DNA from: an archaeon
GTDB lineage: Archaea; Asgardarchaeota; Heimdallarchaeia; Heimdallarchaeales; Kariarchaeaceae
Assembly: GCA_024280435.1 (NCBI GenBank)
Contig: JAJRQD010000109.1
Location: 1,879-65,878, forward strand
Direction: 5' to 3'
Length of the DNA: 64,000 nt
In this document: positions 1 through 64,000 of the stretch, piece after piece
Position numbering within the stretch: the stretch's first letter is position 1
How the letters are laid out: every line of letters starts with the position of its first letter
The notes under the pieces: generated by a model
What the model was told of the DNA's origin: nothing
What the model saw: only the letters and a program-made list of their open reading frames with translations
Database searches by the model: none
Translations under genes and position numbers: made by a program

Positions 1-97
1 GAGTTTTCTTTCTTTTCACTAGAAATAGTATTGTTAAACCTCCAGCCAGTAATACAAGAATTAAAGGGGAGATTAAATCTGCTGTATCAACATTCAT
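1..97 (-). CDS. 5' end of a CDS running off the left edge (TM segment followed by KRKK)
   Basis: An ATG at 97 on the minus strand opens MNVDTADLISPLILVLLAGGLTILFLVKRKKT. There is no stop before position 1, and only 32 codons are visible. Confidence 0.3.
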   Translation of the reverse strand, partial: MNVDTADLISPLILVLLAGGLTILFLVKRKKT

Positions 98-790
98 ATA
101 TGCAAATAGTAATTATTGCAGTTAATAAATATAATGAGTTACTGTCTGTTCAATAATATATTATTTTTAGATACTTTGCATTAATTTATCAGTCCAATTT
201 GATCTATTGACCAATTGAATATCCGTATTAATGATGAACAACTTATATATTTTAATTTTACTATAATATCGCAATTATTCAAAAATAAAGATATTATAGT
301 TTACTTGTTTTCGAAATTTTAGTATATTATAGTATTTTTGAGTTATAAATTGTAAATAATTAATTATAAACCTGTACATTCAGTCTTTTCAGCAAATAAC
401 AATAGAATATAGGTATTATTCAGTATCAAATACAGGAATACTAGCAGGTGTCAAATAAATTCGAAGATGGGATAAAGTGAGTATTACAAAATGTATCAGG
501 AATTCATGTAATAATACACAATAATGAGAATAATTACTGGTAAAAAACCAAGAAAATGTGGCACACAAGGTTTTCCTCACGATCTTTACCAAAGTTAAAA
601 TATATGTGTACAGTAAGAGATGATTTCTATAATTACCAGTTTCCCAGGCGAAATTCATCACAGATGCATTAATTTTTTGTACAGATACAAATTAAATTGA
701 AAAATATGATAATTCTTACAAAATTAGATCTTAAAACTTTAAAAGTGAACACTTACGATAATTTTTATTTTATATCAATATTTATAGAAA

Positions 791-3028
791 CTAAACTCTT
801 CTTTTCCTAATCAGAACGATCACTGAGAAAAGTGATAACAAGGATATATAAAATGAAGGTGCAGGTAGGTCCAAAGTAGGTACATCATCTGTACTAGTAT
901 CTGATTCATTATTATTTGTTGATGTATCATCAGTTGTTGGATCATCTGAAGCAGTATCACTTGGATCTGATGGATCATCTGATGGTGGATCGCTGGGATC
1001 TGCATTTGGTGGATTAGGATAATTCTGATTCCAATCCATATAGTTAATGAAATATCCAATAGATATTTGATCATCATAGTAATTTGTACCTGTATTTAAA
1101 CTCGCACCTATTGTAAATGTGAAATTACCATCACTGAAAGAATTGTGTAGTACATCTCCACCAATTATGAAGCCAATATTATAAATTCCAGGTGCAATAT
1201 TCATCATATTATAGAAATAACTGCCAACAAAATAATCCGTCTCTGTTTTAATATCCAAATATACATCTAAATTACCAAATTCCTTGACTTCAATAGTGGT
1301 ATTGAATATTAGATAGTCTTTCATTTGAGAATCCGGTACATTGACAGGAGCTATATAGACATCATAAGGTCTGATATATACTTCTGGATTATCATATTGA
1401 TTTGTACCAATGTAGAAATTGAAGAACTGAAAATTATAATAAGTATTACTTGTATTATTATTGAAATACAGATATTCATCTATGTATAAATCAATATTTG
1501 ATTGGTAATAACCCTGATCAAAGAAACTTGTTGATACAGATATATTGAGATAATATATTCCGGAATTATAATATTGGTCATACGCATATGAAGATGCAGA
1601 ATATGACATATTATTGATATCATAAACATTTAATGTTAAACTATAGCTGAAATAAATATCTCTATAAGCATATAAAGTTAAACCAATATTATAGTGATCA
1701 ATTAAACCATTTCCATCCAAATCCACAGGGTAAAGTGTATTATATGTTAATGTGTAATAAATACTCTCAAAAATATCACTAGAAACATTATAAAACCAGG
1801 TAGGATAAGGTTGCAGGTAATAACTAGTTCCATCTTGTATAAAGAATGAACCCTGACTTTCAACATTCAAATCCAAATATGCATAGTACGATTGTAATCC
1901 TGCTGCATAAACTAGAGAAGTACCTGTAAAGTTTCCAGCTGAGGTAACATTCATACTAAAATTATCAAATGAATCCAGAAATTCCATATAATATCCGGCG
2001 ACATATACATTGATAGTACTGAATAATTCAAAAAATCCAGGCTTATTCACAGTTACATCGTATGTTATCTCGATGAAATCAGCTGAGTAAGTGGGGCTAC
2101 TGACATAAAATCCTGTATCTATATCTAGGAAATTTATTGAAACTGAATTCAATACAAATAGTTCTTTTTCAAATATACCACTGAGTGCAGTTATTACAGT
2201 TGTATTTGAAGGTGTGTAGTAACTGTTATAATCATAAAGATAACTTCCATATATATTTATATTGAATGTCAGTATACTGTTATATTCTTGCAGGCCATAT
2301 GCAGAATAATTAAGACTACCAGAGTAAACACCAGCAGTTGTATTAAATATATCATAAGACATATAATTCAACGATTCTAAATATGAACCATTCATATATA
2401 CATCAATATTTCCATATACACTGAAATCACCTGGCTTAGTTAATTCAGCAGTGAATTGTACTTCTATAAAGTCTGCAGTTCCGGTTGCAGTTGTTACATA
2501 CGCCCCTGTTTCAATATCTAGAAAATTAATTGCATCCACTGTTATAACCAGGGGTGGTTTCTCATAAAGCACAGAACTGATGTAGTAATATGAAAGTTCT
2601 TCTGTAAAAGTACCAATATAGGTACCATTATTGTCATATTCATGGACATTTAATCTTAATTCCACATATCCATTCATGTTTAAATCATATATTTTTACAC
2701 CATCAAATGTAACCATGAAATTCATTATTCCAGAAAATGATGGATAATAATAATTATTTTCACTCATCAACCATGTTTTAGTGATGTTGTCATACATATT
2801 CACAAAAAATTGGTAATTGCTTGTTGACAAGACATTTGCATTTATATCTACATTCAAACCATCATATAATCCATTGGAATTGTTCTCAAATGGATTGATA
2901 GTTACTGTTGATGCAAATGATCCATTTACTGTAATATTATTACTAACATTCTGTAGTTCTGAGGTAGAACTATTCAGAGATGAGAATATTAATATTATTA
3001 ATACAAAAGTTATTTTTAGTACTTTCAA
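791..3028 (-). CDS. Secreted Asn/Tyr-rich surface (glyco)protein with C-terminal sorting-type anchor
   Basis: It has a signal peptide (MKVLKITFVLIILIFSSLNSS) and two tandem ~110-aa domain copies (INFLDIETGAYV... and INFLDIDTGFYV...). There are many N-x-S/T sequons and a Pro/Asp/Ser/Thr linker. The C-terminus is PAPSF, then a TM helix, then RKRRV. Confidence 0.75.
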   Translation of the reverse strand: MKVLKITFVLIILIFSSLNSSTSELQNVSNNITVNGSFASTVTINPFENNSNGLYDGLNVDINANVLSTSNYQFFVNMYDNITKTWLMSENNYYYPSFSGIMNFMVTFDGVKIYDLNMNGYVELRLNVHEYDNNGTYIGTFTEELSYYYISSVLYEKPPLVITVDAINFLDIETGAYVTTATGTADFIEVQFTAELTKPGDFSVYGNIDVYMNGSYLESLNYMSYDIFNTTAGVYSGSLNYSAYGLQEYNSILTFNINIYGSYLYDYNSYYTPSNTTVITALSGIFEKELFVLNSVSINFLDIDTGFYVSSPTYSADFIEITYDVTVNKPGFFELFSTINVYVAGYYMEFLDSFDNFSMNVTSAGNFTGTSLVYAAGLQSYYAYLDLNVESQGSFFIQDGTSYYLQPYPTWFYNVSSDIFESIYYTLTYNTLYPVDLDGNGLIDHYNIGLTLYAYRDIYFSYSLTLNVYDINNMSYSASSYAYDQYYNSGIYYLNISVSTSFFDQGYYQSNIDLYIDEYLYFNNNTSNTYYNFQFFNFYIGTNQYDNPEVYIRPYDVYIAPVNVPDSQMKDYLIFNTTIEVKEFGNLDVYLDIKTETDYFVGSYFYNMMNIAPGIYNIGFIIGGDVLHNSFSDGNFTFTIGASLNTGTNYYDDQISIGYFINYMDWNQNYPNPPNADPSDPPSDDPSDPSDTASDDPTTDDTSTNNNESDTSTDDVPTLDLPAPSFYISLLSLFSVIVLIRKRRV

Positions 3029-3191
3029 TTTGAATCCTCTTGCATAAATGAACCCATTAAAGTTTATAAAGGTTCTTTAATATAATTTTATTTTTAACAA
3101 TATATCTAAAATCAATTAGCTTTAATGTTCAATGCTTTAAATTGAATATTATATTTTTCAATACTAATAAATCAGTCCGCATTTCTCTGGA

Positions 3192-3572
3192 TCAAATGAA
3201 TTGTATTAATCTAACGCCTATGATCTCACCGATGTAGTTCATTATATAAACCATTACCCATGCAATTATTCCAACCCATGTGGACCTCTCGTAGGTTCCT
3301 CCTCTCATCAACAAAGCTTTGATGACATACACAGAGACCACAAATGTTAGAATTGGGATAATCTGTCCGATACCCAGAATGGATAACATTCCAGCAACAG
3401 CAGAAACTCCGATTATCAATACTAATATCACCACAGCAGTAATGACTGCATTGATATAGTATGACTTTGTTAATTTCACATTTCTATCACCAAATACCTT
3501 ATCACCGACAAATAATGCTAATGCAAGTAATAATGCAGAGATAGTGAATAATATTACATCTTCTAATGCCAT
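3192..3572 (-). CDS. Small integral membrane protein
   Basis: The 126-aa ORF has about four hydrophobic helices. I recognise no family. Confidence 0.55.
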   Translation of the reverse strand: MALEDVILFTISALLLALALFVGDKVFGDRNVKLTKSYYINAVITAVVILVLIIGVSAVAGMLSILGIGQIIPILTFVVSVYVIKALLMRGGTYERSTWVGIIAWVMVYIMNYIGEIIGVRLIQFI

Positions 3573-3778
3573 GATCTGATTTTATTTTATGTTTATATAA
3601 TAATATTGAGTTTGTTTTGAATATCTATCATCGAATATTTTCAATTTACTCACAGCTCCTTCAGGTGGTTGTTGAAATATATTCATATATTTATAATTCA
3701 CCGATTTATCCAGTCTTTGAAGTTTTAATTCTCCATTGAACAATAATTTTTTTATTAAATTCAATAGATATAGATTTA

Positions 3779-4237
3779 TTGAGATTACAGAGACATTATG
3801 CAGCAACAACTTATATCTTTGATAAAAAGAGCAGGAGAACATTACTACACTGGCATGAGAAATTGAGAAGTTATTTACCACCTGGTGGTCATGTGGAGGA
3901 GAATGAGGCACCTTTTGAAACAGCAAAAAGGGAGATACTTGAGGAGTATGAATTGAGAAACATTGAATTTATTCATCCAGAAATGCCAAGAAGACTAGAT
4001 GAACGATCCTTTCTACTAGAAATGCCACATTACCTTGTAGAGGAAATTATCAGGGATGATCATATACATCTTGATTGGATATTCTTTGCGTGGGTTGATC
4101 TTGAAGAATTATCAGGTGTATCAGATGATGTCAAAAAAATAATCAGATGGTTTACAATTGATGAAATTCAAAATGAAGTAAATTGTTTCGAAAATGTGAA
4201 AGAATTGGCAATTATTGGAATGTCTAAATTCTACTGA
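3779..4237 (+). CDS. NUDIX hydrolase
   Basis: It carries a Nudix box, GGHVEENEAPFETAKREILEE (GX5EX7REUXEE). The start is TTG. The antisense ORF 3582..3926 is treated as a shadow. Confidence 0.8.
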   Translation: MRLQRHYAATTYIFDKKSRRTLLHWHEKLRSYLPPGGHVEENEAPFETAKREILEEYELRNIEFIHPEMPRRLDERSFLLEMPHYLVEEIIRDDHIHLDWIFFAWVDLEELSGVSDDVKKIIRWFTIDEIQNEVNCFENVKELAIIGMSKFY

Positions 4238-4255
4238 AAAATTCTATTGATATAA

Positions 4256-4720
4256 TTAATTCATACCAAATCGATCAATTAGAAAGCTCTCTATCTCGTT
4301 TGTTATAGCGATAGTTTGCATGAACTTCTCCTCTCCAATCCCTGTTTTAATTATATGCTGTACCTCATCCCAATAGGTATATGCATTCATTATCATCTCC
4401 ATACCATTCTCGGTAACTGATATTACTTTTTGTGATCTACTAGTGCTTGATATTTGTAATTTAATGAAATCCAAATCCTCTAGAACTCTGAGATTTCTGG
4501 AGAAAGTAGATTTTTCCATGGCAAGTCTAGTTGCAGCATCTCCAATTGATGGCTTTCCATCATTGTGATCTTGCATTCCTTTTATTGTCAGCATTATCGC
4601 AAGTTGATTGATATTTATTCCAGATGGTTTAAGATAAGAATCATATATTCTGGTAACAATTCTCGATAGTTTCCTCACATTTGTCGACATACACATATCA
4701 ATTAATGAGAGGAAATCCAT
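4256..4720 (-). CDS. MarR-family winged-helix transcriptional regulator
   Basis: The pattern is MarR-like: INQLAIMLTI...IGDAATRLAMEKSTFSRNLRVLEDLDFIK...VISVTENG. It lies downstream of, and on the same strand as, the DUF2892 gene. Confidence 0.85.
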   Translation of the reverse strand: MDFLSLIDMCMSTNVRKLSRIVTRIYDSYLKPSGININQLAIMLTIKGMQDHNDGKPSIGDAATRLAMEKSTFSRNLRVLEDLDFIKLQISSTSRSQKVISVTENGMEMIMNAYTYWDEVQHIIKTGIGEEKFMQTIAITNEIESFLIDRFGMN

Positions 4721-4752
4721 ATTATATCATTTCTTTTCAATTTATTTATACT

Positions 4753-4965
4753 TTAGGTTGTTTTGGCCTTACAAGTGTTTATTCCAAAAATAGAATAGAT
4801 CAAGCATGTATTTAACAATGCAGTACCAATTGGTATGATTGATAACACAATTAATGTGATACCCAGTGTTGTGTTACTTCCTAAAAAAAATATTCCGGAG
4901 ACAATAAGAATTGCTCCAATTATTAATCTAATGTATTTATCTGTCGAACCTACGTTTTTTGCCAT
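4753..4965 (-). CDS. DUF2892 (YgaP-like) small membrane protein
   Basis: MAKNVGSTDKYIRLIIGAILIV followed by two TM helices matches the DUF2892 signature. Confidence 0.7.
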   Translation of the reverse strand: MAKNVGSTDKYIRLIIGAILIVSGIFFLGSNTTLGITLIVLSIIPIGTALLNTCLIYSIFGINTCKAKTT

Positions 4966-4979
4966 AATTGTTCATCTCT

Positions 4980-5021
4980 TTGTATATACAATAGTTGTAT
5001 ATACATTAGTTGTATATACAA
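4980..5021. promoter_or_regulatory. Three tandem 15-bp-spaced copies of a 12-bp palindrome, a putative MarR operator overlapping the promoter
   Basis: TTGTATATACAA occurs at 4980-4991, TTGTATATACAT at 4995-5006 and TTGTATATACAA at 5010-5021. These lie 15-56 nt upstream of the DUF2892-MarR operon start at 4965. Confidence 0.5.
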
Positions 5022-5270
5022 TCTATTTAAGTTTATTGGTAGGTGTGAAAATATTGTGTAAAAATAGTAGTACTTTGAATAAAAATAGTGATTTATTCAA
5101 AATTTCCATCAATTTAATGAATTACCTTATCAGATTACATATACTTAATAATACTGAAGTATTTAACAAATTAATTTAGGATTATTGTTTGGAACAAGAA
5201 TTTTGAGGTAGGGAATGAAATAATTGACAATCAGCTTAAAAACTTATTTGAGGAGAATAACAAGCTATAT

Positions 5271-5576
5271 GTGGCAGATTTAAATGATGAGAATATAGTC
5301 CAGGGATTATTTTCCTTTCTAAATGAATATATTGTTACTCATTTCAAGGCAGAAGAGCAGCTAATGATAGATTATAATTATGAGAAATATGAATATCACA
5401 AGAAAATACATGATGAATTTTTGAACACTATCAACAAAAAAATAAAAAAGTATAATAATAATAAATCAATTGAGATAATTTATTCAATAAGAAACCAGGT
5501 CTCTAAATGGTTGGTTCATCATATATTGAATGTAGATATACAGATGAAACGATTCTATCTATCCATACATGAATGA
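5271..5576 (+). CDS. Hemerythrin-like metal-binding protein (N-terminus uncertain)
   Basis: The hemerythrin ligand motifs THFKAEE, YHKKIHDEF and WLVHHILNVD are present. Similarity (WNKNFEVGNEIIDNQLKNLF) continues upstream to 5175 with no ATG, GTG or TTG. Confidence 0.7.
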   Translation: MADLNDENIVQGLFSFLNEYIVTHFKAEEQLMIDYNYEKYEYHKKIHDEFLNTINKKIKKYNNNKSIEIIYSIRNQVSKWLVHHILNVDIQMKRFYLSIHE

Positions 5577-5639
5577 TCTATTTTATTCTATTATAAATTT
5601 ATGCAATTATGTTACCATTTCAATAGTAACAAAATCTAA

Positions 5640-6041
5640 GTGTTAATATATGAGGTGTGTCTATTAATTATTATGAGATATAAATACAAACATCCAATTT
5701 CAACAATAGGTACAATTTTCTTCTTTGCAGGTATTTTCACACCACTACCATTTATGATGGGCTTTGGACTGGCGATAATTTGCTGGATAATAGGCAAGCA
5801 ATTTGAGGATGAATACAACAGAAACAGAGTAATCAATCCAATAATCAGTAATATAGAACATAGTGGAGCTGAGAAAATACACAGTAACAAATCAGGATTT
5901 ATTGATACAGAACCTGTTAATAAACAAACTTTGAATAGATCCCAATTCTGTGTTATGTGTGGTAATAAATATTCATTGGAATTTGATTTCTGCAATAATT
6001 GTGGACGAAAATCAGAGTACAGATTGAGAGTTAATGTCTAA
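5640..6041 (+). CDS. Membrane protein with C-terminal zinc ribbon
   Basis: It has two hydrophobic helices and then CVMCGNKYSLEFDFCNNCG (CxxC-x10-CxxC). The true start may be the internal MRYKYK. The antisense ORF 5636..5995 is rejected. Confidence 0.5.
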   Translation: MLIYEVCLLIIMRYKYKHPISTIGTIFFFAGIFTPLPFMMGFGLAIICWIIGKQFEDEYNRNRVINPIISNIEHSGAEKIHSNKSGFIDTEPVNKQTLNRSQFCVMCGNKYSLEFDFCNNCGRKSEYRLRVNV

Positions 6042-6204
6042 TTCATATTAATGGGATAAACAATTAGTAGATGTTGAGATTGTAATTTTCATTAGTTTTT
6101 CAATAATGTATATTATTTTCAATATAATAGTTAAATGTAAGAAACTATTATCTTAATGGTTATAAATTAATTTGCACATCATAAATATATTAGGATATTT
6201 TGTT

Positions 6205-7086
6205 ATGACAATTTTAGAATTGAAATTTGACAAAAAAATTTACTCCACCAAAGTTAGACCACTATGGTGTCCTGGATGTGGAGATTTCGCTATGTTCAAA
6301 GCATTGAAAGAAGCTCTATATGAATTACAGTTAGATCCAAAACAGACAATTCTTGTTGCAGGTATTGGTTGTAGTTCCAAAATGTCTGATGCAGTTGGTG
6401 TGTATGGATTACATAATATCCATGGAAGAGCTATACCATCCGCAACAGGTATTAAAATGGCTAATCACAATCTGAATGTCATAGTGTATGGTGGGGACGG
6501 AGATATGCTAGGTATTGGTGGAAACCATTTCACTCATGCTTGTAGACGAAATATGGACCTTACTTTAATTATTCCTAACAACCATACTTATGGATTAACC
6601 ACTGGTCAAACTTCTCCAACCAGTGATATTGGATACAAGACAAAAACTAGTCCCAAGGGATCATTTGATAGACCAGTCAATCCTGTTTTTGCAGCTATCT
6701 CAGCGGGCGCAACTTTTGTTGCAAAAGTATCATCAGCAGATAATAAGCATATGGGTAAAGTGATGACTGCTGCAATAGCACATAAAGGTATGTCAGTAGT
6801 TGTTATTGATCAATTCTGTATTACATGGAATAGGATCAATACTCCAGATTATTATGCAGATAAATATTTTGATGTACAGGAAACTGATCATGATCTCTCT
6901 AATTTCGAGGATTCTCTATTATTAGCCAATATGACAGGAGATAGAATACCATTTGGAATAATTTACCACACTGAGAAAGTAAAATCATTTGAAGAGAATT
7001 ATTCACAACTTCAAGGTAAATCTAATGTAGAGAGAAGAAGTAGACAATTGATTGATGTCTCTGATATGCTTGATAGTTATATCTAG
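6205..7086 (+). CDS. 2-oxoacid:ferredoxin oxidoreductase, beta (TPP-binding) subunit
   Basis: Matching motifs are WCPGCGDF, GIGCSS, HGRAIPSATGIK, GGDGD..IGGNH and NNHTYGLTTGQTSPT. I prefer the ATG at 6205 over the TTG at 6172. Confidence 0.85.
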   Translation: MTILELKFDKKIYSTKVRPLWCPGCGDFAMFKALKEALYELQLDPKQTILVAGIGCSSKMSDAVGVYGLHNIHGRAIPSATGIKMANHNLNVIVYGGDGDMLGIGGNHFTHACRRNMDLTLIIPNNHTYGLTTGQTSPTSDIGYKTKTSPKGSFDRPVNPVFAAISAGATFVAKVSSADNKHMGKVMTAAIAHKGMSVVVIDQFCITWNRINTPDYYADKYFDVQETDHDLSNFEDSLLLANMTGDRIPFGIIYHTEKVKSFEENYSQLQGKSNVERRSRQLIDVSDMLDSYI

Positions 7087-7198
7087 AAGAAAACACTGAT
7101 AAAATTATATTAATAAAACAGTAAATAATTGATATACAATATATATTGGACAGAGTTGTTCCTGTAATATATTAATAAATAGGAGTTCATATTATTTT

Positions 7199-7765
7199 AT
7201 GAACAGTGATAATGATGATTTCATATCACTAGATGATCTAGATGATATTTTAGATATAGATAGTGAAACAAATAATTTAGATATAGATAGTGAAACAGAT
7301 AATGAATTCAGAGAAATGATTGATAGACGTGATAAAATTGCATCCTCATTGAATGAAGAGGATGTATTGAGAATAGTTGCACAAAATATCTTAACTAATA
7401 ATGAATACCCCACTGCGATCAAACTAGAACAATTACTTACCACAATACCTGAAATATCTGAATTAAAACAGATTATTGATGATGTTTATCACGATAGACA
7501 AATAAGTAGATCAGAATACCGAACTCTTGTCGGTTTATTGGATAATAATTCTGAGAGTGAAATCCATCAAGTTATCCACAATGTATTACTTCATGATAGA
7601 ATTTCTATACAGACTAAACTTGAATTATTACTGATCTGTGTTCCAGAATTTGATGATCTGATCACTAGAATCGGTGATGAGCTTGAGAAGGATCATATCG
7701 GGGAAGATGATTATAACTATATTATTGACTGTCTGTGGAAACGGAGGAATAATCGAAGAAATTAA
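7199..7765 (+). CDS. Acidic hypothetical protein
   Basis: The 188-aa ORF has an Asp/Glu-rich N-terminus containing a duplicated LDIDSET(N/D)N and a basic C-terminal tail. Confidence 0.5.
   Translation: MNSDNDDFISLDDLDDILDIDSETNNLDIDSETDNEFREMIDRRDKIASSLNEEDVLRIVAQNILTNNEYPTAIKLEQLLTTIPEISELKQIIDDVYHDRQISRSEYRTLVGLLDNNSESEIHQVIHNVLLHDRISIQTKLELLLICVPEFDDLITRIGDELEKDHIGEDDYNYIIDCLWKRRNNRRN
7250..7303 (+). repeat. 27-bp tandem duplication inside a CDS
   Basis: ttagatatagatagtgaaaca(a/g)ataat occurs twice back to back with 1 mismatch. Confidence 0.85.
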
Positions 7766-7862
7766 TTAATATTGATTTTATAGCACACAAAAATTATAGA
7801 TTACAACAATTATAACTAATTGTTCCTATAAATTATAAAATACAGTTATAGAAGCATGATTA

Positions 7863-8600
7863 TTGAATTCATACTCATCACCATTATTCATTTTTAATCA
7901 TGAGGTCAGATTAAAAATACTTGAATTGCTATTGAATGGTCCTATGACACAGACACAAATTGCAGAGTTTATTAATATCTCAGCATCTGAAATATCTAGA
8001 CATCTATCAAAACTGGGTTCATCACATTTTATTAGTAAAGATGATAGAAAGTACACTATAACTGAATATGGAAGCACTTCTATGAGATTATTCGGTCCAT
8101 TGAAGTTTTGGTTTGATAATTCAAAATATTTCAATAATCATCCAGTTAATTTATCAGATGATTTTATACTTCAAATGGATATACTTGATAATGCAGAGTT
8201 TATTGAGGGACAGGGATTTGTAATGATTAAATTTGATGAGATGATTAAAAATGCTGAGATTGAGGTGTTTACCATGACAGATCAGCCATTTCCCTTTGGA
8301 AAAGAAAATGTAAAGGCACATTACATTCTTCCACCTGAATTCATGAAATATGATTTGAATCCAGCAGAGAGTTTGAAATTGAAAGAGATTGATATCAGAT
8401 TCCATGATAAATTACCAATTGCTTTACTGATTATTGATAAGAAAACAGGTTCAATTCATTTTCCAGATAATACTGGTAGAATAGATTTTAATTTTGGTTT
8501 CTTCTCTAGTGATAAAAAAGTAGTTGCCTATTTAATTGATTTATGGAATTATTACTTCAATACAGGAACACCAGTTTCATATTATGATAAATCAAACTGA
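7863..8600 (+). CDS. ArsR-type wHTH regulator with DUF1724-like C-terminal domain
   Basis: The N-terminus is RLKILELLLNGPMTQTQIAEFINISASEISRHLSKL. The ~245-aa length and architecture are typical of archaeal HTH-DUF1724 regulators. Confidence 0.75.
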   Translation: MNSYSSPLFIFNHEVRLKILELLLNGPMTQTQIAEFINISASEISRHLSKLGSSHFISKDDRKYTITEYGSTSMRLFGPLKFWFDNSKYFNNHPVNLSDDFILQMDILDNAEFIEGQGFVMIKFDEMIKNAEIEVFTMTDQPFPFGKENVKAHYILPPEFMKYDLNPAESLKLKEIDIRFHDKLPIALLIIDKKTGSIHFPDNTGRIDFNFGFFSSDKKVVAYLIDLWNYYFNTGTPVSYYDKSN

Positions 8601-8669
8601 TATTCAAGCAATATTTTGAAGCATAAAAAAAATTTGTATCAATAGAAAGTTGATCTTATCTATCTGTGG

Positions 8670-8909
8670 ATGTATTATTTTATTGTGAACAAATCATTAA
8701 TACTCACAGTAGCAGATCCACAGGATATCATCTCATTCTATCTTGAAAAAGAGTTCAATCTGATTGTAAATACCAGAGAGCTAATCAAGATAACTTTGAT
8801 TGAGAATGTACTGATCTTTGAATTCGATAATCTGGAATTTAGACTTGAGATCTCATTCGAAGATCTGATGAATATACGTGATGATAACAATGAATTGGTA
8901 CACAGGTGA
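8670..8909 (+). CDS. Small hypothetical protein
   Basis: The 79-aa ORF has a stop that overlaps the GTG start of the next gene (GTGA). Confidence 0.4.
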   Translation: MYYFIVNKSLILTVADPQDIISFYLEKEFNLIVNTRELIKITLIENVLIFEFDNLEFRLEISFEDLMNIRDDNNELVHR

Positions 8910-9769
8910 ATAAATTGACTGAAATTACATTTCCTAATCTAGAACGAAGAATTATTGGATTAACTGCTATTACAGCAGGTATAACATTATTAATTATCTC
9001 TGCATCTGGTCCTACTGGGTTTAATAAGATAATATACAAGACAAGTCCCTCAAGTATTTATCAGATAATTGGACAAGATATTGCGAATATAATATTACTG
9101 GCACCTCTGTGTTTAGTGGGGGGAATTGCCCATCTTAGACAGAAAAAGTGGGCCAAGTATTTGCTTATTCTCACTCCAATATATCTGTTCTATATGGGTT
9201 TGAGTTATGGTATTGGTATGGAATGGACTATGCAGGAATATTCTGGAAACTCACATAACTATTTCTTCCTATTTGTGATACTTATGATCAGTAGTTTAAT
9301 CCTACTAATTGGAACATTACCCCTATTCTCAGAGAATGATGCACCAGAATTCAATAGAAGCTCATTGAACATATATTCACTACTGATGATATTGTTTCTA
9401 TTGATCTTCTCTAAAATGTGGATTGATCAGGTAATACAGGTGATTAAATATGGTGATACCTCAAATGGTTCATATTCAAGCTCACCAAATTTATTCTGGG
9501 TTATAAGATACCTTGATCTTGGATTTACAATACCACTGGGATTTATCTCAATATATTTACTTTGGAGTCGTCCAAAACGTACATATCCAGTGATTCAATT
9601 ATTCTTTGGTTTCTTTATAACCATGATAACAACTGTGAATTGCATGGGTATAAGCATGCTTTTGAATAATGATCCTGAGATTGTTATTGCAGATATGTTT
9701 GTTTTTATCATTCTTGCGATATTAAGCTATACTGGATATTTCTATCTAATGAAAAATATTAAAAGCTGA
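8906..9769 (+). CDS. Polytopic membrane protein
   Basis: The 287-aa ORF has about 8 hydrophobic helices. I recognise no family. Confidence 0.6.
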   Translation: MNKLTEITFPNLERRIIGLTAITAGITLLIISASGPTGFNKIIYKTSPSSIYQIIGQDIANIILLAPLCLVGGIAHLRQKKWAKYLLILTPIYLFYMGLSYGIGMEWTMQEYSGNSHNYFFLFVILMISSLILLIGTLPLFSENDAPEFNRSSLNIYSLLMILFLLIFSKMWIDQVIQVIKYGDTSNGSYSSSPNLFWVIRYLDLGFTIPLGFISIYLLWSRPKRTYPVIQLFFGFFITMITTVNCMGISMLLNNDPEIVIADMFVFIILAILSYTGYFYLMKNIKS

Positions 9770-9884
9770 GAGACAATAATCATTCAACTAGTTTTGTAAA
9801 TGTTCAATGACTTATTAGTTGTAATTTTTTATCAAAAGAGGTGTTTTGATACTTTATTAAAACAGGAACCATGAAAAAATCAAT

Positions 9885-11210
9885 TTATTGATCTGATATT
9901 TTAGTTATATCCACCTGTACTGTCTCATTCAACTTGATATATACAATATATGCACTGATTATAGATGTTGGGATACCAAATATCATCAGTACAAGAAATA
10001 CATTATCCAATCTCTCAATTAGAATAGATTGTAAGGAGATCAGTGGGATATATATTGAGAATAGTATCAAACTTTGTATTGCCTGTATATTACCTCGCAT
10101 TCTTGTTGGAGTATTCTCAATCAACATCAATCTATTCACATCTGTTATATTCCAGAATGCACCAATTCGCAATCCCTGGATAATACCTGATAATATCCAT
10201 CTCTCATTCAGTATTACATAGTACTCGATTGGTAACAATATAGCAACCATGATGCTGTTTATTATATATGAGGGTCTTCGTCCTATCCTGTCAGTGATAA
10301 TACCCTGGATAAAGTATGCAACTCCAACGAATATGATAGAATAGGTGATTATTATATTCTTATCTCTCTCAGATATACCTTGTTGTTCCATAAATACCTC
10401 GTTATAATTCTGATTCAATCCAACAAAGAATATCATCATACCTGTTGTTATGAATATCCATTTAATCTGATGCCATGTTGGTATTCTTCTAGCATCCCTC
10501 CATGCCTGCAATAGATTGATTTTCTCAATACTATCATTATGTTTATTCTCTGATTTCATTATCACATAGGCCCTTGTTTCTTTAAGAAATAGTATAGATA
10601 GAATGATAACAATTGATCCAACAATAATTGGGAGAAAAAGAATTGGTTTCCAATTCTTGTGTTGGTCAGTGATAAATATATTTCTGAGCCATGGAACTGC
10701 GAGTAATGAGATCAGACCTGCAATTTTTACATATGAGAATACCTGTGCTCTTTTATTTGCTCTTACCTCCTCATTGATAAAGACATAGTGCATGTCATTG
10801 ATAAGAAAGAATGACATTACAGAGAAACCGATAAAATATTCATTGAAATCATTGGAAAGAACAGTGATAAGAGTACCTATGGTCATTCCAGCAGCAGATA
10901 TGATGAATATTATCTTTCTACCATATCTATCCTGATATGATTTGAATACAGTTGCAAATACTGCAAGAAATAATGTGATGATACCCAGTGAATTGAAGAA
11001 TGCAGTTGCAGATTCAAGATCTGGATAGATACCCGTATTCACAAGATATTCATTTAGTATACTCGAGCGGATATATGCAGGTGCAAGTGTTGCATATTCA
11101 TCAAGTATATGTGCCAAAGATAGTAACACGATGAGAAAAATCATATATCTTCTAGAATATTTAATCGTATCAATTCCATATCTTTCAGTTGAATCGATAC
11201 TATCATTCAT
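9885..11210 (-). CDS. MFS-type transporter
   Basis: The 441-aa ORF has about 12 TM helices. MFS-like loop motifs are present (DRYGRK after TM2, TDRIGRR after TM8). Confidence 0.8.
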   Translation of the reverse strand: MNDSIDSTERYGIDTIKYSRRYMIFLIVLLSLAHILDEYATLAPAYIRSSILNEYLVNTGIYPDLESATAFFNSLGIITLFLAVFATVFKSYQDRYGRKIIFIISAAGMTIGTLITVLSNDFNEYFIGFSVMSFFLINDMHYVFINEEVRANKRAQVFSYVKIAGLISLLAVPWLRNIFITDQHKNWKPILFLPIIVGSIVIILSILFLKETRAYVIMKSENKHNDSIEKINLLQAWRDARRIPTWHQIKWIFITTGMMIFFVGLNQNYNEVFMEQQGISERDKNIIITYSIIFVGVAYFIQGIITDRIGRRPSYIINSIMVAILLPIEYYVILNERWILSGIIQGLRIGAFWNITDVNRLMLIENTPTRMRGNIQAIQSLILFSIYIPLISLQSILIERLDNVFLVLMIFGIPTSIISAYIVYIKLNETVQVDITKISDQ

Positions 11211-11311
11211 TTATATTATAAGTCTTAATGAAATTTAAAAGAATATCGTGTCTATTTCAAATATTATATTTGTGAAATCATACATTTAAGTCTAAATAAT
11301 AGTTTTATTTC

Positions 11312-11896
11312 TTAATTATCAGATATCAATTCAGTACCATTTTTAAGCAATTCTTTTGCTTCTTCAGGAATATCTTCAAATTTATTCTCACTGATATCTA
11401 ATTCCTTGAGATGATACATTGATTTTATTGATACTGGCAACTCACTGAGATTATTATTTGATATGACCAGTCTTTTCAATTTATTAAGATCAGATATATT
11501 ATCCGGAATTCTTTTCAATAAATTTTTGCTTAGGTTAATATCCTCTATCTCTTCTAACATTGTTATCTCATCTGGAATATGAGAAATCTGATTATTTGAT
11601 AAATTAAGTTTTTTCAGATTTTTCAGATTTTTAATAGTATCTGGAATTACAGCCAATTTCATTGCACTCAAATACAATTCAACTAGTTTATCATTCTCAA
11701 ATTTGTAATTCAGACCATAATTATACAGTTCATCTTTTCTCCAATCTGCATTGCCACCACGTAGCTCCATATCTTTCTCGATCAGATATTTATCATCCTG
11801 TAACCACAGCATGGTATAATGTAGATCTGGATCTGCATCAAGGTTCATTTTATTAACATCTGTAAGGAAATCAATCAGTATATCTTTATCATTCAT
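11312..11896 (-). CDS. Leucine-rich-repeat protein
   Basis: It has five LxxLxLxxNxL units, for example LKKLNLSNNQISHIPDEI, LKRLVISNNNLSELPVSI and LKELDISENKFEDIP. Confidence 0.85.
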   Translation of the reverse strand: MNDKDILIDFLTDVNKMNLDADPDLHYTMLWLQDDKYLIEKDMELRGGNADWRKDELYNYGLNYKFENDKLVELYLSAMKLAVIPDTIKNLKNLKKLNLSNNQISHIPDEITMLEEIEDINLSKNLLKRIPDNISDLNKLKRLVISNNNLSELPVSIKSMYHLKELDISENKFEDIPEEAKELLKNGTELISDN

Positions 11897-12230
11897 AATT
11901 ATTATTTTGTTTAATCATCCTATAAATGTTATTGCGAAAATTTATTGAAACATATAATTTTGTTATCTTTATTAATTCATTATCATCAAAAGTATGTAAA
12001 ACAATTGTTTTCTGAATTTAATTTTCACATGAGTGTAATAATGATCTATTATTCAATAATTTCAAATAAGAGCTGAAATTCTGCCTTATAGTTATTAGTG
12101 CATTATCAGAGTGTAATTCTGTGTATTTTATTTTTTTAAATTATTCTTTCTGTGATAGATGAAATACAGGCTTTCATTATTGTTTAAAAAAATGTATAGT
12201 AATAAATACTTGATTATTTTTTAATGAATA

Positions 12231-12692
12231 ATGTCAGAGCAAAATACACAACTTAAGGTACCTGGTACAAGAATGGTGTTCAATATACTATCATATACAC
12301 CAATTTTCTTTATTATTTTATTATTAGGACTAGGTGCAATTATTCCCGATCTAGGTAGTAAATCTAGCACCAGTGATATATTTGATACAGACACTGATTT
12401 TGTGAATTTACTGTTTTTTATATTATTATTAATTATACCTATTCAATATATTGTGGCAAATAAAATAATTACCCATGCAAATAAAAATGAACAGAATTTG
12501 AAAAATAGATTTGGTTTTTATATCATAGCCATTAATATGTATGTGACAATTTCTATATATGGTTTATTATTGGGACTGTTATCAATATTTACAATTACAC
12601 CCCCATATCTGAATTGGATACAAGTATTAATCTTCATATCACTAAGTATATTTTTCTCTCGTGGCTTCATCTCCTCAACTATCAACCCCTGA
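12231..12692 (+). CDS. Membrane protein
   Basis: The 153-aa ORF has four hydrophobic helices. Confidence 0.5.
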   Translation: MSEQNTQLKVPGTRMVFNILSYTPIFFIILLLGLGAIIPDLGSKSSTSDIFDTDTDFVNLLFFILLLIIPIQYIVANKIITHANKNEQNLKNRFGFYIIAINMYVTISIYGLLLGLLSIFTITPPYLNWIQVLIFISLSIFFSRGFISSTINP

Positions 12693-12794
12693 TTGAAAGA
12701 GATAGAAGATCAGGAATTGTATGGAGAAAGCTATATACCGGATAATTATTGAAAATTAAATTTATTATATTAGTTGAATATACTAGTAATTCAA

Positions 12795-13676
12795 TCACAT
12801 CATACTAAGAATACCAGGTCTATCAACATGTATTGCACCATGGTTCTCAAGCATAAGTATTGCATATATTATTTTTTTAATGGAAACACCTCTCATCTGA
12901 TTAGTGAAGTCATGCAATCTCATAGTAGAGTTTTCTTTCAACAGTGCAATAATGCCTACCATATACTCGCCATCCTCGTATATATTTTTCAGATGATCCA
13001 CAGAGTCCTCTGATACATTTGAGATATACACATCATGACTTGCAAGAATAGTTCTGATCAGTTTTGCATCAAAATCAGATGGAAACATTCGTTTTTCCTC
13101 AAGAATATATATTAATGATTCAAGTATCAAACCGATATTTGATGGTAGAAGTACCTCAATTGAGTTGACTAGCATTTGCATCCATTTCTCCATCAGATTA
13201 TCCAATTTGGTGTTTGATTCAAAATACTTGATCTGCACCATCTCCATATCTGATGACAGTATTTTCACAGGGTCTGTCTCAGGAATAGTTCCAATAGTAA
13301 TATTGGCACCTGCAACTTCATTTATCATGATGATATTCAAATCATTCTTAGCTCTTATATGAGTAATATTCACCTCTGGATTTTTTGGTTTGGGTGCTCC
13401 AGGTATCATCATTTTTCTCTTTCTCTGGAATTCTGGAAGCTTCACAAAATTATAAGATCGTACATCTAGGTTGTGATCGATATATAGATTGTTAACACCT
13501 GTGACACCACCTTTACAAGTATGCAGATGTGAGAATAGAGCCAATCCATTGAATGGCGGAGGTGGATAAAAATCAGACTTATCTTTATCAGTAAATGTTA
13601 TATTCTGTTGTTTTTTGCATTCATTGCACAGATAATGTACTAATTTCAAATGTTTACCCTCTAGATGATTAATCAA
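12795..13676 (-). CDS. Hypothetical protein with N-terminal Cys/His cluster and C-terminal winged-helix-like segment
   Basis: CNECKK...HLHTCKGG sits at the N-terminus and VSIKKIIYAILMLENHGAIHVDRPG at the C-terminus. I recognise no family. Confidence 0.55.
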   Translation of the reverse strand: MINHLEGKHLKLVHYLCNECKKQQNITFTDKDKSDFYPPPPFNGLALFSHLHTCKGGVTGVNNLYIDHNLDVRSYNFVKLPEFQRKRKMMIPGAPKPKNPEVNITHIRAKNDLNIIMINEVAGANITIGTIPETDPVKILSSDMEMVQIKYFESNTKLDNLMEKWMQMLVNSIEVLLPSNIGLILESLIYILEEKRMFPSDFDAKLIRTILASHDVYISNVSEDSVDHLKNIYEDGEYMVGIIALLKENSTMRLHDFTNQMRGVSIKKIIYAILMLENHGAIHVDRPGILSMM

Positions 13677-13765
13677 TAATCATATCTTGTTATAACTTCA
13701 TTAATTATAAAGAAAATGGATGAATTTTGGTAGCTTGATATTTTATCTGCTGTTTATTGCTATTT

Positions 13766-14119
13766 TTACGATTTCATAAGTATTCGTTCATGGATGAGCC
13801 CACATCCAAAACATACTAGTTCTTCTGTCATTTTCGCAATCATCACCTTATCATTGCACTCCTCACAATTAATCTCAAGTGATTGTTTGAATTCATCCAT
13901 ATCGGAGCTATTATCCACATAGTTTTTGGTGTAGAAATAGTGATAGTCACAGTATTCACATACATATCTGATTGTACTGATATTATCCACAGACTTGATA
14001 CTCTGCCTGTTACAGAACCTGCAAATATCATTTGAATTGTACTGGTAGTTATATATCATTTTACAGGACCCACAGTATGCATCTCTTAATAGTTGATCGC
14101 AATCCACACAGTAATCCAT
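13766..14119 (-). CDS. Triple zinc-ribbon protein; the last ribbon is TFIIB-type
   Basis: The three ribbons are CVDC..CGSC, CRFC-x17-CEYC and CEECNDKVMIAKMTEELVCFGCGLIHE. The last resembles the TFB/TFIIB N-terminal ribbon pattern C-x2-C...GE.vC..CGlV. Confidence 0.6.
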   Translation of the reverse strand: MDYCVDCDQLLRDAYCGSCKMIYNYQYNSNDICRFCNRQSIKSVDNISTIRYVCEYCDYHYFYTKNYVDNSSDMDEFKQSLEINCEECNDKVMIAKMTEELVCFGCGLIHERILMKS

Positions 14120-14185
14120 AATGTCTCAATTAAAAAAAAAAGAATTGTTTTTATAAATTTATCACTAGTCAAAATGATAAGTTAC

Positions 14186-14195
14186 AAAAAAAAAA
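14186..14195 (-). terminator. Oligo-T tract (T10 on the minus strand) after the 14228..14830 gene
   Basis: A10 on the plus strand lies 33 nt past the stop, and a second A10 lies at 14132-14141. Oligo-T is the usual archaeal termination signal. Confidence 0.35.
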
Positions 14196-14227
14196 TTGTA
14201 TGAAAAAATACTTGATAGATATTTAAA

Positions 14228-14830
14228 TTATCTATTTGGATGTTTTAGCAGTTTTACTTTATCTCTGATCTCCACATGTAGATTTGAATTTGCAGTGAAT
14301 AATTTTTGATATTTGCGTATTTTGTTGGTGATAAGCACTGTGTTTCCTCTCACTGCAATTCTCTGTAGACCAAAAAGTATATGCAGTAGATTTGTCATGA
14401 ATTCATCTTTATTCTCATTATCTCTTATTTGAGAATCTAGTGCAGTTACTATCACCAGATACCCTTCCTTTTCTCCATACAGTAGATCATTGATGAGTGT
14501 ATTTATTATGCTAATACACTGATACATTTGAAATGGCCTGGCAATTGATATATTTTGTAGTACATCATTTGCGTTTCTAGTTATTGACGGAAACATGTGA
14601 GGATTGAGCATATTTGCGATATCAACCAGTATTACGGGTACATTCTGTTTATATGCATCTACCATTGTCCAGTGAAGTGCTTTGTGTATTTCTTTAATAT
14701 TTTTAGTAGTGATAACATTCACACCTCTTTGAAATTCAGAGATCTCACCATCAAGTATCTGTAATATTGGTCCATTGATTTTTAATTTATGTACTTGCAT
14801 CTCGCTTGCAACAAGAAACATATTGTTCAT
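14228..14830 (-). CDS. RecA/RadB/KaiC-fold-like protein lacking a Walker A motif
   Basis: The layout resembles RadB: LDGEI..GVNVITT (no GxxGxGKT), VILVDIANMLNP, YLVIVTALDSQIR and LQRIAVRGNTVLITNKIR. The assignment rests on motif order only. Confidence 0.45.
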   Translation of the reverse strand: MNNMFLVASEMQVHKLKINGPILQILDGEISEFQRGVNVITTKNIKEIHKALHWTMVDAYKQNVPVILVDIANMLNPHMFPSITRNANDVLQNISIARPFQMYQCISIINTLINDLLYGEKEGYLVIVTALDSQIRDNENKDEFMTNLLHILFGLQRIAVRGNTVLITNKIRKYQKLFTANSNLHVEIRDKVKLLKHPNR

Positions 14831-15244
14831 TATAATTTGGATATAATGTGTATATCTATAAAGTTAGGGCTAGCAAGAGAGGTCACCGAAAGTATTCTAG
14901 ATGTGATTTTCTGTAAATAATTGAATAAACTAGCTGAGATATAGGATTACATATTATTAAAATTCAGGTTGTGATATAAAGATCAATGAAAATGCAATTA
15001 TGGTATTTTTAAATTAGAAATAACTTTCGGAATAGTATTTGTGAATAAGGTGACACAAATATAATAATTCGTATAAATCATAATATTGGGAATTATGATG
15101 GGATCTATCCGGAGTATAGGAATCTAGTCAATGTGACTATACCACATCACCTCAAATACACTATATAATATTTTCAATATACAAATGTTAGATTATCCTA
15201 ATTAGTTAAAATAGACTTAAATACTATACAAGCATAATTAAACT

Positions 15245-15658
15245 ATGATATGGGATGACAGTCGAGAACTAGGCCTTAAACTGATTGAAATAATCAAAGA
15301 AGGATATTTTGTCAATGCACATAGATTAATTTCGCTTTATAAAGGCGAGAAAGATATTGTTTTCAAACTAGCTGAAGGTATGATCAATTTCTATGATCAG
15401 AACACAAATGAAGAGAAAATAATCAAAGCTCTGGGAATATTCGAATCCCTTGATGCAGAAGAGCTGAGGAAAATAGACCCAGATCTGATGATGGACCTGT
15501 ACTCATATTTATCTGTCACATATTCAAGAATTGGTAATAAAATACAGGCTAAGAAATATGAAACAATAGTGCTTGAAGATAGAAAAGCCAAAAAAATGGA
15601 AGCAAGAAGATTGAAAAAAGAGAGAAGGAAAAATGTAATTCCATGGTATAAAAGATAA
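15245..15658 (+). CDS. Hypothetical helical protein with basic C-terminal tail
   Basis: The 137-aa ORF ends in the tail KAKKMEARRLKKERRKN. Confidence 0.5.
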   Translation: MIWDDSRELGLKLIEIIKEGYFVNAHRLISLYKGEKDIVFKLAEGMINFYDQNTNEEKIIKALGIFESLDAEELRKIDPDLMMDLYSYLSVTYSRIGNKIQAKKYETIVLEDRKAKKMEARRLKKERRKNVIPWYKR

Positions 15659-15708
15659 AAAAATATCTTATTAATAATTTTCAGGCTGTTAAATTGTGGT
15701 AAATCACT

Positions 15709-15846
15709 TTATCCAGTAATAATTTTATCATCTTTTTTGTTTTCCATATCAATCATTGTGTTGTTTTTACATGATCTAATATGAGCAGTTAATGATATCC
15801 TTGATTCAAAGGATTTTTTGCAGTGTTTACAAACAGCATGGCTCAT
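15709..15846 (-). CDS. 45-aa C2H2-like (C2HC) zinc-finger protein (not in the ORF track)
   Basis: The sequence is MSHAVCKHCKKSFESRISLTAHIRSCKNNT.... It fits C-x2-C-x3-F-x5-L-x2-H-x3-C exactly. Confidence 0.45.
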   Translation of the reverse strand: MSHAVCKHCKKSFESRISLTAHIRSCKNNTMIDMENKKDDKIITG

Positions 15847-15960
15847 AATTTAAACATAGTTCTGTTTTATTTAAACATTGTCAGAAGAAATAAATTTTAG
15901 AAGGTAATAATGATATTTATTGCCAAATTATTTTTATAAAACTTGAAAATTGTTATCTAT

Positions 15961-16530
15961 TTATCCTGGTAGGTAGGAGAGTATTCCATCCACATCTGGC
16001 CAATCAAGAAGCAATGTGATACCCTGAACAATCAGAGTGATACTTAAAATAAGAATAATTGGAGACCATCCAAGAACTACAAGTAAACCATCCATTGCAC
16101 TTTCTTGGAAGAAACCGATAATGAATATTATCACTACTATTACAATAATACCTATAACTAACCATTTCAAGGATATATTGCTGAGAATACTGATCTCACC
16201 AACATTAGACATCACAAGATAGAATATACCAAGGCCAATAATGATAGCAGCAAGAAATGCAAAAGGTATCTTTTTCAGAGGTCTTGCAATTGTTGCAATA
16301 AAGAAAAGGAATCCAAATAATGCTGAATAATTAGTAATAGTTTGTTTGTTGTATACAATCAGTATCACAGAGGCGAATACAAGCACTGCACCTGCAAATG
16401 CTAACCATTGAAGTTTATGAGATTCTTCCTCTTCTGATTTTATCAATCTGTCAAATCCCATAACTACCCCGGCAATTCCACCGAGAATAAAAATGAACTC
16501 ATAAATTGATCCAATAAATTCTAGAACCAT
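15961..16530 (-). CDS. Polytopic membrane protein
   Basis: The 189-aa ORF has 6 hydrophobic helices. Confidence 0.6.
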   Translation of the reverse strand: MVLEFIGSIYEFIFILGGIAGVVMGFDRLIKSEEEESHKLQWLAFAGAVLVFASVILIVYNKQTITNYSALFGFLFFIATIARPLKKIPFAFLAAIIIGLGIFYLVMSNVGEISILSNISLKWLVIGIIVIVVIIFIIGFFQESAMDGLLVVLGWSPIILILSITLIVQGITLLLDWPDVDGILSYLPG

Positions 16531-16603
16531 AGTATTTGAACAATAATGTATTTATTCATAAGGCTTACTTGCAATATGTGGATTTTACATATTTTTTGTC
16601 ATT

Positions 16604-16677
16604 GTATTAAATAAATTGTTTTTAGTTTATTGATTTTAGTTTAAGATAGCAAAATATTGTTGATTAACAGACTGTGA
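16604..16677. repeat. Copy A of a ~55-75 bp direct repeat
   Basis: The sequence is gtattaaataaattgttt[ttagttt]attgattttagtttaagatagcaaaatatt ...agactgtga. A 34-nt block at 16625-16658 is identical to 19715-19748. Confidence 0.9.
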
Positions 16678-16856
16678 TTCGAGTATTTGTATTTTTATGC
16701 ATTATAAAGAGCATATCAAAGTATTGCTTCGTATTTATCCAGAACCAAATAATTTCTTAATCAATTTATGATATATGTAACTTAATGTTGCCTCGATTAC
16801 TGTGAAATATTATAGAATATGAATTGTTGAAACTTAAGTCTCAAAATCCAATAAAT

Positions 16857-17240
16857 TTAGTATTCGACATTGTTGAAATAAAGATAGAAAAATATGATCA
16901 CTATAAAGAAGATGAGTGTATTACCCATTATTTTCACTTTTTTCTTCATTTTAGGATTTTTATCCAACTTATCTTCGAACAGATACAAACTTATTAAACT
17001 AATGGATAATAGAGTTTCTAAAAATGTTATCATTGAATAATAAAGAAATTCATTTTTGTTCTGCGATGAAAAAATAAGCAATAAAATTAGAGATATAGGG
17101 AATAATATGTGAAATATTAGACTTTTTCTACTTTTGATTTTAATAGTATCAATATAACTTTTTTTCACATCAACACTAATTTCATCACTACTTTCATATT
17201 TCATATTCAAATCACCAGTAGTACTTGTCACTATTAACAA
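16857..17240 (-). CDS. Small membrane protein
   Basis: The 127-aa ORF has three hydrophobic helices. Coding status is uncertain in this gene-poor stretch. Confidence 0.4.
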   Translation of the reverse strand: MLIVTSTTGDLNMKYESSDEISVDVKKSYIDTIKIKSRKSLIFHILFPISLILLLIFSSQNKNEFLYYSMITFLETLLSISLISLYLFEDKLDKNPKMKKKVKIMGNTLIFFIVIIFFYLYFNNVEY

Positions 17241-18214
17241 AATCCCACAAGAAAAGAGTTCATGGGGAAATTATAAGACCTAATGAGACAGCTAGAAGTA
17301 ATATTTTAACGACTGTTGCTAATGCATTTGATACTGCATCTGTTGCAAAGGCAGCAGTTCCCTGCTTATCTATGAAATCTATCGATTTATCTACCTTAAT
17401 AAATATTTACAAGTAGTAGTATAAATACACTTTTTTTTTGAAAAATTGTCCTAAAATTATCTCAAATACGATTCATTTAGGTATCGGATATAATGTAAAA
17501 TTATCTAATAGTACATTTGTTTCGTGCATAATCCTAACAATCAGTTATAGAATTATATTATTATCTACTCAATAATTTTTTTCATGCATATTTTATGATT
17601 TACACAATCAGATAGTTTATCCAGATATCCGAACCAAAGAATTAGAAGATATGTCCGTATATCTTCATAAGGCTTCTTCGCGTATAACTATCTCCAATTA
17701 CAAAAGAAGATTAAGTATGAGATCAAAGATCTCTACTTTGAATGATTTCAAATTATTTGGATAAAGTAATGCCAATGATATTGATGAGTATTTCAGTGAT
17801 GAATTGAGATACTAGATGAGGAATTACCATTCTTTGATGTGGAAAGTGAACTTTTTGAGTATAAAGTATCATACGAATATGGATAATTTGATGTAAATAA
17901 GCTTTAATTCCAGAAAATAAATATGTGTATATCTTGCACATATTTAAACATATTCTTTAAAATTTTGAGACTATACTCTATCTACCCACTGTATTTTAGT
18001 ATTTTATTCATTAGATTTTCACAGTTTTTACCTAATCAATTCGACTTAAATTTTGGCAAAGTAGCACTTATACACCTTTTTTCCCATTTCCGTCCCACAA
18101 ACGGTATATATAAATTGTAATTTAGATCTAATATAAATCTCTTAATCAATCAGAGTTAAATTACATGCTTTTTTATATCCATTATAAATAAAATTAATGA
18201 CAAGATGATTTTAC

Positions 18215-19554
18215 ATGAAAGATGAAAAAAAAGAAAAACAGAAACTCTCCCTGTTAGGATCTGTATCACTTGGTACAGGAGTAATGATTGGAGCAGGTAT
18301 TTTTGTCCTTATGGGTCAAATAGCAGAACTAGTAGGTGGTTTATTTCCAATTGCTTTTCTAGCAGGTGCAATAGTTGTAGGATTTAGTTCTTATTCCTAT
18401 GTCAAATTCTCTAATACTTATCCATCATCAGGGGGTGTTGCTAAATTTTTAACGAAATCATATGGTCCAGGTACTGCAACAGGTACTTTCTCAATATTAA
18501 TGTATGTATCCATGGTTGTGGCTGAGAGTTTAGTTGCAGGTACATTTGGTACTTATACATTGAGACTTTTTCCTGAATATGCATCCTATGCTTCAGTTTT
18601 AGGTGTATTACTTATTGCAGTTGCATTTATCATCAACATATCAGGTAACAAATTTATAGAGGCAACTGCTGCCATCACGGCAATAATCAAAGTATCAGGA
18701 ATTGCCTTACTTGCCATTGTAGGCCTCATAATTTCAGGTTTTCCAAGTTTATCAGTAAATACTGTGTCTCAAAATGAACAGGTACTACCTGGATATCTCA
18801 GTTTTGTTGCTGCATTACTTTATCTATTCTTGCATATAAAGGGTTCACAACAATCACAAATCAGGGAGGTGATATCATTAATCCAAATAAAAATGTTGGT
18901 AGATCAATTATCATCTCTATCGTTATTTGTACTGTAATTTATATCCTATTAGCCTTATCAGTAGCAGGAGCACTGAGTGTTTCTGAAATTGTTATTGCTA
19001 AAGATTATGCATTGGCTGAAGCGGCAAGACCTGTCTTTGGGGAAAAAGGAACTTTATTAGTTATTTTACTTGCGATCATAGCTACTGTTTCGGGGGTGAT
19101 TGCCAGTGTATTCTCAGCTTCTAGATTGCTTGGAATGTTAAGTAAAATGAAACAAGTACCAAATCTAAAGATAGGGGGATTTAGTAACCCCGCACTTATT
19201 TTTACAGTCGGTCTAGCAATGCTTCTGACTATATTGTTTGATCTTACTCAAATTGCATCAATAGGGGCTATTTACTACTTAATTATGGATATTGCCATCC
19301 ATTGGGGTCTTTTCCGTCATCTGAAGAAGGAAGTTAAATTTAATCCTGCAATCCCATTGATTGCCATAGTAATGGATATTACTATTTTAGCAGCATTTAT
19401 CTATATGAAATATATAATTGATCCTTTTGTTCTGATAGTATCATTGATAGGTTTAATACTAATTATCATCAGCCAACGCCTTTTTATGATCTCTCATACA
19501 GATAGTGAAGGAAAAATGCATATGGGAATGGATGAAGATGATATGAAGATGTAA
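18215..19554 (+). pseudogene. APC-family amino-acid permease interrupted by a frameshift
   Basis: ORFs 18215..18937 and 19012..19554 are two halves of one permease. The second frame already reads LAYKGFTTITNQGGDIINPNKNVGRSIIISIV from 18829. The frames join at about 18827-18832 (..LYLF|LAYKGF..), which is equivalent to a 1-nt deletion. Confidence 0.8.
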
Positions 19555-19700
19555 TAATGAAATCATTGCTTAATATCGAAATTTCAGACATTTTTATGGT
19601 AAATAATAATTGATATAAATTAAACAACTATTTTATTTATAAATCTTATCAACGTACAATCTGTGAATTCAGTATATTATTGATGTACTAGTTATTATTA

Positions 19701-19766
19701 GTATTAAATAAATTGTTTATTGATTTTAGTTTAAGATAGCAAAATATTAACCTTTGTAGACTGTGA
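19701..19766. repeat. Copy B of the direct repeat
   Basis: The sequence is gtattaaataaattgtttattgattttagtttaagatagcaaaatatt ...agactgtga. It overlaps the stop codon of the 19747..21933 gene. Confidence 0.9.
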
Positions 19767-21933
19767 ATAATCTTCTTGTATTTGCATTCTCATCTTCCTG
19801 TACCACAGTGAAGTTGATTATTAATGTATTTCCAGGTTCGATATTCTCAAATTTCCAACCATGTACATTACCATCATCAGTAGATTTAACATCCTGTGTA
19901 ACACCTTCTGGTGTCATTGTCAGAGTTTCTTCGACAAGTCTGAAACCTGATGGGATCAAATCACTGACAACAATACTCTCTGTTGAGGTACCATTGTTCT
20001 CTGCTTCGATCTCAATTTCATAGGCGTTCTGACCCTCATAATCAACACCAGCTGTATCCTTGGATATATCCAGTTCTGCACGTCTGTGTACAACTACCAG
20101 TGCTAATCCCTCGATCTCAGTCTCTGCACGAACTTTTGCTTCAGGTGCTTCATATAAAAATGCCTCTGCATATGATACTGCTCTAATAGGATCTTCTCTT
20201 GGTTCTGGGTTAATTGCAACAGCTGTATACTCTATTGTCAACAATTCATCCTGATTAAATCCACCATCTTCAGTTTCCTGCAGATTCTCAAGTGATAATA
20301 TCATTCTTTGACCACCCTCTACCTCACTATCTGTCATTAATTCATAGGAATATGCATCTTTTGGCAATTCATTTCCATTTCTCTTGATAACAATTGATTC
20401 TTGTTCTGGTGCATCAAACCCTGGTGGTATCTGCTCATTGATGATAACAGCTTCCACTGGAAAAGTACCAACACCTTTGACAGTTACAACATTATCAATT
20501 GGTGTCTCACGGTATGATTCAAGCTCAAGCTCTGTGATCTCCTCACCATCTTTCATATATAGTTTGGATATCTCAATAGCCATGAATTTAAGCTTTTGAA
20601 GTGGTAATGTAAGCAAGTTCTCAGTCAGTTTAGACATCTCATGCTGTACACTGAAATCAATGAAGTTACCAAATTGAGGTGTGGAATCAGGTGATTCATA
20701 CACAAATTCAAATACCACATCTTCCGTTGGTACAATCTCACGCTCATCCTCAGTTGCCTGTTCACCATCCCAATCAAGTACTAGTTGATTTGATTCCATA
20801 TCATCTGCAAATACTGTGAACCGGTTCAGATCATAAACAAATTCAGATCTGTTGGTGAATTTGATCTCACAATCAAACAGAGTTGGTTCTTCCTCTCTCT
20901 GTTTCCTGCGAACTTTCTGTTTCATATTTGATACACCATCAATATTGGTGAATTCTAGTCCAGATACCAGTTCATCCTTGACATTGTATACAACATCTAG
21001 ATTACCTGATTCATAAGCCTCTACACCCTCTGGAAGTGTTGCTGATAGATTAATTACTACCTCCACAGTTTCACCTGCATCAATCTCCTCGATATTGAAT
21101 TCAAGACCACCTTCAGTTTTTGATATCTCACCATTATCAAGATGCATCTCACCTATATTGGCAATCTCATTGAGAGTTTTTGTACCCTTAACATTGTAAA
21201 TTGGGACTGACATTGTATTCTGTATGGTAATTTTCAATTCAAAACTCTTCTCAACACCACCCAGGAAATTTGGTGAAACTCCAGTTTCTGGATCTGCATA
21301 CGTCTGAACAACTGTAATTGGCTCGAATTCTGTCTCATAAGCATATTCTTTTTTCCATGCATTATCAGTACCGGGTGCAATCAGTCCTATGTGTATCTTC
21401 TCTTCTAATCCATCAGATTTCACTTTGTCAACATTTGCGAGTTCAAGATCCACACCTGTGATCCTTGATTTATTACCTGTATTTGTAACAATAACCTCAC
21501 CAACTGCGGCTTCTCTTTCCTGTACTTTACCATAATAATCAAGTCTTGCAAAGTTTTTCTCCAGTAGTAATACATTCAATCCTTTTCCATCTGCAGCAGC
21601 TTCTATTCTGTCCTCTTCTGCTTTGGACATACTAGATTCCACATCGTATTCACCCGCTTCAAGTGAGCTATCGCCAACTTCATCATCAAAGGCAGTACCA
21701 GAAGTACCCCCTTCCTCATCAGCAGATGATTTTGCTATTGGTTTATTTGCAAGGGCTTTGAGTGCTTTATTTGCCTCTTTCTTGACTCCTTTATCCTTAT
21801 CAGTGGATAGTTCTCTTAATCTATCCATGACAACATCATATTGTTCATCAAGATTTGCAAAACCCTTACAAGCCTCCTTTTTATCATTCTTATTTCCCTC
21901 TGAAAGGGAAAGTAATTCATCAATATTAGTCAT
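19747..21933 (-). CDS. Acidic multi-beta-sandwich repeat protein (DUF11/CARDB-like) with HEAT-like N-terminus and no signal peptide
   Basis: The 728-aa ORF has repeated motifs of the type VIVTNTGNKSRITGVDLEL, AGETVEVVINLSATLPEG and IEAENNGTSTESIVVSDLIPSGF. The N-terminus contains DKGVKKEANKALKAL. Confidence 0.65.
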   Translation of the reverse strand: MTNIDELLSLSEGNKNDKKEACKGFANLDEQYDVVMDRLRELSTDKDKGVKKEANKALKALANKPIAKSSADEEGGTSGTAFDDEVGDSSLEAGEYDVESSMSKAEEDRIEAAADGKGLNVLLLEKNFARLDYYGKVQEREAAVGEVIVTNTGNKSRITGVDLELANVDKVKSDGLEEKIHIGLIAPGTDNAWKKEYAYETEFEPITVVQTYADPETGVSPNFLGGVEKSFELKITIQNTMSVPIYNVKGTKTLNEIANIGEMHLDNGEISKTEGGLEFNIEEIDAGETVEVVINLSATLPEGVEAYESGNLDVVYNVKDELVSGLEFTNIDGVSNMKQKVRRKQREEEPTLFDCEIKFTNRSEFVYDLNRFTVFADDMESNQLVLDWDGEQATEDEREIVPTEDVVFEFVYESPDSTPQFGNFIDFSVQHEMSKLTENLLTLPLQKLKFMAIEISKLYMKDGEEITELELESYRETPIDNVVTVKGVGTFPVEAVIINEQIPPGFDAPEQESIVIKRNGNELPKDAYSYELMTDSEVEGGQRMILSLENLQETEDGGFNQDELLTIEYTAVAINPEPREDPIRAVSYAEAFLYEAPEAKVRAETEIEGLALVVVHRRAELDISKDTAGVDYEGQNAYEIEIEAENNGTSTESIVVSDLIPSGFRLVEETLTMTPEGVTQDVKSTDDGNVHGWKFENIEPGNTLIINFTVVQEDENANTRRLFTVYKG

Positions 21934-22279
21934 TTATTATTCTAATTAATCACTAGATTTTTTAAATAGTTTTCGAGAAAAATTCAAAGCATTACTAAAT
22001 TCTAACTAAAAAGAATGAAAAACAATGAATTTAGTAAAACTGATGTTAATTATATGTAATTTTAAATATATTTTTTGTATTAAGATTGCAATATTTATGT
22101 AATTACATCAAATATAATATATCAATTATCAACTTTTAATAGACAATATACTTATTATAGTAATTTGAAGGGCTGAGGATAGAAATGATATTATTTCGGA
22201 ATTACAAACATAATTTGATTAATCCTCTTTATCTGATAAAAAGATTTAATAAATAATTAAAATTAAATAGGAATATAAA

Positions 22280-22909
22280 ATGCTTAAATTGAGATTATTA
22301 TTATTATTTTCTTTTCTAACAATAATCCTTGCAACCAGCATGATTCCAATCACTGCATCAGAGAATGATAGCACTGTTGATTTGGAAGTCAACAGTGATG
22401 GAGCTCATGAGGTCAGAGTAGAGGCATCTCAATGGGAATTTGTTGCCTTTGACATGGTGCAGGTACAGAGATTAATTGATGCAGGACAGAGTGAAGCAGA
22501 TGCCATGGATGCATCAAAATACAAACATAGAATAGGTTCTTTCATAAAAGGAGCACATGTTATTCTTAGTGTTGTATCAAGAGATGTTCAACATGGTTTC
22601 TCAATAAATGAACTCGGTATTCTAGTGGCTACCAATCGACCAATTCCACCAGATGAATTTGGGGCACCCACCGTTGTTGAATTTGATGCACCTGATAAGG
22701 ATGTTACCTACTCTGGTTTCTGCCATATCTTCTGTGGATTAGGCCATCCTGATATGAAGTTAAAATTCGTGATTGGGCTTGGATCAAAAGATTTTGGACA
22801 AGAAATTTTCTGGTCAGTTATTGCAATAAATGTTGGTATTTTTGGCTTTACAATGAGGTCATTATTTTCTAAACTTGGTAAAACAGAAGAAGAGATTGTT
22901 GCAGCATAA
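22280..22909 (+). CDS. CuA-type cupredoxin (cytochrome oxidase subunit II-like), membrane anchored
   Basis: It has a signal/anchor and then QWEF, DVQHGFSINELG and FCHIFCGLGHPDM (H...C-x3-C-x3-H-x2-M, the CuA ligand set). A C-terminal TM helix follows. Confidence 0.8.
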   Translation: MLKLRLLLLFSFLTIILATSMIPITASENDSTVDLEVNSDGAHEVRVEASQWEFVAFDMVQVQRLIDAGQSEADAMDASKYKHRIGSFIKGAHVILSVVSRDVQHGFSINELGILVATNRPIPPDEFGAPTVVEFDAPDKDVTYSGFCHIFCGLGHPDMKLKFVIGLGSKDFGQEIFWSVIAINVGIFGFTMRSLFSKLGKTEEEIVAA

Positions 22910-23124
22910 ATATAATATTTAAAAGAATTTGAATGAATAAATGCAAAATAATCGGAAATATTAATATTGATTATAAATTCCAAATATAATTTGCTGATAA
23001 TATCTCAAAATACTTGTAATTTCAACGAATTTACAAATTTCGAGTTAATTTAAATTAGTAAACTATTCAAACAAAATATTATTTTCAATTAAGTTTATAT
23101 TCACAACATACTAACACACAAATA

Positions 23125-26031
23125 ATGAAAGCGAAAAAATTATTATTTATATTTTTAATATTGCTTGTGTTACCAACTGTGTATGCAAATGACACAGGTA
23201 ATATTGAGCTGAGCACAATATCAACTGATGAATTCACTATAAAACCTGTTTTGGGAGATCTAGTTCCTTCTGTACTAGAACCAGATACTGCTACTGATGT
23301 AAATATTGCAGCACCTGTATTTGATACAGATGGAATTAAGAATGCTTCTCTTTACTGGACTTACAACGATATTGATTCTAATACAGAGTTTAATACTGCT
23401 ATGACTGAAAGTCTAAATGTAGAGGTATTGAATGAGATTAATCTAAATCTTGGCAATTTGTCAAATTATACCAGCTTTGGAGAGGTATCAGATGATTTTA
23501 CCAATTTCATGTATGGAGAGACCACAATTGAGAACGTAATGAGTGATATAACTTTTCAAATTGGGGCCAATACTGCTAAGGGTAATATAATTATATATTA
23601 TAAAGTTGAATACAAGAATATAACTACTGGAAATTGGGAATTGTATGATGAGAAAGGTGTACTCTGTTGTCAGGAGATAAATGTAAATCCACCGCTGATC
23701 ACATTCAATAATGTTGCGGGAATAAAAGTAGCTGCGGTATCATATGATACAATAATAAATGATGTTAGAGCACCTAGATTTGCAAGTATTGTACTCTCAC
23801 AGGATCAGTATATTGGAACGATCCCTGCATCAACAGATGCCACTTTTGTGAATTACTATGTCAAAACTTTTGATAATACTGATAATTTCACAGTTTCTCC
23901 AACTTATGAAATATTAATGGATGATATTCCAACAATCACCTTCAATGAGGTATTACCTGCCGTTATTGGTGGCACTCAGACATTAGATCTAAATATCACT
24001 GTCTCTGATGATAATAATATCACCAGTGTTGGATCAACTGATGTTGTAGCCTATTATAAATTACAGAATTCAAATATTTGGAGATCTACCACCATGACAC
24101 TGTATAATAGGACCACACAGTTTGATGCAGTATACACTGCAAGTATTAATATCGGAGTATTGGGTGATTCTGACCCGATTATGGATATTATGATCAATGC
24201 AACTGATAATATTGGTTCAAGAAATGGTAGAACAGGTTTTGTTACAGATACAGTATTAGTTGATAATGTCGGTCCATCACTTGTCTCATTGACATTTGAT
24301 ACAAGATCTCCGGTTGTAAATTCCACCAAAGCAGATGTGATTACAAGATTAGATGTGACCATATCAGATGATTCTGGTGTTAACAGTGCCAGTGTATTTT
24401 ACAAAAAATTGAATGATACATCATTTGCACAGTTACCATTAATAAATACAAGTGGAAATCTTGGAGAAGGACAATCCCCCATTGATTTCTATGTGTTGCT
24501 CCCTGCAATTGATGAGACTAGTGTGATAGAATATTATTTCAGAGCGGTTGATTTTCTCGGTAATACCATAACTACCTCCACAAATTACTACTATGTAGAT
24601 GGAGATGGTCCAAGCATAATATTACCAACTTTATATCCCGATCATATCTCAAATATTACAGATGTGTCTGTACTTTTCAATTCAACAGATATTAGTGATA
24701 TAGCAAGTTCTAGTGTGTATTACAGCTATGACAATGGCACAGTATGGGACAGTAGTAATGCTGCCAGTATTAATTATGGTGCATCTGAAGTTGTTAATGG
24801 TTTATATGATGCAGACCCTGATTATTATAATTTACCAATAGATATTAACAATAGTAGAATTGACTACCTGTCTATGAGAGTCAATGAAACTGCAAATATA
24901 AAATATCAACGAGTGGTATTGAAAGTAACAGTAACACATGATTCTGCCACTGATCTAAGAATATGGCTGTTGGTTGATGGAAAAGAATATCTTGTATTCG
25001 ATAGAATAGATAGTTCTGGCCAGATTACAATAAATATAGATCTATTACCACTGGGAATTTCTAGATCTGTATTTGAAGATTCGTGGTTCACACTTAAGAT
25101 ACAGGATTATTCAGATGATTATTATGGAACTATTGATGCTTTCCAGATAATATTCTATGACTATGATCTTCCTTATGGATATCAATTTGAAGCTGTAATT
25201 CCAAAAGCTTTGAATGATACAACAGTTCTTTACTATATTGAGACTGTGGATCTATTTGGTAATATTGCCACAACCCCAGTATCAAATTACTATGCAGATG
25301 GAATTGCACCAGATATCAATCATCAGGCAATTACTGATATACAAACTGAGGGTGCCAATTTTATCTATGTTGAGGCAACTCTCTATGACAAGGGTGGTAT
25401 ACAATTTGCAGAGGCATATTACAAGAATAATGCAAATGATACCTGGAATGTGATCTCAATGATATTGAATGAATTTGGTAATTATTATGCGAATTTACCA
25501 ATTACAAATGTTAATGGTAATTTTAGTTATTACATAAGAGTTATAGACATGGTCAATTATCAGAATACCACTGAAGTGTACTCCTTCAGTTTCAAAGATG
25601 CACTTGGTCCATTGATTGTATATATGGATACTTTTGAAGACGTTGTTGACATGGATAAGGAGAACAAAATCAGAATTAATGCAATGATCACTGATAATAC
25701 AGCTGTGGTTAATGCAACAATTGTGTATTCTATTGATGGTAGCAAGCCAAAAGTAAAAGAAATGGTTGACAATGGAGATGGAGAGTATTATTTTGACATC
25801 ACAGTACTGAAGAGCAGTGGAAATATTAGCTTATCCATAATAGCGGTAGATGATACAGGCATAAAAACTCAATCAAAGACTTTGGTTATCAGTTTTATAA
25901 ATGCGAGTAATCTCTATCTCAATTATGGTCTGGGAACAACTGCATTGATAGCTACAACAGTGGGTTCTTTCTTTGGAGTTAAATATTTAATCAAAAGAAG
26001 AAAGGATAGGGCATTCTTCTCGAAAAGCTAG
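23125..26031 (+). CDS. Large secreted surface protein with Ig-like repeats, P-domain-like module and C-terminal TM anchor
   Basis: It has a signal peptide and repeated ...SDD.GV..A.V.Y beta-domain motifs with many sequons. The C-terminus is LIATTVGSFFGVKYLIKRRKDR. Confidence 0.8.
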   Translation: MKAKKLLFIFLILLVLPTVYANDTGNIELSTISTDEFTIKPVLGDLVPSVLEPDTATDVNIAAPVFDTDGIKNASLYWTYNDIDSNTEFNTAMTESLNVEVLNEINLNLGNLSNYTSFGEVSDDFTNFMYGETTIENVMSDITFQIGANTAKGNIIIYYKVEYKNITTGNWELYDEKGVLCCQEINVNPPLITFNNVAGIKVAAVSYDTIINDVRAPRFASIVLSQDQYIGTIPASTDATFVNYYVKTFDNTDNFTVSPTYEILMDDIPTITFNEVLPAVIGGTQTLDLNITVSDDNNITSVGSTDVVAYYKLQNSNIWRSTTMTLYNRTTQFDAVYTASINIGVLGDSDPIMDIMINATDNIGSRNGRTGFVTDTVLVDNVGPSLVSLTFDTRSPVVNSTKADVITRLDVTISDDSGVNSASVFYKKLNDTSFAQLPLINTSGNLGEGQSPIDFYVLLPAIDETSVIEYYFRAVDFLGNTITTSTNYYYVDGDGPSIILPTLYPDHISNITDVSVLFNSTDISDIASSSVYYSYDNGTVWDSSNAASINYGASEVVNGLYDADPDYYNLPIDINNSRIDYLSMRVNETANIKYQRVVLKVTVTHDSATDLRIWLLVDGKEYLVFDRIDSSGQITINIDLLPLGISRSVFEDSWFTLKIQDYSDDYYGTIDAFQIIFYDYDLPYGYQFEAVIPKALNDTTVLYYIETVDLFGNIATTPVSNYYADGIAPDINHQAITDIQTEGANFIYVEATLYDKGGIQFAEAYYKNNANDTWNVISMILNEFGNYYANLPITNVNGNFSYYIRVIDMVNYQNTTEVYSFSFKDALGPLIVYMDTFEDVVDMDKENKIRINAMITDNTAVVNATIVYSIDGSKPKVKEMVDNGDGEYYFDITVLKSSGNISLSIIAVDDTGIKTQSKTLVISFINASNLYLNYGLGTTALIATTVGSFFGVKYLIKRRKDRAFFSKS
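24880..25165 (+). other. Proprotein-convertase P-domain-like segment
   Basis: VVLKVTVTHDSATDLRIWLLVDGKEYLVFDR...WFTLKIQDYSDDYYGTIDAFQIIF matches the P-domain pattern (H..gDL.i.L..P.G......W.L.v.D....d.G.l..w.l.f). Confidence 0.5.
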
Positions 26032-26131
26032 ATTGAATTGATTATAAAAATAAACTAAAATGAATTATATTATTAAATAATTACAAGGTACTAAACTAAT
26101 AGTTTAAACGTTATCATTTGTCTGCATAGGT

Positions 26132-26929
26132 ATGAAAGAATACACAGCAATAGTGCTAGCAGGTTCTGATGTGAATGATCAAGACCCATTACTGTTAAAA
26201 GCAGGTGTGAATAATAAAGCTCTGATCAGATTAAATGGAAAGACAATGATCAGCTATGTTCTTTCAGCTGTTGATCAATCAAAAAGGATTGAAAAAGCAA
26301 TTGTTGTAGGTATTACAAAAGATGATGTTGATATTGAATTAACAAAAGAATATACATTCATAGAATCAGAGGGATCATCAAGAACCGATACTATTTTTAC
26401 AGGATTCAAACATGCTAGAAAGACACAATCCGAGGAGGATTATCTTATAATATTACCAAGTGATCTACCACTGATTAATTCAGATATGATTGATGATTGT
26501 ATTGATGCTATGAATATAGATGCAGGTTTACATGAGGGTTATTATGGTGTAGTATTCCGTGATGATTACCACAGAAAATTCCCACATAGTAATAGATCTT
26601 GGAGATATCTGAAGGATGGTGTAATTGCAGCAGGTGATATCCATGCTATAAAAATCAGGACAATACTTGCTAATGAGGAAATAATATGTAATCTAATAAG
26701 CAAAAGAAAATCATTTGTTGGTATGATCCTTAAGTTCTCACCTTTAATGATTATCAGATACTTTCTGAAATCTCTTGGATTTAAACATCTGGTGGCATTT
26801 GTGAGGAAAGCTTTCAAAATAGATGCTGTACAGTATATTATTCCACATCCTGAAGCGGGAATGGATCTTGATTATCTTGATCAATTACCCAAATTTGAGA
26901 ATTATATTGTGAATAATAAATTTGAATAA
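26132..26929 (+). CDS. MobA-like nucleotidyltransferase (NTP_transf_3-like)
   Basis: AIVLAGS....KALIRLNGKTMISYVL and ILPSDLPLI are typical of this fold. Confidence 0.65.
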   Translation: MKEYTAIVLAGSDVNDQDPLLLKAGVNNKALIRLNGKTMISYVLSAVDQSKRIEKAIVVGITKDDVDIELTKEYTFIESEGSSRTDTIFTGFKHARKTQSEEDYLIILPSDLPLINSDMIDDCIDAMNIDAGLHEGYYGVVFRDDYHRKFPHSNRSWRYLKDGVIAAGDIHAIKIRTILANEEIICNLISKRKSFVGMILKFSPLMIIRYFLKSLGFKHLVAFVRKAFKIDAVQYIIPHPEAGMDLDYLDQLPKFENYIVNNKFE

Positions 26930-27036
26930 TAAAAATATAGGATACAATTTGCATTTACACGAAATATTTAAATATATCATATAAATAAAATTAGTATAAT
27001 ATTCTCTACATTCCAATAGAGACAACATTATATAAT

Positions 27037-27261
27037 ATGTCATGTAATAGTAGTAAAATGGAAAGATCAGAGTACATCAAAGATCCATTCAAGGTATTGA
27101 AACAAATAGATACCACTGATAAAGATGAATCTGTGTACAATGAAGAAATAGATAGATTAAATATCAATGAAGATGAGGAGGATATAGAGTTCTTGAAGGA
27201 GATCATTGATTCTTTTGAGAATTTCTATTTCAAAGAGGGAATGGAAAAACATCTTAAATGA
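27037..27261 (+). CDS. Small acidic hypothetical protein
   Basis: The 74-aa ORF is Glu/Asp-rich. Confidence 0.35.
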   Translation: MSCNSSKMERSEYIKDPFKVLKQIDTTDKDESVYNEEIDRLNINEDEEDIEFLKEIIDSFENFYFKEGMEKHLK

Positions 27262-27331
27262 ATGATCATTTGACATTTTATTACCTCTCCAAATAACAAT
27301 AAATTTATGATAATACTTTCTATAATTAAAT

Positions 27332-28312
27332 ATGAGTAGTAATGAGATTATTTTCGTTCCTGCATCTGAATGTGATGCAAACGATCTTGTTGATACACTT
27401 GTACAGAGTGATCTTGCAATTTTAAAAGAATCTTACAAAGATAATGTAGAGAAAATATTATCCATTCAATATAAATATAATAATCCAGGAACCTACGTTC
27501 TCAAGAATGTGGATGAAATTATAGGTATGATCAAGATACATCTACCAAGATCCAAAGTGGGCAAAACAGTATCCATATCAACTCTGATAGGAAATCTTGG
27601 ATTCAAAGACGGGATACGAGCTACATTGCTCATGTCAAACTGGGATGAATATAAATTAAGAGTTGGAGAAGCATACATAGAGTATATTGCAATTAAACAG
27701 CAGTTTAAAAATAAGGGTTATGAAAAAATAATTATTGAAGAGGCTATCAAACTGGCAATGGAGAATGATGCAAAATATATAACTATTTTCTCTCCAGAGA
27801 AAAAGGATGAACTTCTTGAGGAGATGGAATTTAAATTCAAACGAAATGTATACTCACCAGTTGCTAAATTATATGGAGTTAATTCAAAATGGCTAAAGTA
27901 TCATTATACAATCAAAAAACTTACTCCAAATATACAGGAAGTTGTTGAGGTTGTCAAAAGAAGATATAAGTACAGAGAGGCAAGATCAGCACTGCAATTG
28001 AGTATATGGCTACTATTAGTACCAATAGTTGGAGGTATTCTAGCCTATGTAAGAGGATTTCCACTGGCCACTGCTTTCTGGATAGGACTACTTATTTTCC
28101 ATATAATTGGTATTGCCGTGATATATTATGAGAAGTCTTTGCTTGGTAAATATCTGATCAGTATAGTGATGCTGATAGAAGCAGGTAATATGGCATTGAG
28201 AACTTTAAATACAGAGGTATGGTTTGATAGAGGATGGTTATTATTGATTGTATTGATAGATATTTGGATTGCATTTGTTATATTGAGAGTATCAAATTAC
28301 ATAGAGGAATAA
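27332..28312 (+). CDS. GNAT N-acetyltransferase fused to a C-terminal 4-TM domain
   Basis: It carries an acetyl-CoA motif-A-like segment, IEYIAIKQQFKNKGYEKIIIEEAIKLA. About 120 hydrophobic residues follow. Confidence 0.65.
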   Translation: MSSNEIIFVPASECDANDLVDTLVQSDLAILKESYKDNVEKILSIQYKYNNPGTYVLKNVDEIIGMIKIHLPRSKVGKTVSISTLIGNLGFKDGIRATLLMSNWDEYKLRVGEAYIEYIAIKQQFKNKGYEKIIIEEAIKLAMENDAKYITIFSPEKKDELLEEMEFKFKRNVYSPVAKLYGVNSKWLKYHYTIKKLTPNIQEVVEVVKRRYKYREARSALQLSIWLLLVPIVGGILAYVRGFPLATAFWIGLLIFHIIGIAVIYYEKSLLGKYLISIVMLIEAGNMALRTLNTEVWFDRGWLLLIVLIDIWIAFVILRVSNYIEE

Positions 28313-28433
28313 TAGACCATAAATCCATAAAAATGAGAGATATTTTTGGTATAGGTGTTTCTTTAAACATTTATTAGATAATGAATTTATTAACTAGTAA
28401 ATAGTATTTAATATAGAATTCAAGGTTTTATAG

Positions 28434-28577
28434 ATGTCAGAAGAGAAAAAAACTGAGGAAGAGAAGGAATATTTTGCCATGGAAAAATCTTTCTCCTTGA
28501 AGAAATTCAAGAAACTTAGTAAAAAAATAAAAAAAGATGAGAAAGCAGAAAATAAGGATAAACTAGCTGAAACATGA
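28434..28577 (+). CDS. 47-aa Lys/Glu-rich peptide (below the ORF-track cutoff)
   Basis: The sequence is MSEEKKTEEEKEYFAMEKSFSLKKFKKLSKKIKKDEKAENKDKLAET. Composition is the only support. Confidence 0.2.
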   Translation: MSEEKKTEEEKEYFAMEKSFSLKKFKKLSKKIKKDEKAENKDKLAET

Positions 28578-28669
28578 TTTATTGATCATATATTTCAAAA
28601 GATAATATTCACTACACTTTTTGATGCAACAATATTAAAATCTAAATATTCAGAGTTGTTTTATTATTT

Positions 28670-28909
28670 ATGGAATATAATAAATTCAACATTTATGAAT
28701 TAATAGTTGATAATAATGGGCAGATCAAGCTACCAGATGATATAATAAGCAGATTTAATATCAGAAGTGGTCAGAAACTTATAATGACATTGAAAGATGA
28801 TGAGTTGATCATTCTTCCGAAAATTGAGGATCCTATTTCTATGTTTGCTATGACTGCAAATAAGGATGAAATCAATGAATTTAAGGAATCAAAACTTGAT
28901 TTTGATTGA
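28670..28909 (+). CDS. AbrB/SpoVT/MazE-type DNA-binding protein
   Basis: QIKLPDDIISRFNIRSGQKLIMTLKDDELIILPK matches the swapped-hairpin barrel motif. There is no partner toxin gene nearby. Confidence 0.65.
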   Translation: MEYNKFNIYELIVDNNGQIKLPDDIISRFNIRSGQKLIMTLKDDELIILPKIEDPISMFAMTANKDEINEFKESKLDFD

Positions 28910-28930
28910 ATATTGTTAATATTCAACAAT

Positions 28931-30268
28931 TCAAATTTTAAATAATTTGTTTCCTAGTTCCTCCAATATTTTATTTTCTTCTTCATTAACAAATTCTGAT
29001 TTTGGAATCTTGCTTGTGATATGATAACTTTCCTGGGCAAATTGTCTTAATCCTAACCTGAATCTTGCATCATCATTTGCAGATAACAGTATATACTTAA
29101 TATCTTTAATTTTATGAAATAATATCACACCATTGTCATGAGTTATAGTATCAATATCTCCTTTACCAGAAACCACCTCTTGAAGAAAGTTGGATAAAGC
29201 AACAACAAAACCAGATATTAATGTGAGTTTTTTCTCACTCTTATTCAAAGCTCTTTCATAAATTGGTAATTCATTTTTAACAATTATAATAAATTCAATT
29301 GCTTTTTTATCCGTTTTTATCTGACTAAACAATGTCTGAGATATATTAACCAAATTATTGATGTTAATATCAACTAATTCTAATATTTTTTTCATTATAT
29401 TTTTATCATCCATTTGAATTTCATTAATTATTTTTTGCCTATTTTCTTCAATTGCGTAATTTTCTAATAACGGAAAATCACTTATATACTTAACAAGTGA
29501 TTGATCAATAAAATCAACTGATAACCACTGTAGCATAAATAAGCTTGCTTTATAATTTTGCATAGCTTTATCTAGGTTTAAATTGTACAACTCAAAATAT
29601 GCTTTTATTACATTTAAATACATGGTTAACAATTTCTGGTCAAATTGATTTGCAAAAACTTCAAGATCAGAGATATATTTCATGACATTATTGTAAATAT
29701 ATTTTTCTCTTGACTGGAAGAATAAATTCATATTTAAAAAACAAAGAGACCTTATACCCTCTATAACATTCACATATTTGTTAATAAAATCATTTATTTT
29801 TGAACTTTCAGTAATATTAATCATTAGTTCTAATATCTCATCTTCATGTGGATGATTATCATAAATTGATAAATTTTTCTTAAGTAAGTTATTAGTAATT
29901 AAATCTTCTTTCTTTTTATTAAATATATCCAATTGATCTTCAATTAATTTTTCAAAAGAATCTTTATCAATTGGTTTGTAAACTACTTTATCGATTTTAG
30001 CATCATTAATTGCATTTACAACGAAATCAAGTTGCAGATCTGCACTCATTAGTATACGTCTAATTTCAGGAAATTTCTCTTTTATTTCAATTAATAGAGA
30101 TACCCCATCTATTTCTGGCATTGAATAATCAGACACCAATATCGCAATATCATTATCAAATAGAATTTTCATACAAGTTTCATAATCATTGGCAACAAAA
30201 ATATTCCAATTATCTTTATAAATTTTGTATAACATTTTAGTTATTATCTTCTCATCATCAATTATCAA
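28931..30268 (-). CDS. Response-regulator receiver fused to a helical linker and a C-terminal Roadblock/LC7 (MglB-like) domain
   Basis: The REC residues are intact (DDE, LVSDYSMP, ILMSA, YKPI). For the C-terminus see feature 29030..29305. The frame is open upstream to 30313 (..NVNVLIIDDE), so the start is uncertain (TTG at 30268 or ATT at 30286). Confidence 0.85.
   Translation of the reverse strand: MIIDDEKIITKMLYKIYKDNWNIFVANDYETCMKILFDNDIAILVSDYSMPEIDGVSLLIEIKEKFPEIRRILMSADLQLDFVVNAINDAKIDKVVYKPIDKDSFEKLIEDQLDIFNKKKEDLITNNLLKKNLSIYDNHPHEDEILELMINITESSKINDFINKYVNVIEGIRSLCFLNMNLFFQSREKYIYNNVMKYISDLEVFANQFDQKLLTMYLNVIKAYFELYNLNLDKAMQNYKASLFMLQWLSVDFIDQSLVKYISDFPLLENYAIEENRQKIINEIQMDDKNIMKKILELVDININNLVNISQTLFSQIKTDKKAIEFIIIVKNELPIYERALNKSEKKLTLISGFVVALSNFLQEVVSGKGDIDTITHDNGVILFHKIKDIKYILLSANDDARFRLGLRQFAQESYHITSKIPKSEFVNEEENKILEELGNKLFKI
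29030..29305 (-). other. Roadblock/LC7-like segment of the REC protein
   Basis: The sequence is KAIEFIIIVKNELPIYERALNKSEKKLTLISGFVVALSNFLQEVVSGKGDIDTITHDNGVILFHKIKDIKYILLSANDDARFRLGLRQF. It parallels MglB-type strand-strand-helix-strand-strand-helix order (compare ..VVFLVDKNGQLI....TSLASLTAGNVAAMGGLAKL......LYMTIV....LVVIFDN.TSLGLVRLRI). Confidence 0.55.
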
Positions 30269-30303
30269 TACGTTTACATTACGAATATAAATTCCCCCAA
30301 TAA

Positions 30304-30870
30304 TTAAAGCATATTATTTAGCATCATTTCTGTAATGCTTTTAAAAGCCGATTCAATATTTGAACAAGTTTTAGCACTTGTTTCAACATATTCTATATCA
30401 AAATGAGGAAAGTTTTTACCCCACTCCCTAAGTACATTAATATAATTCTCAATTTCTTCTTGCAAAATTTCTCTTGAACCATTATTTTCACATAGATCAA
30501 TTTTATTACCCACAATTAATAAGGGAACCATAAAATTATCTGTATTTTTCATATATTCTTCAATCCAATTTGGTATATTCTCAAAACTTGATTTACTAGT
30601 TAAATCATAAACTAGGATTAAACCAGAAGAATTCATATAATATTTATCCCTAACAATTGAAAACCTTTCTTGACCTGCTAGATCCCAAATTTGAAGAACT
30701 ACATTTTTATTGTCAACTTCAATAGCTTTTACAGCAAAGTCAGCACCTAAAGTAACTAGATATTCTTTATCAAAGTTTTGACCAAGATACCTCCTACGTA
30801 TTGATGATTTGCCAACATTTGCATCTCCCATTATTATTAATTTGAATATTGTTTTACTAGTGAAGTTCAC
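30304..30870 (-). CDS. Ras/Rab-like small GTPase
   Basis: The G motifs are G1 GDANVGKS, G2 TLGADF, G3 WDLAGQE, G4 GNKID and G5 ETSAK. There is no C-terminal prenylation Cys. Confidence 0.9.
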   Translation of the reverse strand: MNFTSKTIFKLIIMGDANVGKSSIRRRYLGQNFDKEYLVTLGADFAVKAIEVDNKNVVLQIWDLAGQERFSIVRDKYYMNSSGLILVYDLTSKSSFENIPNWIEEYMKNTDNFMVPLLIVGNKIDLCENNGSREILQEEIENYINVLREWGKNFPHFDIEYVETSAKTCSNIESAFKSITEMMLNNML

Positions 30871-31893
30871 ACTTTACTTATACAGAATTTTTCTTTAAAA
30901 CTTTTTATTATTTTAGGTTATTTTGATAAAAAAAAAGAAAACTGTAATTATTTTGACAAAAAAATTGTTTTATAAACAAATTAAATTTACCAAAGCATAA
31001 ATCAGATAATTATCACTAAAAGTATTATATTGAGTAAAATATTATCTTAAATTCATAAAGATAAAATATCCATAGAAATGAAGAATTGATTTTTCTTGTA
31101 ATTTAAAAATAATATCTGATATTATTTTTAATAGATCTCAATCTCCACGAATTTCATTTAATCCAGATGTAATATCACAGTATATTCCTGTGACCTTCTA
31201 ATTATTTGCTTATCTCTACAAACTATCTCATCAGATCATCTATAATTACCTTTGGTTCTATAATCCAAAATAATGTACTCATCCCTCTCCCATTGTCTTA
31301 GAGTGAATTTCGATACACATGCTAATTTTCATACTTGAACTATACTGATATCCAGATTTACATACCCAACTTTTGATATTATTTTGATTAATACCATCCC
31401 AATATCAGTGAAATGTACTTTTGAGTGGAATATTGGATAAATATCCATTTTTAATCGAAAAAACACATAATCTTAGTTTAGGAGGAAGCTCCTCCCAAAC
31501 AATGTTGTGAATCTTAGCAAATATACAGATCGCCACAATTAACCACCGCATACCTGTTTTAAGTCCTGAAAACTTGCGTTTAAGGATTTTTTTTTAATTT
31601 TGTTAATGAATTTATTGAGAACTAGAGGCTCTATTATTAGTGACATTAGTAATTATTAGTCATAGACTCTCTATCTATTAATATTTTGGGGACTATATGC
31701 AATAAGCAGTGAGTTTCTAAAATTTACAAATTTATGAACTGAAACGCTCATAATGCTTTAAGATAATTTTGGGAAATGCTTTATTTAATCTAAGTATATG
31801 ATTTAACATAATCTTAAATAAACTCATATTATTACACAAAATAATAGAAATTTTAGATATTGTTATTATATTTTAAAGATAAATAAAATAATT

Positions 31894-32457
31894 ATGAAAA
31901 ATATTATTCTAAAGCTAGTATTAATAGGAGATGGAAGAGTTGGAAAAACATCGATTCGTAAAAATTATATGGGTTATGGGTTCACAAAAAGTCATTTATC
32001 AACATTAGGTGCTGATTTTTCAGAAATATCAAATAAATTTAAATTTGGAAATGATGAAATTAAAGCTAAATTACAAATTTGGGATGTTGCAGGTCAAAAC
32101 AACTTTCAAAAAATAAGATTAAGATTTTTAACTAGAGCATCTGCAATCATATTAGTATATGATATAACAAATATGTCATCTTTTCAGAATTTACCAAATT
32201 GGCTAAAAGAAGTTTGGTCTGTGAATAAATCAAAAGATTTGCCCATATTGATACTAGGTAATAAAATTGATCTAGAAGAAGATAGGGAAGTTCCTTATAC
32301 TTTAGTTGAAAAATTTAAAAATGATCTAATTGATAAATTAAAAGAGAAAGTTGAGATAATTCATATTGAAACAAGTGCACTAACAGGTCAAAATATAAAA
32401 CAAGGTTTTGAAACAATCACTTTATCATTCTACAAGAATTTGTTAAAAACGCAATAA
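31894..32457 (+). CDS. Ras/Rab-like small GTPase
   Basis: The G motifs are G1 GDGRVGKT, G2 TLGADF, G3 WDVAGQ, G4 GNKID and G5 ETSAL. Confidence 0.9.
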   Translation: MKNIILKLVLIGDGRVGKTSIRKNYMGYGFTKSHLSTLGADFSEISNKFKFGNDEIKAKLQIWDVAGQNNFQKIRLRFLTRASAIILVYDITNMSSFQNLPNWLKEVWSVNKSKDLPILILGNKIDLEEDREVPYTLVEKFKNDLIDKLKEKVEIIHIETSALTGQNIKQGFETITLSFYKNLLKTQ

Positions 32458-32653
32458 AATTTGAAACTAGTTGATTATCAAAAAATATATTTGTTTCAAG
32501 TAGGTTAAATGTGTTCCAAATTAGTGTATTAATAATATCAAAGATGAATTAAGTGTATTTTAGGTGCAAAATTATTGTAGTAGACAAATATCAGCTAAAG
32601 TTTTAAGTCACGTTTAACAATATAATTTAATTTGTAGAAATTTTAATTAATTC

Positions 32654-35170
32654 TTACACATTTATACTTGGCTTATTATTAACGATAGGAATAAAAATGC
32701 TAAAAGTTGTACCAACGTGTTTTATACTATTAACAGAAATATTACCATTCCAATCTCTAATAATTCCATATACTGTTGATAATCCTAAACCTGTACCCTT
32801 TCCTGGTTCTTTAGTTGTAAAAAATGGTTCAAAAAGGAGAGGTAATTCATTTTCTTGAATTCCTATTCCGTGATCTTTTATCTGTAAAAGTAAATAATGA
32901 TTTTTGTTTTTCATTTCTGGAAAAACAAATTTACCAAATTCATTTTTAATTAATTCACTTCCTAAGTTTGAAACATTGAAATCATCATCAATTAGTACCT
33001 TTCGCACCTTTAGATCTATAATTCCACCTTGAGGCATAGAATCTTTTGCATTTAATACTAAATTCAAAATAACTTGTTCAAATTGTACAGGATCTCCATT
33101 TACAAATATATTTTCTTGAGATTGGTTTAATTCTAATACATACCTTTTACCTAGAAGTCTTCGAAGCATTGTACAAGTTTCATTAATAACTTCAAACACA
33201 TGAAATACCTTTGAATTTGTATCTCTTTTCTTACTGAAGTCCAGTAATTGTTTTGTAATTGAATTAGCTAACTTTACATTATTTTTTATTTCAATAACTT
33301 CTGCTTTAAGAGGACTATTTTTTGGTAGCTCATTTAACATATAATCTGCACACAGTGATATACCAGTTAAAATATTTTTATAATCATGTGAGATACCTCC
33401 AGCTAATCTACCAATAGCTTCCATTTTTTGAGATTGACGAAGTTGTTCTTCTATCATTTTTTCATTAGTAATGTCTTTTTGAACGGATAAATAGTTTACT
33501 ATTTTTCCTGATGAATCTACTATTGCAGATATTGAATTTGAAATCCAAAAATACTCACCATTTTTCTTTTTATTTTTCAATATACCTCTCCATTCTTTCT
33601 TATTTTTTATTTTACTGTATAAATCTTTATAGATTAATGAATTTGTAATTTCTGTGTTTAGAATATTTATATTCTTTCCCACAATTTCCCCATGAGAGTA
33701 ACCAGTTATCTCACAAAATTTAGGATTTACATACTCAACAATACCATTTATATCTGTAATAATTACAATACTTGGACTTTGTTCAACAGCTTTTATCAAT
33801 TTAGATAACTCTATTTTCTGTTTAGCTAACTTTTTCTGAATTTTTTGAATTTCAGTTTGGTTTCTTAAGGTTTTAATTCCAAAAGATAATGTTGAGGCAA
33901 AATTTTTTAGAAAATTAATTTCTTGTGTATCAAATACATTTTCTGCTGTTGTATACACTGAAAGTACACCAATTGTTAAGTCATTTATTTTTAATGGTAA
34001 CAATATTGATGAGTAATTAATTGGTATTTTTCCAATATTTTTATTTTTTTCAATTAGCTTATCAAGATAAATATCTCTTTGAATTATCATTTCTCCTTTT
34101 TTTAATACTGTTTCAATAATATCAATATTATATCGATATAATACATTTTTAAAATTCATTAGAGATTGAGCTGTAGTATCATTTTTAATTGCCTCAATTG
34201 TAAAGTTATCCCCATTACAATTATTCGAATAACCAATCCATGCAATTTGATAACCTCCTGTACTTGTAAGTATATTACATATTTTTGGTAAAATTATTTT
34301 TTCATCTGTCTCATAAAATAAAATGTCCATAGAACCTATTATACAATTTAAAATTCGATTCATTCTTTGAATCGATGTAGATTGTAACAAGATTTTTCGT
34401 TCTATACTTTTTCTTATTCTAATGTCTTGAATTATAGCTGTAAATAAAATCTTTTTATCAATAATTATTTCAGAAACTGAAATTGATATATCAATTAGTT
34501 GATTATTTTTCTTCAATCCTTTTACTTCAATTATTTTCCCTTTAAAAGGTCCCATGTTTGATTGTTTATAATTAAAAAGAGAGAGTTTATGTTGATCATG
34601 ATAGTTATCAGGTATTAAAACTAATATATTTTTTCCTAACAACTCATCTTTTGTATATCCAAATAATTCCAATGCTGATTTATTAATATCTTTAATAATA
34701 CCTTGTTTATTTATTGTGATTACACCATCGATTAGAGATGACAAAATTGTTTTATATTTTTCCTCACTTTCTAAAAGTTGCTTTCTTGTAATTGTTAATT
34801 GTTTTGATTTATCTATATTATTAATAATTCTTTTAATTGTTAATGGTAATTTTTTAATGTGTTTTGATGACTTTAAAATATAGTCTTCCAAACCAGATTT
34901 CATAGCTTCAACAGCTATTTCCTCACTTCCTGTTGCAGTATACATAATAACAGGACAATTTGGATGTTTTTGTTTTATTTCTTTTAAAATATAGATACCA
35001 TCACTCCATTGTAATTGATAATCAGTTATTACAATATCAAAATTATAATTATTATTATATTTATGAAATAACTCTATATTATTTATTTCAATAATATTTA
35101 GATTAGATAAATTCCTATCAAGTTCACGTTTAATTAAGAAGCGATCATCAGGATTATCATCTATAACCAA
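32654..35170 (-). CDS. Hybrid sensor histidine kinase (REC-PAS-GAF-PAS/PAC-HisKA-HATPase_c)
   Basis: It has an N-terminal REC (VIDDNPDD, ITDYQLQ, YTATG, ILKS) and two PAS cores (DGVITINKQGII.., SIVIITDINGIVEYVN..). It also has the H-box GGISHDYKNIL and the N, G1 and G2 boxes (LNLVLNAKD, DHGIGI, GTGLGLS). Confidence 0.9.
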   Translation of the reverse strand: MVIDDNPDDRFLIKRELDRNLSNLNIIEINNIELFHKYNNNYNFDIVITDYQLQWSDGIYILKEIKQKHPNCPVIMYTATGSEEIAVEAMKSGLEDYILKSSKHIKKLPLTIKRIINNIDKSKQLTITRKQLLESEEKYKTILSSLIDGVITINKQGIIKDINKSALELFGYTKDELLGKNILVLIPDNYHDQHKLSLFNYKQSNMGPFKGKIIEVKGLKKNNQLIDISISVSEIIIDKKILFTAIIQDIRIRKSIERKILLQSTSIQRMNRILNCIIGSMDILFYETDEKIILPKICNILTSTGGYQIAWIGYSNNCNGDNFTIEAIKNDTTAQSLMNFKNVLYRYNIDIIETVLKKGEMIIQRDIYLDKLIEKNKNIGKIPINYSSILLPLKINDLTIGVLSVYTTAENVFDTQEINFLKNFASTLSFGIKTLRNQTEIQKIQKKLAKQKIELSKLIKAVEQSPSIVIITDINGIVEYVNPKFCEITGYSHGEIVGKNINILNTEITNSLIYKDLYSKIKNKKEWRGILKNKKKNGEYFWISNSISAIVDSSGKIVNYLSVQKDITNEKMIEEQLRQSQKMEAIGRLAGGISHDYKNILTGISLCADYMLNELPKNSPLKAEVIEIKNNVKLANSITKQLLDFSKKRDTNSKVFHVFEVINETCTMLRRLLGKRYVLELNQSQENIFVNGDPVQFEQVILNLVLNAKDSMPQGGIIDLKVRKVLIDDDFNVSNLGSELIKNEFGKFVFPEMKNKNHYLLLQIKDHGIGIQENELPLLFEPFFTTKEPGKGTGLGLSTVYGIIRDWNGNISVNSIKHVGTTFSIFIPIVNNKPSINV

Positions 35171-35377
35171 TATTTGTGTAATCTCATCTGAAATGTATCA
35201 AACCTCCATATTATTATTTTATGGTTCGTATATAACTATAACCATAATTTTATATTTAACTTTATACTAATTTACTTTAATAAAATATGTATAAATCAAT
35301 AGATAAATCCTCGATATTTATATATTTTTGATGAAAAAATAATATTTCACCATAATTATTTCATGACACTAATTTTA

Positions 35378-36367
35378 TCAATTTGGAACCATGCATTTTG
35401 ATAATTCAATCCAAAAAATAGAATATTCAGATGGAACAGATTCCACACCAAACCTTCCATTCATTCTTTCAATTCCTTTTTTAACTATTGAAAGACCTAT
35501 CCCTGTGCCCGGATATTGCTCTTCACTGTGTAGTCTTTCAAACACGTTAAATATTTTTTCAAAGTTTTTTTCCTCTATACCTATACCATTATCCTGTATA
35601 TTGAGTCTAACAAAATTGGGTTTATCTTCACTCCAGATATTTATTTTAGGTCTGTCTTTATTAGCACTGAATTTGATTGCATTTCCTATGAGATTAGCAA
35701 TTATTTTATCTAATAATGTGTTACTTCCATAAACACATCTAACTGGTAATTCTAATTTAATAGAAACATTATTTTTTATTATACTTTCTATATTCTCTCT
35801 TATTGCATCTCTGATTAATATTTTCAAATCTAAATTTATAAATCTTAATTCTTTATAACCAATTTTATTGTATAAAAGAAGATCTTGTATCAATTTATCC
35901 ATTTTTATAACTGAGTAATTAATACGGTAAAGCATTTGTTTTCCATAAATATCTAAAACATCAGAATAATCTTCATTAATAGCGTTTGCATAGCCTTGAA
36001 TTGATCTTAATGGTGCTTTTAAATCATGAGTAACTGAAAAAACAAATTCAATGAAATCTTGATCTTTCATTTCTAATTCATTATTTTGTATTTTAATTCT
36101 ATTATCTATTTTAACAGCATCTAAGTTTAATCTATCAATTTTATTTATTAATCCTAATTTTGTATAGTATTCCTTTACAAGAATGATAATCGATAGAATA
36201 CTAAAAGTAAATGAAAATAATGATAGGTTATTAACAATTTCATTAAATGTTTGATAACTAAAAAATAACATACGGATAAAACCGATCAGAGCAACAAGTA
36301 AAACAATATTAAAAATCACAATTTTATCTATTTTAGTTAGAATAAATCTCATACAAATTAATTTCAA
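35378..36367 (-). CDS. Membrane-bound histidine kinase
   Basis: It has two N-terminal TM helices, the H-box FSVTHDLKAPL, and LIGNAIKF, DNGIGI and GTGIGLS. Confidence 0.9.
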   Translation of the reverse strand: MKLICMRFILTKIDKIVIFNIVLLVALIGFIRMLFFSYQTFNEIVNNLSLFSFTFSILSIIILVKEYYTKLGLINKIDRLNLDAVKIDNRIKIQNNELEMKDQDFIEFVFSVTHDLKAPLRSIQGYANAINEDYSDVLDIYGKQMLYRINYSVIKMDKLIQDLLLYNKIGYKELRFINLDLKILIRDAIRENIESIIKNNVSIKLELPVRCVYGSNTLLDKIIANLIGNAIKFSANKDRPKINIWSEDKPNFVRLNIQDNGIGIEEKNFEKIFNVFERLHSEEQYPGTGIGLSIVKKGIERMNGRFGVESVPSEYSIFWIELSKCMVPN

Positions 36368-36418
36368 TATTAATAATAATAGTTTTTGACTTTTGTTTAA
36401 TAATTTATCATTTTTTAT

Positions 36419-38182
36419 TTACTTTCTTATTTTCATTTTCAGATCAGATACCTGAAATGAGAAATACTTGTTGAATAATAATGAATATTCACCATTTTTC
36501 ACTATTAATTCATCATGTGTACCTTCTTCTGATAGTTTACCATCTGATAGTACAATAATTTTGTCACTGTGCAGTATTGTGGTGAGTCTATGTGCAATAA
36601 CAATTGAAGTTCTATTTTCAATAAGATTAGATATTCCCTCCTGTATTTTTGCCTCTGTATAAAGATCAAGAGAAGCAGTAAATTCATCTAGTATCAGTAT
36701 TTTTGGATCTGCAAGTAATGCACGGGCAAGAGAGATCATCTGTCTCTGGCCCTGGCTGAGATTTGCTCCCTCTTCATTCAGTACTGTGTGGATACCATCT
36801 GGTAATGTATTCAAAAACTCAGTTGCCTGTACCGCATCCAATGCTTTGTGTACATCATCAATACTTGCATCTGGTTTTGCCATCAATAGATTATCTAGTA
36901 TAGTACCTGTGAACAGAAATATATCCTGGGCAACATATGCGATATTTTTTCTGAGAGAATTTAGATTATATTCATCAATATTATTATTATCAATTAATAT
37001 TTCACCTGTATACCCTCCATAGAATTTCATCAACAAAGAGACTATTGTTGATTTACCAGCTCCAGTAGCTCCAATTAGTGCCACAGTATTTCCAGCTTCA
37101 ATTACAAATGATAGATCTGATAAGACTGATTCACCACTGATATATTCAAAATTAAGATTTTTGAATTCAATCCTACCCGAAATATCATCTGCTATCAATC
37201 CATCATGTTTAATTACCTCCTGCGTATCATCATCAGCCATGATTGATAATAATCTCTCAAGTGCTGCAAATGATGTTTGAAACTGATTATAAGCACGTGC
37301 TATCTGGCTAATTGGACTGTACAGATAACTTTGCAGTAGAATAAACAGATATAACAATGTTATGCTGATATTATCAATAGTTGTGGCCACATATATCAGT
37401 ATAATTATCCCGAGGTGCTTCAGGAAATCCTGAATTGGCCCAACTGCAAATACTGCAAGTGCGCGGGTCTTTGAAGCATTGTATGTCTCTTCATTAAGAT
37501 ATTTGAATTTGTTGAAATTCTCTGCTTCTCTACCAAATGTCTTTGAAACACTCAATGAAGACATTGTCTCTCCAAAATTAGCATTGACAATTGCAATCTT
37601 GGATCTCCATCTCATTGATATTCTTCGTTGTAATTTTCTCATCATTATAACTGCAATAAATAATACTGGAACAAGCACTGTTGATGCAAATGTGAGTTTG
37701 ATATCTATTACCATCATAGTTATGAATACACCCACAAATACAAAGAACTGAGCGAAGGTATTGGATAGTCTCTCTGCAGAGCTGGCTAATTCATTGGAAT
37801 CATTAACAATTCTTGACACAAGTTTTCCAGATATTGCATTATCAAAGAATGTGATATTATTATTCAATACCTTCTCAAAAGCATCTACTCGTAATTTGTG
37901 GATGAATCTAGAATTTACAATTGCAATAATCATAGATTGTGACATCTGTGCAAAGAACATGAGGATCAACATAAAGCCATAGAGCGAGCTGTAAAACAAT
38001 ATATTATCTATTGGTCCATTGATTTTTAATAGATCCAGTGCAACTTTCAGAAGTAGTGGTCCTGCAACAGATACCACCACATTAGCAATTATCACTATTG
38101 ATAGAAAGAATAGCATCAGTTTCTCATCTCTTAGCCAGATCCATAGCTGTCCCCATAGATTTTTCTCGCTTATATCAGTCAT
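36419..38182 (-). CDS. ABC exporter half-transporter (TMD-NBD); consensus Walker B, non-canonical signature
   Basis: It has Walker A GATGAGKST, signature LSQGQRQ and Walker B ILILDE. Its start overlaps the upstream stop (ATGA). Confidence 0.9.
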   Translation of the reverse strand: MTDISEKNLWGQLWIWLRDEKLMLFFLSIVIIANVVVSVAGPLLLKVALDLLKINGPIDNILFYSSLYGFMLILMFFAQMSQSMIIAIVNSRFIHKLRVDAFEKVLNNNITFFDNAISGKLVSRIVNDSNELASSAERLSNTFAQFFVFVGVFITMMVIDIKLTFASTVLVPVLFIAVIMMRKLQRRISMRWRSKIAIVNANFGETMSSLSVSKTFGREAENFNKFKYLNEETYNASKTRALAVFAVGPIQDFLKHLGIIILIYVATTIDNISITLLYLFILLQSYLYSPISQIARAYNQFQTSFAALERLLSIMADDDTQEVIKHDGLIADDISGRIEFKNLNFEYISGESVLSDLSFVIEAGNTVALIGATGAGKSTIVSLLMKFYGGYTGEILIDNNNIDEYNLNSLRKNIAYVAQDIFLFTGTILDNLLMAKPDASIDDVHKALDAVQATEFLNTLPDGIHTVLNEEGANLSQGQRQMISLARALLADPKILILDEFTASLDLYTEAKIQEGISNLIENRTSIVIAHRLTTILHSDKIIVLSDGKLSEEGTHDELIVKNGEYSLLFNKYFSFQVSDLKMKIRK

Positions 38183-39921
38183 TTACTCACCTCCAACTCA
38201 GGTAATTCATAGGTATGTTCAAATAATTTTCTATATTCAAGAGATGTACGTAGTATCTCATGATGAGGCCCATTAGCAACGATACTATTGTTATCAAAAA
38301 CAATAACTTTATCGGAATCTGAAATTATTGATAATCTATGAGTTATAATCACTGAGGTTCGGGTTTTCAGTACTGTTTTGATTGCACTCTGTATCTGATA
38401 CTCAGTCTCGGCATCAAGAGCAGAACTTGCATCATCCATTATCAGTACTGATGGATCAATGATCAGAGCACGTGCAATAGCTATTCTCTGCTTCTGACCA
38501 CCAGACAGTGTAATTCCTCTCTCTCCAACCAGTGTATCATATCCTTCATTGAATGATTGTATGAATTTATCAGCCTTGGCCATCTTTGCAGCATCAATAA
38601 TCTCATCCATAGTTGCATCAGGTCTACCAAATGCAATATTACCACTTACTGTATCTGAGAAAAGAAATATCTCCTGTTCAATACTAGATATCTGTGATCT
38701 CAGAGTATTACTGTCATACTCACCTATTTTTGTTCCATTTATCAGTATCTCTCCCTGCTGTGGATCATACAATCGCAGTAATAGTTTGATAAAAGTTGAT
38801 TTACCAGATCCTGGTCCACCGACAATTGCAATAGTCTCACCTTTTTTAATCTCAAGATTGATATCTTTCAATGCCCATTCTCTATCATCACTATATCTGA
38901 AAAAAACATTTTTGAATTCAATACTTTCCTCTATTCCAGTAAATTCTTTATTTCCAAATTTAAGATGAGGTATATCATCCTCCATCATTTCCTGTAATCT
39001 CTGTGCAGCTGCAATCATTCTGACAGTCATATTGACAATTCTTTTGATTCTGCGGCTCATAAACTGTATCAAGGTGATTAGACCTATGAACACTACAAAT
39101 TCACCCAGTGAGAGGTCATTGATTGAGATCAAATAAACTCCATAGACCACTGTCAAAGCAAGTACAATATTTATCAATAAAGATGGTGGATAGAAAGCCG
39201 ATAGCATACCAAATTTTCTCACATGGCCTGCATGTTTCTCTGAAATCTGGGAGAATTTATCCACACCTATTTTCTCAGCATTATAACTTTTTAATTCATT
39301 TATACCTCTGAATAATTCATGTGAATTCACACTTAACTCACCAAATACCTCACGAAGTGCAATACTCTCAGGCCCAAGTTTTTTTCCATAGTAATATACA
39401 AGTATCACATAGATTGGGAATGATACAAATAGTAAAATTGATAATTTCCAATTTATATAAATAAATACTGCAAGTGAGGTGACAAGCAGAGTAGCAATCT
39501 GTATTAAAATTCTTATTGCAGGAGAAAGACCGATATTAATTGCACGTGTATCTCCAGTTGCCCGTGCCATCAAATCACCTATTTTTATACCATCATGATA
39601 ATGTAATGGTCTAAACTGTAATGCTTGGTATAAGTCTGCGGTCATATCTGTGGTCACTCTATGGGCATGTAATTCATTGATTACTGCAACTATATAGAAT
39701 ACAATTGCCTGTACTGTGACCAGAATTAAAAGATAGATTATCCAATCAATTATCTCAGAGATGGCTGCGTTTGTGACAAACAAATCAATTATTTTTCCAA
39801 TTATCAAATTAGGACTTGAAAATAGTATAATCTCAATTACAGATCCTACAACAGTGATGAAAAATAAAATTGGGTACCTATTCAGATAACTAACTATCCA
39901 TTTAATTTCCTTGTTTTTCAC
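38179..39921 (-). CDS. ABC exporter half-transporter (TMD-NBD); Walker B Glu replaced by Asp
   Basis: It has Walker A GGPGSGKST, signature LSGGQKQ and Walker B VLIMDD (Asp in the catalytic Glu position). Confidence 0.9.
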   Translation of the reverse strand: MKNKEIKWIVSYLNRYPILFFITVVGSVIEIILFSSPNLIIGKIIDLFVTNAAISEIIDWIIYLLILVTVQAIVFYIVAVINELHAHRVTTDMTADLYQALQFRPLHYHDGIKIGDLMARATGDTRAINIGLSPAIRILIQIATLLVTSLAVFIYINWKLSILLFVSFPIYVILVYYYGKKLGPESIALREVFGELSVNSHELFRGINELKSYNAEKIGVDKFSQISEKHAGHVRKFGMLSAFYPPSLLINIVLALTVVYGVYLISINDLSLGEFVVFIGLITLIQFMSRRIKRIVNMTVRMIAAAQRLQEMMEDDIPHLKFGNKEFTGIEESIEFKNVFFRYSDDREWALKDINLEIKKGETIAIVGGPGSGKSTFIKLLLRLYDPQQGEILINGTKIGEYDSNTLRSQISSIEQEIFLFSDTVSGNIAFGRPDATMDEIIDAAKMAKADKFIQSFNEGYDTLVGERGITLSGGQKQRIAIARALIIDPSVLIMDDASSALDAETEYQIQSAIKTVLKTRTSVIITHRLSIISDSDKVIVFDNNSIVANGPHHEILRTSLEYRKLFEHTYELPELEVSK

Positions 39922-40078
39922 AATGTCATTTTATTTATTCTTTTTTTAATTACTTGTAAATGAGCAATAATGAATGGAGCTAGTGTAATATATTTCTACT
40001 ATCGAATTACAGGCAGTCTCTATGCTAGAAACAGTAGTAATTATCTAGCCCCCGGGATAAATAATAATTATAGTAAAG

Positions 40079-40270
40079 TTATGTTATTGTTATCTCCTGA
40101 TCATACACAAATTCAATCTCAAAATAGTCCCCATTGTATTTGGGGATTATTCTGACCAGAAAAATTGATAAAACACTAGCATTATCAGTTACATGGATTT
40201 TAGGATTAATATTAATTCCAATTGTAAGATTTAAAAACTGAACAAAGATAATCGAAAGTAATTTTTTCAT
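40079..40270 (-). CDS. Possible small secreted protein
   Basis: The 63-aa ORF has a signal-like N-terminus (MKKLLSIIFVQFLNLTIG). Support is weak. Confidence 0.25.
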   Translation of the reverse strand: MKKLLSIIFVQFLNLTIGININPKIHVTDNASVLSIFLVRIIPKYNGDYFEIEFVYDQEITIT

Positions 40271-40277
40271 CTAAAGT

Positions 40278-40868
40278 ATGCGTTTAAACAAAAATTACCA
40301 CCAATATATTAAAGATACAGTTTACATGTTAACATGGTTGTCTAAAGTTTCAAATAAAACAAAAATTGTGTTAATTGGCGATTCGAGGGTGGGAAAAACA
40401 TCTCTTAGACGGCAGTATATGGGTGATTCGTTCAGAGGTACGTATAGTGCCACTATGGGGGCAGAATTCAGTGTCAAGAAATTAAAAGATAATATCATAA
40501 CAATCTATGATCTTGCAGGAGATCCAAAATCCAAAATATTCCGAATGCAGTATTATCCGGGTACTCAGGGAGTATTAATGGTTTTTGATGTTAATTCTAG
40601 GAATTCATTTGAAAATATACGTGTTTGGATTGACGAGATCAGAGAAAATATCAAATCTCAGCTTGTCATATTTATTCTTGGTAATAAAATAGATCTTTTT
40701 GATAATTCATTGGATCCAGTAACCGAGGTTGAGGCGTATAAACTGAGCAAAGAGCTCGAAGAAGAATTGGGGTGCTCTGTATCCTATTTATCTACCTCTG
40801 CCTTAACAGGTCATAATGTAGATGTTGCGTTTTCTAAAATACTTGCTGAGATCCAATTCAGATATTAA
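40278..40868 (+). CDS. Ras-like small GTPase lacking the catalytic Gln (G3 = DLAGD)
   Basis: The G motifs are G1 GDSRVGKT, G2 TMGAEF, G3 YDLAGDP, G4 GNKID and G5 STSAL. An alternative start is the ATG at 40326. Confidence 0.85.
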   Translation: MRLNKNYHQYIKDTVYMLTWLSKVSNKTKIVLIGDSRVGKTSLRRQYMGDSFRGTYSATMGAEFSVKKLKDNIITIYDLAGDPKSKIFRMQYYPGTQGVLMVFDVNSRNSFENIRVWIDEIRENIKSQLVIFILGNKIDLFDNSLDPVTEVEAYKLSKELEEELGCSVSYLSTSALTGHNVDVAFSKILAEIQFRY

Positions 40869-40958
40869 ATACATTTATTAATAAAAAATATTAAAAAATA
40901 ATGCAATAAAAAATTTACAGCTATTATCTTTATTAATTGAAAGGTATAAAAGATTAAT

Positions 40959-41576
40959 ATGGAGATTTCTGAATTAAGGGGGTTATTAATTGGCTCAAAA
41001 GCAACCGGAAAGACCACTTTCATAAGACGTTTATCTAGAACTAAAAAGAGTGAGTATGGTTTGACTATGAAATCAACAGATTACAATATTGAATTACAGA
41101 TTCCAAAAAGAGATGGAAGTGTAGTTTCAGTATCGGTAATAATCTCAGATACTCCTGGACAGAGGGATTTTGCATATCAATCTTTCTCAGATGGTATAAA
41201 AACTGATTTTATTGTGATGTTCTATGAGACAAATACACTGGATACTTTTAATCAGTTATCAATTTGGCTTGCTGATATTAAAAATCTAGGTATAATAAAA
41301 AATCGTAAATTACCAATATTCTTTGTAGGTAATAAAATTGATCTCAAGGATGATAGAATGATTTCAGATCAGTATATAGAGGCATTTTTGGATAGTTTCA
41401 AAAAAAGATACAATTGGGATGCACCGGTACAGCATTATTTTATCTCTGCAATTGATTCCAGCACTTTAGATATACTAACAGTACTAAGAAGGATGTTTGT
41501 GATAACTTATAAGCATATGAAGGCATTTAATATTCAACCAACACAGGAAATTTATAGATTAGGAGGATTTACATGA
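40959..41576 (+). CDS. Divergent small GTPase (Roc/Arf-like G3)
   Basis: The G motifs are G1 GSKATGKT, G3 DTPGQ, G4 GNKID and a G5-like ISAID. Its stop overlaps the LRR gene start (ATGA). Confidence 0.75.
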   Translation: MEISELRGLLIGSKATGKTTFIRRLSRTKKSEYGLTMKSTDYNIELQIPKRDGSVVSVSVIISDTPGQRDFAYQSFSDGIKTDFIVMFYETNTLDTFNQLSIWLADIKNLGIIKNRKLPIFFVGNKIDLKDDRMISDQYIEAFLDSFKKRYNWDAPVQHYFISAIDSSTLDILTVLRRMFVITYKHMKAFNIQPTQEIYRLGGFT

Positions 41577-42379
41577 ATTTAGATAATTTGGATCCAGAGA
41601 CTGTGTCAATAATTAAAAAAGAGATACATGGAATGACTTATCTTAATCTTGGAGGGTATAAACTTGATAAGATACCAGATTTTGTATTTGATATGGATAA
41701 TCTTGGTTATCTTGACTTATCCTACAACAATTTATCAGAGATAAATGAGATCCCATCTGATTTGATCTATCTATCAATCAGATACAATAATATCAAATAT
41801 TATGATTTTGCAAATAAAGGTTTGAAAAGAATTATTTTAGAGGGAAACAGAATAAATGAAGTACCACTGATCAATTCTGATAACTTACTTGCGATTAATT
41901 TATCATTTAACAAGCTGGAGCAGTTTCCAGAATTAAAAACTAAAAATCTAATTTTACTCAATTTACATGGAAATAGAATTTTTCATGTGCCAGATGATTT
42001 GTGTAGACTGAGTAATCTAGTCAAATTATATTTGGGTTTCAATAAAATAGAGAGATTACCGGATTGTTTTGGAGAACTTCAGGATCTCAAATTTTTCAGT
42101 ATTCAATCTAATAATTTACTTGAGATACCTGCGAGTACATTCAAGATATTCAGGCGAATACATTTTGATTTTTCAAATAATTATGAGTTGAGAACACCTT
42201 TGAATGATATTAATTCTATGTCTCTGGTGAATTACGGTGTGGAAGCACCTTCTATCAATGTATATTCAGATCCCAAGTTAAGAGAGAATACTAGAAAAAG
42301 ATCCTCTGACAATGTAGAGTTTCCATGGGAGAAGGAGATCGCAATCAAAGAAGAATTATACAGAAGAATCATGATCTAA
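41573..42379 (+). CDS. Leucine-rich-repeat protein, translationally coupled to the preceding GTPase
   Basis: There are about 8 LRRs, for example LGYLDLSYNNLSEI, LLAINLSFNKLEQFP and LVKLYLGFNKIERLPDCF. AGGAGG lies 6 nt upstream of the ATG. Confidence 0.85.
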   Translation: MNLDNLDPETVSIIKKEIHGMTYLNLGGYKLDKIPDFVFDMDNLGYLDLSYNNLSEINEIPSDLIYLSIRYNNIKYYDFANKGLKRIILEGNRINEVPLINSDNLLAINLSFNKLEQFPELKTKNLILLNLHGNRIFHVPDDLCRLSNLVKLYLGFNKIERLPDCFGELQDLKFFSIQSNNLLEIPASTFKIFRRIHFDFSNNYELRTPLNDINSMSLVNYGVEAPSINVYSDPKLRENTRKRSSDNVEFPWEKEIAIKEELYRRIMI

Positions 42380-42474
42380 CTATATGCAAATATTTACAAA
42401 TTAATTCAGATATGATTATAAGCATCCAAATATATTTTTATAAGCATATACCTAGTTTAGATATATAAAGTACT

Positions 42475-43311
42475 GTGATTACTATGTACGAGGAGATAAA
42501 AAATGAGATCAGAGCCACTGGATATACTGGTGAGCTGGATTCATATAACCGGATAGAATTGTTAGCAATTCTTGAATTTGGTGATCCACGTGCATTCAAG
42601 CAGATAGAGTACGATTTCTCAGAAGGACAGAATGTGAATTACTCACTTGGGACTATTGATAAATTCATCCGTACTCCCAAAGAACGAGCCACAATATCTA
42701 AATTCAAAAAAATTATGAATTATCTTGATAATTTACCCGAGAAATACTCAGCAGTGAAGAAGCATATAAGAAATTATGATATGGATAGATTGATTGTAGC
42801 ACTTGAAAACTACAGATCCACAACTATCCTCAGAGTACTAATTATTCTCGTCAAAGAAAGGGCCAATGAATTTGGTGTAAATTGTGATATAAATGAATTC
42901 AAGGAAATATACAGAATTACTCGTCTCAATGTGATAAATAGTAAGTCAATTCTGTTAAATGCAAATATCATCTCTAATATCAAAAAAGATACTCTGATGA
43001 TACAAGTTCAGAATATATTGTTGCAGTACAAAGAGGAACTAGGAGATGAATACATGCAAGTACTAAGTGTTTGCAAATCATTCAGAGATAAATTCCCTGA
43101 TGCAATCAAAGGCAAACTATCAGCAGTTGTGGTGACATTGCTATCTATCAAGTTGGTAACTGGTAAATCCAGTGTTGATCTGGCAAAAAGCTATTCTGAG
43201 AATTATAGACCAATATATCAGAAATTATACAGAGCAGAGAAACGAGATGTAAACTACAGAAATGAGTTATCAATTGTGAACAAAGATAATTCAATAAATT
43301 ATTTTGATTAG
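42475..43311 (+). CDS. Helical hypothetical protein (possible cyclin-box/TFIIB-core-like repeats)
   Basis: The 278-aa ORF contains KGKLSAVVVTLLSIKLVTGKSSVDLAKSY, which is reminiscent of the cyclin-fold helix pattern. Support for this is weak. Confidence 0.5.
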   Translation: MITMYEEIKNEIRATGYTGELDSYNRIELLAILEFGDPRAFKQIEYDFSEGQNVNYSLGTIDKFIRTPKERATISKFKKIMNYLDNLPEKYSAVKKHIRNYDMDRLIVALENYRSTTILRVLIILVKERANEFGVNCDINEFKEIYRITRLNVINSKSILLNANIISNIKKDTLMIQVQNILLQYKEELGDEYMQVLSVCKSFRDKFPDAIKGKLSAVVVTLLSIKLVTGKSSVDLAKSYSENYRPIYQKLYRAEKRDVNYRNELSIVNKDNSINYFD

Positions 43312-43397
43312 TAAAATTTATACAATTTATGGAGATATATTGGTAAAGTATATATTCAAAGGGCAGAATTACTGTTTGTCAGCAATGGTGAAATTAA

Positions 43398-44036
43398 TTG
43401 GAAACAGATAGTGATATTATTGATGGATTAATTCAATCCATATTACATCAAATGCCTAAGATTTCTGCACTAGCATTGGAATTTATAAACTCGGAGGATC
43501 TTGAGAGACTATCCAATATCTGTTTATTCAAAGACAGAACTGATATTATGAGATACACAGTTGCTTTGGTAATGAATCGAATGTATGAATTCGAGGTTGA
43601 GTATGAAGAAGAAGAATTTTTGATGTATTTTAATTTAATCAAAAGAGAAATATGGCAAATACAAGCTGAATTATTGCAAAAAATACCATCAACCGAGGTA
43701 GAGGGATGGAAGACAAGAAAGCTGATAAAAGAAGCCCATGATATGATCGATGAGATGACTGGAAAATTCATAGATAAAGATATGGTGGACATATTAAAAA
43801 AACAGATTGATTTGTTACCTGGAGATCATCCAAAGATATTTCAAAGAAGAAGAGGACAATCTATTGGATTACAACTTGTTTTCCTTGTATTGACAATTAT
43901 TGAGGGTAGTGAGGTAAAAGATGTATTGAAAAGATATGAGGAGATGTATGAAATGACAAGAGAGGATATTTATCCGTTGTATCAGAGTACTAAAAGAATT
44001 TACTATCGTATGCTTTATCTTGGAAAGAGAAATTAA
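43398..44036 (+). CDS. Helical hypothetical protein, similar in style to the preceding gene
   Basis: The 212-aa ORF contains RRRGQSIGLQLVFLVLTIIEGSEVKDVLKRY. It has a TTG start. Confidence 0.5.
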   Translation: METDSDIIDGLIQSILHQMPKISALALEFINSEDLERLSNICLFKDRTDIMRYTVALVMNRMYEFEVEYEEEEFLMYFNLIKREIWQIQAELLQKIPSTEVEGWKTRKLIKEAHDMIDEMTGKFIDKDMVDILKKQIDLLPGDHPKIFQRRRGQSIGLQLVFLVLTIIEGSEVKDVLKRYEEMYEMTREDIYPLYQSTKRIYYRMLYLGKRN

Positions 44037-44074
44037 AAATACTATTGGAATATCAACTGATAAATATGATTTTA

Positions 44075-44974
44075 TCAAAATTTGATGGTTACTGGACCAA
44101 TTGGAGTGAATGTGGTCATTCTCTTGGGTTTTATTCCAGAAGGAAATTCATAATTCTCTTCCCAGAGGTCTTCCTCTCTCTTTCTGTATATCTCCTCCTT
44201 CTCTCCTTTCTGATATGATTTTCCACCAACAAATCCATGCAGTGCAATATGTGATTTCAGTAATCCAAGTATGAGTATGATCATCTGATCATCACTCCAG
44301 TTCTCAGAGATAGATGCCTGTTGAATATATATGAAATTTGCCTTGCTAGCCTTTCCTGGAATACCTGCACCGGAATAATGTCCTTTGGTGAACCTGCCGA
44401 TGACAGTTATCTCAGGAAGCTCATCCATCTGCTGTTTGTGTTCACTTCCCCAGGTATCTGAATAGTTGGTGAGATAGTTCAAATGAAATCCATTACAGAT
44501 ACCCGTTGCATTCTCTGCTGCATTGATCAGTTTTGAAAGAGAGTATTTATCATGTACATCATGACCATAGTATGTCAATTTGATATTCTTTTTGTAAGCA
44601 GTTTTGATAAAATCTGCTCCAATCTGTTCCACCCCATCAAATATTGCCTTCATTCGATCCATTGTTTTGTAATTCCTAAGTGTGTGTATCAGAAATGTGG
44701 CACGTTTGCCACCCATCTTCTTGAGTATTGATGCAAATCTGAGTGAGAAAGTAGCACCCTCCATATATCCAGTAACCATATCATGTTTGGTACCTGTACG
44801 ATGTCCATCAAGTATCAGGTATGGTGACAGATATTTTAGCATTTCAAGATCATCCACAGACATATTCATGGTATCAAGTGATTGCAGTATAAAATTATAG
44901 ATTTCTTTTTCTTCTTTTTTAATTGGTTTTATTAAGGACATGCAATGTATAATTTCATGTTTGTTTATAAACAA
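44075..44974 (-). CDS. Hypothetical protein, possibly a divergent cis-prenyltransferase (UPP synthase-like) fold
   Basis: The motif order parallels UppS: LILDGHRTG (IMDGNGRWA), TFLIHTLRNYKTMDR (TLYAFSSENWNR), NIKLTYYGHD (NVRLRIIGD) and LNYLTNYSDTWG (LNIAANYGGRWD). The functional call is low confidence. Confidence 0.4.
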   Translation of the reverse strand: MFINKHEIIHCMSLIKPIKKEEKEIYNFILQSLDTMNMSVDDLEMLKYLSPYLILDGHRTGTKHDMVTGYMEGATFSLRFASILKKMGGKRATFLIHTLRNYKTMDRMKAIFDGVEQIGADFIKTAYKKNIKLTYYGHDVHDKYSLSKLINAAENATGICNGFHLNYLTNYSDTWGSEHKQQMDELPEITVIGRFTKGHYSGAGIPGKASKANFIYIQQASISENWSDDQMIILILGLLKSHIALHGFVGGKSYQKGEKEEIYRKREEDLWEENYEFPSGIKPKRMTTFTPIGPVTIKF

Positions 44975-45224
44975 AAATCATGATCTGATAATGCATGAGG
45001 ATAAATTCATACTGATGATAAAATAGCTGAATGATCTGAGGAGAGATCCGGAGATGATTATAAATTACACTGAGTGTCTGCTGCAATTCGATCGGGATAT
45101 GCTGATCGATGATATTGTCTCAATCAACAGAATAGTTATGTGAATATCTGTACTGTTAATCTACAGTTTCACAATTATATTTTTATAGTATCACTGTGGA
45201 TATTGTATTTGCGGATATTACATT

Positions 45225-46505
45225 ATGAGTACTGTGGAGGAACAATACAACAAATTACTGCTTGAGAGTAAGTTACTGCAGGAGAATAATCTGAATAGAT
45301 ATTTGGAGAGATATAAGGATAGTTTCATTGATAATCTTAATAAGGGAATTGTTGATCTATCAGATAGAAATTTGAGTATTATTCCCATGTCATTATTAGA
45401 GATGGATATCAGAGAACTTAATCTCAGGAATAATAACTTTGAGATATTACCGGATAGTTTTGGAAAATTTAAAAATCTTGAGAAACTGGATCTCGAAAAT
45501 AATCAACTCACCACCTTACCAGATAGTTTTGGACAACTGCAAGAACTCTGGAAACTAGATCTCGGTAGTAACCAATTCACCACATTACCGGATAGTATTG
45601 TAGAGTTAGAAAATCTAAAGAAACTATATCTCAATAATAATAAACTGAGTACATTACCAGATAGTATTGGACAACTGCAGAATCTTGAGAGACTATATCT
45701 CGATGATAATCAACTCACCACAATCCCGGACAGTATTGCACAACTGCAGAAACTTGAGAGACTAGATCTCTGGGGTAATCAACTCACCACATTACCGGAT
45801 AATATTACACAATTGAAAAATCTGGAATTGCTAGATCTCAGTAATAATCAACTCACCACAGTACCGGATAGTATTGGACAACTGCAAAAACTTAGAGAAC
45901 TATATCTCAGTAATAATCAACTCACCACAGTACCGGATAGTATTGTACAACTGCAAAATCTTAAGAACCTAAATCTAAAGAATAACCAATTCACCACATT
46001 ACCCGAAAGTATTGCACAACTACAGAAACTTGTGAGACTATATCTCAGTAATAATCAACTCACCACAATCCTGGACAGTATTTCACAATTGAAAAATCTG
46101 GAATTGCTAGATCTCGAGTATAATCAACTCACCACATTACCTGATAGTATTGTAGAGTTAGAAAATCTAAAGAAACTATATCTCAGTTATAATATACTGA
46201 CCACAATACTGGACAGTATTGGGCAATTGAAAAAACTTGAGATACTGCACCTTATTAGAAATCAATTAACATCATTACCGGATAGTTTTGGACAACTGCA
46301 AAATCTTGCAGAACTGAATCTAAGGGAAAATCAATTGACCACATTACCAGATAGTTTTGTAGAGTTAGAAAATCTTAGGGAATTAAATCTCGAGAATAAT
46401 CAACTGAGCTCAAGACCAGATTACATTGATGATTTGAATTATCTTGAGGAATTATATCTAGATGGTAATAAATTCTATACAGATAAATATTTACCTGATA
46501 TTTAA
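45225..46505 (+). CDS. Leucine-rich-repeat protein with about 16 consecutive 23-residue repeats
   Basis: The repeat consensus is LxxLxLxxNQLTTLPDSIGQLQN, the same type as Roco/SHOC2-like LRRs. Confidence 0.9.
   Translation: MSTVEEQYNKLLLESKLLQENNLNRYLERYKDSFIDNLNKGIVDLSDRNLSIIPMSLLEMDIRELNLRNNNFEILPDSFGKFKNLEKLDLENNQLTTLPDSFGQLQELWKLDLGSNQFTTLPDSIVELENLKKLYLNNNKLSTLPDSIGQLQNLERLYLDDNQLTTIPDSIAQLQKLERLDLWGNQLTTLPDNITQLKNLELLDLSNNQLTTVPDSIGQLQKLRELYLSNNQLTTVPDSIVQLQNLKNLNLKNNQFTTLPESIAQLQKLVRLYLSNNQLTTILDSISQLKNLELLDLEYNQLTTLPDSIVELENLKKLYLSYNILTTILDSIGQLKKLEILHLIRNQLTSLPDSFGQLQNLAELNLRENQLTTLPDSFVELENLRELNLENNQLSSRPDYIDDLNYLEELYLDGNKFYTDKYLPDI
45400..46440 (+). repeat. Array of 69-bp coding repeats (LRR units), some nearly identical
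   Basis: 45577-45633 and 46129-46185 differ at 1 of 57 nt. Confidence 0.85.
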
Positions 46506-46666
46506 GTTGTGAAATTATTTCACTAGTAATATCATTGAATTTATTTTAATACATACTCTGGACTACTTTATATTTATTGTACTATGAATTCAATCAATTT
46601 TACAATAGAATTATCATTTAACGATATAGATTTTTCTTTATAAGTAAACCTGTATATTACTACATT

Positions 46667-47005
46667 ATGATAGATACAATACGAAGAAATAATTTCCACC
46701 ATATTATTATGAATACAGATGGCTATGATATTAGTGAGCTTAGAAAATACCTTCGGGTATTAAGAGAGGAGGCACAACAAAATAATGTTCCAATCAGGAT
46801 TGTAGTTGATGATGATACAGAAAATCAGGATAGCATGTTATTCTGGTCCAAAACGTATATTCATTCTGAGATTGATGATTTGAAGCAAATGCAATGTGAT
46901 GGTGGTGTTGAATCCTATGAGATCAGAATAATCTCAGATCATAAGGAAACAATCTCAGAGATAAATTCAGATATTGATTATGATAAAATATACCTTTATC
47001 ATTGA
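46667..47005 (+). CDS. Hypothetical protein
   Basis: The 112-aa ORF has no recognisable motif. Confidence 0.4.
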   Translation: MIDTIRRNNFHHIIMNTDGYDISELRKYLRVLREEAQQNNVPIRIVVDDDTENQDSMLFWSKTYIHSEIDDLKQMQCDGGVESYEIRIISDHKETISEINSDIDYDKIYLYH

Positions 47006-47131
47006 ATATTTCCATCTAGTATACATAATTTCTGAAAAAATAAATTAGCAATCCGGGTTACTTTTATATCTATGACATATTGAAAATGCAGAATTATTCA
47101 TCCATGTTTGTTGAAATTGATTTTATTCGGA

Positions 47132-48280
47132 TTACAGATTTGAGTAACTCTCAAATTTCAATAGAATACTGTGAGATTCATTAATTTTATTATGTAGCTG
47201 TATCATCTTATCATTGATCATACTAAGAGAATTATTGATCTCATTAGAAGTGGCAGCCACCTCTTCACTTGATGCGGAGGTCTCTTCTGATAGGCTTGAA
47301 ATATCCTCGATAGCAATTCTGAAATCATTGAACATACCTTTGATAGTGATTGAAATCTCGTTGACAACATCTTTTATTCTGTTTGCAGCCTTGTTTGATT
47401 CATCTGATAATTTTCTTACATTCTCTGCAACAACTGCAAAGCCTCTTCCATAATCACCTGCACGTGAAGCCTCTATTCCTGCATTAAGTGCAAGTACATT
47501 TGTCTGGAAAGATATATCTCCAACTCTCTTGCTCTCCTCAGTGATCATTTTTATAATATCATCAAGGGTCTGTCCACTTGCATTGAATCTTTCTGATACT
47601 TGATTCAGCATATCAGATTGCTGTGAAGAGCCATTTGCCATACTAGTTGTGGTGGCAGATATCTCCTCAATACTTGCAGTAGCCTCTTCTGATCTTGCAG
47701 TTAATTCATCTGATGTACTTTTCACATTCAATGACATATTATACAACTCACCCAGTAGGTTCTGTACTGAGATGATCATCTCATTGAAAAAATTTGCAAT
47801 GTTACCCAAAACAGGGTCATTGATTATCTTGGAATTCTCTATCTTCTCAAATTCTCCATGCTTGAATTTAATAGAAACATGATTTATCTCATCTAAAAAT
47901 TCATCCATCACATGAAATGTGGCATAAAAACCCCCAAGCCAGACGATCAGAGATGGGAAAAATGTAGGTATCCACAGTTTTAAAGCATCTGATGTGATCA
48001 CAGGATTGTTTATTCCTGTATACTCATCTATTTTACCAAAAGTTAATGCAGAGATTGTGACATTTGTAATATGAAATGTTAATTTGAAACGAAAGTCATC
48101 AGTACCAATAGTTCTGTACATATATGCAAATATAACCACTGTTATTAGCCCTGTGGAGATAAAATGATTTATCCAATTATACAGATTAATTCCATAGAAT
48201 GATCCATTTATTGATGAACTGATGATAATGTAGATATAGAAAAATGGAGCAACTAGCTCCATGTAATTATACCATTTCAT
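47132..48280 (-). CDS. Methyl-accepting chemotaxis protein-like transducer
   Basis: It has four N-terminal TM helices. The conserved signalling hairpin is present: [37 protein letters not shown]. Confidence 0.85.
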
Positions 48281-48580
48281 ATTTTAATAAATTATAACTG
48301 ATTTATTACTATTTTCATTTACTTGAATAATATAATTTCTTTATAGCGAATAAATTACTGAATATATTATTTGTTTATCTGTACGCTCTTCTATCAGAAT
48401 TTCATTGATATGTATTCCAAAAGATGTTTTCAAGAAACACCATTCAACCCGATTACTTTGATCATCTCCTTTGATCAGATAACGAATTATCATGGGTGAT
48501 CTCTGATCAGATACTGATATTCATAATTATTTATTAAAAGATACTATAAATTGCTATATTAATTTAGGGGTTGTTTGCAG

Positions 48581-51500
48581 TTAGATATTTATTTTTACTG
48601 GAATAATAAGATTTGATGTAATTAGTATGAATATCATCTCTATTTGATTATAGGAGCTATCAAATTCAATCTTATCATTAATTATTACAATAACTGAATT
48701 TGTTATCTCTTGGTTGAATGAATATATTTGATACAATTGAGAATTGATATCAGGAGATATTTCAGATGTGACAGTTGAGTTTATCTCGGTATCTGTGCTG
48801 AGATTTTCTACCTCATTAGAATCTGAATATCTATCTTCTTCTGAATTTCTATCTTCTTCAGAAGTTGAATTATACACAGTATCATTTTGATATGCTTTCT
48901 CATCTAGCTCATCAGAAAGATCTAGCTCATCCGAGATATCTGTATTATCAGAAAGATCTATATCATCCGAGATATCTGTACTATCAGAAAGATCTATATC
49001 ATCAGATAATTCGTCGTAATCGTCATATTCATAATCCAAATCATCATCATCTGCAAAATCATGCTCATCCTCATGGTCATCATCATGGTCTAATTTTATT
49101 TCCAAAGAATCGGGGATAAGATTTTTATTGGTATCTCCAGATCTAGGGTCCAAACCAATTGATAATTCAAATTTATCCGAAATTTTATCACCATCAGTAT
49201 CAAAATTACTAATGTCTGTCTTCAATGAATTTATTCTTGAAAAGCCTTCCAGACCATCAATTATGCCATCACCATCTTGATCTCCACCTCTGACAACAAT
49301 TGCAGGTAGATCAACTCTATGATCGTCATCATGGTCTTCTTCATAATGATTATGGTAATATTCATCCTCATGATCTTCTTCATGATGTTCATCATCACAG
49401 TGTTTTTCATCGTGATCATCATCACAATCAGGTCTTCTATCAAAATGTAATTTATCATTCCAACTCTCGATATACTGAAAACCCCAGTTATCAAATGATG
49501 AGCTATCAAGGAAATTATTCACTATTACACTCACCTCACCAGAATTCACAGTTAACCATGAATGTTGACCGAGATCACTTGATGTCCAGAATGCACCTGT
49601 CATCTCTCTTGTCTGAGATCTTGGATTATATGAGATACCAAAGAAATTATTATTCCAGATCACACCAAATTCAAAATCACTATTCGTAAAAGTTGATGCT
49701 GGTTGTCTGAAATTCACATAAGATCTTTTTTCCTGCCATCCACTACCTTGATTCTCAAAGAATGTGAAGCCTGGACGACGACCTAGATTGATTAATAAAT
49801 CAGCATCTCCATCATCATCATAATCCACAGCTTGTAGCTGTTTCACAACTCTTGTGAATTCATGCAGACCGATATGGCTAAGACCATACTCTACATCACC
49901 AAAATATCCTGGAATATATTCAAAATATCCATTGCTTGAATTTCCTGTGTACTGTAAATACATAAAGTTATTCTGTGTGATGAATAATAGATCATCAAAA
50001 CTATCTCCATTGAAATCAGCAGAGACAAATTCAATTACCGCATTAGATCCGAGTAGGTTCATCAATGCATCATCTATCACTGTGGTGTTGATATAATCAG
50101 TCAGCACATATTCATCTGATACAAATTTCCATATATCAATCTGATTATCTCTGTACACAAGCAACTCTGGAATACTATTTTCATATATTGATGAGAAGGT
50201 GAGCATTACTCTTCCCTGATAGTAATTATCCACATTGTATAATTCTGGAACATCCTGTATTCCTTTATTATTGGTATTGTATGGATCAAGAAGCATCTTG
50301 AAACTACCATCATAGAAATACAGATTATTTTCTGCATTATCATTTGCAGAATTACCAAAATCAGGTCCCAGCATAACTTGATCATACTTGTCAAGCTCAT
50401 CTTCTAGATTTTCAAAGCTAAATTGAGGGTTGATCCAGTTGTTAACACTCTTGTAATTAGGATTTGGAACTACATCCCAGCTACCATAATTACTCTGTGT
50501 AAATAATTGGTCCTCATATGAATTTGAAAACTCAAGCATACTTGGATCCCAACTATTAACCCTGGAATTTGAGCTGAAACCAATCATTTTACCCTCTGTG
50601 GTACTCATGAATAATACCGGTGTGTTATTATCAGGTACCTCATCAAAGAAGATACTTCTGACACTTGACATCCGGAGATTTATTCTCACAGCCTCGATTG
50701 ATTCTATCCTTAGATCAACTGTTGTGTTTGAGGATAAAGAGAGATATCTTACATAATTCCAGTGTCTCTTGGATACCATGGGATCAATATCAATATGAAT
50801 AGTCTTATTATCCTCAGACATCCATATATTTAATTTACTATCACAATGATGTTCCTCACAATCATCATCTTCTCTATCATCATCAAATTCTGAATAATCA
50901 TCATCATGCTCATCATCATGCTCATCATCATGTTCATCATCATGTTCATCATCATGCTCATCATCATGCTCATCATCAAGATCTTTCATCAGTTTTATCC
51001 GAATATCTGATAAACTACCATTAAATGCTTCTGCAAGATTGATATTTATATCAGACATTGAATTACCACCAGCTACTACTTCCTCTATGTTTCCAAAATC
51101 AACTGTGATGTTTGCACCATTACTGGCCAATGAACTGAAATGATTATCAGGTGCATTCTCAAGTCCACTCGTGAAGGGTGAGATCACATTTCCAGGATCT
51201 AACCAACTCATAGGTTCTGTAATAATACCATTGAAAGTAACATTACTTGCAGATAATAATATATCAGCATAATTGTCTATTGGATAAGCTCCGGTTCTTT
51301 CCCACAGATATGGATTTAATGTGATTCTATCAAGATAGAATTGATTGCTGACTGTATCATAATCAAGTAACATAACATCCTGTCCTCTGGCAAGTATCGC
51401 CACCTCTTCAGTACCATCCTCATCAATATCAGCAGATTCTAACTGGATGATTGATTTCCACAGAGTTGTGGTATCCTCCCATATACGCTTGAAACATAGA

Positions 51501-52426
51501 TCAAAGTTTACTTTATCATCATCATCATCATCATCATCATGAGACTTTGATTTGACAGTCTGATCACATTGATTCTTCTTTTTATCATCATCATCATCAT
51601 CATGATTAGAATTGATCACAGCAGTAGCATTACTCTTCTCATAGATCAGAATACCACCATGCTTCAATCCAATAATAATATCAAGCAAACCATTATCATT
51701 CAGATCACCTGTGGTTACTGATAATGCACGATCTTTCAGATTATCAGTTCTAAACCTCTCATTATACTGTTCCCACATACTATTCTTGGAATCAAATTGT
51801 ACGGGATCAATACCAAATATATGTACTCGGTTTTTGGATGACGCAACAATGATCTCTCTGAATCCATCATTCTCTATATCAACTATCTCTATATCCCACA
51901 TATCATTGGAGAATATAGATTTCCATACCAGATTGAATACTGTTTTGTCAATCTGTTGCTCAAATATATAGACAAATCCAGATGAACTTGCTATCGACAG
52001 ATCCAGAATACCATTGTTATCAATATCTGAGAATTCAAGATCAAGTACGTTTCCCCGGAATTTAGTCTCATCAATTCTTGTGAATAAAATATATTCCTCA
52101 GTTAAAGTATCCCATTTATAGATAAGAACAGCTTTGATCTGATCATTTGAATGAAATCTAGTACCCACTGCAAAGTATTGACCATCCTCTGTCATTGTAA
52201 CTGATTGTATCTGATCTTTTATCTCCTTATGATCTGAGCCTTTATCATCCTGTGAACTCAGTTTAAATGCAGTATCTGCACTTATAGAAGCAGATTCAGA
52301 TAAATTTCCATCTGCATTAATTAACCCTGCAGATGAACTCTGTGAAAATACAAGTATCATCATCAGAACTACTGTCAGAGTCAATTTAAGTAGATCCTTA
52401 AATTTATTAATTCTTATTTCTCTCAT
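48581..52426 (-). CDS. Giant secreted FG-GAP/integrin-alpha-like repeat protein with His/Asp/Cys-rich inserts
   Basis: It has a signal peptide (..VFSQSSSAG) and six or more FG-GAP-like Ca loops. The acidic tracts are (DDEH)n, poly-D and DCDDDHDEKHCDDEHHEEDHEDE. It has TSP3-like DTDGDKISD and a hydrophobic C-terminus. GGAGG lies 8 nt upstream of the ATG. Confidence 0.85.
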   Translation of the reverse strand: MREIRINKFKDLLKLTLTVVLMMILVFSQSSSAGLINADGNLSESASISADTAFKLSSQDDKGSDHKEIKDQIQSVTMTEDGQYFAVGTRFHSNDQIKAVLIYKWDTLTEEYILFTRIDETKFRGNVLDLEFSDIDNNGILDLSIASSSGFVYIFEQQIDKTVFNLVWKSIFSNDMWDIEIVDIENDGFREIIVASSKNRVHIFGIDPVQFDSKNSMWEQYNERFRTDNLKDRALSVTTGDLNDNGLLDIIIGLKHGGILIYEKSNATAVINSNHDDDDDDKKKNQCDQTVKSKSHDDDDDDDDKVNFDLCFKRIWEDTTTLWKSIIQLESADIDEDGTEEVAILARGQDVMLLDYDTVSNQFYLDRITLNPYLWERTGAYPIDNYADILLSASNVTFNGIITEPMSWLDPGNVISPFTSGLENAPDNHFSSLASNGANITVDFGNIEEVVAGGNSMSDININLAEAFNGSLSDIRIKLMKDLDDEHDDEHDDEHDDEHDDEHDDEHDDDYSEFDDDREDDDCEEHHCDSKLNIWMSEDNKTIHIDIDPMVSKRHWNYVRYLSLSSNTTVDLRIESIEAVRINLRMSSVRSIFFDEVPDNNTPVLFMSTTEGKMIGFSSNSRVNSWDPSMLEFSNSYEDQLFTQSNYGSWDVVPNPNYKSVNNWINPQFSFENLEDELDKYDQVMLGPDFGNSANDNAENNLYFYDGSFKMLLDPYNTNNKGIQDVPELYNVDNYYQGRVMLTFSSIYENSIPELLVYRDNQIDIWKFVSDEYVLTDYINTTVIDDALMNLLGSNAVIEFVSADFNGDSFDDLLFITQNNFMYLQYTGNSSNGYFEYIPGYFGDVEYGLSHIGLHEFTRVVKQLQAVDYDDDGDADLLINLGRRPGFTFFENQGSGWQEKRSYVNFRQPASTFTNSDFEFGVIWNNNFFGISYNPRSQTREMTGAFWTSSDLGQHSWLTVNSGEVSVIVNNFLDSSSFDNWGFQYIESWNDKLHFDRRPDCDDDHDEKHCDDEHHEEDHEDEYYHNHYEEDHDDDHRVDLPAIVVRGGDQDGDGIIDGLEGFSRINSLKTDISNFDTDGDKISDKFELSIGLDPRSGDTNKNLIPDSLEIKLDHDDDHEDEHDFADDDDLDYEYDDYDELSDDIDLSDSTDISDDIDLSDNTDISDELDLSDELDEKAYQNDTVYNSTSEEDRNSEEDRYSDSNEVENLSTDTEINSTVTSEISPDINSQLYQIYSFNQEITNSVIVIINDKIEFDSSYNQIEMIFILITSNLIIPVKINI
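50899..50978 (-). repeat. 12-bp tandem repeat x6.5 encoding (EHDD)n
   Basis: catcatcatg(c/t)t units run at 50899-50970, with a partial unit after them. Confidence 0.9.
51515..51603 (-). repeat. Two (ATC)n trinucleotide runs encoding poly-Asp
   Basis: (atc)~8.5 lies at 51515-51540 and (atc)~6.5 at 51584-51603. Confidence 0.9.
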
Positions 52427-52428
52427 AA

Positions 52429-55400
52429 TTAGGACCTCCCTGTGAATATTTTCTTCCGAATTACTGGAACTGCAACCACCCCGAGTATGCCACTACCCAC
52501 CAGAATTGCACTTATCAGACCAAACTGATCCAATAAATTAACCGGTATAGTAGCATTGACCGAGAAGATAATCACATCACGATAAATATCTCCAGAAGAT
52601 GTGGACACAAATGCCTCAAGGATATACGTACCCTCATCAAATTTTGCATCCAGATCATACCATAAGCCAGGGTTTGTCTTCTCATAGTATGATAGTGTTG
52701 TATTTGCAGAGAAAGTACCAACTATATTTCTATACCTGTACCAGGATCTATCCACATTTGTAATATTAAATACCACAATTGCCAACTCTCCATCTGAATT
52801 CTGATACTCTGTATTGGCAAACGGAGAGAGTATCATCAATGGACCCTGAAATGATGCAAGAATTGCATCCATCTCACTCTCACTAGTATATACATTGGGA
52901 TCTGACAACACTATAATCTCGAATCCATCCGAAAATGTATCATTATCACTATCTGCCCAATCTGGCCTTGTATTGTAGAGATATACCTCATCTCCATCAG
53001 AGATCGTATCTTTATCCACATCTGGATCAAATACTGCCCAGTCATTTACCTCAACAGTAGGATACTCTCCAGAATATTCTAATCCATCTTCCAATCCATC
53101 TAGATCCAGATCTAGATCCAGACCATCTATAATTCCATTATTATTGACATCATCAAAACCAATTTCAGGAGAGAAAGCAGGAAAGTTAGGCTGATATATT
53201 ACCAGCTCTGGACCGTCAGGAAGCATATCTTGATCTGTATCTGCTTCCCAAGAGTAGGTATTATAGTATTGCACAGTTATATTTCTAACGACATAATCCT
53301 TCGGAAGTATATCCCTATCAATAGTAATCTGCATAATACCACTATCTCTAATTGCATCGAAATCCACATTAGGATAATGTACAAACTCAGTCTCCGACTT
53401 TTTCAATAACTCAAGTGAATCAATTATCAAATCACCATCTGTATCTGCATCAATCGGCGATAAATCAAGATAAGTGTAATATTCATCAAAATCAAGAATC
53501 TGATCACCATCACTATCTGGATTATTTGCCTTGGATCCATTCAGAACCTCAGTTTGATCATCTACACCATCAAAATCTGTATCTCTAAGCACTGCAGATG
53601 AATTATATGGTTCTGAAATATCAACAATCAAGTTAATACCATCATCTGAAATATCAATATTTAACTCTTCCCCGTCTTCTAGCGAGTCACCATCTGTATC
53701 AGCAGAATTTGGATCTAGTGCATATGTAACTGATGCTAGACCACTGGCAAGATATATCTCCTCACCATCACTCAATCCATCAAAATCTCCATCTGGGTTA
53801 TTAGGATTGGTATTGGTATTGAATACCTCCTCATAATCATTCAGATTGAACAGATAACTACCATCTGGATTGAGAATACTATCTCTATCTGTATCTGCCT
53901 CAAGTGGTGAGGTTTGATAAACAAATATCTCATCATAATCTGAAAGTTTATCCAAATCTGTATCTGCTGAATTTGGATCTGTACCATAGATGTATATCTC
54001 ATTTCTATCCGAAATTCCATCATTATCCAGATCAGTAGAGGTTGGACTAATGCCCAATTCTACTTCCTCACCATCCAAAAATCCATCGGAATCAGTATCT
54101 TGCAGTAATGGATCGCTACCATAGATATTTACTTCATCAAAATCACTCAATCCATCAAAATCACTATCTGAGGATCTGAGGTTGGTACCAAGTACATAAT
54201 ACTCATCATAATCTGAAAGTTTGTCCAAATCTGTATCAGCAGAATTGGGATTAGAGCCCAGTAGTACCTCTAATCGATCATTTAATCCATCTCGGTCGGT
54301 ATCTGCATCGTATATATCTGTGGAATTGCTGTTTTCAAATTCATCAATTAGGCCATCATTATCAAAATCTCCAGATAATGGATCAGTGGGTATTTGATAC
54401 TGATAATAGAGTTCATATCCATCACTGACCATTACCACACCAACTCCTCCAGGACCGGTATCTGCATCAGAATCAGCCCTTGTTGGATCTGTGTAGAAAG
54501 TACGTGTAACATAATCACCACCTTCGATAATAGTTGCAGTGATACCTCTTATCTCAACACCATCTCTCATATCACCTAGATATGTTCTTGATGGTAGTAT
54601 CTCACCAGAATATGCCTGCATATATGAATCATCATCTGTATCATTATCCAATGGATGAGTATATCCTTTGTTCCAGATCATATCAGTCTCATTTGAATAT
54701 GGTACATATGGTTTATCTCCACCATAATATGGCCCATTCTTGCCTTCCTGGCCGTCCAGAAGCATATCATTATCAGTATCTGGATTCAGAGGATCTGTTT
54801 GGTTGTAATATACTTTACCACCAATTATCACTGAATTCACACTGGGTGTGATTCCAGACATGTCATATACGTAATTTATCTCAAAATAATCTGTAAGCCC
54901 ATCTCGGTCGGTATCTGCGTTAAGTGGATCTGTACCGTAGATTGATACCTCTTCATAATCAGTTAATTTATCATAATCACTGTCTTTACGCAGTGGATTT
55001 GTATTTAAAGCGATTTCAACTGAATCAATTATTCCATCTCCATCAGAATCTGGGATTGTGGGGTCTGTCATATAGAATTTCAGCTCTTCTTTGTCGCTCA
55101 GACCGTCACCATCTGTATCACTGGAGGTTCTGTGTAGAGATTGTATATCTTTGATACTATTTTTGTCATAATTAAGTACGCTCAGACTAGATCCATCTAG
55201 ACTACCGATGTTTAGGCCGGGGAATCTTCTCTCATATTCATCAGGAATACCATCATAATCGTTGTCATAGCCCATACCACCATTTTTCAGTACATCATCT
55301 CTTTTCTTGGGAGATAGATCAAATGGTCCGAATGGTTCTAGTACAGCTCTCCAACGCCATGTTTTCTTCTTGAACAGGAATTTTACTGTAATAGCAGCTT

Positions 55401-56460
55401 CTAGAATGATTAGTATTCTGAATATTATTCTGAGTGGTTGAGTTCTTCTGATGAAGTCCTGATCGAATGTCAATACTAGTCTTATTCCAGCGTAGAAACT
55501 AAGTTTAGCACTTGCGATAAATAGGTTCACCCCGATTGATAATCGTATACCTGCTTCAATCAGGAATCTTAGTATTGCGATACCACTTGCAGATGTTGTC
55601 GGGGTATCTGCTCGCATAAGTATCACCAGGTCTATTCCAAACTGAATTCGTAGTACTAATAGATCAAGACCGATATATCCTGCCAATCTGCTCATGAATC
55701 CACCTCCCAGACCTCCGGTGAATAGATCAAGTATTGTGATATCTCGATATATTCGTATACTGATTTCTAATCCCCATGCGATAACTTTCAGGAATGATTG
55801 AGAATCAAATCCATTGGCACCTAGTTCAAATAATTGTATTGCAAAGTATGCATATCCGGAAAATTCTATATTTACACCTAGTAGTGCCAGTAGTATCTCA
55901 AATATTCCACTCTCAGAGGTAGCCAGTTGTTTCAATCCAAAGTTACCAGATATCACGGGTGCGATCTTGAGGAATGATAATATTCTCTTAAGCATTCCAC
56001 CGAGATCCAGTCCACTGAGTACATTGCTTCCATCGAATAATAGTGAGATAATGAAATCTCTCAGTCCAATTCTGTCAAAATCAATGTTTGCAGTTATTTC
56101 GAAACTATATGAGAATTCAAATAATGTGAATGGTCCGAAGCCAATAGGCATCTCACCACCAATACTGAAGAATTTGAATTTATCAAACAGTACATTTAGT
56201 TTCTCAAGTAAATTATCAATTATATCAGATAGTATTGTTGCCATCCATCTTTTCAATTCATTGATTAGCCATCCAATTCCATCCTGGAAGAATTCCACTG
56301 CACTTGGAATTAGATCAATAAAGAATTTGACAGTATCAAATGCTTCTGGAGATAATAGTCCCTGTAGTGTATTGAGCACGTATGGTGTGAGATCCTGCAT
56401 TATCTGTTCTAGTGATGGTAATTCCACTTTGAATTTATCATCAACTAATCCTTTGAACAT
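52429..56460 (-). CDS. Giant thrombospondin-type-3-repeat protein with hydrophobic N-terminal domain and C-terminal TM anchor
   Basis: It has about 25 DxDxDGxxDxxE repeats and the C-terminus ILVGSGILGVVAVPVIRKK. It has no signal peptide and no SD. It is in frame with the upstream ORF across a single TAG. Confidence 0.85.
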   Translation of the reverse strand: MFKGLVDDKFKVELPSLEQIMQDLTPYVLNTLQGLLSPEAFDTVKFFIDLIPSAVEFFQDGIGWLINELKRWMATILSDIIDNLLEKLNVLFDKFKFFSIGGEMPIGFGPFTLFEFSYSFEITANIDFDRIGLRDFIISLLFDGSNVLSGLDLGGMLKRILSFLKIAPVISGNFGLKQLATSESGIFEILLALLGVNIEFSGYAYFAIQLFELGANGFDSQSFLKVIAWGLEISIRIYRDITILDLFTGGLGGGFMSRLAGYIGLDLLVLRIQFGIDLVILMRADTPTTSASGIAILRFLIEAGIRLSIGVNLFIASAKLSFYAGIRLVLTFDQDFIRRTQPLRIIFRILIILEAAITVKFLFKKKTWRWRAVLEPFGPFDLSPKKRDDVLKNGGMGYDNDYDGIPDEYERRFPGLNIGSLDGSSLSVLNYDKNSIKDIQSLHRTSSDTDGDGLSDKEELKFYMTDPTIPDSDGDGIIDSVEIALNTNPLRKDSDYDKLTDYEEVSIYGTDPLNADTDRDGLTDYFEINYVYDMSGITPSVNSVIIGGKVYYNQTDPLNPDTDNDMLLDGQEGKNGPYYGGDKPYVPYSNETDMIWNKGYTHPLDNDTDDDSYMQAYSGEILPSRTYLGDMRDGVEIRGITATIIEGGDYVTRTFYTDPTRADSDADTGPGGVGVVMVSDGYELYYQYQIPTDPLSGDFDNDGLIDEFENSNSTDIYDADTDRDGLNDRLEVLLGSNPNSADTDLDKLSDYDEYYVLGTNLRSSDSDFDGLSDFDEVNIYGSDPLLQDTDSDGFLDGEEVELGISPTSTDLDNDGISDRNEIYIYGTDPNSADTDLDKLSDYDEIFVYQTSPLEADTDRDSILNPDGSYLFNLNDYEEVFNTNTNPNNPDGDFDGLSDGEEIYLASGLASVTYALDPNSADTDGDSLEDGEELNIDISDDGINLIVDISEPYNSSAVLRDTDFDGVDDQTEVLNGSKANNPDSDGDQILDFDEYYTYLDLSPIDADTDGDLIIDSLELLKKSETEFVHYPNVDFDAIRDSGIMQITIDRDILPKDYVVRNITVQYYNTYSWEADTDQDMLPDGPELVIYQPNFPAFSPEIGFDDVNNNGIIDGLDLDLDLDGLEDGLEYSGEYPTVEVNDWAVFDPDVDKDTISDGDEVYLYNTRPDWADSDNDTFSDGFEIIVLSDPNVYTSESEMDAILASFQGPLMILSPFANTEYQNSDGELAIVVFNITNVDRSWYRYRNIVGTFSANTTLSYYEKTNPGLWYDLDAKFDEGTYILEAFVSTSSGDIYRDVIIFSVNATIPVNLLDQFGLISAILVGSGILGVVAVPVIRKKIFTGRS
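52919..55273 (-). other. Thrombospondin type-3 (Ca-binding) repeat region
   Basis: Examples are DTDGDGLSDKEE, DSDGDGIIDSVE, DTDRDGLTDYFE, DFDNDGLIDEFE, DTDSDGFLDGEE and DSDNDTFSDGFE. Confidence 0.8.
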
Positions 56461-56463
56461 TGT

Positions 56464-59400
56464 CTATGCAAGTCGAATGAAGTAAATCACTGCAAAATCA
56501 TCAATTCCTCTATCTGCAAGAGTTTTCTGTATTTTTTCCATCACAAGATTGATTGTGAACAGTCCTAGTGATCTGAGAATACCACTTATTGATGTCTCAG
56601 TATCAAATGATGAGCTTATCAGTGATAGAATGAAAAATGGTATTTCACCAACAATTAGACTAAGTCTGTCATTCTGTGTTTTGGATAGAAGTGAGGTTGG
56701 TATTCTGCTGAATAGTTCAGCAGTTACGTCTCTCAGGAATTCAGATGATTTTATTCTTGCCTCTTCTAGTGCCTGTTGTGGTGTTAATGATCCGGATGAA
56801 GCGATGATCATGGCTAGTGAGGGGGATTCCTTCAGTACTGCTAGAATATTCAATACTCCAGGTATGACAAACGTCATTATAGTCTCAATAGAAGTTCTTA
56901 CACTATCATTCACATCTTTCAGGAATAATTTCAGTCCATCTCGAATGAGAGAATCTAGATTTGCAGTTGTCAATGTCCTCAGAGGAGAATTGAAGTCTGC
57001 AATTTTACTTACCAAAAATCTTAGTATATCACCAATAAATGCTCTTGTATCAAGATCAATGGAGGTCAATCCACCAATTACAGTATCAATAATAGTATTG
57101 GCTATTGTATTCTCATTTATAGTACCATTTAGAACTGATTTTACCAGTTCCACATAATCTTTGATTTTTGATTGTAAATCAGGTGCTGATAATCCAGTAG
57201 CTGTGTATACAGAGCTGAATAATTTATCAATTGCCTCTGATATTGGGAAATTCTCCAGAAATGATTTTGCATCCTTGATTCCACCCAGTTTACCTGCGAT
57301 CCAGTATGCTAACTTGCCTATCTCAATCAATGGCTTGAATGCATCAAGATATTTCTGTATGAATGTATTGGTGTCAATTGGGTCGATAGCAAGTGGTTTG
57401 ATAAATGATGTACTGATGAAGTTAGTGCTTACCTGATCTATTTTATCAGGATTGGATGTGAATCCGCTGACACTTACTCTGATAGTATTATATCCTGTGT
57501 TAGAAGGATCTGGTGCTGAATCATTATAGTATGCCATTCCATCTATATCTTTTGAGAACATTATATTTCTGAAGTCAAAAGTATTTAGAGTTATCTGATC
57601 AACTCGCATCACTACTCTGACATCAAAAATTGATGAATTACCTGGAATTGCAAATGATGCAGATACAGGTCCATTAGATCCGGGTGCCCATGTATATGGT
57701 CCATCCACAGTGTAATTGAATGTTGATACAAGTTCAAAATTATTATTTAATCCATCCTTATCCACATACACATCAAAGAAATAATTCTCATCCAATAATC
57801 CATTATCACTTACCACATCAACAAATTCTAATTGTACAGTCACAGTATCTCCCTTGAGAAATAGTTGCTTACCCTGTCCACGTACCTGATATCCAAGCTC
57901 CTTGAAGACGATATCAATGACTGATGGTAGTGTAACCAGTTCCTGATGAGAACCTTCTATCTCATAATTTGTGGCACCAACAAGAGCTGGAGAATCTGTT
58001 GGGACTACTCCATCAAATCTGTTCAGGTACCAGGGATTTCCACCAAAGGTGATATAATTCTCTCCTGGTGGTTCCTCATATCCAAGTGCTTGTAATAATG
58101 GGCTTCCTGGTATCATATCATCAGCAGATGCAGCCCAATCGTCATAGAATAGATTTGTAGATCCTATATATGCCTCCCATGTTCCATGATTAGGTGTACC
58201 ATGCATAAATAATCTATCCACTCTTGCAGCCCAGGTATCATCAATATTTGGATCACTAGGACCTGCTTCCAGTAAATATCGGGAGATCAATCCACCATAG
58301 GAATATGCAATAATATTAATCTTTTCATTTACATCTACTCTTGCATTGATTAGATCCTCTACTTGATTTGCAAGCTGTGAGGTATTAAGATTGCCAGTAC
58401 CCAGTGTGGCATCGTATGTCAATGCCTGTGTACCGGGTAAATTATCATCAAAATCAATCACCTCAATTCCCTGAGCCTCTAGAATAGCAATCATAGTATT
58501 GAAGACAGTGGGATCACTTCTCCATCCTGGTATCATTACAACTCTTGGTACGGGTATTGCAGGACCTTTTCCCTGTGCAAAATATTCTGCCACTCCATTG
58601 GCAATTGATAGTCCAGCCTGTGTCTTATTTGCTGTGTACTCAAATTTTGCCCTGTCCTGTGGGTTGGTAATAAAACCTACCTCTACAAGTGCCTGTGGTA
58701 TTGTTGGTGTACCTCTGATGACTGCAAAATTAGCTGTTTTCACACCTCTTGGATACATATCAAGATCTGCCACCATATTGCTGTAAATCTCTGTTGCAAG
58801 GTCTCCACCATATTGATTATCTGTATGATAGTATACCTCATGTCCTCTTGCATTTGGTCTCACAGTACCATTATCAAATTTGAATGCATTGAAGTGTACA
58901 CTGATAAATGCATCTGCATAATCATTCACACCATCTAAATTTGTATCATTAGCAATTCTAGCTCTGGTTTTAAGATCATCTGAAATGCTGGCATTGAAAT
59001 TTTTATCAGTCTCTCTTGTCATCACCACATTTGCACCCAGATTTAGGAGTGCATCCTTCAATTCTAGTGATACATCAAGTGTCCAATCTTTTTCATAAAG
59101 TATCGTTCCATTTGTGTATTCAAAATATGCACCATTGTAAATACCTCCATGTCCCGGATCAACTACTATTGTTCTTCCTATAAGTGGATACAGATTTGGA
59201 ATTAACTCTGTAAATATCAGATCTGGAAGTACTTGATCAATATATTCAGATGAATCCTGTGTTTGGAATACTCCCAGCATGGATTTGAATACAGATCCAA
59301 GTACTGATTTTACTCTTCCGAGAAATGTCTGATCTGTGGAACTTGTAGTTGCAGTATTTGCAAGTGTGGATAATTGGCTCTGATTCGTTACCACTTCTTT

Positions 59401-60792
59401 AATATCAAATTTTAACCAACTTTTGAATATCTGATCAAGAAAGTTATCAAGAACTAGATTTGAAATCCAGGATAGTATAGCCTGGAATACATTCTCTCCA
59501 TCACTAATTTTCTTTATCAGTACTGCCAGTTCATCGTTAAGTATTGCCTGTGCAATTGCCACAACAGTGGAATTAGCAGGGAAAAATTCTTTTATCATTT
59601 TCAGTGAGAAGGCTATTATCTCCTCAGGTCCACCTCTTAGTGCATTGAATCCCTCAAGAGCTATCTCTACATACCTTCTGTACTCACTGAATCCTGGAAA
59701 ACGCTCAACTATTATATCAAGTGCTAATCCTAGAATATTATCTACACTGGGATCATTGATTATGCCCAGTACTTTTGGTATATATTTCATTATTTCATTT
59801 ATCTGATTAACAACTTCTGGGGATAATTCCACATATTGAACATATTTTAGTAAGATACCAAGTAGAGTATCCAGTACCTTTCCAGCAGGTCCCTCGATAC
59901 CAGTTTTAGTTGGTATATTTGCAATTGTGAAATCACTCTGTGCATTATTTAGTACCAATCCATATTCATTTTTATTGATAAGAGACTGAGTAACCGCCTC
60001 ATAGAGAGGAATAGATACACCAGCAGGAGTTAGGTAATTAGCAGTTCTTGGACTTGCATCCATGATATTATCAAATCTATCCTGTTGAGCTACTTTATCT
60101 ATCTGTCCGATAGGATTTACGGGTTCATAACTTCTCTGTACCATTTCATTGATATTCTCAGAGAAATATTTCACAACCAATGCTCTGATATGATCTGCGG
60201 ATGTTCTATATTCATCATTAGGTGCATTTTCAGCTATATAATTACCAACCAACCAGATTGCATTGACTACTGCCAATTTAGCATCTGTCATCTCAGTCTG
60301 ATCATCAACTAGAGATGCATATTGTATTGCAGCACCCAATCCAGCAGTTGCCTGTCTTGTATTTGCCATTGAAAGTATATGCTGCTTATCTGGATAATCT
60401 AAAATGTATTTGGCCAGTTCAGACCATTCATATGATTTACCACCAATAATTGGTCCATCAATATTTGTATCATATACATGAATAACTATCCAGTATGATG
60501 AATCAATACTGAGTAAATCTGTTATCTGATCAATCTCGAATAAATCAACTGGTTGATAGAATGGTGATAGGAATTGCTCGATTCCATTTGCCATATCATA
60601 AGCCTGTGTATCTTTAGAACTGTATGCAATGGCAATCTTCTTATCAAATACGGGTACAACTTTTAGTAAATCCTCTGGATCTGTAATCTTAGCAGCTTCT
60701 GCAGTATTTGCTGCTGCCTGTACAGAGTAGAAACTACTCAGTATGAGTAGAATTATAATCATTATCGTAAATGAGATTGTTTTGTTTTTCAT
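56464..60792 (-). CDS. Giant secreted protein with MurNAc-L-alanine amidase and lipase-like alpha/beta-hydrolase domains flanked by helical modules
   Basis: It has a signal peptide (..SSFYSVQAAANTAEA). For the domains see 58580..59175 and 57920..58545. It ends in TAG. Confidence 0.85.
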   Translation of the reverse strand: MKNKTISFTIMIIILLILSSFYSVQAAANTAEAAKITDPEDLLKVVPVFDKKIAIAYSSKDTQAYDMANGIEQFLSPFYQPVDLFEIDQITDLLSIDSSYWIVIHVYDTNIDGPIIGGKSYEWSELAKYILDYPDKQHILSMANTRQATAGLGAAIQYASLVDDQTEMTDAKLAVVNAIWLVGNYIAENAPNDEYRTSADHIRALVVKYFSENINEMVQRSYEPVNPIGQIDKVAQQDRFDNIMDASPRTANYLTPAGVSIPLYEAVTQSLINKNEYGLVLNNAQSDFTIANIPTKTGIEGPAGKVLDTLLGILLKYVQYVELSPEVVNQINEIMKYIPKVLGIINDPSVDNILGLALDIIVERFPGFSEYRRYVEIALEGFNALRGGPEEIIAFSLKMIKEFFPANSTVVAIAQAILNDELAVLIKKISDGENVFQAILSWISNLVLDNFLDQIFKSWLKFDIKEVVTNQSQLSTLANTATTSSTDQTFLGRVKSVLGSVFKSMLGVFQTQDSSEYIDQVLPDLIFTELIPNLYPLIGRTIVVDPGHGGIYNGAYFEYTNGTILYEKDWTLDVSLELKDALLNLGANVVMTRETDKNFNASISDDLKTRARIANDTNLDGVNDYADAFISVHFNAFKFDNGTVRPNARGHEVYYHTDNQYGGDLATEIYSNMVADLDMYPRGVKTANFAVIRGTPTIPQALVEVGFITNPQDRAKFEYTANKTQAGLSIANGVAEYFAQGKGPAIPVPRVVMIPGWRSDPTVFNTMIAILEAQGIEVIDFDDNLPGTQALTYDATLGTGNLNTSQLANQVEDLINARVDVNEKINIIAYSYGGLISRYLLEAGPSDPNIDDTWAARVDRLFMHGTPNHGTWEAYIGSTNLFYDDWAASADDMIPGSPLLQALGYEEPPGENYITFGGNPWYLNRFDGVVPTDSPALVGATNYEIEGSHQELVTLPSVIDIVFKELGYQVRGQGKQLFLKGDTVTVQLEFVDVVSDNGLLDENYFFDVYVDKDGLNNNFELVSTFNYTVDGPYTWAPGSNGPVSASFAIPGNSSIFDVRVVMRVDQITLNTFDFRNIMFSKDIDGMAYYNDSAPDPSNTGYNTIRVSVSGFTSNPDKIDQVSTNFISTSFIKPLAIDPIDTNTFIQKYLDAFKPLIEIGKLAYWIAGKLGGIKDAKSFLENFPISEAIDKLFSSVYTATGLSAPDLQSKIKDYVELVKSVLNGTINENTIANTIIDTVIGGLTSIDLDTRAFIGDILRFLVSKIADFNSPLRTLTTANLDSLIRDGLKLFLKDVNDSVRTSIETIMTFVIPGVLNILAVLKESPSLAMIIASSGSLTPQQALEEARIKSSEFLRDVTAELFSRIPTSLLSKTQNDRLSLIVGEIPFFILSLISSSFDTETSISGILRSLGLFTINLVMEKIQKTLADRGIDDFAVIYFIRLA
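57920..58545 (-). other. Alpha/beta-hydrolase (lipase/PGAP1-like) domain
   Basis: It has VVMIPGWRSDP, the nucleophile elbow IIAYSYGGLISRYL, and downstream FMHGTPNHG and GVVP..S. Confidence 0.6.
58580..59175 (-). other. N-acetylmuramoyl-L-alanine amidase (Amidase_3) domain
   Basis: It has VVDPGHGG, DVSLELKD, RARIAND, AFISVHFNAF and ALVEVGFITNPQD. All expected Zn-ligand and catalytic positions are present. Confidence 0.8.
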
Positions 60793-61225
60793 TTTAATGT
60801 AATCTCCACTAAATTAATTAGTGCATTTTTAGTACTCGAATTTTATGAGTACATTAAATTAAATTGCAATCAACATCTATATTATTTAAATTAAATGTAA
60901 AAATTAGATTTTGTTAAGTGGTTAAAACTCTCTATCTTCAATGAAATTACGAATTACAATATATTGGAATATAATAAAATTATATTTGCTATATTTTATT
61001 ATTTGTTTCAATTCTTTTATTAAATTGATAAAAAAAAATTAAAATAATTACACACAAATACATTATATAAATTTGCTTTATTTTGAATAGTAAAGGTCAG
61101 AGAATAGATTTAGTATTTATTTGATAGTTTTATGTTTTGATAAAAATGCAAAAAATATTTATTTTTAATATAAAAATATTTATTTATCATCTTGTACATA
61201 CAAATTTTAAGTTATGAATTTCACA

Positions 61226-61560
61226 CGCTCTGCTGATGACTCCATTGATTCTATTACATTCTCTGGGGCTACTTTTCCCATTATTGCTCCATTAATTTAT
61301 CTCCACAGCTATTGCACCTGTGTACTCTGTTTGCCTTATAGTTCCACAGTATGTCTGCGAGGTGTAGCCCTCATCTACAAACTCAATGTTAATTCCATAG
61401 AGCACACATTTACTCCTCAGATTATCCTTGAATTTACCATATAGTATTTTGGGCTCTGTCAGCAACAGTGAAATATTGATAAAGTGAAATTAAATAGTAT
61501 GATACACAATCTTCATTCACGCTTATTCAGCAAGAAATCATTGTTTTCCAGGAAATAAAA
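61226..61560 (-). pseudogene. tnpB: Decayed IS200/IS605-family TnpB fragment
   Basis: The minus-strand frames read ..LENNDFLLNK.., ..YGKFKDNLRSKCVLYGINIEFVDEGYTSQT.. and ..RCNSCGDKL... These are interrupted by stops and frameshifts. The plus-strand ORF 61214..61444 is its antisense shadow. Confidence 0.5.
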
Positions 61561-61700
61561 GCTAATTTCTGTACAATGATAAGAGTTTACTTGAGAAAAA
61601 TAATAAATGAAATTCTTTATTCATTAAATAACTATCAATTATTAATTAAAAATACTAAATTTCTCATTAATATTTATATAATTTACCCAAATTTACAAAT

Positions 61701-61892
61701 GTGGAAAATATAAAAACTGTTTTCTGGAATAATGTTACTTCTAAAGTGAAAAGAGAGAATGATAATTTTTCTGAGAAACTTGTTGATAAGATGAAAATAT
61801 TATATTCTAGAGAAGGAATTAATGGGGTAAAGGAACTATTTGATGAGTTAGATAGATCTGTTGATATTGGGAGAATTATAAATGAAGATTAG
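61701..61892 (+). CDS. Small hypothetical protein overlapping the start of the ATPase gene
   Basis: The 63-aa ORF has a GTG start. Its last 11 nt overlap the ATG at 61882. Confidence 0.4.
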   Translation: MENIKTVFWNNVTSKVKRENDNFSEKLVDKMKILYSREGINGVKELFDELDRSVDIGRIINED

Positions 61893-64000
61893 AGAGATTT
61901 CACTTGAGAATTTCAGATCGTTCAGTTCGATACAGGTTCAATTACCACAGATACCAATACTTGTGATATATGATAGTAACGGCAGTGGAAAAACCACATT
62001 ACTAGAAGGCATTATTTTTGGTGTAAAGGGAGAGATTGAGGCATATAAATCAAGTGAGTATGGTTCAATTGATGCTCTTTATAATTTAAGAGAGACTAGA
62101 AATAAGAGAATCATCTCGAGTATTTTACTAGAGGATAAAGAAGGATCTGTCTTGATAGAGGCTAATCGTCCTAAGAGGAAAAGAACATACCTGACTAAGA
62201 GTAATAAATTTGATATAAAATTCAAGGTCAATGAAGAAAATAAATCATTGCAAGAGTTTCAAGAAATATGTGATAATTATCTTGGAATTGATTATAATAT
62301 GTTTCCTCTTGCTAACTTTCTATCACAGAATGTAATTAATGATGTACTTGTGTCTGATGCAAAGGTGAGAGGTGAGGTCTTTAGTAAATTATTATCCACT
62401 GATTGGATAAATTCAATAATCGATTATATCAGCTCAAATATCACCAATATTAGAAAAAGAAAAAAGGTATTAGAGAGTAAATGGGAGAACCTCAATCTGA
62501 TATTGAAAAATACTCAACTAGATAGTTTGTATCAACAAATTATGGAAAATGTGAAATTACTTATCAACAAAGGAATCACTCTTCAAGAAAATTCAAAGGT
62601 TAATCCAATAGATATCAATTCAAGAATAAAAACCATTGCAGAGATACTGAGCATCAATGAGATCACAGAATACCTTTCAACAAATGACATTGACAATGCA
62701 CTTGGTAAAACAAGAAGAGAAAAATTTGTTAAAAAAATATACAAATCAATAAATGACTTGAAAGTATCCTCTAGTGTGAAAGAAAAAAGTGTAGAGAATA
62801 TGAGTACAGTTATTTCTGAGATAAAAGATAATATTAAACAGAAATCATTATCTGAGAAATTATTAATTAGGATAAAAAATGATATCAATAAAATAGAAGT
62901 GAATATCAATAAAATAAGCGATATTAAGCAGAATATAAATGCTAAAATAATTGATGTGAATGAAGAATTAGATATTGTTACAAGAAAAAATAAAGAGATT
63001 AAAAAAATTGAGGGGGATATTAATAGAATTGACAAAAAATATGGTAATATTGAGAAAATACAATTGTTGAAAATAGAGCTCACAGATAATATTGATGAGA
63101 AATCTGATGAGATAGTAAATATTGAGAAAATAATTCCAATTATCAATAATACTGAAAGAAAAATAACTAGGAACAAAAAGGAATATACTATATTGGAAGA
63201 GAATATAGAAAGATTAGAATTGGAGTATTCTGCAGCTGAACTGGTAGAAAAATGCAATTATATTGAAAAAGAATTGAAAGAAATTGAGATAGTAGAGAAG
63301 ATAGATACAGCAGATCTTAAACTATATAACCAATTAATAATGAATGAGGCAGATGAAGAGACAATCAAAAATATAATTCAAGGAATTAAAAATGAGGTCA
63401 ATAAGATCGATTACAGATCTAGAATTTTCGAGCTTGAAAAATTCATAGTATCAAAGGAAAATAATAAAAATAAAGAAATTGATTCAATTACTGAGAATAT
63501 TGCGGAAATCAAGGATAAACTTACCAAAGATACTGAAATTAGAAATGAATTATTAGATAAAAAAGATACTGTTGATAAAAATATAGATAAACAGTTGAGT
63601 ATTTCTGATAAAAGTAAACTAAACTATTTCATTATTGCAATATCATTGGCTATATCATTAGCAGGTATTTTTGGAATAAAGTTCCTATTATTATTTTTAT
63701 TTCCAGGAATAATATTCCTTGGACTTCAATACAATATAATCTCACCCACTCCTTTATACGGATTTATTCCATTAAAATATAGACTAGCTCAATTTGAGAA
63801 GGATCAATCAGAAATAATGAATAAAATAGAGATTGTTGATGAGAGGATAATACATATTGAGGATAAACTCAGATTTTACAGTGATCAGCTAACTGAGCTG
63901 AATAAAATGAAATACAGCCCACCTGCATGGATTAATCAAATTGATCCAGAATTGATGATAAAAGAATACAGTAAATTTGAGAAAATAAGTTCTGAGCTGA
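61882..64000 (+). CDS. Rad50/SbcC/SMC-like ATPase (N-terminal head, long coiled coil, internal TM hairpin); 3' end outside the window
   Basis: I read the frame codon by codon from ATG 61882 and found no stop to position 64000 (706 or more codons). It begins MKIREISLENFRSF...IYDSNGSGKTTLLEGI (Walker A). A Lys/Glu/Asn/Ile-rich heptad-like region follows, then LNYFIIAISLAISLAGIFGIKFLLLFLFPGIIFLGL. GGGAGA lies 7 nt upstream. It is absent from the ORF track, presumably because it is open-ended. Confidence 0.8.
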   Translation, partial: MKIREISLENFRSFSSIQVQLPQIPILVIYDSNGSGKTTLLEGIIFGVKGEIEAYKSSEYGSIDALYNLRETRNKRIISSILLEDKEGSVLIEANRPKRKRTYLTKSNKFDIKFKVNEENKSLQEFQEICDNYLGIDYNMFPLANFLSQNVINDVLVSDAKVRGEVFSKLLSTDWINSIIDYISSNITNIRKRKKVLESKWENLNLILKNTQLDSLYQQIMENVKLLINKGITLQENSKVNPIDINSRIKTIAEILSINEITEYLSTNDIDNALGKTRREKFVKKIYKSINDLKVSSSVKEKSVENMSTVISEIKDNIKQKSLSEKLLIRIKNDINKIEVNINKISDIKQNINAKIIDVNEELDIVTRKNKEIKKIEGDINRIDKKYGNIEKIQLLKIELTDNIDEKSDEIVNIEKIIPIINNTERKITRNKKEYTILEENIERLELEYSAAELVEKCNYIEKELKEIEIVEKIDTADLKLYNQLIMNEADEETIKNIIQGIKNEVNKIDYRSRIFELEKFIVSKENNKNKEIDSITENIAEIKDKLTKDTEIRNELLDKKDTVDKNIDKQLSISDKSKLNYFIIAISLAISLAGIFGIKFLLLFLFPGIIFLGLQYNIISPTPLYGFIPLKYRLAQFEKDQSEIMNKIEIVDERIIHIEDKLRFYSDQLTELNKMKYSPPAWINQIDPELMIKEYSKFEKISSEL

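Follow-up and report, generated by a model that had tools for sequence, protein, structure and literature searches.

The DNA analyzed here, a window of 64,000 nucleotides from an archaeon, encodes a Rab-like small GTPase next to a response regulator that ends in a predicted longin domain. Together with a second Rab-like GTPase and two histidine kinases, these genes probably form a conserved Heimdallarchaeial module in which a His-Asp phosphorelay would gate a longin platform controlling the co-encoded GTPases. The features of the locus are as follows.

28934..29302, minus strand: C-terminal longin domain of the regulator, residues 323-445, predicted from the AF2 model, Foldseek and sub-threshold Pfam matches
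29324..29938, minus strand: TPR-like all-helical middle region of the regulator, residues ~111-315, predicted from AF2 helices at low confidence and profile alignment
29939..30268, minus strand: REC domain of the regulator, residues 1-110 (Pfam Response_reg 1.7e-13; PDB receiver matches down to 1.7e-10)
30269..30303, minus strand: spacer from the stop of GTPase A to the TTG of the regulator, 35 nt, from the sequence
30304..30870, minus strand: Rab-like small GTPase of orthogroup A (GTPase A), 188 aa, GTG start (Pfam Ras 2.1e-46)
30871..31893, no strand: AT-rich non-coding spacer of 1,023 bp, presumed promoter region of the two divergent GTPase genes
31894..32457, plus strand: second Rab-like small GTPase, orthogroup B (GTPase B), 187 aa, transcribed divergently from GTPase A (Pfam Ras 5.6e-41)
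32654..35170, minus strand: REC-PAS-GAF-PAS-HisKA-HATPase histidine kinase, 838 aa (Pfam)
35378..36367, minus strand: HisKA and HATPase_c histidine kinase with a hydrophobic N-terminus, 329 aa (Pfam)

The regulator gene occupies positions 28931-30268 of the minus strand and encodes 445 aa from a TTG start. As the stop codon of the GTPase gene ends at 30304 and the TTG lies at 30268, the two genes are 35 nt apart. Both reading frames, their spacing on the same strand and the protein length had been reported in the first-pass annotation, and we found them as described. The two genes are probably carried on a single transcript; in a relative (locus L002) the GTPase and regulator genes overlap by 4 nt. 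The public gene call of the regulator (P0001) is a 434-aa form that begins with an ATG inside the reading frame and thereby loses the DD pair, and comparison with homologues indicates that the real N-terminus is that of the longer form.

The receiver domain has a complete active site (D4, D5, D47 within LVSDYSMP, S75, and K98), which confirms the earlier reading of an intact REC with its phospho-acceptor in that motif. It matches the Pfam Response_reg profile (PF00072) at 51.1 bits, for a cutoff of 30.2 (E=1.7e-13, residues 1-109). Among 25 family members, 19 match this profile and 17 have intact active-site columns, the latter counted with the start of P0002 corrected. Five have a degenerate receiver site and keep their GTPase neighbors, e.g., P0003 in L002; hence, phosphorylation is not required throughout the family. 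Residues ~102-315 were predicted to be all-helical in a full-length AF2 model computed on three sequences; the mean pLDDT of this model was 52, and we used its secondary structure alone, not the packing of the REC, helical and longin parts. The helical linker of some 200 aa that had been annotated thus appears in the model as an all-helical stretch of about that length, probably TPR-like: the profile of the middle region aligns with the segment N-terminal to the longin domain of TPR-longin proteins. The two histidine kinases, previously placed 2-5 kb away, lie 1.8-5.5 kb from the gene of GTPase A. The 838-aa kinase aligns over its length with the equivalent kinase of a Heimdallarchaeota locus (L001) at 45-48% identity, and the core of the 329-aa kinase is 42% identical to HK1 of the same locus.

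The C-terminal domain (123 aa, residues 323-445) is compact and alpha/beta. Its AF2 model, computed on the 25-sequence alignment, has a pLDDT of 82.7 and a pTM of 0.77, and the order of its elements is b1-b2-a1-b3-b4-b5-a2-a3 (E25-32, E35-41, H46-66, E75-78, E81-88, E91-97, H102-119, and H130-144 in model numbering). The same order is repeated in an independent full-length model. The top Foldseek matches were TRAPP Bet5 (3cue_C, E=4.6e-5), TRAPPC1, sedlin, the VAMP7 longin domain, AP sigma, MON1A-CCZ1 (9lol_B), and Fuzzy (9rs8_A). Over all longin matches the TMq was 0.56-0.63, the best TM-scores being just ~0.6, with an rmsd of 3-4.5 Å; the TRAPPC1 and sedlin chains (2j3t_C, 2j3w_A/C, 7b6d_C/E) gave 0.56-0.63 and 3.2-4.2 Å. 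The only recurring Pfam signals in the family are those of MON1/FUZ and CCZ1/INTU longin domain 1. Fuz_longin_1 matched 5 of the 25 members (best 9e-4) and Intu_longin_1 matched four (best 0.04), all below gathering scores; the former also matched three related TPR-longin proteins (best 1.3e-4), again below Pfam thresholds. Searched as a profile against the PDB sequences, the C-terminal alignment had no match at E<=10; we thus base the fold assignment on the AF2 model, the Foldseek matches and these sub-threshold Pfam signals. The predicted fold is also that of the subunits through which TRAPP and Mon1-Ccz1 bind GTPases.

In GTPase A, all five motifs of a small GTPase, annotated earlier as intact, can be read directly in the translation: G1 GDANVGKS, the G2 T in LVTLGADF, G3 WDLAGQE, G4 GNKID, and G5 TSAK. 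Its best PDB sequence matches include Rab43, Rab35, Rab1, Rab8, a Thorarchaeota Rab (7ezb), and Ypt7, and the best 60 are all Rab/Ypt. The GTPases beside homologous regulators in L001, L002, L004, and L005 share 43-49% identity with it. GTPase B shares 59% identity with the GTPase encoded downstream of the L002 regulator and 45% with its L001 counterpart. The catalytic Gln is kept in both proteins, within the usual DxxGQ in GTPase A. Judging from their sequences, the partner GTPases are thus Rab-like, and GTPase A is not MglA-like. Eukaryotic Rabs are anchored to membranes by geranylgeranyl modification (PMC10933270), whereas neither GTPase A (...EMMLNNML) nor GTPase B (...YKNLLKTQ) has a C-terminal Cys for prenylation.

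The regulator belongs to a family of ~30 clusters. Among 1.84 billion representatives we identified 73 matches at E<=1e-3, of which 32 reached E<=1e-10; a word-indexed search with the full protein returned two true relatives. The members with a named source are Candidatus Heimdallarchaeota, a taxonomic range based on few named records; a scan of a genome collection with an alignment of three sequences recovered a single, previously identified Heimdallarchaeota contig. A small GTPase is encoded within 3 kb of the regulator in 9 of the 11 informative loci (the window, L001, L002, L004, L005, L015, L011, L016, and L017), and these GTPases can be assigned to two orthogroups, A and B, each of which recurs. 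Histidine kinases adjoin the regulator in six of the eight loci with enough flanking sequence (the window, L001, L005, L011, L016, and L017); in L005, a kinase gene and the regulator gene share 4 nt. The two exceptions to the GTPase adjacency, L008 and L013, have neither a GTPase nor a kinase nearby. Small GTPases are numerous in Heimdall-type genomes, with four Ras-like genes in the 64 kb studied here, and some adjacency is thus expected by chance. With a background probability of 0.19-0.34 for a GTPase within 3 kb, the binomial probability of 9 out of 11 is 1e-5 to 2e-3, the loci being partly dependent. Since the family is conserved and the adjacency recurs where the regulators are just 26-37% identical to that of the window, comparison of these loci indicates that the gene arrangement is not due to chance. 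The first-pass annotation had made its reading depend on the conservation of the gene pair in relatives, and the pair is indeed kept in distant ones. The neighborhoods in L016 and L017 also hold TPR-longin paralogues from the longin family of the regulator, which fits with longin hetero-dimer platforms.

We propose that a two-component phosphorelay feeds the response regulator from two inputs, the REC-PAS-GAF-PAS kinase and the kinase with a hydrophobic, probably membrane-embedded N-terminus. Instead of DNA binding, the output would be the TPR-like helices ending in the longin domain, which would dimerize into a platform binding GTPases of types A and B and set their nucleotide state. The dimerization or the exposure of this platform would be under the control of D47 phosphorylation. 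In this scheme, we infer that the regulator and the GTPases bind each other, in which direction the control runs, and what phosphorylation does. The longin platforms characterized for Rabs, TRAPP and Mon1-Ccz1, are exchange factors. By analogy with these longin-Rab pairs, it is quite plausible that the regulator is an exchange factor too. We regard it as unlikely that it acts as a GAP or a GAP co-factor, and as improbable that it has no direct link to the GTPases. These gradings are subjective estimates, with the alternatives within the rival explanations included. More specifically, we tentatively suggest that the REC-TPR-longin protein may be a phosphorylation-gated exchange factor for both Rab-like GTPases, or a switchable GEF/GAP platform.

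A different role, which we consider rather unlikely, is that of an effector or scaffold: the longin/TPR part would bind the GTP- or GDP-bound GTPase and leave nucleotide turnover unchanged, either integrating the state of the GTPase with the phosphorelay or being localized by the GTPase. Synteny indicates a functional link and not its direction, TPR-like regions are typical protein-binding scaffolds, and GTPase neighbors are kept by the members with degenerate receivers. There is also a precedent in Myxococcus, where recent work has recast RomR-RomX as an effector of MglA-GTP, not a GEF (PMC13408092). However, the nearest structural matches of the longin domain include catalytic Rab-GEF platforms, namely the TRAPP core and Mon1-Ccz1.

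The first-pass annotation had compared the C-terminus to Roadblock/LC7 proteins such as MglB and suggested a phosphorylation-controlled GAP of the adjacent GTPase. The model supports part of this comparison, as the domain is predicted to have the Roadblock/longin superfold, on which platforms that regulate GTPases are built. Roadblock domains have the order a1-b1-b2-a2-b3-b4-b5 with an optional C-terminal helix, and their N-terminal helix packs on the sheet. In our model, b1 is preceded by just a 5-residue low-confidence helix (pLDDT ~60) and b5 is followed by two confident helices; hence, the strand and helix order, said to parallel Roadblock, is predicted to be that of longin domains. Robl_LC7 (PF03259) gave no match at E<=1 in the window protein and none at E<=10 in the 25 aligned C-terminal domains. 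Roadblock, LAMTOR, and LC7 chains are present among the Foldseek matches (E 1e-4 to 1e-3), but they superpose less well than longin chains: TMq was 0.32-0.43, with an rmsd of 9-10 Å, for short dynein LC7 and LAMTOR4/5-type chains, and at most ~0.5 for full-length LAMTOR Roadblock domains. These matches are consistent with a shared superfold only, and the modeled domain is of the longin type, not of the Roadblock/MglB type. We therefore rejected membership in the MglA/MglB family, given also the Rab-like GTPase. A GAP of the MglB type would account for the conserved GTPase adjacency; a sub-threshold match to Robl_LC7 (E=0.0028) occurs in P0053, a distant TPR-longin relative, and eukaryotes have GAP complexes with longin domains, FLCN-FNIP, GATOR1, and C9orf72-SMCR8 (PMC10933270; PMC12290439). 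Yet, with a longin-type domain and a Rab-like GTPase, the MglB analogy has no particular support: a GTPase with DxxGQ offers no obvious substrate for the repositioning of catalytic residues seen with MglA, and we consider this reading quite improbable. Finally, it is very improbable that the longin domain is a GTPase-independent module, e.g., a SNARE-like or adaptor-sigma-like one for protein-protein or membrane contacts, with frequent GTPase genes incidentally nearby: the Foldseek matches to the VAMP7 longin, AP sigma and zeta-COP, the four Ras-like genes in the 64-kb window and the two family members lacking a GTPase neighbor would allow it, but GTPases of two recurring orthogroups within 3 kb in 9 of 11 loci, the 4-nt overlap in L002 and the binomial probabilities argue against it.

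Among known systems, the TRAPP core (Bet5/Trs23, TRAPPC1/C4) and the Mon1-Ccz1, Fuzzy-Inturned, and HPS1-HPS4 complexes resemble the proposed platform in their longin fold and Rab-like partners. The last three are tri-longin, whereas the regulator has one longin domain (323-445), the remainder being REC and helices. It also differs from eukaryotic longin Rab GEFs in its fusion to a REC and a TPR-like region and in its GTPases without prenylation sites. No TRAPPC3/Bet3 partner was detected near the regulator. The MglA/MglB/RomR-RomX circuit of Myxococcus likewise combines a small Ras-superfamily GTPase, a protein of the Roadblock/longin superfold and a receiver protein, RomR (PMC4316618). In that circuit, the receiver and the Roadblock are on separate proteins, MglB is a Roadblock-type GAP and MglA is of a distinct GTPase family; here, REC is fused to a predicted longin-type domain and the GTPases are Rab-like. 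The actinobacterial conservon, a four-gene operon (CvnA kinase, CvnB Roadblock of the MglB type, CvnC, and CvnD GTPase of the MglA group), has no response regulator (PMC4316618), in contrast to the REC-longin fusion, kinases and Rab-like GTPases found here. There were no Pfam matches to Robl_LC7 or CvnC-like proteins among the neighbors.

The first-pass annotation was aware of no characterized fused version, and in this it overstated the novelty of the architecture. Liu et al. have catalogued fusions of longin and two-component domains in Asgard archaea, and suggested that regulators of eukaryotic type are connected to His-Asp signaling (bioRxiv 10.1101/2020.10.19.343400). Their "NPRL2-like longin domain" fusions combine a longin and a prokaryotic two-component domain in one protein, as here, so the REC-longin architecture is not new. 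The entry, as it stands in the accessible part of the preprint, is one sentence and one figure panel, with no experiments and no specific GTPase genes stated. We found no match to NPR2 (Pfam) in any family member, whose signals are those of MON1/FUZ and CCZ1/INTU longin domain 1, and no GATOR1 chains among the best 50 Foldseek matches of the C-terminal domain. The preprint was reportedly published in Nature in 2021. The thaumarchaeal NitrOD3, listed earlier as well, is also an archaeal response-regulator output domain, related to Roadblock/LC7 by HHpred (Galperin et al. 2018, PMC5847659). It is from another phylum, Roadblock-related and not longin, uncharacterized, and without mention of a GTPase association in the pages of that article considered (PMC5847659). 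The part of the novelty claim that stands is that none of these proteins is known to have been characterized experimentally. The conserved GTPase linkage of the REC-longin family appears to be undescribed and uncharacterized.

Rab-, Arf-, and Rag-like GTPases number in the dozens in Asgard archaea, as do Roadblock or longin proteins. In the cultured Lokiarchaeon MK-D1, GTPase genes are generally outside operons with Roadblock, longin, or TRAPPC3 genes, and it is therefore hard to match GTPases to GAPs or GEFs by genome layout (Tran et al., PMC10933270). The module is a conserved exception, with a specific longin protein, two Rab-like GTPases and probable controlling kinases. Such a pairing, of a small GTPase in an archaeon with the protein likely to regulate it, is rare and open to experiment; since specific partners are named, recombinant proteins allow a direct test of the hypothesis. 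Should the link be real, it would show how switches based on eukaryote-type GTPases came to be coupled to prokaryotic phosphorelays ahead of eukaryotic signaling, and there would be a handle on the function of Asgard small GTPases. If the regulator were indeed a gated exchange factor or GEF/GAP platform, the archaeal lineage closest to eukaryotes would have a Rab/longin switch of eukaryotic type driven directly by a His-Asp relay of bacterial type. This would be a living intermediate toward Rab activation of the Mon1-Ccz1 or TRAPP type, and the first case of an Asgard GTPase whose regulator and input signal are assigned.

The 1,023-bp spacer between the divergent GTPase genes (30871..31893) contains no stop-to-stop frame above 62 codons, no frame with a start codon that reaches 60 aa, no Rfam match, and no similarity to the related loci. 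The sole feature revealed by checks for ORFs, Rfam families, gene remnants, and repeats is a 29-nt palindrome at 31103-31131.

In the window, the regulator lies next to two small GTPase genes and two histidine kinase genes:
28931-30268, minus strand: regulator, a 445-aa ORF with a TTG start
regulator residues 1-109, minus strand: receiver domain (Pfam Response_reg, E=1.7e-13)
30304-30870, minus strand: small GTPase A, a 188-aa ORF with a GTG start (Pfam Ras, E=2.1e-46)
31894-32457, plus strand: GTPase B, a second Ras-family GTPase between GTPase A and the two kinases
32654-35170, minus strand: histidine kinase REC-PAS-GAF-PAS-HisKA-HATPase (Pfam)
35378-36367, minus strand: histidine kinase HisKA-HATPase, 329 aa (Pfam)

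The ORFs and Pfam matches bear out the first-pass annotation in its gene order, i.e., a small GTPase, a receiver protein spaced 35 nt from it (GTPase A stop to regulator TTG) and two histidine kinases nearby; GTPase B was absent from it. GTPase A has all five G motifs (GDANVGKS, the T in LVTLGADF, WDLAGQE, GNKID and TSAK). The receiver is intact, as had been read: its active-site residues are all there (D4, D5, D47, S75, K98), including the phospho-acceptor aspartate. The public gene calls of the regulator (P0001, 434 aa) and of its homologue P0002 begin at an internal ATG, which cuts off the acidic DD pair of the receiver, and upstream TTG and GTG starts give it back (window 30235-30268; 7585-7642 in the homologue's contig, L001). 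An in-frame upstream …ILFIDDQ… in the homologue and the alignment of 25 relatives establish the longer N-terminus as genuine. Residues ~102-315 are predicted to be helical, and a compact alpha/beta domain follows at residues 323-445.

This C-terminal domain had been proposed to be Roadblock/MglB-like. Yet, Robl_LC7 had no Pfam match in the window protein (E<=1) nor in 25 C-terminal domains of the family (E<=10). The only Pfam families matched by several of these 25 domains, both below Pfam thresholds, were Fuz_longin_1 (first longin domain of FUZ/MON1/HPS1; 5 members, best E=9e-4) and Intu_longin_1 (INTU/CCZ1/HPS4; 4 members, best 0.04). An AlphaFold2 model of residues 300-445, computed from the 25-sequence alignment, is confident (pLDDT 82.7, pTM 0.77) and does fold within the Roadblock/longin superfold. 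Its element order, b-b-a-b-b-b-a-a, is that of longins, whereas a Roadblock domain starts with an additional helix and has no more than one at its C-terminus (PMC10933270). In a Foldseek search against the PDB, longin proteins ranked top: TRAPP Bet5 (3cue_C, E=4.6e-5), TRAPPC1 and sedlin (2j3t, 2j3w, 7b6d; TMq 0.56-0.63, rmsd 3.2-4.2 A), and also the VAMP7 longin, AP sigma subunits, MON1A-CCZ1 (9lol_B) and Fuzzy (9rs8_A). On the Roadblock side, short LC7 and LAMTOR4/5-type chains reached TMq 0.32-0.43 (rmsd 9-10 A), and full-length LAMTOR chains ~0.5. Since the longin matches outscore the Roadblock, LAMTOR and dynein-LC7 chains, the modelled domain is assigned to the longin branch of the superfold and not to Roadblock. 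Hence, the superfold had been named correctly and the branch had not: an MglB-type Roadblock domain is improbable given the absent Robl_LC7 matches, the element order and the weaker Foldseek scores.

A PDB sequence search with GTPase A gave only Rab/Ypt proteins among the 60 best matches (E down to 4e-35), including Rab43, Rab35, Rab1, Rab8, Ypt7, Ypt1 and the solved Thorarchaeota Rab 7ezb. Both GTPases keep the DxxGQ catalytic glutamine and are without C-terminal cysteines. By sequence they are Rab-like and not MglA-type.

To delimit the family, we searched 1.84 billion representatives with a HMMER profile of the regulator's non-receiver part. This returned 73 proteins (E<=1e-3), of which 32 had E<=1e-10, the full 430-480-aa architecture being common to about 25-30 clusters. 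Pfam Response_reg matched 19 of the 25 aligned members; the phospho-acceptor site is complete in 17, degenerate in 5, and the receiver is missing in 3. Remoter matches comprise TPR proteins of 600-700 aa, which have their repeats at the N-terminus and end in this longin domain, and a 264-aa REC-longin protein. We call the middle region TPR-like because it aligns to the segment preceding the longin domain in the TPR proteins. Annotated members are named "response regulator" and "tetratricopeptide repeat protein" (Candidatus Heimdallarchaeota archaeon) or "FixJ family two-component response regulator" (JGI), and the closest homologue is on a Candidatus Heimdallarchaeota MAG contig. Judged by these homologues, the window (GC ~30%) most likely comes from a low-GC, Heimdall-type Asgard archaeon.

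We compared the window with the contigs of eleven family members (L numbers are contigs, P numbers the homologues, percentages the identity to the window protein):
L001 (P0002, 37%): GTPase immediately upstream, divergent; a second 145 nt downstream, same strand; kinase and REC-PAS kinase upstream
L002 (P0003, 35%): upstream GTPase gene overlapping the regulator by 4 nt; a second 65 nt downstream; contig ends
L004 (P0013, 34%): GTPase 220 nt upstream, divergent; contig ends
L015 (P0015, 30%): two GTPases directly downstream; contig ends
L005-7 (P0016, 37%): GTPase 2.4 kb downstream; kinase overlapping the regulator by 4 nt; further kinase upstream; hybrid kinase downstream
L016 (P0021, 30%): five GTPases within 12 kb, the nearest 157 nt upstream; hybrid kinase 127 nt downstream
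L017 (P0022, 36%): GTPase 284 nt upstream, divergent; TPR-longin protein beside it; kinases downstream
L011 (P0026, 26%): type-B GTPase gene 84 nt downstream, in three pieces; kinase 58 nt upstream
L008 (P0019) and L013 (P0033): no small GTPase within 6-8 kb of the regulator, no kinases

L009 and L010, too short to judge, were left out of the counts. A small GTPase lies within 3 kb of the regulator in 9 of the 11 informative loci, window counted, so the adjacency first noticed in the window is kept in relatives. Of the 8 loci whose flanks are long enough, 6 have histidine kinases near the regulator. Two orthogroups recur among the neighbouring GTPases, type A (window 30304-30870; 43-49% identity to its counterparts) and type B (31894-32457; 59% and 45%). 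Window and L001 kinases are 42-48% identical, and these identities of GTPases and kinases make the whole five-gene block syntenic even though the regulators are only 37% identical. The 64-kb window contains four Ras-like ORFs, a density at which a random gene would have a GTPase within 3 kb with a probability of roughly 0.19-0.34; at that background 9 of 11 loci has P = 1e-5 to 2e-3, a figure weakened by loci that are not phylogenetically independent.

Two of the three type-B pieces in L011 (6780-7437) share a frame and are split by one stop codon, and the third is in another frame. Pseudogenisation, recoding or a fault of the assembly may explain this; the regulator of this locus was read on 24 contigs, the break in L011 alone. 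The TPR proteins beside the module at L017 2953-4959 and L016 12648-13343 end in the same longin-domain family (E=3e-14 and 3e-6) and are possible hetero-dimer partners; the window has no such paralogue.

The regulator thus joins an intact phospho-acceptor receiver to a longin output and is linked to two Rab-like GTPases and histidine kinases. Receiver phosphorylation commonly shifts oligomeric state or exposure. We propose that the kinases would phosphorylate D47, that this would alter the oligomeric state or the exposure of the longin domain, and that the longin platform would then bind GTPase A and/or B and change their nucleotide state. The TPR-longin paralogues beside two of the modules would permit hetero-dimeric platforms. 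Degenerate-receiver members still keep GTPase neighbours, which shows that the GTPase link is independent of phosphorylation.

As modelled, the closest structural relatives of the longin domain are GTPase-binding subunits of Rab exchange factors. We tentatively rank first a role as GEF, since the characterised longin-Rab pairs, TRAPP and Mon1-Ccz1, are exchange factors. An effector or scaffold without catalysis is a less probable reading; RomR-RomX was recently reinterpreted that way (PMC13408092). Somewhat unlikely is a GAP or GAP co-factor: longin GAP complexes exist, and the MglB-type specifics first put forward find no support, as the domain is predicted to be longin and the GTPases Rab-like. 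Least likely is that regulator and GTPases have no direct link; the regulator gene is closely linked to GTPases and kinases, in some loci with an overlap, and this linkage is conserved.

Links between prokaryotic small GTPases and two-component systems are an established theme: MglA is linked to the response regulators RomR, FrzS and AglZ, group 3 MglA operons carry a receiver-like protein, and the actinobacterial conservon comprises a kinase, an MglB-type Roadblock protein, CvnC and a GTPase without a response regulator (PMC4316618; PMC13343842; PMC13621833). The window module, in contrast to the conservon, has a REC-longin regulator. Galperin et al. listed NitrOD3, a Roadblock/LC7-related output domain of thaumarchaeal response regulators (PMC5847659). 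The most relevant precedent is Liu et al. (bioRxiv 10.1101/2020.10.19.343400), who had already catalogued longin/two-component fusions in Asgard archaea. Hence, the bare REC-longin architecture is not new, contrary to the initial view of the fusion as unknown, and the regulator probably belongs to a catalogued, uncharacterised Asgard class. Our literature search found no description of the REC-TPR-longin family as such, of its Mon1/Fuz-type, rather than NPRL2-type, sequence signal, or of the conserved gene cluster that it forms with kinases and Rab-like GTPases of two orthogroups; the defined kinase-regulator-GTPase module appears to be undescribed. In MK-D1, according to Tran et al., GTPase genes as a rule share no operon with genes for Roadblock, longin or TRAPPC3 proteins, so that GTPases are hard to pair with regulators (PMC10933270). 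The practical value of the module is to be an exception to this pattern. It will not surprise Asgard specialists, yet it offers a concrete, testable way into an open question.

The divergent genes of GTPases A and B are separated by a 1,023-bp AT-rich stretch (30871-31893) with no stop-to-stop frame above 62 codons, no Rfam match and no similarity to related loci. Within the stretch is a near-perfect palindrome of 29 nt (31103-31131), and the equivalent spacer in L001 is only ~150 nt. A 79-aa MazE/AbrB-like ORF (SpoVT-AbrB fold; 28670-28909, plus strand) is convergent with the regulator and ends 21 nt from its stop. An ABC exporter gene pair of the fused membrane and ATPase type (36419-39921, minus strand) flanks the kinase end of the module, and a similar pair adjoins the homologue in L013 (1751-5466), a locus without GTPases and kinases. 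Two further Ras-family GTPase genes (40278-40868 and 40959-41576) form a second pair, and the gene that comes next, for a leucine-rich-repeat protein (41573-42379), overlaps the latter by 4 nt; more LRR proteins are at 45225-46505 and 11312-11896, and these GTPase/LRR genes may be a split Roco-like module. The protein encoded at 47132-48280 (minus strand) has a methyl-accepting chemotaxis signalling domain, no che genes being seen among the window ORFs scanned; an MCP is also near the homologue in L013. Finally, three giant ORFs in a row (1281, 1343 and 1442 aa; 48581-60792, minus strand) encode FG-GAP repeats, bacterial TSP3 repeats and an N-acetylmuramoyl-L-alanine amidase domain, and the GC content of this region, 35-38%, is above the ~30% of the rest of the window.

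Follow-up and report, generated by a model that had tools for sequence, protein, structure and literature searches.

Results and Discussion

Gene content of the region

Positions 28931–46505 of the window (the whole stretch of 64,000 nucleotides of archaeal DNA analysed here) carry genes for small GTPases and LRR proteins beside two-component genes. An earlier, sequence-only reading took this density to be beyond chance, the sign of a functionally linked network and typical of Asgard genomes. The question that the locus raises is whether these 17.6 kb form one functional unit and, if they do not, which part of them does. When the region was searched with Pfam, the four GTPases, two LRR proteins, the kinases, the ABC pair and two proteins without a family were all found where that reading had placed them, and so was a further LRR gene outside the stretch. 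In a local profile search of all six frames, the 64 kb yielded four small GTPases and no more, each of them within 28931–46505. Ten proteins of the region were also compared with known anti-phage defence systems, and none gave a PADLOC match. The features are as follows.

28931–30268, minus strand: REC-longin response regulator, 445 aa (Pfam Response_reg); hub of the conserved module
30304–30870, minus strand: Rab-like small GTPase type A, G1 (Pfam Ras, E 2e-46)
30871–31893, no strand: 1023-bp spacer that separates the G1 and G2 genes
31894–32457, plus strand: Rab-like small GTPase type B, G2 (Pfam Ras, E 6e-41)
32654–35170, minus strand: hybrid histidine kinase, cytoplasmic, with REC, PAS-like sensor, GAF, PAS, HisKA and HATPase_c (Pfam)
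35378–36367, minus strand: small membrane histidine kinase with two predicted TM segments, HisKA and HATPase_c (Pfam)
36419–38182 and 38179–39921, minus strand: ABC exporter pair, ABC_membrane plus ABC_tran half-transporters (Pfam)
40278–40868, plus strand: Ras-like GTPase G3 (Pfam Ras, E 1e-35)
40959–41576, plus strand: divergent GTPase G4 (Pfam Ras, E 1e-14)
41573–42379, plus strand: LRR protein, 268 aa (Pfam LRR_8, E 1.6e-16)
42475–43311, plus strand: family-less protein, 278 aa, without a Pfam, NCBIfam or PADLOC match
43398–44036, plus strand: family-less protein, 212 aa, without a Pfam, NCBIfam or PADLOC match
45225–46505, plus strand: LRR protein, 426 aa, nearly all repeats (Pfam LRR_8, E 1e-78)
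11312–11896, minus strand: LRR protein outside the flagged stretch (Pfam)

The regulator combines a REC domain with a predicted longin-type domain

The regulator consists of a REC domain (residues 1–100), a long helix (102–137), a helical bundle (141–300) and a longin-type domain (about 320–445). The REC domain is clear from the Pfam profile (Response_reg, E 1.7e-13, 51.1 bits against a cut-off of 30.2, residues 1–109) and from comparison with solved REC structures by Foldseek (TMt 0.83–0.89, rmsd 1.2–1.5 Å). Read with the TTG start at 30268, its active site is intact, with all five canonical residues present (D4-D5, D47, S75, K98-P99). These residues are kept in most of 24 members of the REC-longin family. 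One near member (P0003, at locus L002) lacks the acceptor Asp and yet retains both GTPases, which implies that phosphorylation is not always needed.

The output domain was examined on an AF2 model of the regulator (pLDDT 81) and on a model of its C-terminal part (pLDDT 82.8, pTM 0.70). The latter has strands at 35–42, 45–51, 83–88, 91–98 and 101–107 and helices at 57–76, 112–129 and 140–154 (numbering of that model), which gives the β-β-α-β-β-β-α(-α) order of the longin fold. Its top Foldseek matches were VAMP7 (4afi), sedlin (2j3w) and TRAPP (7b6d/7kmt), with TM 0.57–0.60 and rmsd 3.0–3.5 Å. Roadblock structures fitted more poorly than longins (TMq 0.35–0.46, rmsd 6–10 Å), and the same held for LAMTOR and Asgard Roadblock structures. 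At the level of profiles, no Pfam longin model reached its gathering score for the regulator (Fuz_longin_1, E 0.087; Intu_longin_1, E 0.09), and the best relative stayed sub-threshold as well (E 1.3e-4, 22.6 bits against a cut-off of 26.1). Sub-threshold matches nevertheless recurred among the 24 family members, to Intu_longin_1 in three and to Fuz_longin_1 in two, and they point to the Mon1/Fuz and Ccz1/Intu longin profiles. Robl_LC7 matched neither the regulator nor any of the 24 members; a single distant TPR relative matched it below cut-off (E 0.0028). PDB sequence searches found nothing.

The label "REC-Roadblock" given to this protein in the sequence-only reading therefore holds for the REC part and for the fold group. 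For Roadblock proper, the AF2 and Foldseek results favour a longin instead. A Roadblock/LC7 (MglB-like) C-terminus was rejected on the missing Robl_LC7 match and the worse structural fit, and, judging by the models, the output domain is better placed on the longin side of the longin/Roadblock fold group.

Two Rab-like GTPases lie beside the regulator

The G1 gene adjoins the REC-longin gene, 35 bp upstream on the same strand. Both G1 (GDANVGKS, TLGADF, WDLAGQ, GNKID, TSAK) and G2 have the complete motif set (GxxxxGK[ST], the switch I T, DxxGQ, NKxD and SAK/SAL), including the catalytic Gln (WDLAGQ in G1, WDVAGQ in G2). In a PDB search carried out with G1 alone, the best matches were Rab43, Rab35, Rab1 and Rab8 (E about 1e-35 to 1e-33), together with a Thorarchaeota Rab. 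Neither protein carries a C-terminal Cys prenylation motif (G1 ends ...EMMLNNML and G2 ...KNLLKTQ), and for lack of that Cys a strict assignment to the eukaryotic Rab family was rejected. MglA has an atypical G3 region; all the GTPases here have a canonical DxxG and no Robl_LC7 gene lies nearby, so the MglA family was rejected for them too.

The spacer between the G1 and G2 genes has frameshifted ORF fragments at its centre and a 29-bp palindrome at 31103–31131. It contains no ORF of at least 50 aa and gave no credible Rfam match, and is probably a gene or IS relic.

The regulator, GTPases and kinases recur together in related loci

The REC-longin family is small: 1.84 billion representative proteins yielded 73 matches and about 30 full-length members. 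Its near subfamily (about 29–38% identity) comprises seven distinct loci, namely the window, L001, L002, L003, L004, L011 and L012. A Rab-like GTPase lies no more than three genes from the regulator in all seven, in an orientation that differs among loci; in L002 the two genes overlap by 4 bp. PAS histidine kinases are present in each of the four loci with enough flank to judge, and in L004 the regulator gene and a kinase gene share 4 bp. One locus carries a second (TPR-)longin paralog alongside the regulator. All the related loci are low in GC (28–36%).

In L001, a contig titled Candidatus Heimdallarchaeota (MAG) that carries the sole taxon-labelled relative of the regulator, each of the two GTPases and two kinases of the module has a best-match counterpart. 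The hybrid kinase, in which no hydrophobic segment was found, is 45–48% identical over its full length to the L001 hybrid kinase, itself two genes from the REC-longin gene. Over the kinase core, the membrane kinase (hydrophobic segments at residues 7–41 and 44–66) shares 41% identity with L001 HK1. MAFFT alignment showed G1 to be 41–48% identical to the regulator-adjacent GTPases of L001, L002, L003, L004 and L011. G2 shares 59% identity with the GTPase encoded immediately downstream of REC-longin in L002 and 43–45% with its L001 counterpart, and these three form one clade in an NJ tree. Domain content, predicted fold, an intact REC site, an adjacency of regulator, GTPases and kinases that is conserved but shuffled, and the counterparts in L001 are shown for the five-gene module.

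Neighbourhoods of other Rab-like GTPases (80 loci, 518 kb) served as a control and gave no kinase core and one weak longin match; the ~60 kb of regulator loci contain 10 kinases. The kinase profile recovered the two L012 kinases that had been left out of its building. Six of the seven loci have a GTPase immediately adjacent to the regulator. At the control density (~0.074 GTPases per 4 kb), and on the assumption of independent loci, this has P ~1e-6; the seven share ancestry, however, and are not independent samples.

The GTPase density itself was compared with that of 31 control loci, each 8 kb or longer and built around another Rab-like GTPase (376 kb in total), in which seven extra GTPases were found. 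About 0.33 extra GTPases are then expected per 17.6 kb, and the three found beyond the index gene correspond to a Poisson P of ~0.005 for a region that was picked post hoc. The claim of a density beyond chance is accordingly borne out as an enrichment of modest size; synteny is by far the stronger line of evidence.

The remainder of the stretch

Past the kinases the picture is different. The two ABC half-transporter genes overlap by 4 bp and lie 51 bp upstream of the membrane kinase on the same strand, and co-transcription with it is possible. Their MsbA-like matches in Pfam and NCBIfam are below cut-off. GTPase G3 has the motif YDLAGDP, without the catalytic Gln, and no specific ortholog in the related loci. 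For G4, a word-indexed search of 5.8 billion clusters returned no homolog at E ≤1e-5 besides the window's own entry, and its PDB matches are weak, with Rab, Ran and the LRRK2 Roc domain among them. The G4 gene overlaps the LRR gene at 41573 by 4 bp, so that the two are probably translationally coupled. The same clusters held no relative of the 278-aa protein at 1e-3 besides the window's own entry, and this protein and the 212-aa one show no mutual similarity. No LRR gene was seen in any related locus, and the 40278–44036 cluster has no counterpart there beyond generic Ras similarity.

The comparison of gene order thus divides what had been read as one linked island. Within 28931–36367 (the left 7.4 kb) the regulator–GTPase–kinase adjacencies recur in relatives and are absent from the control loci; the LRR genes and the 40278–44036 cluster were not seen in the related loci. 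Only these 7.4 kb have comparative support, and the 17.6 kb are not one demonstrable unit. The ABC pair, the GTPase–GTPase–LRR–orphan–orphan cluster and the gene for the second LRR protein appear to be neighbours of the module that are specific to this lineage. The description of the region as typical of Asgard genomes is plausible, given the Heimdallarchaeota-labelled L001 and a gene content that matches published Asgard genomes (bioRxiv 10.1101/2020.10.19.343400).

How far the functional link may extend

That the whole 17.6 kb works as a single network, in which the two-component genes act together with the LRR proteins, the ABC exporter and all four GTPases, appears quite unlikely. Four GTPases in this space, against the ~0.33 extra expected, would suit it, as would the strand shared by the ABC pair and the two kinases, with 51 bp between the pair and the membrane kinase and 207 bp between the membrane kinase and the hybrid kinase. 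One distant REC-longin relative also adjoins an ABC pair and an MCP gene, but the two ABC pairs are only 31–36% identical, a likeness that we regard as generic. The L001 module instead precedes genes for a Kelch protein and a transporter, two proteins of the window's cluster (G4 and the 278-aa one) are ORFans, and no LRR gene or counterpart of the 40278–44036 cluster was seen in any related locus. The opposite extreme, in which the genes are neighbours through inherited order or through the sheer density of GTPase and signalling genes, with no functional meaning, is very improbable. Both gene classes are abundant in Asgard genomes, where most eukaryote-like genes lie outside conserved neighbourhoods (bioRxiv 10.1101/2020.10.19.343400; PMC10933270). 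Two more distant members of the family (L007 and L008, about 25% identity) have no GTPase nearby, although the L007 contig ends ~120 bp after the regulator gene, so that its downstream side is unseen. Against this reading, the proximity is kept at about 29–49% protein identity with order and orientation shuffled, and the six immediate adjacencies and the contrast in kinase numbers point the same way. We consider it more likely than not that the stretch is a mosaic whose core is a five-gene phosphorelay–longin–GTPase module of an Asgard-type archaeon, in which the regulator switches the neighbouring GTPases.

Proposed mechanism

From the arrangement of this core module we infer phosphotransfer, physical binding and an effect on the GTPases, as follows. 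The kinases would autophosphorylate in response to a signal perceived by their PAS/GAF or membrane parts, and the phosphoryl group would pass to Asp47 of REC. Phosphorylation of Asp47 may then re-arrange or dimerise the regulator via the long helix that follows REC. The longin domain would serve as a switchable platform for the neighbouring GTPases, type A first, and set their nucleotide state. In the abstract of PMC3747258, longin and Roadblock domains are small-GTPase platforms, known mostly as GEF, GAP or platform modules. By analogy, an exchange-factor or platform activity is the more likely one here, because most longin domains act in this way.

A GAP activity like that of FLCN, NPRL2 or SMCR8, by which phosphorylation would switch the neighbouring GTPases off, seems somewhat unlikely. 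The catalytic Gln kept in G1 and G2 is what would be expected if an Arg finger were supplied in trans, and a nearly invariant Arg (R404) is located after strand 5; the two together leave room for GAP action. The Arg finger of GAP-type longins lies ~50 residues after their GP motif. At about that distance past the corresponding Pro no Arg is conserved in the family, a K or R following GVILFH in about half of the members, and the family alignment shows no conserved Arg in the β3–β5 hairpins of the longin-type domain. The GP motif, which GAP-type longins carry just before strand 2 (PMC12290439), is half present: the Pro (P335) is nearly invariant and stands at that place, but the residue preceding it is L, M, F or I and not G. 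The name NPRL2-like, which Liu et al. gave to the two-component-fused longins of Asgard archaea (bioRxiv 10.1101/2020.10.19.343400), would agree with a GAP, whereas the top Foldseek matches are VAMP7, sedlin and TRAPP longins and not GAP longins. We also regard it as unlikely that the regulator is an effector or adaptor which binds the GTP form of the GTPase and integrates the kinase signal while the nucleotide state stays unchanged. There is a precedent in Myxococcus, where a REC protein complex (RomR/RomX) has recently been argued to bind MglA-GTP as an effector and not as a GEF (PMC13408092), and the large helical middle domain (141–300) could hold other partners. The roles described for longin and Roadblock domains in the abstract cited above speak for the GEF, GAP or platform type instead.

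Comparison with known systems

In Asgard archaea, longin domains of the NPRL2-like kind frequently occur as fusions with two-component domains (Liu et al., bioRxiv 10.1101/2020.10.19.343400, Fig. 5c). Those fusions, like the regulator, hold both in one protein and suggest two-component control of eukaryote-like regulators; the likeness of the regulator to the NPRL2-like asCOGs is one of architecture. Liu et al. reported the fusions without a conserved neighbourhood of specific Rab-like GTPases and kinases, which the present module has. Most likely, then, the module adds to the known Asgard longin/two-component fusions as a variant with a GTPase and kinase neighbourhood.

The MglA/MglB/RomR-RomX system of Myxococcus (PMC4316618, PMC13408092) likewise brings together a Ras-like GTPase, a Roadblock/longin-fold regulator, a REC protein and a phosphorelay. 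Here, however, REC and the longin-type domain are in one polypeptide, the GTPases are Rab-like with DxxGQ, two per regulator, and no Robl_LC7 match was obtained. The actinobacterial conservon (CvnA kinase, CvnB Roadblock, CvnC, CvnD GTPase; PMC4316618) also clusters a kinase, a Roadblock/longin-fold protein and a small GTPase, but its GTPase is MglA-like and it has no response regulator, whereas here a REC domain stands between the kinase and the longin-type domain; the Pfam matches of the region include no recognisable CvnC-like gene. In Thaumarchaeota, REC-NitrOD3 is another archaeal response regulator with a Roadblock/LC7-related output. It belongs to a different lineage and family, and the passages of PMC5847659 that were searched describe no GTPase link for it.

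With the eukaryotic longin-domain GEF and GAP complexes (Mon1-Ccz1, TRAPP, FLCN-FNIP, GATOR1, C9orf72-SMCR8; PMC3747258, PMC12290439) the regulator has in common the predicted longin fold and a place next to Rab-like GTPases, and its weak profile matches fall on the first longin domains of Mon1/Fuz and Ccz1/Intu. The TPR-longin paralog in one related locus recalls their heterodimeric longin pairs. Unlike them, the module would be controlled via REC phosphorylation and not by eukaryotic partners; its longin-type domain stays below the cut-offs of the Pfam longin profiles and shows the GP motif half present. As in Roco proteins (LRR-Roc-COR), a GTPase and an LRR protein are probably made together at 40959 and 41573, but as separate genes, GTPase then LRR. 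Roco identity was rejected, as no COR model matched G4 or its neighbours and G4 is not specifically Roc-like.

It may be, and we put this forward tentatively, that a prokaryotic phosphorelay directly gates a longin regulator of Rab-like GTPases in a working hybrid pathway. If so, two GTPases per regulator and the second longin paralog in one relative would suggest a GTPase cascade of a primitive kind, or else an exchange factor built as a longin heterodimer, and the module would be a present-day intermediate linking two-component systems with the eukaryotic GEF/GAP complexes of longin type. It would also be the first case in which the genome itself pairs an Asgard GTPase with its regulator, and the conserved module offers a rare, testable regulator–GTPase pairing.

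Gene content of the flagged stretch

The sequence-only reading had presented positions 28931–46505 (17.6 kb) as one functionally linked signalling island. ORF listing and Pfam scans found all the genes it had named, each in its place. The G+C content of the window is about 31%, and there are no tRNA genes anywhere in it.

Genes of the stretch, with a further LRR gene of the window
28931–30268 (−), regulator, 445 aa, with a clear receiver (REC) domain (Pfam)
30304–30870 (−), Ras-superfamily GTPase G1 (Pfam)
31894–32457 (+), Ras-superfamily GTPase G2 (Pfam)
32654–35170 (−), hybrid kinase: REC, PAS-like sensor, GAF, PAS, HisKA, HATPase_c
35378–36367 (−), membrane kinase with two N-terminal hydrophobic segments
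36419–39921, ABC exporter pair, two half-transporter genes overlapping by 4 bp
40278–40868 (+), Ras-superfamily GTPase G3 (Pfam)
40959–41576 (+), Ras-superfamily GTPase G4 (Pfam)
41573–42379, 45225–46505 and 11312–11896, LRR proteins (Pfam)
42475–43311, 278-aa gene, family unassigned
43398–44036, 212-aa gene, family unassigned

A profile search in all six frames showed that these four are the only small GTPases in the whole 64 kb. The 278-aa and 212-aa products had no match in Pfam, NCBIfam or PADLOC, and the possibility that they are paralogs was rejected, as they share no similarity with each other. Exact-sequence look-ups of three window proteins, including P0001 (the public gene call for the regulator), returned no record.

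It had also been proposed that the density of GTPase genes exceeds chance. To estimate the background rate, 31 sediment-metagenome loci served as controls, each at least 8 kb long and with another Rab-like GTPase at its centre; they contained 7 further GTPases in 376 kb. Compared with this rate, three extra GTPases per 17.6 kb are unusual (Poisson P ~0.005), a figure that by itself is weak evidence because the region was chosen post hoc.

The regulator carries a receiver and a predicted longin-type domain

When the regulator is read from a TTG codon at 30268, its receiver domain possesses the full canonical active site (D4–D5, D47, S75, K98–P99). P0001 (434 aa) begins at Met12 and loses the DD acidic pocket (30236–30268); the TTG start restores the acidic pair and fits the N-termini of the homologs.

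No Pfam model matched the other 330 residues, and the last 122 gave only sub-threshold matches, the targets being the first longin domain of Mon1/Fuz and that of Ccz1/Intu. For distant relatives with a TPR N-terminus, the matches were to Fuz_longin_1 (E 1.3e-4) and Robl_LC7 (0.0028), both under the cut-off. A profile of the region outside REC and one of the C-terminal domain retrieved no PDB sequence, even at E ≤ 10. The REC-longin family is small. The non-REC profile, run against 1.84 billion representative proteins, recovered 73 proteins, about 30 of them full-length members (430–480 aa, same layout). A scan of species-representative genomes yielded solely an already known Heimdallarchaeota-labelled contig, and a first metagenome scan yielded no relative.

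A full-length AlphaFold2 model built on a 24-sequence alignment (mean pLDDT 81) consists of REC (1–100), a ~36-residue helix, a bundle made up wholly of helices (141–300) and a C-terminal α-β-β-α-β-β-β-α-α domain. Since this model retrieved only REC domains in a fold search, the C-terminal domain was modelled separately (pLDDT 82.8, pTM 0.70). Its best fits in a Foldseek search of the PDB were the longins VAMP7 and sedlin/TRAPPC2 and the TRAPP core subunits (TM 0.57–0.60, rmsd 3.0–3.5 Å, ~130 columns). Roadblock structures (LAMTOR, dynein LC7 and two Asgard Roadblock proteins) fitted less well (TMq 0.35–0.46, rmsd 6–10 Å). Judged by this fit of a predicted structure, the domain is best called longin-type, and the earlier label "REC-Roadblock" holds at the level of the fold group.

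In P0003 (L002 1177–2511), a near relative of the regulator, the phospho-acceptor Asp is gone (YEH for SDY) and the Pfam REC call is lost; both GTPase types still flank its gene.

GTPases and kinases recur beside the regulator

The contigs of eight family members were inspected. The near subfamily comprises seven distinct loci, including the window.

Gene neighbourhoods of the regulator (identity to the window regulator in brackets)
Window: type-A GTPase, 35 bp, regulator; type-B GTPase diverging over a 1-kb spacer; then hybrid kinase, membrane kinase
L001 (37%): kinase, membrane PAS kinase, REC-PAS hybrid kinase, GTPase (opposite strand), regulator, GTPase, Kelch
L002 (36%): GTPase, regulator (4-bp overlap), GTPase
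L003 (34%): GTPase diverging from regulator; contig end
L004–L006 (36–38%): PAS kinase, PAS kinase (4-bp overlap), regulator, kinase-REC, small gene, GTPase
L011 (30–38%): regulator, GTPase, GTPase
L012/L013 (about 36%): TPR protein, GTPase, regulator, REC, small gene, PAS kinase, REC-PAS kinase

For 28931–36367, the neighbours recur in related loci: a Ras-like GTPase lies no more than three genes from the regulator in 7/7 near-subfamily loci and is the immediate neighbour in 6/7, and histidine kinases are found in all four loci with enough flank. No GTPase was seen near the far members L007 and L008 (~25% identity), the L007 contig ending about 120 bp downstream.

In a MAFFT alignment, G1 (type A) was most like the regulator-adjoining GTPases of L001, L002, L003, L004 and L011 (41–48% identity). 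G2 (type B) and the GTPases downstream of the regulator in L002 (59%) and L001 (43–45%) make up one clade. The hybrid kinase is 45–48% identical over its full length to its L001 counterpart, the window copy having an extra GAF domain, and the membrane kinase is 41% identical to the L001 kinase HK1 over the kinase core. In all, the window has five genes in common with L001, and there are local inversions. Genes that stay close together in shuffled order, as these do at 29–49% protein identity, usually point to selection for linkage.

All related loci have a G+C content of 28–36%. The only labelled relative of the regulator comes from "Candidatus Heimdallarchaeota archaeon isolate CSMAG_823", a cold-seep MAG (PMC10491686). 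The window contig is itself likely to be of Asgard origin.

At L012, a gene for a 652-aa TPR protein (5004–6962), whose C-terminal end is of the same longin type (E 9e-13, local search), directly adjoins the GTPase and REC-longin genes. By analogy, this arrangement suggests a possible longin heterodimer like Mon1–Ccz1 or FLCN–FNIP. The TPR-longin architecture also occurs in P0047, P0048 and P0054. A general association of this longin type with GTPases is unsupported, as the locus of P0048 (L014) has no nearby GTPase. An Exo_endo_phos (endonuclease/exonuclease/phosphatase family) gene adjoins the module GTPase in L004 (12679–13524), and another adjoins the TPR-longin gene in L014 (5068–5841).

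Control loci

A control set of 80 metagenome loci (518 kb) was recovered with the type-B GTPase alignment (33–47% identity). It contained 92 GTPases, one weak longin match and no histidine-kinase core, even at E ≤ 0.01; the same kinase profile recovered the two L012 kinases, which lay outside its building set. Because no kinase appeared in the 80 control loci, the kinase adjacency is specific to regulator loci and not general to the neighbourhoods of Rab-like GTPases. At the control density, ~0.074 GTPases are expected per 4 kb, and immediate adjacency in 6/7 loci has P ~1e-6 if the loci are independent, which, sharing ancestry, they are not fully.

Some control contigs carry the names SMTZ1 and WOR8, which originate in the estuarine-sediment studies that first described Thorarchaeota. 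Locus L047 (100–897) encodes a ~266-aa protein whose N-terminal domain is longin-like (shared motif LISGF...A..F) and whose C-terminal half is hydrophobic; a Rab-like GTPase is 2.7 kb away. The protein may be a membrane-anchored longin.

Features of the GTPases and the spacer between G1 and G2

G1 and G2 are canonical Rab-like GTPases in which the catalytic Gln is present. The type-A proteins (G1 and those of L001–L004) have about 13 extra residues between NKxD and SAK, with a conserved Trp (e.g., LREWGKNF), roughly where the insert helix of Rho proteins sits. G3 has YDLAGDP in place of DxxGQ and lacks the catalytic Gln. The GTPase beside the L012 regulator (6974–7717) has WDINGD, and its C-terminal tail carries Cys pairs with the look of a zinc ribbon. 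G3 and the L012 GTPase may both be deficient in hydrolysis, or may depend on a residue provided in trans.

The spacer between G1 and G2 (30871–31893, 1023 bp) has no ORF of 50 aa or more. Its centre (~31130–31570) has a GC content of 0.35–0.40, compared with 0.15–0.25 in its flanks, and contains frameshifted minus-strand ORF fragments; a perfect 29-bp palindrome lies at 31103–31131. No second copy was found in the window or in the other loci. An RNA gene was rejected, there being no Rfam match. Probably, the spacer is what remains of a gene or IS element that shifted the type-B GTPase away from the regulator.

The remainder of the stretch and its surroundings

The ABC pair and the membrane kinase share a strand, the pair being 51 bp upstream, and they could be co-transcribed. 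The neighbours of a distant relative of the regulator at L008 (3751–12376) include an ABC exporter pair and an MCP-signal gene; genes of both kinds also lie near the module in the window (ABC 36419–39921; MCP-signal 47132–48280). The identities between the two are generic (ABC 31–36%; MCP signalling domain 42%), and the likeness may be coincidence. Membership of the ABC pair in the module is unsupported, its identity to the L008 pair being only 31–36%.

The genes at 40278–44036 (G3, G4, LRR, 278-aa and 212-aa) share one strand, with gaps of 86–95 bp and a 4-bp LRR/G4 overlap, and look like an operon. None of them recurs in related loci, and searches of a 5.8-billion-cluster database with G4 and the 278-aa protein returned the query itself only. 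A split-Roco reading of G4 plus LRR was rejected, since there is no COR domain and G4 is not specifically Roc-like; so was a defence island, there being no PADLOC match.

The network proposed for the 17.6 kb is supported in part: the five-gene module at 28931–36367 (regulator, G1, G2 and both kinases) is real and conserved. Only position ties the ABC pair and the 40278–44036 genes to it; the ABC identity is generic, the 40278–44036 genes are absent from related loci, and the wider "island" is an assembly of neighbours.

Several other genes were observed nearby. A 79-aa AbrB/SpoVT-like gene (28670–28909) lies 21 bp from the regulator gene and is convergent with it. The protein at 44075–44974 (299 aa) matches undecaprenyl-diphosphate-synthase-like prenyltransferases only weakly (E 0.0013, under the cut-off). 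Three giant ORFs in succession (48581–60792; 1281, 1343 and 1442 aa) encode repeats of the FG-GAP and bacterial TSP3 kinds together with an N-acetylmuramoyl-L-alanine amidase domain (Amidase_3, E 6e-38). Such a peptidoglycan amidase is unusual in an archaeon, and it might act on bacterial partners.

Proposed mechanism

The conserved linkage joins a receiver domain, a predicted longin output, kinases and Rab-like GTPases. Both kinases of the module look active, with the H-boxes THDLKAPL and SHDYKNIL, and would phosphorylate D47 of the regulator. The long helix that follows REC would then relay the signal, probably by dimerisation, since dimers are the usual working form of longin and Roadblock domains. 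Next, the longin domain would engage the GTPase of type A, and that of type B in loci that have one.

How the longin domain would act on these GTPases can be read in more than one way. It could be a GAP, a possibility with which the conserved P335 and R404 of the regulator and the catalytic Gln of the GTPases agree, but the GAP-type GP motif is only half present. By analogy with RomR/RomX, the regulator could instead be an effector. We favour exchange-factor or platform action, because this is the commoner longin role (PMC12290439), because the weak profile matches are of the Mon1/Ccz1 type, and because of the incomplete GP motif. That the near member P0003 keeps both GTPases while lacking the acceptor Asp suggests that the longin–GTPase link is the older, more basic part.

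Relation to known systems

Asgard archaea encode small GTPases by the dozen, along with many longin and Roadblock proteins. In MK-D1, genes for small GTPases are generally not in operons with Roadblock, longin or TRAPPC3 genes (Tran et al., PMC10933270), which makes it hard to match regulators to GTPases. The majority of eukaryote-like genes lie outside conserved neighbourhoods (Liu et al., bioRxiv 10.1101/2020.10.19.343400). The module provides such a match: one regulator, two specific Rab-like GTPases and the likely controlling kinases, conserved as neighbours. Full-text literature searches found no description of a conserved module of regulator, two GTPases and kinases. Analogues in bacteria are MglA/MglB/RomR and the conservon of actinobacteria (PMC4316618), and in Thaumarchaeota REC occurs fused to a Roadblock-related domain (PMC5847659).

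The conserved five-gene set makes a biochemical test feasible with five recombinant proteins. At stake is whether ordinary two-component signalling drives the eukaryote-like GTPase machinery of these archaea, a proposal that Liu et al. derived from domain fusions; they also proposed that two-component systems are still central to Asgard regulation (bioRxiv 10.1101/2020.10.19.343400).

Follow-up and report, generated by a model that had tools for sequence, protein, structure and literature searches.

A two-gene Asgard surface module with a predicted amidase and lipase-like cassette that may act on bacterial envelopes

An Asgard archaeon without a bacterial-type wall bears a wall-cutting amidase and a lipase-like enzyme in a giant Ca-binding surface protein, and this suggests a tethered tool to attack or digest bacteria. 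The locus lies on the minus strand of the window, i. e. the whole stretch of 64,000 nucleotides that was analysed, and all parts of the locus described below are on this strand. Our analysis points to a conserved Asgard surface module of two genes: a scaffold gene (gene 1) and ORF3, which encodes an FG-GAP partner. We assign a probability of about 0.55 to the reading that this module presents a tethered enzyme head to bacterial envelopes, be it for killing, feeding or remodelling.

The preliminary description had reported three giant proteins, encoded by minus-strand ORFs of 1442, 1343 and 1281 amino acids that lie only 3 and 2 nt apart. Sizes, strand and gaps are correct, but there are two genes, the first of which is interrupted by a single TAG. 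ORF1 (56464-60792) and ORF2 (52429-56460) have a common frame and are parted only by this stop codon (56464..56466) and one further codon (...FIRLA-TAG-ACA-ATG...). The intact allele is present in a sister MAG (GCA_024278115.1, contig JAJRTV010000201.1; 99.75% DNA identity to the window locus): Its protein P0184 is encoded by an uninterrupted ORF of 2,777 amino acids with GAG (Glu) in place of the TAG, and the relative P0002 has CAG (Gln) at this position. In every relative for which the junction was read, among them P0002 and P0003, a single ORF runs across it. The common frame, the sister allele and the single-ORF relatives thus establish two genes: a single ancestral gene (52429..60792) made up of ORF1, the in-frame TAG, a Thr codon and ORF2, followed by ORF3 (48581..52426). 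We infer that intact gene 1 encodes a type-I membrane protein of ~2,787 amino acids with an N-terminal signal peptide and a C-terminal transmembrane anchor. Gene 1 is under purifying selection: The window and the sister strain differ by 12 synonymous and 5 non-synonymous codons, the latter including the TAG to GAG exchange, and all four differences downstream of the TAG are synonymous. The TAG itself reflects a nonsense mutation at the level of the strain or else an error of sequencing.

A co-transcribed operon for three separate giant surface proteins that form a grip-and-lyse apparatus would agree with the three ORFs that are literally there, with their short spacing and with the domain content as described, yet this is very improbable: The in-frame TAG and the single-ORF relatives, among them the 99.8%-identical strain, refute the three-gene count, nearly all full-length representatives have the hydrophobic domain with which ORF2 begins ~800-950 residues from the N-terminus, and ORF2 has neither a signal peptide nor a ribosome-binding site. 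It is unlikely, too, that the TAG truncates a fresh pseudogene and that the locus as sequenced is non-functional in the window organism, with at most a soluble product of ORF1 and an ORF2 that is untranslated or trapped in the cytoplasm. TAG does act as the stop codon of 5 of the 43 ORFs in the window, Pyl machinery among Asgard lineages has been reported in Sifarchaeia only, and signal peptide and Shine-Dalgarno motif are both missing from ORF2, whereas ORF1 (GGAG) and ORF3 (GGGAGGT) each have them; judged from these features, ORF2 could not be exported on its own. However, the locus is one base away from the intact allele without any other lesion in 8.3 kb, the TAG may equally well have arisen by mistake during sequencing or consensus calling of the MAG, and the nature of the intact gene is unaffected.

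Two genes also form the conserved unit, rather than an operon of three, and the modules of the scaffold can be followed along gene 1. The predicted signal peptide (ORF1 1-28, 60709..60792; hydrophobic segment 3-28) ends in ...SVQAAA and is followed by an N-terminal head module (ORF1 29-534, 59191..60708), first alpha/beta and then helical, that shares 42% identity with P0002 3-510. This module is present in most family representatives, has no sequence relative in the PDB, and is scaffold rather than enzyme. The C-terminal helical head module (ORF1 1145-1442, 56467..57360) shares 34% identity with P0002 534-830; in P0002 it directly adjoins the N-terminal module, and the head without the cassette consists of two modules with ~830 residues. 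Next comes a hydrophobic domain of ~395 residues (ORF2 1-395, 55276..56460), which opens with a long helix and continues in long-stranded beta-hairpins. An exhaustive search found it in 47 representatives, mostly of the same architecture, and in nearly all full-length ones it lies at about residue 800-950 of proteins of ~2,050-2,300 amino acids; it is the hallmark of the scaffold family. Its AF2 model has a pLDDT of 72, and Foldseek returned weak matches to outer-membrane beta-barrels and lipid-binding sheets, nothing stronger. Sequence, PDB and Foldseek searches recovered no recognisable relatives of this beta domain or of the head modules outside the scaffold family. The array of TSP3-type Ca-binding repeats (ORF2 ~396-1190, 52891..55275; 53% identity to P0002) contains 21 strict DxDxDxxxDxxE motifs and degenerate ones, about 25 in total, and is presumably an extended stalk; it reaches 71 bits with TSP3_bac (cutoff 25), and ORF2 scores 126.6 bits with a CglD-like model, under the cutoff of 400. 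A membrane-proximal beta-rich region, the transmembrane helix and a short basic tail (52432..52890) were assigned by hydropathy and are conserved in P0002; the helix covers ORF2 1312-1335 (nt 52456-52527), with RKK directly after it. The hydrophobic domain, the about 25 Ca repeats and the C-terminal anchor of ORF2 were thus described correctly from the outset.

ORF3 is an FG-GAP/VCBS-type beta-propeller protein of 1281 amino acids whose N-terminus bears a hydrophobic signal segment and whose C-terminus is weakly hydrophobic. It matches FG-GAP in Pfam with 40 bits (cutoff 22) and has four strict or about six relaxed Ca-loop blades, two TSP3 repeats, and seven His/Asp/Cys-rich runs in about four inserts; signal segment, blades and inserts agree with what had been noted. 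It is 35% identical over 1,138 residues to the product of the gene after P0002, a partner gene comes after the scaffold gene in L001-L005, L011 and L014, and in P0150 scaffold and partner are fused into one ORF. We infer that ORF3 forms a complex with the gene 1 product.

All domains proposed for ORF1 were recovered, i. e. the signal segment, the two helical modules and, between them, Amidase_3, the AYSYGG hydrolase and a beta-rich domain; profile and structure searches found both enzyme folds, and the catalytic residues are intact. The Amidase_3 domain (ORF1 535-740, 58573..59190) is of the CwlD/LytH/CwlV type, with a Pfam match at 542-735 (E = 5.7e-38, 131 bits, cutoff 27), and was aligned to the PDB structures 4rn7, 7tj4, 5j72, 7rag and 1jwq (CwlD, LytH, CwlV, Cwp6), which reveals that it has no long regulatory insertion. 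We propose H548, E567, H633 and E704 as the catalytic residues from these alignments: The first three are invariant in 21 of 21 aligned amidases, and E704 is kept in all three PDB alignments displayed. The closest matches are bacterial CwlD/LytH-type amidases with at most 42% identity, and the best NCBIfam match is CwlD (106, equivalog cutoff 221). Profile searches of the ORFs found no LysM, SH3b, PG_binding, SPOR or AMIN wall-binding domain. The AF2 model is poor in the amidase half (pLDDT ~30 at insert residues 118-171) because the alignment was misaligned over that part. CwlD and LytH, the nearest solved amidases, are partner-dependent enzymes with specialised roles and weak amidases alone; a high autonomous lytic activity of the window amidase is therefore not guaranteed.

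The lipase-like alpha/beta-hydrolase (ORF1 ~745-970, 57883..58560) is 50-57% identical to P0004-P0014, free-standing secreted proteins of ~530 residues from Asgard contigs that also encode S8e, SRP19, Gar1 and other archaeal markers. The Ser-Asp-His triad (S831, D927, H949) is invariant in 13 of 13 sequences, whereas the nucleophile elbow is A-Y-S831-Y-G-G in the window and AHSMGG in all 12 homologues. Foldseek returned alpha/beta-hydrolases, and a PDB profile search gave the 'putative lipase' 7v3k/7x2p and B. subtilis LipA/EstA as best matches; DUF7379, DUF676 and Lipase_2 of Pfam score near or under their cutoffs, and named lipase families under them. The C2-like beta-sandwich that follows (ORF1 ~975-1117, 57442..57870) is co-linear with P0004-P0014; its blocks have pLDDT values of mostly 75-93, one of 58, and resemble the C2 domains of 9zk1 (TM ~0.55) and PLC-delta. 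Hydrolase and sandwich were taken over as one unit from this free-standing family.

Amidase, hydrolase and sandwich (ORF1 ~535-1117, ~600 residues) are a lineage-specific insertion in the loop that joins the two head modules, and do not belong to the conserved system: The roughly 45 other representative scaffold relatives are free of the enzymes, Amidase_3 included, and the cassette is known from two near-identical MAGs only. The hydrolase-C2 part derives from one of the secreted, free-standing enzymes of Asgard archaea, and the amidase part is of bacterial type. Since the GC3 of the insert (0.24) equals the host value and the insert occurs in two assemblies, it is native rather than an assembly chimera. 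One further scaffold, P0127, a single metagenomic protein of unverified origin, has an NlpC/P60 domain (33.8 bits, cutoff 23) with the Cys and His motifs kept (DCSGLV...HVGIYVG...EANGH) inside an insert of ~400 residues that starts right after the same N-module end motif, i. e. in the same loop as the window cassette. This provides independent support for wall-hydrolase cargo on the scaffold.

As the preliminary description had expected, the host should have no murein of its own: It is an Asgard archaeon, as judged from the four GTPases of the Ras family and the four LRR proteins that the window encodes and from the scaffold relatives, which are confined to MAGs with the label Ca. Heimdallarchaeota or 'archaeon'. 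Bacterial envelopes would therefore be the most economical target of the cassette enzymes. It is tempting to speculate that the gene 1 protein is exported and held in the membrane by its C-terminus, with the enzyme pair at the distal end of a Ca-stiffened stalk, and that upon contact with a bacterium or bacterial debris the amidase would remove stem peptides from MurNAc while the esterase/lipase would act on ester-linked envelope lipids. Surface location, orientation, substrates and biological role are all predicted from sequence, which does not discriminate between killing, feeding on prey or necromass and the remodelling of a partner. Cultured Lokiarchaeia have no S-layer and display complex proteins on their surface. 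Some Asgard MAGs contain ester-lipid genes (PMC9723677), and this weakens the case for a host that is intrinsically immune to its own lipase; a PlsY gene was found on L003.

Two other views of the cassette have to be weighed. It might be a module for adhesion or recognition, in which the amidase fold serves as a peptidoglycan-binding lectin and the hydrolase and the C2-like domain bind lipids, so that a syntrophic bacterial partner is held and not degraded. The remainder of the protein does consist of adhesion-type repeats (TSP3, with an FG-GAP partner), the elbow departs from the family consensus, and the CwlD/LytH-type relatives are weak amidases by themselves; but all four catalytic positions of the amidase and the full triad are kept, the differences between the strains are mainly synonymous in the insert as well, and P0127 likewise retains its catalytic motifs, which makes mere binding quite improbable. 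Alternatively, the likeness to wall hydrolases may be ancestral only, and the substrates might be, for example, surface glycoproteins or lipid-modified proteins of the host itself, or amides and esters in solution. Amidase_3, NlpC/P60 and alpha/beta-hydrolase folds can take other amides and esters (also in PMC12352652), the ORFs lack a detectable wall-binding domain, and across Asgard genomes the free-standing hydrolases are widespread with no amidase beside them. However, it is difficult to see why two classical wall-hydrolase families should occupy one scaffold loop unless peptidoglycan links them, and the model with which the amidase reaches 131 bits derives from murein amidases; we consider non-bacterial substrates rather unlikely and prefer an enzyme head directed against bacterial envelopes.

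The claim that no such system had been described holds for the architecture, but not for bacteria-killing hydrolases of archaea: Peptidoglycan hydrolases (Strock et al. 2025, PLoS Biol, PMC12352652) and the secreted alpha/beta-hydrolase phospholipase cinquedea of Haloferax larsenii (bioRxiv 10.64898/2026.06.10.730825) have been published. Neither is from Asgard archaea or has the architecture of the window proteins, and it is this architecture that is new. In PMC12352652, the text of which does not mention Asgard, murein-less archaea likewise export horizontally acquired bacterial wall hydrolases with patchy distribution and domain shuffling; that survey counted solely enzymes with a recognised wall-binding domain, which the window protein does not have, and the window enzyme is placed in a loop of a ~2,800-residue membrane-anchored scaffold and paired with a lipase-like domain. 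Cinquedea is also an exported archaeal alpha/beta-hydrolase, its elbow follows X-H/Y-S-X-G and its triad is likewise Ser-Asp-His, and both may attack ester-linked bacterial lipids. However, its homologues belong to DUF726 or DUF900 rather than to DUF7379, DUF676 and Lipase_2, and the window hydrolase is predicted to be tethered, fused to an amidase and followed by a C2-like sandwich.

Among bacterial enzymes, CwlD, LytH and CwlV of Bacillota (7rag, 7tj4, 1jwq, 4rn7) share the fold, the catalytic positions by alignment and the lack of a long autoinhibitory insertion, but they are small and membrane-anchored or wall-bound, whereas the window amidase is part of a giant archaeal surface protein. 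The class 2 lipase A/EstA of B. subtilis (1i6w) has an AHSMG elbow, as in the free-standing Asgard homologues, and matches weakly (E = 3e-7 to 1e-2) in the N-terminal half only; the window copy differs by AYSYGG and the extra C2-like domain. The initial labels 'thrombospondin' and 'integrin-alpha-like' are correct as far as the repeats are concerned: Eukaryotic thrombospondin type-3 and integrin alpha propellers have the same TSP3/FG-GAP repeat types. These are widespread in prokaryotes and provide no evidence for eukaryote-like adhesion machinery; the window proteins showed neither a VWA domain nor features of an integrin leg or beta subunit. Myxococcus CglD/MtsD, bacterial TSP3 adhesins and FG-GAP/VCBS propellers also combine such Ca-binding repeats with a large extracellular protein, although the window proteins score far under the CglD and MtsD cutoffs. 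Finally, the Tae amidases and Tle lipases of type VI secretion systems and LysA and LysB of mycobacteriophages join a wall amidase with an esterase or lipase and hit two envelope layers. With homology at superfamily level at most, these act as individual proteins after injection or release, whereas in the window both predicted activities reside on one tethered archaeal polypeptide.

The preliminary description had proposed an operon of three minus-strand genes, ORF1 (56464-60792, 1442 aa), ORF2 (52429-56460, 1343 aa) and ORF3 (48581-52426, 1281 aa). The coordinates and lengths of these ORFs were confirmed and all domains named for them were recovered by profile searches, so the described features are real; the number of genes, however, has to be revised from three to two, since ORF1 and ORF2 are a single gene interrupted by an in-frame TAG, as indicated by an intact sister allele and by continuous relatives. 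When ORF1 was used as a query, just two further protein clusters were retrieved, P0002 (2179 aa) and P0003 (2171 aa). In P0002, the equivalent of the N-terminal module of ORF1 (residues 29-534; 42% identity) is directly followed by that of its C-terminal module (residues 1145-1442; 34% identity) and then, without interruption, by a full-length equivalent of ORF2 (53% identity over 1351 columns). At the junction, the window reads ...FIRLA-TAG-ACA-ATG-TTC... where P0002 has ...FLQMA-Q-S-M-F..., and it can be concluded from this alignment that ORF1 and ORF2 share one frame with a single stop codon between them. The reading frame is likewise uninterrupted across the junction in four additional Asgard MAG loci. 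Moreover, the 90%-identity cluster that contains ORF1 and ORF2 also includes P0184, a protein of 2,777 aa from a sister strain (GCA_024278115.1, JAJRTV010000201.1), which differs from the read-through translation of the window at 5 of the 2,777 positions, one of these being a Glu (GAG) for the TAG. The two loci are 99.75% identical across 14.6 kb; 17 codons of the giant gene differ (12 synonymous and 5 non-synonymous changes), and all four differences downstream of the TAG are synonymous. Based on the intact sister allele, the intact gene encodes about 2,787 aa.

The sequence features around the junction were inspected as well. Hydropathy analysis revealed a signal-like segment at the N-terminus of ORF1 and a hydrophobic N-terminus in ORF3, and no N-terminal signal in ORF2. 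Ribosome-binding motifs precede ORF1 (GGAG) and ORF3 (GGGAGGT), and no such motif was found before ORF2. Joint translation of the two ORFs by programmed read-through or by decoding of the TAG as pyrrolysine is an unnecessary assumption: TAG serves as the normal stop codon of 5 of the 43 ORFs in the window, its position is occupied by GAG in the sister strain and by CAG, AAT or other codons in the relatives, and among Asgard lineages Pyl genes have been reported from Sifarchaeia only. Recoding by pyrrolysine would require both a conserved TAG and Pyl machinery in the lineage, and, as far as these comparisons and reports go, the locus shows neither. As judged from these comparisons, the TAG can be put down either to a nonsense allele that differs by a single base or to an error in the consensus. 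A scan for sigma-70 promoters and terminators, a model that is unsuited to archaeal promoters, gave counts no higher than the shuffled expectation.

One region of the giant gene encodes two putative enzymes (about residues 535-1117 of ORF1). It starts with an Amidase_3 domain (PF01520, the family of N-acetylmuramoyl-L-alanine amidases) at residues 542-735, which reaches 131.1 bits (cutoff 27; E = 5.7e-38) and covers profile positions 1-173 of 174. The amidase core was claimed to be intact, and this is the case: the Zn ligands H548, E567 and H633 (His-Glu-His) are invariant in 21 of 21 aligned amidases, and E704, the candidate for the catalytic Glu, matches a conserved Glu in all three displayed PDB alignments (4rn7, 7tj4 and 5j72). 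The domain aligns to structures of the CwlD, LytH, Cwp6 and CwlV types, and no long regulatory insertion was detected in the alignment to solved structures. It is CwlD-like yet not CwlD, as its score with the equivalog model TIGR02883 is 106.5 bits, compared to a cutoff of 221.55. The AF2 model of the complete insert has a mean pLDDT of 69, with part of the amidase being poor; this can be attributed to a local misalignment of the C-terminal half of the amidase in the trimmed alignment.

The second domain is an alpha/beta-hydrolase, for which the full ORF1 protein gave weak Pfam matches at about residues 803-874 (DUF7379, 31.3 bits; DUF676, 20.0). With the isolated domain, the scores were 32.9 for DUF7379 (cutoff 33), 20.9 for DUF676 (20.3) and 12.7 for Lipase_2 (20.3). 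Since these values lie around the thresholds, we refer to the domain as lipase-like rather than as a member of a named family. The cinquedea families DUF726 and DUF900 are both absent from its Pfam matches, even at E <= 1. The fold itself was recovered by Foldseek, with a probability of 1.00 to many alpha/beta-hydrolases (esterases, a thioesterase and the phospholipase PlaB), and by a family profile, which is closest to two PDB structures annotated as 'putative lipase' and to Bacillus lipase A/EstA. The nucleophile elbow A-Y-S831-Y-G-G, which had been noticed in the preliminary description, fits the pattern Sm-x-Ser-x-Sm, and the triad S831, D927 and H949 is invariant in 13 of 13 hydrolase homologues. 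The residues flanking the Ser deviate: the window has AYSYGG as compared to AHSMGG in all 12 homologues. AF2 modelled the hydrolase and the following beta-sandwich with good confidence, and the sandwich is matched by C2 domains in Foldseek (target TM about 0.5-0.55, probability 1.00).

Where do these domains come from? The relatives lack residues 535-1144 (approximately) of ORF1, and P0002 has a short Gly/Ser-rich linker at this place. When the insert alone is used as a query, it falls into two parts. Residues 535-740 find bacterial proteins as their best matches (at most 42% identity), and the named ones belong to the Bacillota, e.g. Flavonifractor, Bacillus and Pectinatus. For residues 745-1117, the matches are free-standing Asgard proteins of about 530 aa (50-57% identity) that possess a signal peptide and the AHSMGG elbow; at least one of them is encoded on a 463-kb Heimdallarchaeota contig beside the archaeal S8e, SRP19 and Gar1. 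The hydrolase copy of the window begins where the mature chain of these homologues starts. Judged by these matches, the two putative enzymes were inserted as a cassette whose parts differ in origin. It might be argued that such a cassette results from a chimeric assembly or from recently acquired foreign DNA. Both explanations are ruled out by the GC3 of the two insert parts (0.24-0.25, as compared to 0.25 for the host genes) and by the presence of the same insert in a second assembly, and the cassette can be regarded as native.

The scaffold that carries the cassette belongs to a family of its own. An exhaustive search with the first 400 residues of ORF2, which comprise the hydrophobic domain typical of the family, identified 47 representatives (50%-identity clusters) among 1.84 billion; most of them have 2,050-2,300 aa with the hydrophobic domain at about residue 800-950. 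This domain is predicted to begin with a long helix, which leads into beta-hairpins of great length (pLDDT 72), and the fold search gave weak matches only, to outer-membrane barrels or lipid-binding sheets (E >= 1e-3, TM <= 0.37). No sequence relatives were found among the solved structures in the PDB for the head modules or for ORF3, and a metagenome scan with the conserved-domain alignment yielded no confirmed loci. The remainder of ORF2 contains the Ca-binding DxDxDGxxDxxE repeats that had been described: TSP3_bac (PF18884) scores 71.2 bits (cutoff 25), and 21 strict DxDxDxxxDxxE motifs are present. The likeness to the gliding-motility adhesin CglD (NF033765) is confined to this repeat region and reaches 126.6 bits, compared to 400 for the equivalog. 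A TM helix at residues 1312-1335 of ORF2, followed by RKK, closes the protein.

Wherever the flanking sequence of a relative is long enough, an FG-GAP gene (1,295, 1,303, 2,258 or 2,833 aa) comes directly after the giant gene. The neighbourhood, whose conservation was to be tested, is thus conserved for the scaffold and its partner, as a pair rather than as three genes. The size range of the partners is wide: that of a distant relative (16591-25092 of its locus, 2,833 aa) is more than twice as long as ORF3. The proteins encoded by ORF3 and by the gene next to P0002 are 35% identical over 1,138 aa. The FG-GAP modules of ORF3 are above the Pfam thresholds, as expected from the preliminary description (FG-GAP, 40.1 bits, cutoff 22.1; FG-GAP_3, 33.9, cutoff 26.9), and are accompanied by Ca-loop motifs (four strict ones and about six relaxed ones); the Pfam output contains neither an integrin leg nor a beta-subunit domain. 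ORF3 also contains seven His/Asp/Cys-rich runs. In one of the His/Asp-rich inserts, at about residue 1002 (near nt 49420), the window and the sister locus (13329-17216) differ by an indel of 14 aa corresponding to two DDHDEKH units, and these inserts thus behave as tandem repeats of variable length. In P0150 (4,348 aa), scaffold and propeller partner are fused in a single ORF, and this link of the Rosetta-stone type argues that the two act together. Upstream of the scaffold, no conserved gene was found among the relatives. A wider synteny based on an ABC-exporter pair was set aside, as the proteins share only 40% identity and the gene orientation differs.

In those of the 47 representatives in which both ends could be mapped, 300-345 aa separate the N-terminal module from the hydrophobic domain, apart from a few shorter variants that lack the C-terminal module. 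The exception is P0127 (2,800 aa), with a spacing of about 710 aa. Its additional 400 aa (approximately) start directly after the common end motif of the N-terminal module (...ETLSEFIPSTLF, as compared to ...DLIFTELIPNLY in the window) and contain an NlpC/P60 domain (PF00877; 33.8 bits, cutoff 23). NlpC/P60 is a classical family of peptidoglycan hydrolases. Its Cys and His motifs are intact (FDCSGLVWY, HHVGIYVGH and EANGH are present), and there are weak PDB matches to wall hydrolases of the Tn916 type. An SH3b-like stretch was seen by eye in this insert and found no HMM support. This protein provides a hint that the loop may accept different wall hydrolases, the case being one metagenomic protein whose 13.4-kb contig was recovered as a 3.2-kb fragment with the first 287 residues. 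Upstream of P0127, this contig encodes (940-2118) a coiled-coil protein that is anchored in the membrane and bears a transglutaminase-like core motif (GDCEDMAILLCSMIR), a gene without a counterpart upstream of the giant gene of the window.

The archaeal host that had been assumed finds support in the surrounding genes and in the relatives. The window has a GC content of about 30% and encodes four Ras-family GTPases (30304-30870, 31894-32457, 40278-40868 and 40959-41576; E = 1e-15 to 2e-46), four LRR proteins (including 11312-11896, 41573-42379 and 45225-46505), a chemoreceptor (MCP) and PAS histidine kinases; genes for rRNAs, tRNAs or ribosomal proteins were not found in it. A dense content of GTPases and LRR proteins is typical of Asgard genomes. 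All loci in species-representative genomes stem from MAGs labelled Ca. Heimdallarchaeota or 'archaeon', and the Asgard origin of the window is well supported.

How might this protein work? After cleavage of the signal peptide, everything that precedes the C-terminal TM helix would be located outside the cell, with the membrane-adjacent TSP3 array as a Ca-stiffened stalk and the head with the amidase-lipase-C2 cassette at its far end. Binding of the propeller partner to the head is probable. When a bacterium or bacterial debris is encountered, the amidase would cleave the stem peptides off the glycan strands, and the esterase, positioned by the C2-like domain, would attack ester lipids, in a host that would itself be devoid of murein. 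Killing, feeding on prey or necromass, and the remodelling of a syntrophic partner may all be compatible with such an activity. It is tempting to speculate, at a probability of roughly 0.3, that the scaffold, together with its FG-GAP partner, builds a surface organelle specific to Asgard archaea, and that the loop in the head is a plug-in site for hydrolases of the bacterial envelope (Amidase_3 and lipase-C2 here, and independently NlpC/P60 elsewhere), which would permit contact-dependent and self-safe breaching and killing of, or feeding on, surface-held bacteria by relatives of the eukaryotic ancestor. The earlier interpretation is partly supported: the domains, the catalytic residues and the Asgard host hold, the three-gene operon does not. 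Genes for ester-lipid synthesis occur in some Asgard MAGs (PMC9723677), and this weakens the argument that ether lipids shield the host from its own lipase. The Asgard contig of the distant relative with the longest partner carries (7565-8236) a gene for a PlsY-type glycerol-3-phosphate acyltransferase, an enzyme of bacterial-type ester-lipid synthesis.

Archaeal peptidoglycan hydrolases that kill bacteria have been described in a survey that demanded a wall-binding domain and does not mention Asgard archaea in its text (PMC12352652), and so has a bactericidal archaeal phospholipase of the alpha/beta-hydrolase type (bioRxiv 10.64898/2026.06.10.730825). Unlike the modular archaeal hydrolases as defined by Strock et al. 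(2025), which combine a catalytic with a wall-binding domain, the window protein has the former only: the profile searches gave no match to LysM, SH3, PG_binding, SPOR, AMIN or CW_binding. The statement that no system of this composition is known has to be qualified, as archaeal wall hydrolases and a phospholipase as such were published in 2025-2026; what is new here is an Asgard host, the tethering on a lineage-specific giant scaffold, the pairing of an amidase and a lipase-like domain in one cassette, and the hint from P0127 that one loop may take up different wall hydrolases. Searches of the literature for Asgard archaea in combination with amidase or with FG-GAP/integrin retrieved nothing relevant. 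Cultured Lokiarchaeia have no S-layer and display unidentified 'complex surface proteins'. To our knowledge, almost nothing is known about the Asgard surface molecules that touch bacteria. The locus provides a concrete candidate, a giant anchored protein with two putative enzymes that would naturally act on bacterial material, namely murein and probably ester lipids. Should these enzymes prove active, the recently recognised anti-bacterial wall hydrolases of archaea would extend to the Asgard lineage and to a format that is tethered and depends on contact. The scaffold family (about 47 representatives) would then gain its first functional handle, and a domain pair would be at hand for direct expression and assay. 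If they are inactive, the locus still illustrates clearly how domains are inserted into an archaeal surface protein specific to one lineage.

Several minor observations concern the vicinity of the giant gene. The MCP gene (47132-48280, minus strand) follows ORF3 in the same orientation at a distance of 300 nt, an arrangement that is kept in the sister strain and not in more distant relatives. The third and fourth GTPase genes are directly followed by an LRR gene whose start overlaps the GTPase stop (41573-41576). The identity to the sister MAG is uneven, 99.75% for the giant-gene locus (49377-64000) and only 96.6-97% for the adjoining LRR/MCP region (42540-49422); this may be due to recombination or to a local sweep. 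Just upstream of the giant gene, a short ORF (61292-61465, minus strand) ends with ...GINIEFVDEGYTSQTYCGTIRQ..., resembling the Zn-finger region at the C-terminus of a TnpB/IS605-family protein; this ORF is probably what remains of a transposon, and it is present in the sister strain, too. Finally, positions 62000-64000 exhibit a strong GC skew (+0.24) and AT skew (+0.22), and the only long ORF of this region (62583-63257, minus strand), which is of low complexity and rich in Ser, Ile, Leu and Phe, is probably spurious.

Follow-up and report, generated by a model that had tools for sequence, protein, structure and literature searches.

ORF1 and ORF2, two adjacent open reading frames on the minus strand of the 64-kb stretch of archaeal DNA analysed here (the window), very probably represent one gene cut by a non-programmed point change, whether a real mutation or a base error. 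The whole ancestral gene (52429..60792, minus strand) comprises 2787 sense codons and a TAA and carries a single TAG interruption in the window. This TAG is probably a recent, real nonsense allele of the strain or population, and programmed readthrough, pyrrolysine (Pyl) decoding and a functional two-gene split are, taken jointly, quite improbable. From the three options offered in the preliminary description, a single split 2787-aa protein is retained on the evidence of a sister ORF with GAG at the site and of uninterrupted homologues, whereas readthrough or recoding and a termination-reinitiation pair are not.

Read from the window sequence, the minus-strand junction is ..CGA CTT GCA TAG ACA ATG TTC... 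ORF1 (60792..56464, minus strand) encodes 1442 aa, its sense part of 1442 N-terminal codons occupying 56467..60792, and ends with the TAG at 56466..56464. ORF2 (56460..52429, minus strand; 1343 codons and a TAA) is opened by gene callers at the ATG that follows a single ACA (Thr) codon, ACA and ATG together lying at 56458..56463 (minus strand). Both ORFs share one frame (60792-56460 = 4332 = 3 x 1444), and translation of 60792..52429 gives 2788 codons with two stops only, the TAG and the terminal TAA. The shared frame and the spacing of TAG plus one codon, as described earlier, were confirmed from the sequence, and so was the description of the initiation signals: no GGAGG-like Shine-Dalgarno (SD) motif was found within 40 nt preceding the ORF2 ATG, and the ATG of ORF3, which starts after a gap of 2 nt from the ORF2 TAA, has GGAGG 8 nt upstream, at 52439..52435. 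Taken alone, same-frame adjacency has a chance level of 1 in 3, and the window has a second in-frame neighbour pair, an ABC transporter and then a histidine kinase, with one TAA, at 36421, between them; an in-frame TAG stands between no other pair of long ORFs there. The adjacency of ORF1 and ORF2 is therefore meaningful only through the homology evidence. Internal repeats shared by the C-terminus of ORF1 and the N-terminus of ORF2 were considered as a sign of continuity, and BLASTP found no similarity between the two, so that continuity is argued from homologues instead.

In the sister assembly GCA_024278115.1, one contig (locus L001) shares synteny with the window and ~99.8% identity over 21.5 kb. 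There the gene is one uninterrupted ORF of 8364 nt, collinear with the window gene and with zero indels. The two copies differ at 17 positions (12 synonymous, 4 missense, and GAG versus TAG), and within the 63 nt around the junction TAG/GAG is the sole difference. The premature stop (56464..56466, minus strand) corresponds to GAG (Glu) in the sister assembly, a G-to-T change at window position 56466 in the minus-strand reading. Moreover, the 90%-identity protein cluster of ORF1 (4 members) contains a single protein of 2777 aa (P0046) that reads ..FIRLAETMFKG... The part downstream of the TAG showed no sign of long-term decay: 4/4 differences from L001 are synonymous, numbers (4 synonymous, 0 missense) that are too few to speak for decay or for constraint. 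Over the 21.5 kb, ~41 SNPs separate the two strains, mostly synonymous within the gene, and coding sequence has no indels other than repeat-number changes that keep the frame; the variation between the two strains looks biological. Neither an exact-match DNA search that left the variable base as N nor a protein scan of JGI metagenome contigs turned up further strains with the junction, and the 4-member protein cluster added none either.

The comparison with the sister assembly also bears on the possibility that the organism truly has GAG or another sense codon and makes an intact 2787-aa protein, the T being a miscall or a minor-variant base. We consider such an error possible, but rather unlikely. 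It agrees with a single-base difference from a 99.8%-identical contig and with the remainder of ORF2 being intact, with synonymous differences only; in addition, related MAG contigs are tagged with very low coverage (2-5x), and in another MAG (L012) the gene of this family is likewise broken, though not in the same place. A permease gene in the window is also disrupted, by a frameshift, which could mean an imperfect consensus; it is compatible with an error-prone consensus and with a pseudogene-accumulating genome alike. However, the other ~40 differences from the sister carry the signature of real polymorphism, being dominated by synonymous changes with coding indels in frame in repeats, and the window sequence has neither homopolymer nor repeat at the TAG site. 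In a short-read consensus, real variants should far outnumber substitution errors, which counts against an error here. Premature stops in long prokaryotic surface-protein genes and MAG consensus errors likewise combine one substitution with intact orthologues and an undecayed downstream part, and gene callers likewise turn them into two adjacent in-frame ORFs, the second from the first internal ATG; nothing notable distinguishes the present case from them.

Wider homologues were gathered by an exhaustive HMMER search, which yielded 45 clusters; a word-indexed protein search with a junction-spanning query gave no match. The homologues P0002, P0003 and P0004 (2146-2179 aa) align unbroken over the junction, P0002 (2179 aa) in one BLASTP HSP of 1651 columns that crosses it, and the fused ORF1+ORF2 aligns with the three end to end save for one insertion. 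All cluster representatives spanning the TAG column (35/35, with 300-1260 residues before it and 170-3554 after it) carry an amino acid there and not a stop: K in 11, Q in 10, E in 9 and I, V, N, G or S in the others, which amounts to K/Q/E in 30 of the 35. None of these 35 starts at the Met of ORF2, and the column of this Met holds M in P0002 and L, F, V or A in most others. The alignment indicates that the ORF2 Met is an internal hydrophobic position of one longer protein, and ORF2 lacks both an SD motif and a signal peptide simply because its start is an internal codon. Among the queries of the contig scans, a single junction protein gave no match and ten aligned sequences diverged too far to serve as a seed; an alignment of six sequences that took in the TSP3 core revealed 59 loci in Asgard-type MAGs at E-values <= 5e-18 as well as four weaker matches, of 83-129 residues only, in bacterial MAGs. 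The frame is open over the equivalent position in 45/45 Asgard loci with enough flank, closed genomes included, and, counted upstream from a position 167 aa beyond the junction, the open frame measures at least 336 codons in 45/45 and 868-1070 codons in 44/45. The inspection of orthologous loci proposed earlier thus found this codon uninterrupted in the sister contig, in the distant homologues and in ~45 Asgard loci. Orthologues with two separate genes, envisaged in the preliminary description as counter-evidence, are clearly absent, all being single genes.

This distribution has to be weighed against the proposal that ORF1 and ORF2 are kept as translationally coupled genes whose products assemble after translation, which we hold to be very improbable. 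The stop-to-start distance of +3 nt lies within the range of efficient termination-reinitiation in Haloferax volcanii, where a native pair stands at +1 nt, coupling still amounts to 40-60% at 13-14 nt and is lost at 22-23 nt (PMC10666635), and the ORF2-ORF3 junction is equally tight. As in archaeal termination-reinitiation pairs, the very short distance is joined to a downstream ATG without SD, and a restart is possible. However, native archaeal coupled pairs are conserved, mostly overlap by -4 or -1 nt and encode complex subunits (Huber et al., PMC6728339, PMC10666635). ORF1 and ORF2 share with them the spacing of a few nt, but not the conservation of the pair in relatives; unlike those pairs, they arose by a point change in one gene and are absent as a pair from all relatives. 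A gene boundary at this place occurs in no homologue, and the split is younger than the 0.2% sister divergence, too recent for an adapted arrangement. In addition, ORF2 combines extracellular-type TSP3 repeats and an anchor with the lack of a signal peptide, and a separate product could not reach its place. With no orthologue in two genes and an ATG that is a fortuitous internal residue at a hydrophobic position, termination followed by reinitiation was not sustained as the arrangement of this locus.

A TAG decoded by pyrrolysine, by a suppressor tRNA or through leaky termination, giving a short and a full-length product, is extremely improbable, even though the frame beyond the stop is open throughout and shows no decay. 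The column takes K, Q, E and others, and a substituted residue would probably be harmless. One class of Asgard archaea, Sifarchaeia, does possess Pyl machinery and makes frequent use of UAG stops (PMC9723677). However, Pyl among Asgard is reported for Sifarchaeia only (PMC9723677), and the closest relatives here are labelled Heimdallarchaeota. Neither the nearest strain nor any homologue has the stop, hence nothing is conserved or programmed. TAG moreover terminates 5 of the 43 window ORFs, ORF1 included, and in the four others coding does not continue, a TAA following within 0-8 codons. Such a 'backup' TAA was considered as a Pyl signature and rejected, since stops are expected by chance about every 12 codons in intergenic DNA of 30% GC (composition estimate). 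No tRNA genes or Rfam elements were found in the 64-kb window, and no Pyl-related Pfam families in the 41 of 43 tabulated window ORFs that were scanned. Folding of the 131-nt junction RNA gave no unusual structure after the TAG (MFE z = -0.64; 51/200 shuffles fold at least as well). The locus resembles Pyl (UAG) decoding, including that of Sifarchaeia and its neutral appearance at tolerant sites, in having an in-frame TAG in an otherwise intact Asgard ORF, where Lys-like and polar residues are tolerated. It differs from Pyl systems in that the TAG is unconserved, the window is without Pyl genes or tRNA-CUA, TAG is an ordinary terminator nearby and the ORF1+ORF2 protein is not a methylamine methyltransferase. 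The absence of the stop in the nearest strain, the four other ORFs ended by TAG and the lack of unusual structure after it led us to set aside the suggested readthrough or recoding. A freshly born recoding site, within 0.2% divergence of a sense-codon ancestor and read through at a useful rate by a Pyl-tRNA, by another UAG suppressor or owing to inefficient archaeal termination, is scarcely credible; if true, the cell would make a released, amidase-bearing fragment of 1442 aa together with the full-length anchored protein.

The domain order of the two ORFs is that of one surface protein. ORF1 begins with a hydrophobic, signal-peptide-like segment, MKNKTISFTIMIIILLILSSFYSVQAA (60712..60792, minus strand), followed by an N-terminal domain, a helical region, an inserted Amidase_3 and hydrolase-like module, and a second helical region. 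In ORF2 the helical region comes to its end and is followed by a conserved, beta-rich domain with a TGGxGGG motif, by calcium-binding TSP3 repeats, by a beta domain and by the C-terminal membrane anchor (aa 2753-2781 of the fused protein; 52450..52536, minus strand), which has a hydropathy peak of 2.41 and is followed by RKKIFTGRS. The N-terminal segment, to which P0002 and P0003 have comparable N-termini, is the sole export signal for the whole protein. Domain matches and hydropathy corroborated the earlier description of ORF2 as having extracellular-type repeats and a C-terminal hydrophobic anchor, and its lack of a signal peptide was likewise verified, no hydrophobic segment occurring until ~residue 262. 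An AF2 model of the junction region reached modest confidence (pLDDT 66), and Foldseek against the PDB returned only weak beta-barrel and lipid-transfer-like matches (TM <= 0.26). The model was used solely to place the TAG, which is predicted to sit in a helix upstream of the beta-rich domain.

Under the preferred reading, in which one gene carries a nonsense allele, an ancestral GAG (Glu1443) inside this conserved helix would have become TAG by one base change, in a gene that when intact would encode a 2787-residue surface protein of an Asgard-wide family, with signal peptide and C-terminal anchor. Ribosomes would stop at the TAG and release a product of 1442 aa, which would be exported by its signal peptide without the TSP3 repeats and the membrane anchor; this truncated ORF1 product still bears the amidase module. 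Some ribosomes may restart at the ATG 3 nt downstream as a by-product, and the resulting 1343-aa product, having no export signal, would not reach the surface. With one product unanchored and the other unexported, the function of the intact protein would be lost or much reduced. An annotation of the locus should join ORF1 and ORF2 into a single gene of 2787 codons, marked as interrupted by the internal stop at 56466..56464, and should list neither two genes nor a recoding candidate. Lack of an SD motif, lack of a signal peptide and a frame in common with the preceding ORF serve well as pointers to a broken gene.

The intact gene belongs to an unnamed Asgard family of giant TSP3-repeat surface proteins, each a single polypeptide of about 2100-2300 aa. 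The family layout, an N-terminal domain, a helical region, the TGGxGGG domain, a TSP3 array containing GYTHPLDNDTDDDSY and a C-terminal anchor, is present in ORF1+ORF2. The TSP3 repeats matched the NCBIfam models CglD (7.9e-37) and MtsD, both below the curated cut-offs. Like the Myxococcus TSP3 surface or adhesion proteins CglD/MtsD, the family has long calcium-binding thrombospondin type 3 arrays in a large cell-surface protein, a likeness confined to the repeats. The family is set apart from CglD/MtsD, as one of its own that spans the Asgard archaea, by its N-terminal domains, its beta-rich TGGxGGG domain and its C-terminal anchor; the window copy additionally carries an inserted amidase module. 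ORF3 (48581..52426, minus strand), with FG-GAP and acidic repeats, is a conserved partner gene, and a large ORF lies within a few nt downstream of the family gene also in L003, L048, L026 and L012. The genes for a giant TSP3-repeat surface protein and, downstream of it, a giant FG-GAP partner form a conserved two-gene cassette, widespread among Asgard archaea.

ORF1 contains a lineage-specific insertion of ~590 aa (aa 554-1144; 57361..59133, minus strand). By Pfam and NCBIfam matches it carries an N-acetylmuramoyl-L-alanine amidase domain (Amidase_3, aa 542-735), and a hydrolase region resembling DUF7379/DUF676 and a beta domain are further parts of it. Pairwise comparisons with P0002-P0004 are gapped where the insertion stands, and by local BLAST neither the other 44 representatives nor any of 63 loci matched the segment. 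The family copy of the window lineage has acquired a bacterial-type peptidoglycan amidase module. The lasting value of the locus lies in the two-gene cassette and in its amidase-bearing copy more than in the junction itself, and the amidase module could bear on the dealings of these archaea with bacterial partners.

The minus strand of the window reads ..CGA CTT GCA TAG ACA ATG TTC.. at 56475..56455, where ORF1 (60792..56464, minus strand, 1442 aa plus TAG) is followed after one ACA codon by ORF2 (56460..52429, minus strand, 1343 aa plus TAA) and then by ORF3 (52426..48581, minus strand). Translation of 60792..52429 gave 2788 codons with stops only at codon 1443 (TAG) and at the terminal TAA, which confirmed the TAG-ACA-ATG junction in one frame noted in the preliminary description. 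The other cues used there were also sound: an SD-like motif is absent before the ORF2 ATG and GGAGG lies 8 nt 5' of the ORF3 start; a signal-peptide-like hydrophobic segment is present at the start of ORF1 and not at that of ORF2, which carries extracellular-type TSP3 repeats and, at its C-terminus, a hydrophobic anchor with basic residues behind it. Taken alone, the shared frame is a 1-in-3 event, and the window holds a second in-frame pair, in which one stop at 36421 divides an ABC transporter gene from that of a histidine kinase. The genes of this cluster are in any case closely packed, as the gap of just 2 nt between ORF2 and ORF3 shows.

Word-indexed protein search, exact-sequence look-ups and a first genome scan returned no homologues. 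An exhaustive HMMER search with a junction-spanning query (ORF1 aa 1132-1442, X, T, ORF2 aa 1-399) yielded 45 homologue clusters. At 90% identity, ORF1 clusters with three other entries: ORF2, a spurious 57-aa entry and P0046, a single 2777-aa protein from a sister strain (NCBI assembly GCA_024278115.1) that reads ..VIYFIRLAETMFKGLVDD.. across the junction. The contig that encodes P0046 (locus L001) shows synteny to the window. With the upstream ATG that they share taken as start, both genes measure 8364 nt; they differ by no indel and at 17 positions, of which 12 are synonymous, 4 missense and one is TAG in the window versus GAG in L001; this G/T is the sole difference in the 63 nt around the junction. 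Along the 21.5 kb common to both contigs, substitutions number about 41 and there are three indels, which comprise 1 intergenic nt, 42 nt (14 aa) in frame in the acidic His/Asp/Glu repeat of ORF3 (window ~49423) and 69 nt in frame, one 23-aa LRR unit, at ~45966 in the LRR gene 45225..46505 (plus strand). The differences have the pattern of genuine strain-level variation. ORF3 and this LRR gene, both surface/repeat proteins, vary in length between close strains.

The same uninterrupted reading was found in more distant relatives. P0002 (2179 aa, 43% identity in the query region), P0003 (2162 aa) and P0004 (2146 aa) each align with HMMER in one stretch through the junction, and BLASTP aligns P0002 through it in one HSP of 1651 columns. 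When the 45 cluster representatives were aligned, 35 extended across the TAG column, with 300-1260 residues upstream and 170-3554 downstream of it. A sense residue occupies the column in all 35 (K 11, Q 10, E 9, one each I, V, N, G and S), within a conserved motif of roughly [IL][LMF][EQK]x[FL][FL]P. None of the 45 begins at the ORF2 Met; a few start further downstream at scattered positions, which looks like contig-end truncation. P0002 has M at the position of the ORF2 Met, where most others have a different hydrophobic residue (L, F, V or A), so this is an internal core position of the full-length protein.

With GYTHPLDN and DTDDDSY as seeds, a genome scan found 63 loci, most in MAGs labelled Heimdall-, Thor-, Hermod-, Hod-, Njord- or Promethearchaeota, further ones labelled just 'archaeon' or 'uncultured archaeon', and a few Bathyarchaeota, Nitrososphaerota or Coatesbacteria; matches in four bacterial MAGs were weak and partial (83-129 residues). 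The complete genomes CP084166 and CP084167, the chromosome-level CP070695 and the 4.36-Mb single-contig Harpocratesius FW102 are included. The frame is uninterrupted across the junction in all 45 loci with enough upstream DNA: measured from a point 167 aa beyond the junction, it is open for 868-1070 codons upstream in 44 of them and for 336 codons, still through the junction, in L012. The family gene of this last locus (7083..13621, MAG CAZLEV010000003.1) is broken elsewhere, where a change of frame leaves pieces of 683 + 1492 aa; this is either an assembly error or a sporadic disruption that arose independently. Sporadic breaks of this long gene thus occur in MAGs at unrelated sites. Among the proposals of the preliminary description, a single protein split by a nonsense mutation or sequencing error is therefore strongly supported by the GAG of L001 and the uninterrupted homologues, and the separate orthologous genes that would have spoken against it were not seen, the relatives having a single gene at the junction.

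Programmed readthrough or recoding, also proposed there, is contradicted most importantly by the lack of the stop in a 99.8%-identical sister strain, so that it is not a conserved, programmed signal. Predicted folding of the RNA around and after the stop is no more stable than that of shuffled sequence (z = -0.64). TAG terminates 5 of the 43 ORFs tabulated in the window, and the other four have a TAA within 0-8 codons. No other long ORF pair with an in-frame TAG between, no tRNA gene and no Rfam element was found in the window, nor any Pyl-related domain in the 41 of the 43 ORFs scanned with Pfam. Among Asgard archaea, Pyl machinery is reported to be restricted to Sifarchaeia (PMC9723677). The nearest relatives are labelled Heimdallarchaeota, but such labels are used loosely at NCBI, and a phylogenetic marker is absent from the window. 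Fortuitous decoding of UAG in a Pyl-bearing host is very improbable. As to termination followed by reinitiation, post-termination ribosomes of Haloferax volcanii restart efficiently over short gaps, such as the +1 nt of a native pair; with 13-14 nt the coupling drops to 40-60%, and with 22-23 nt it is lost (PMC10666635). The +3 nt spacing of the junction lies inside this efficient range, so some translation of ORF2 is plausible by analogy. As an evolved gene pair the arrangement nevertheless fails, because no relative has two genes at the junction and a separate ORF2 product would bear extracellular-type calcium-binding repeats and a C-terminal anchor yet no export signal. Recoding, readthrough and a two-gene split are jointly quite improbable.

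The TAG is probably a real and recent nonsense allele. The other differences from L001 are mainly synonymous and the coding indels are in frame and in repeats; in short-read consensus, moreover, real variants should greatly outnumber substitution errors. A consensus base error is a less likely but serious candidate: ORF2 is intact with all four downstream differences synonymous, related MAGs have low coverage, and a second gene in the window is broken. This is an APC-family amino-acid permease (18215..19554, plus strand, Pfam) with a frameshift near 18,800-18,850; ORF 18215..18937 matches AA_permease_2 profile positions 1-190, and ORF 19012..19554, extended upstream in a different frame, matches positions 197-403. 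The split bears on the assembly quality or pseudogene load of the window. Events like the one at the junction, an ordinary premature stop or base error that interrupts a long gene, are already known.

If the allele is real, translation would stop at codon 1443 and release a 1442-aa product that keeps the signal peptide, N-terminal domain and amidase-hydrolase module and lacks the beta-rich domain, TSP3 array and membrane anchor; without the anchor it would be secreted and would not stay attached to the cell. ORF2 protein made by reinitiation would be cytoplasmic or only tail-anchored. An AF2 model of the junction region, of modest confidence (pLDDT 66), puts the TAG codon in a helix (fragment residues 56-66) followed by long helices and a sheet of long beta strands, and the break is thereby predicted inside a folded region, not a linker. 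Foldseek with this model gave no convincing match.

In L003, L048 and L026, loci of other genomes, the family gene is a single ORF (2073-2205 aa) with a second giant ORF 3' of it, at a gap of a few nt or a 1-nt overlap (146..10907, 7166..21396 and 7058..21378, respectively). The 'three-ORF operon' of the window (48581..60792, minus strand) is therefore a two-gene unit with its first gene cut; its second ORF has FG-GAP repeats, and second ORFs across the four loci measure 1281-2699 aa. This suggests a two-gene surface cassette conserved across Asgard lineages. Four Ras-family small GTPases (30304..30870, minus; 31894..32457, 40278..40868 and 40959..41576, plus), the LRR genes 11312..11896 (minus), 41573..42379 (plus) and 45225..46505, and many two-component sensors are typical Asgard-archaeal gene content and agree with the taxonomy of the homologous loci. 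The AT-rich spacer upstream of ORF1, about 1 kb long, holds a TnpB/Cas12f-like remnant without intact ORF (~61292..61468, minus strand; Cas12f1-like TNB domain, E 3e-07; ..GINIEFVDEGYTSQTYCG..).

Less ordinary than the junction are the Asgard-wide giant surface-protein family and an insertion of roughly 590 aa in the copy of this lineage. Aligned family members share a strongly conserved beta-rich domain (52429..56100, minus strand, ORF2 aa ~120-390, model m72ae48991993) between the helical region and the TSP3 array, with near-invariant G, W and D positions and a TGGxGGG motif; its strands are predicted by AF2 to be long (13-23 residues) and antiparallel, and Foldseek found a weak likeness to beta-barrels and lipid-transfer sheets (TM at most 0.26). 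The insertion (57361..59133, minus strand, ORF1 aa 554-1144) comprises a CwlD-like N-acetylmuramoyl-L-alanine amidase domain (Amidase_3, E = 5.7e-38), a DUF7379/DUF676-like hydrolase region and a beta domain, and BLAST found no counterpart in the 44 other cluster representatives or the 63 loci. Displayed by a surface protein of an archaeon, such a bacterial-type cell-wall hydrolase may be relevant to interactions with bacteria.
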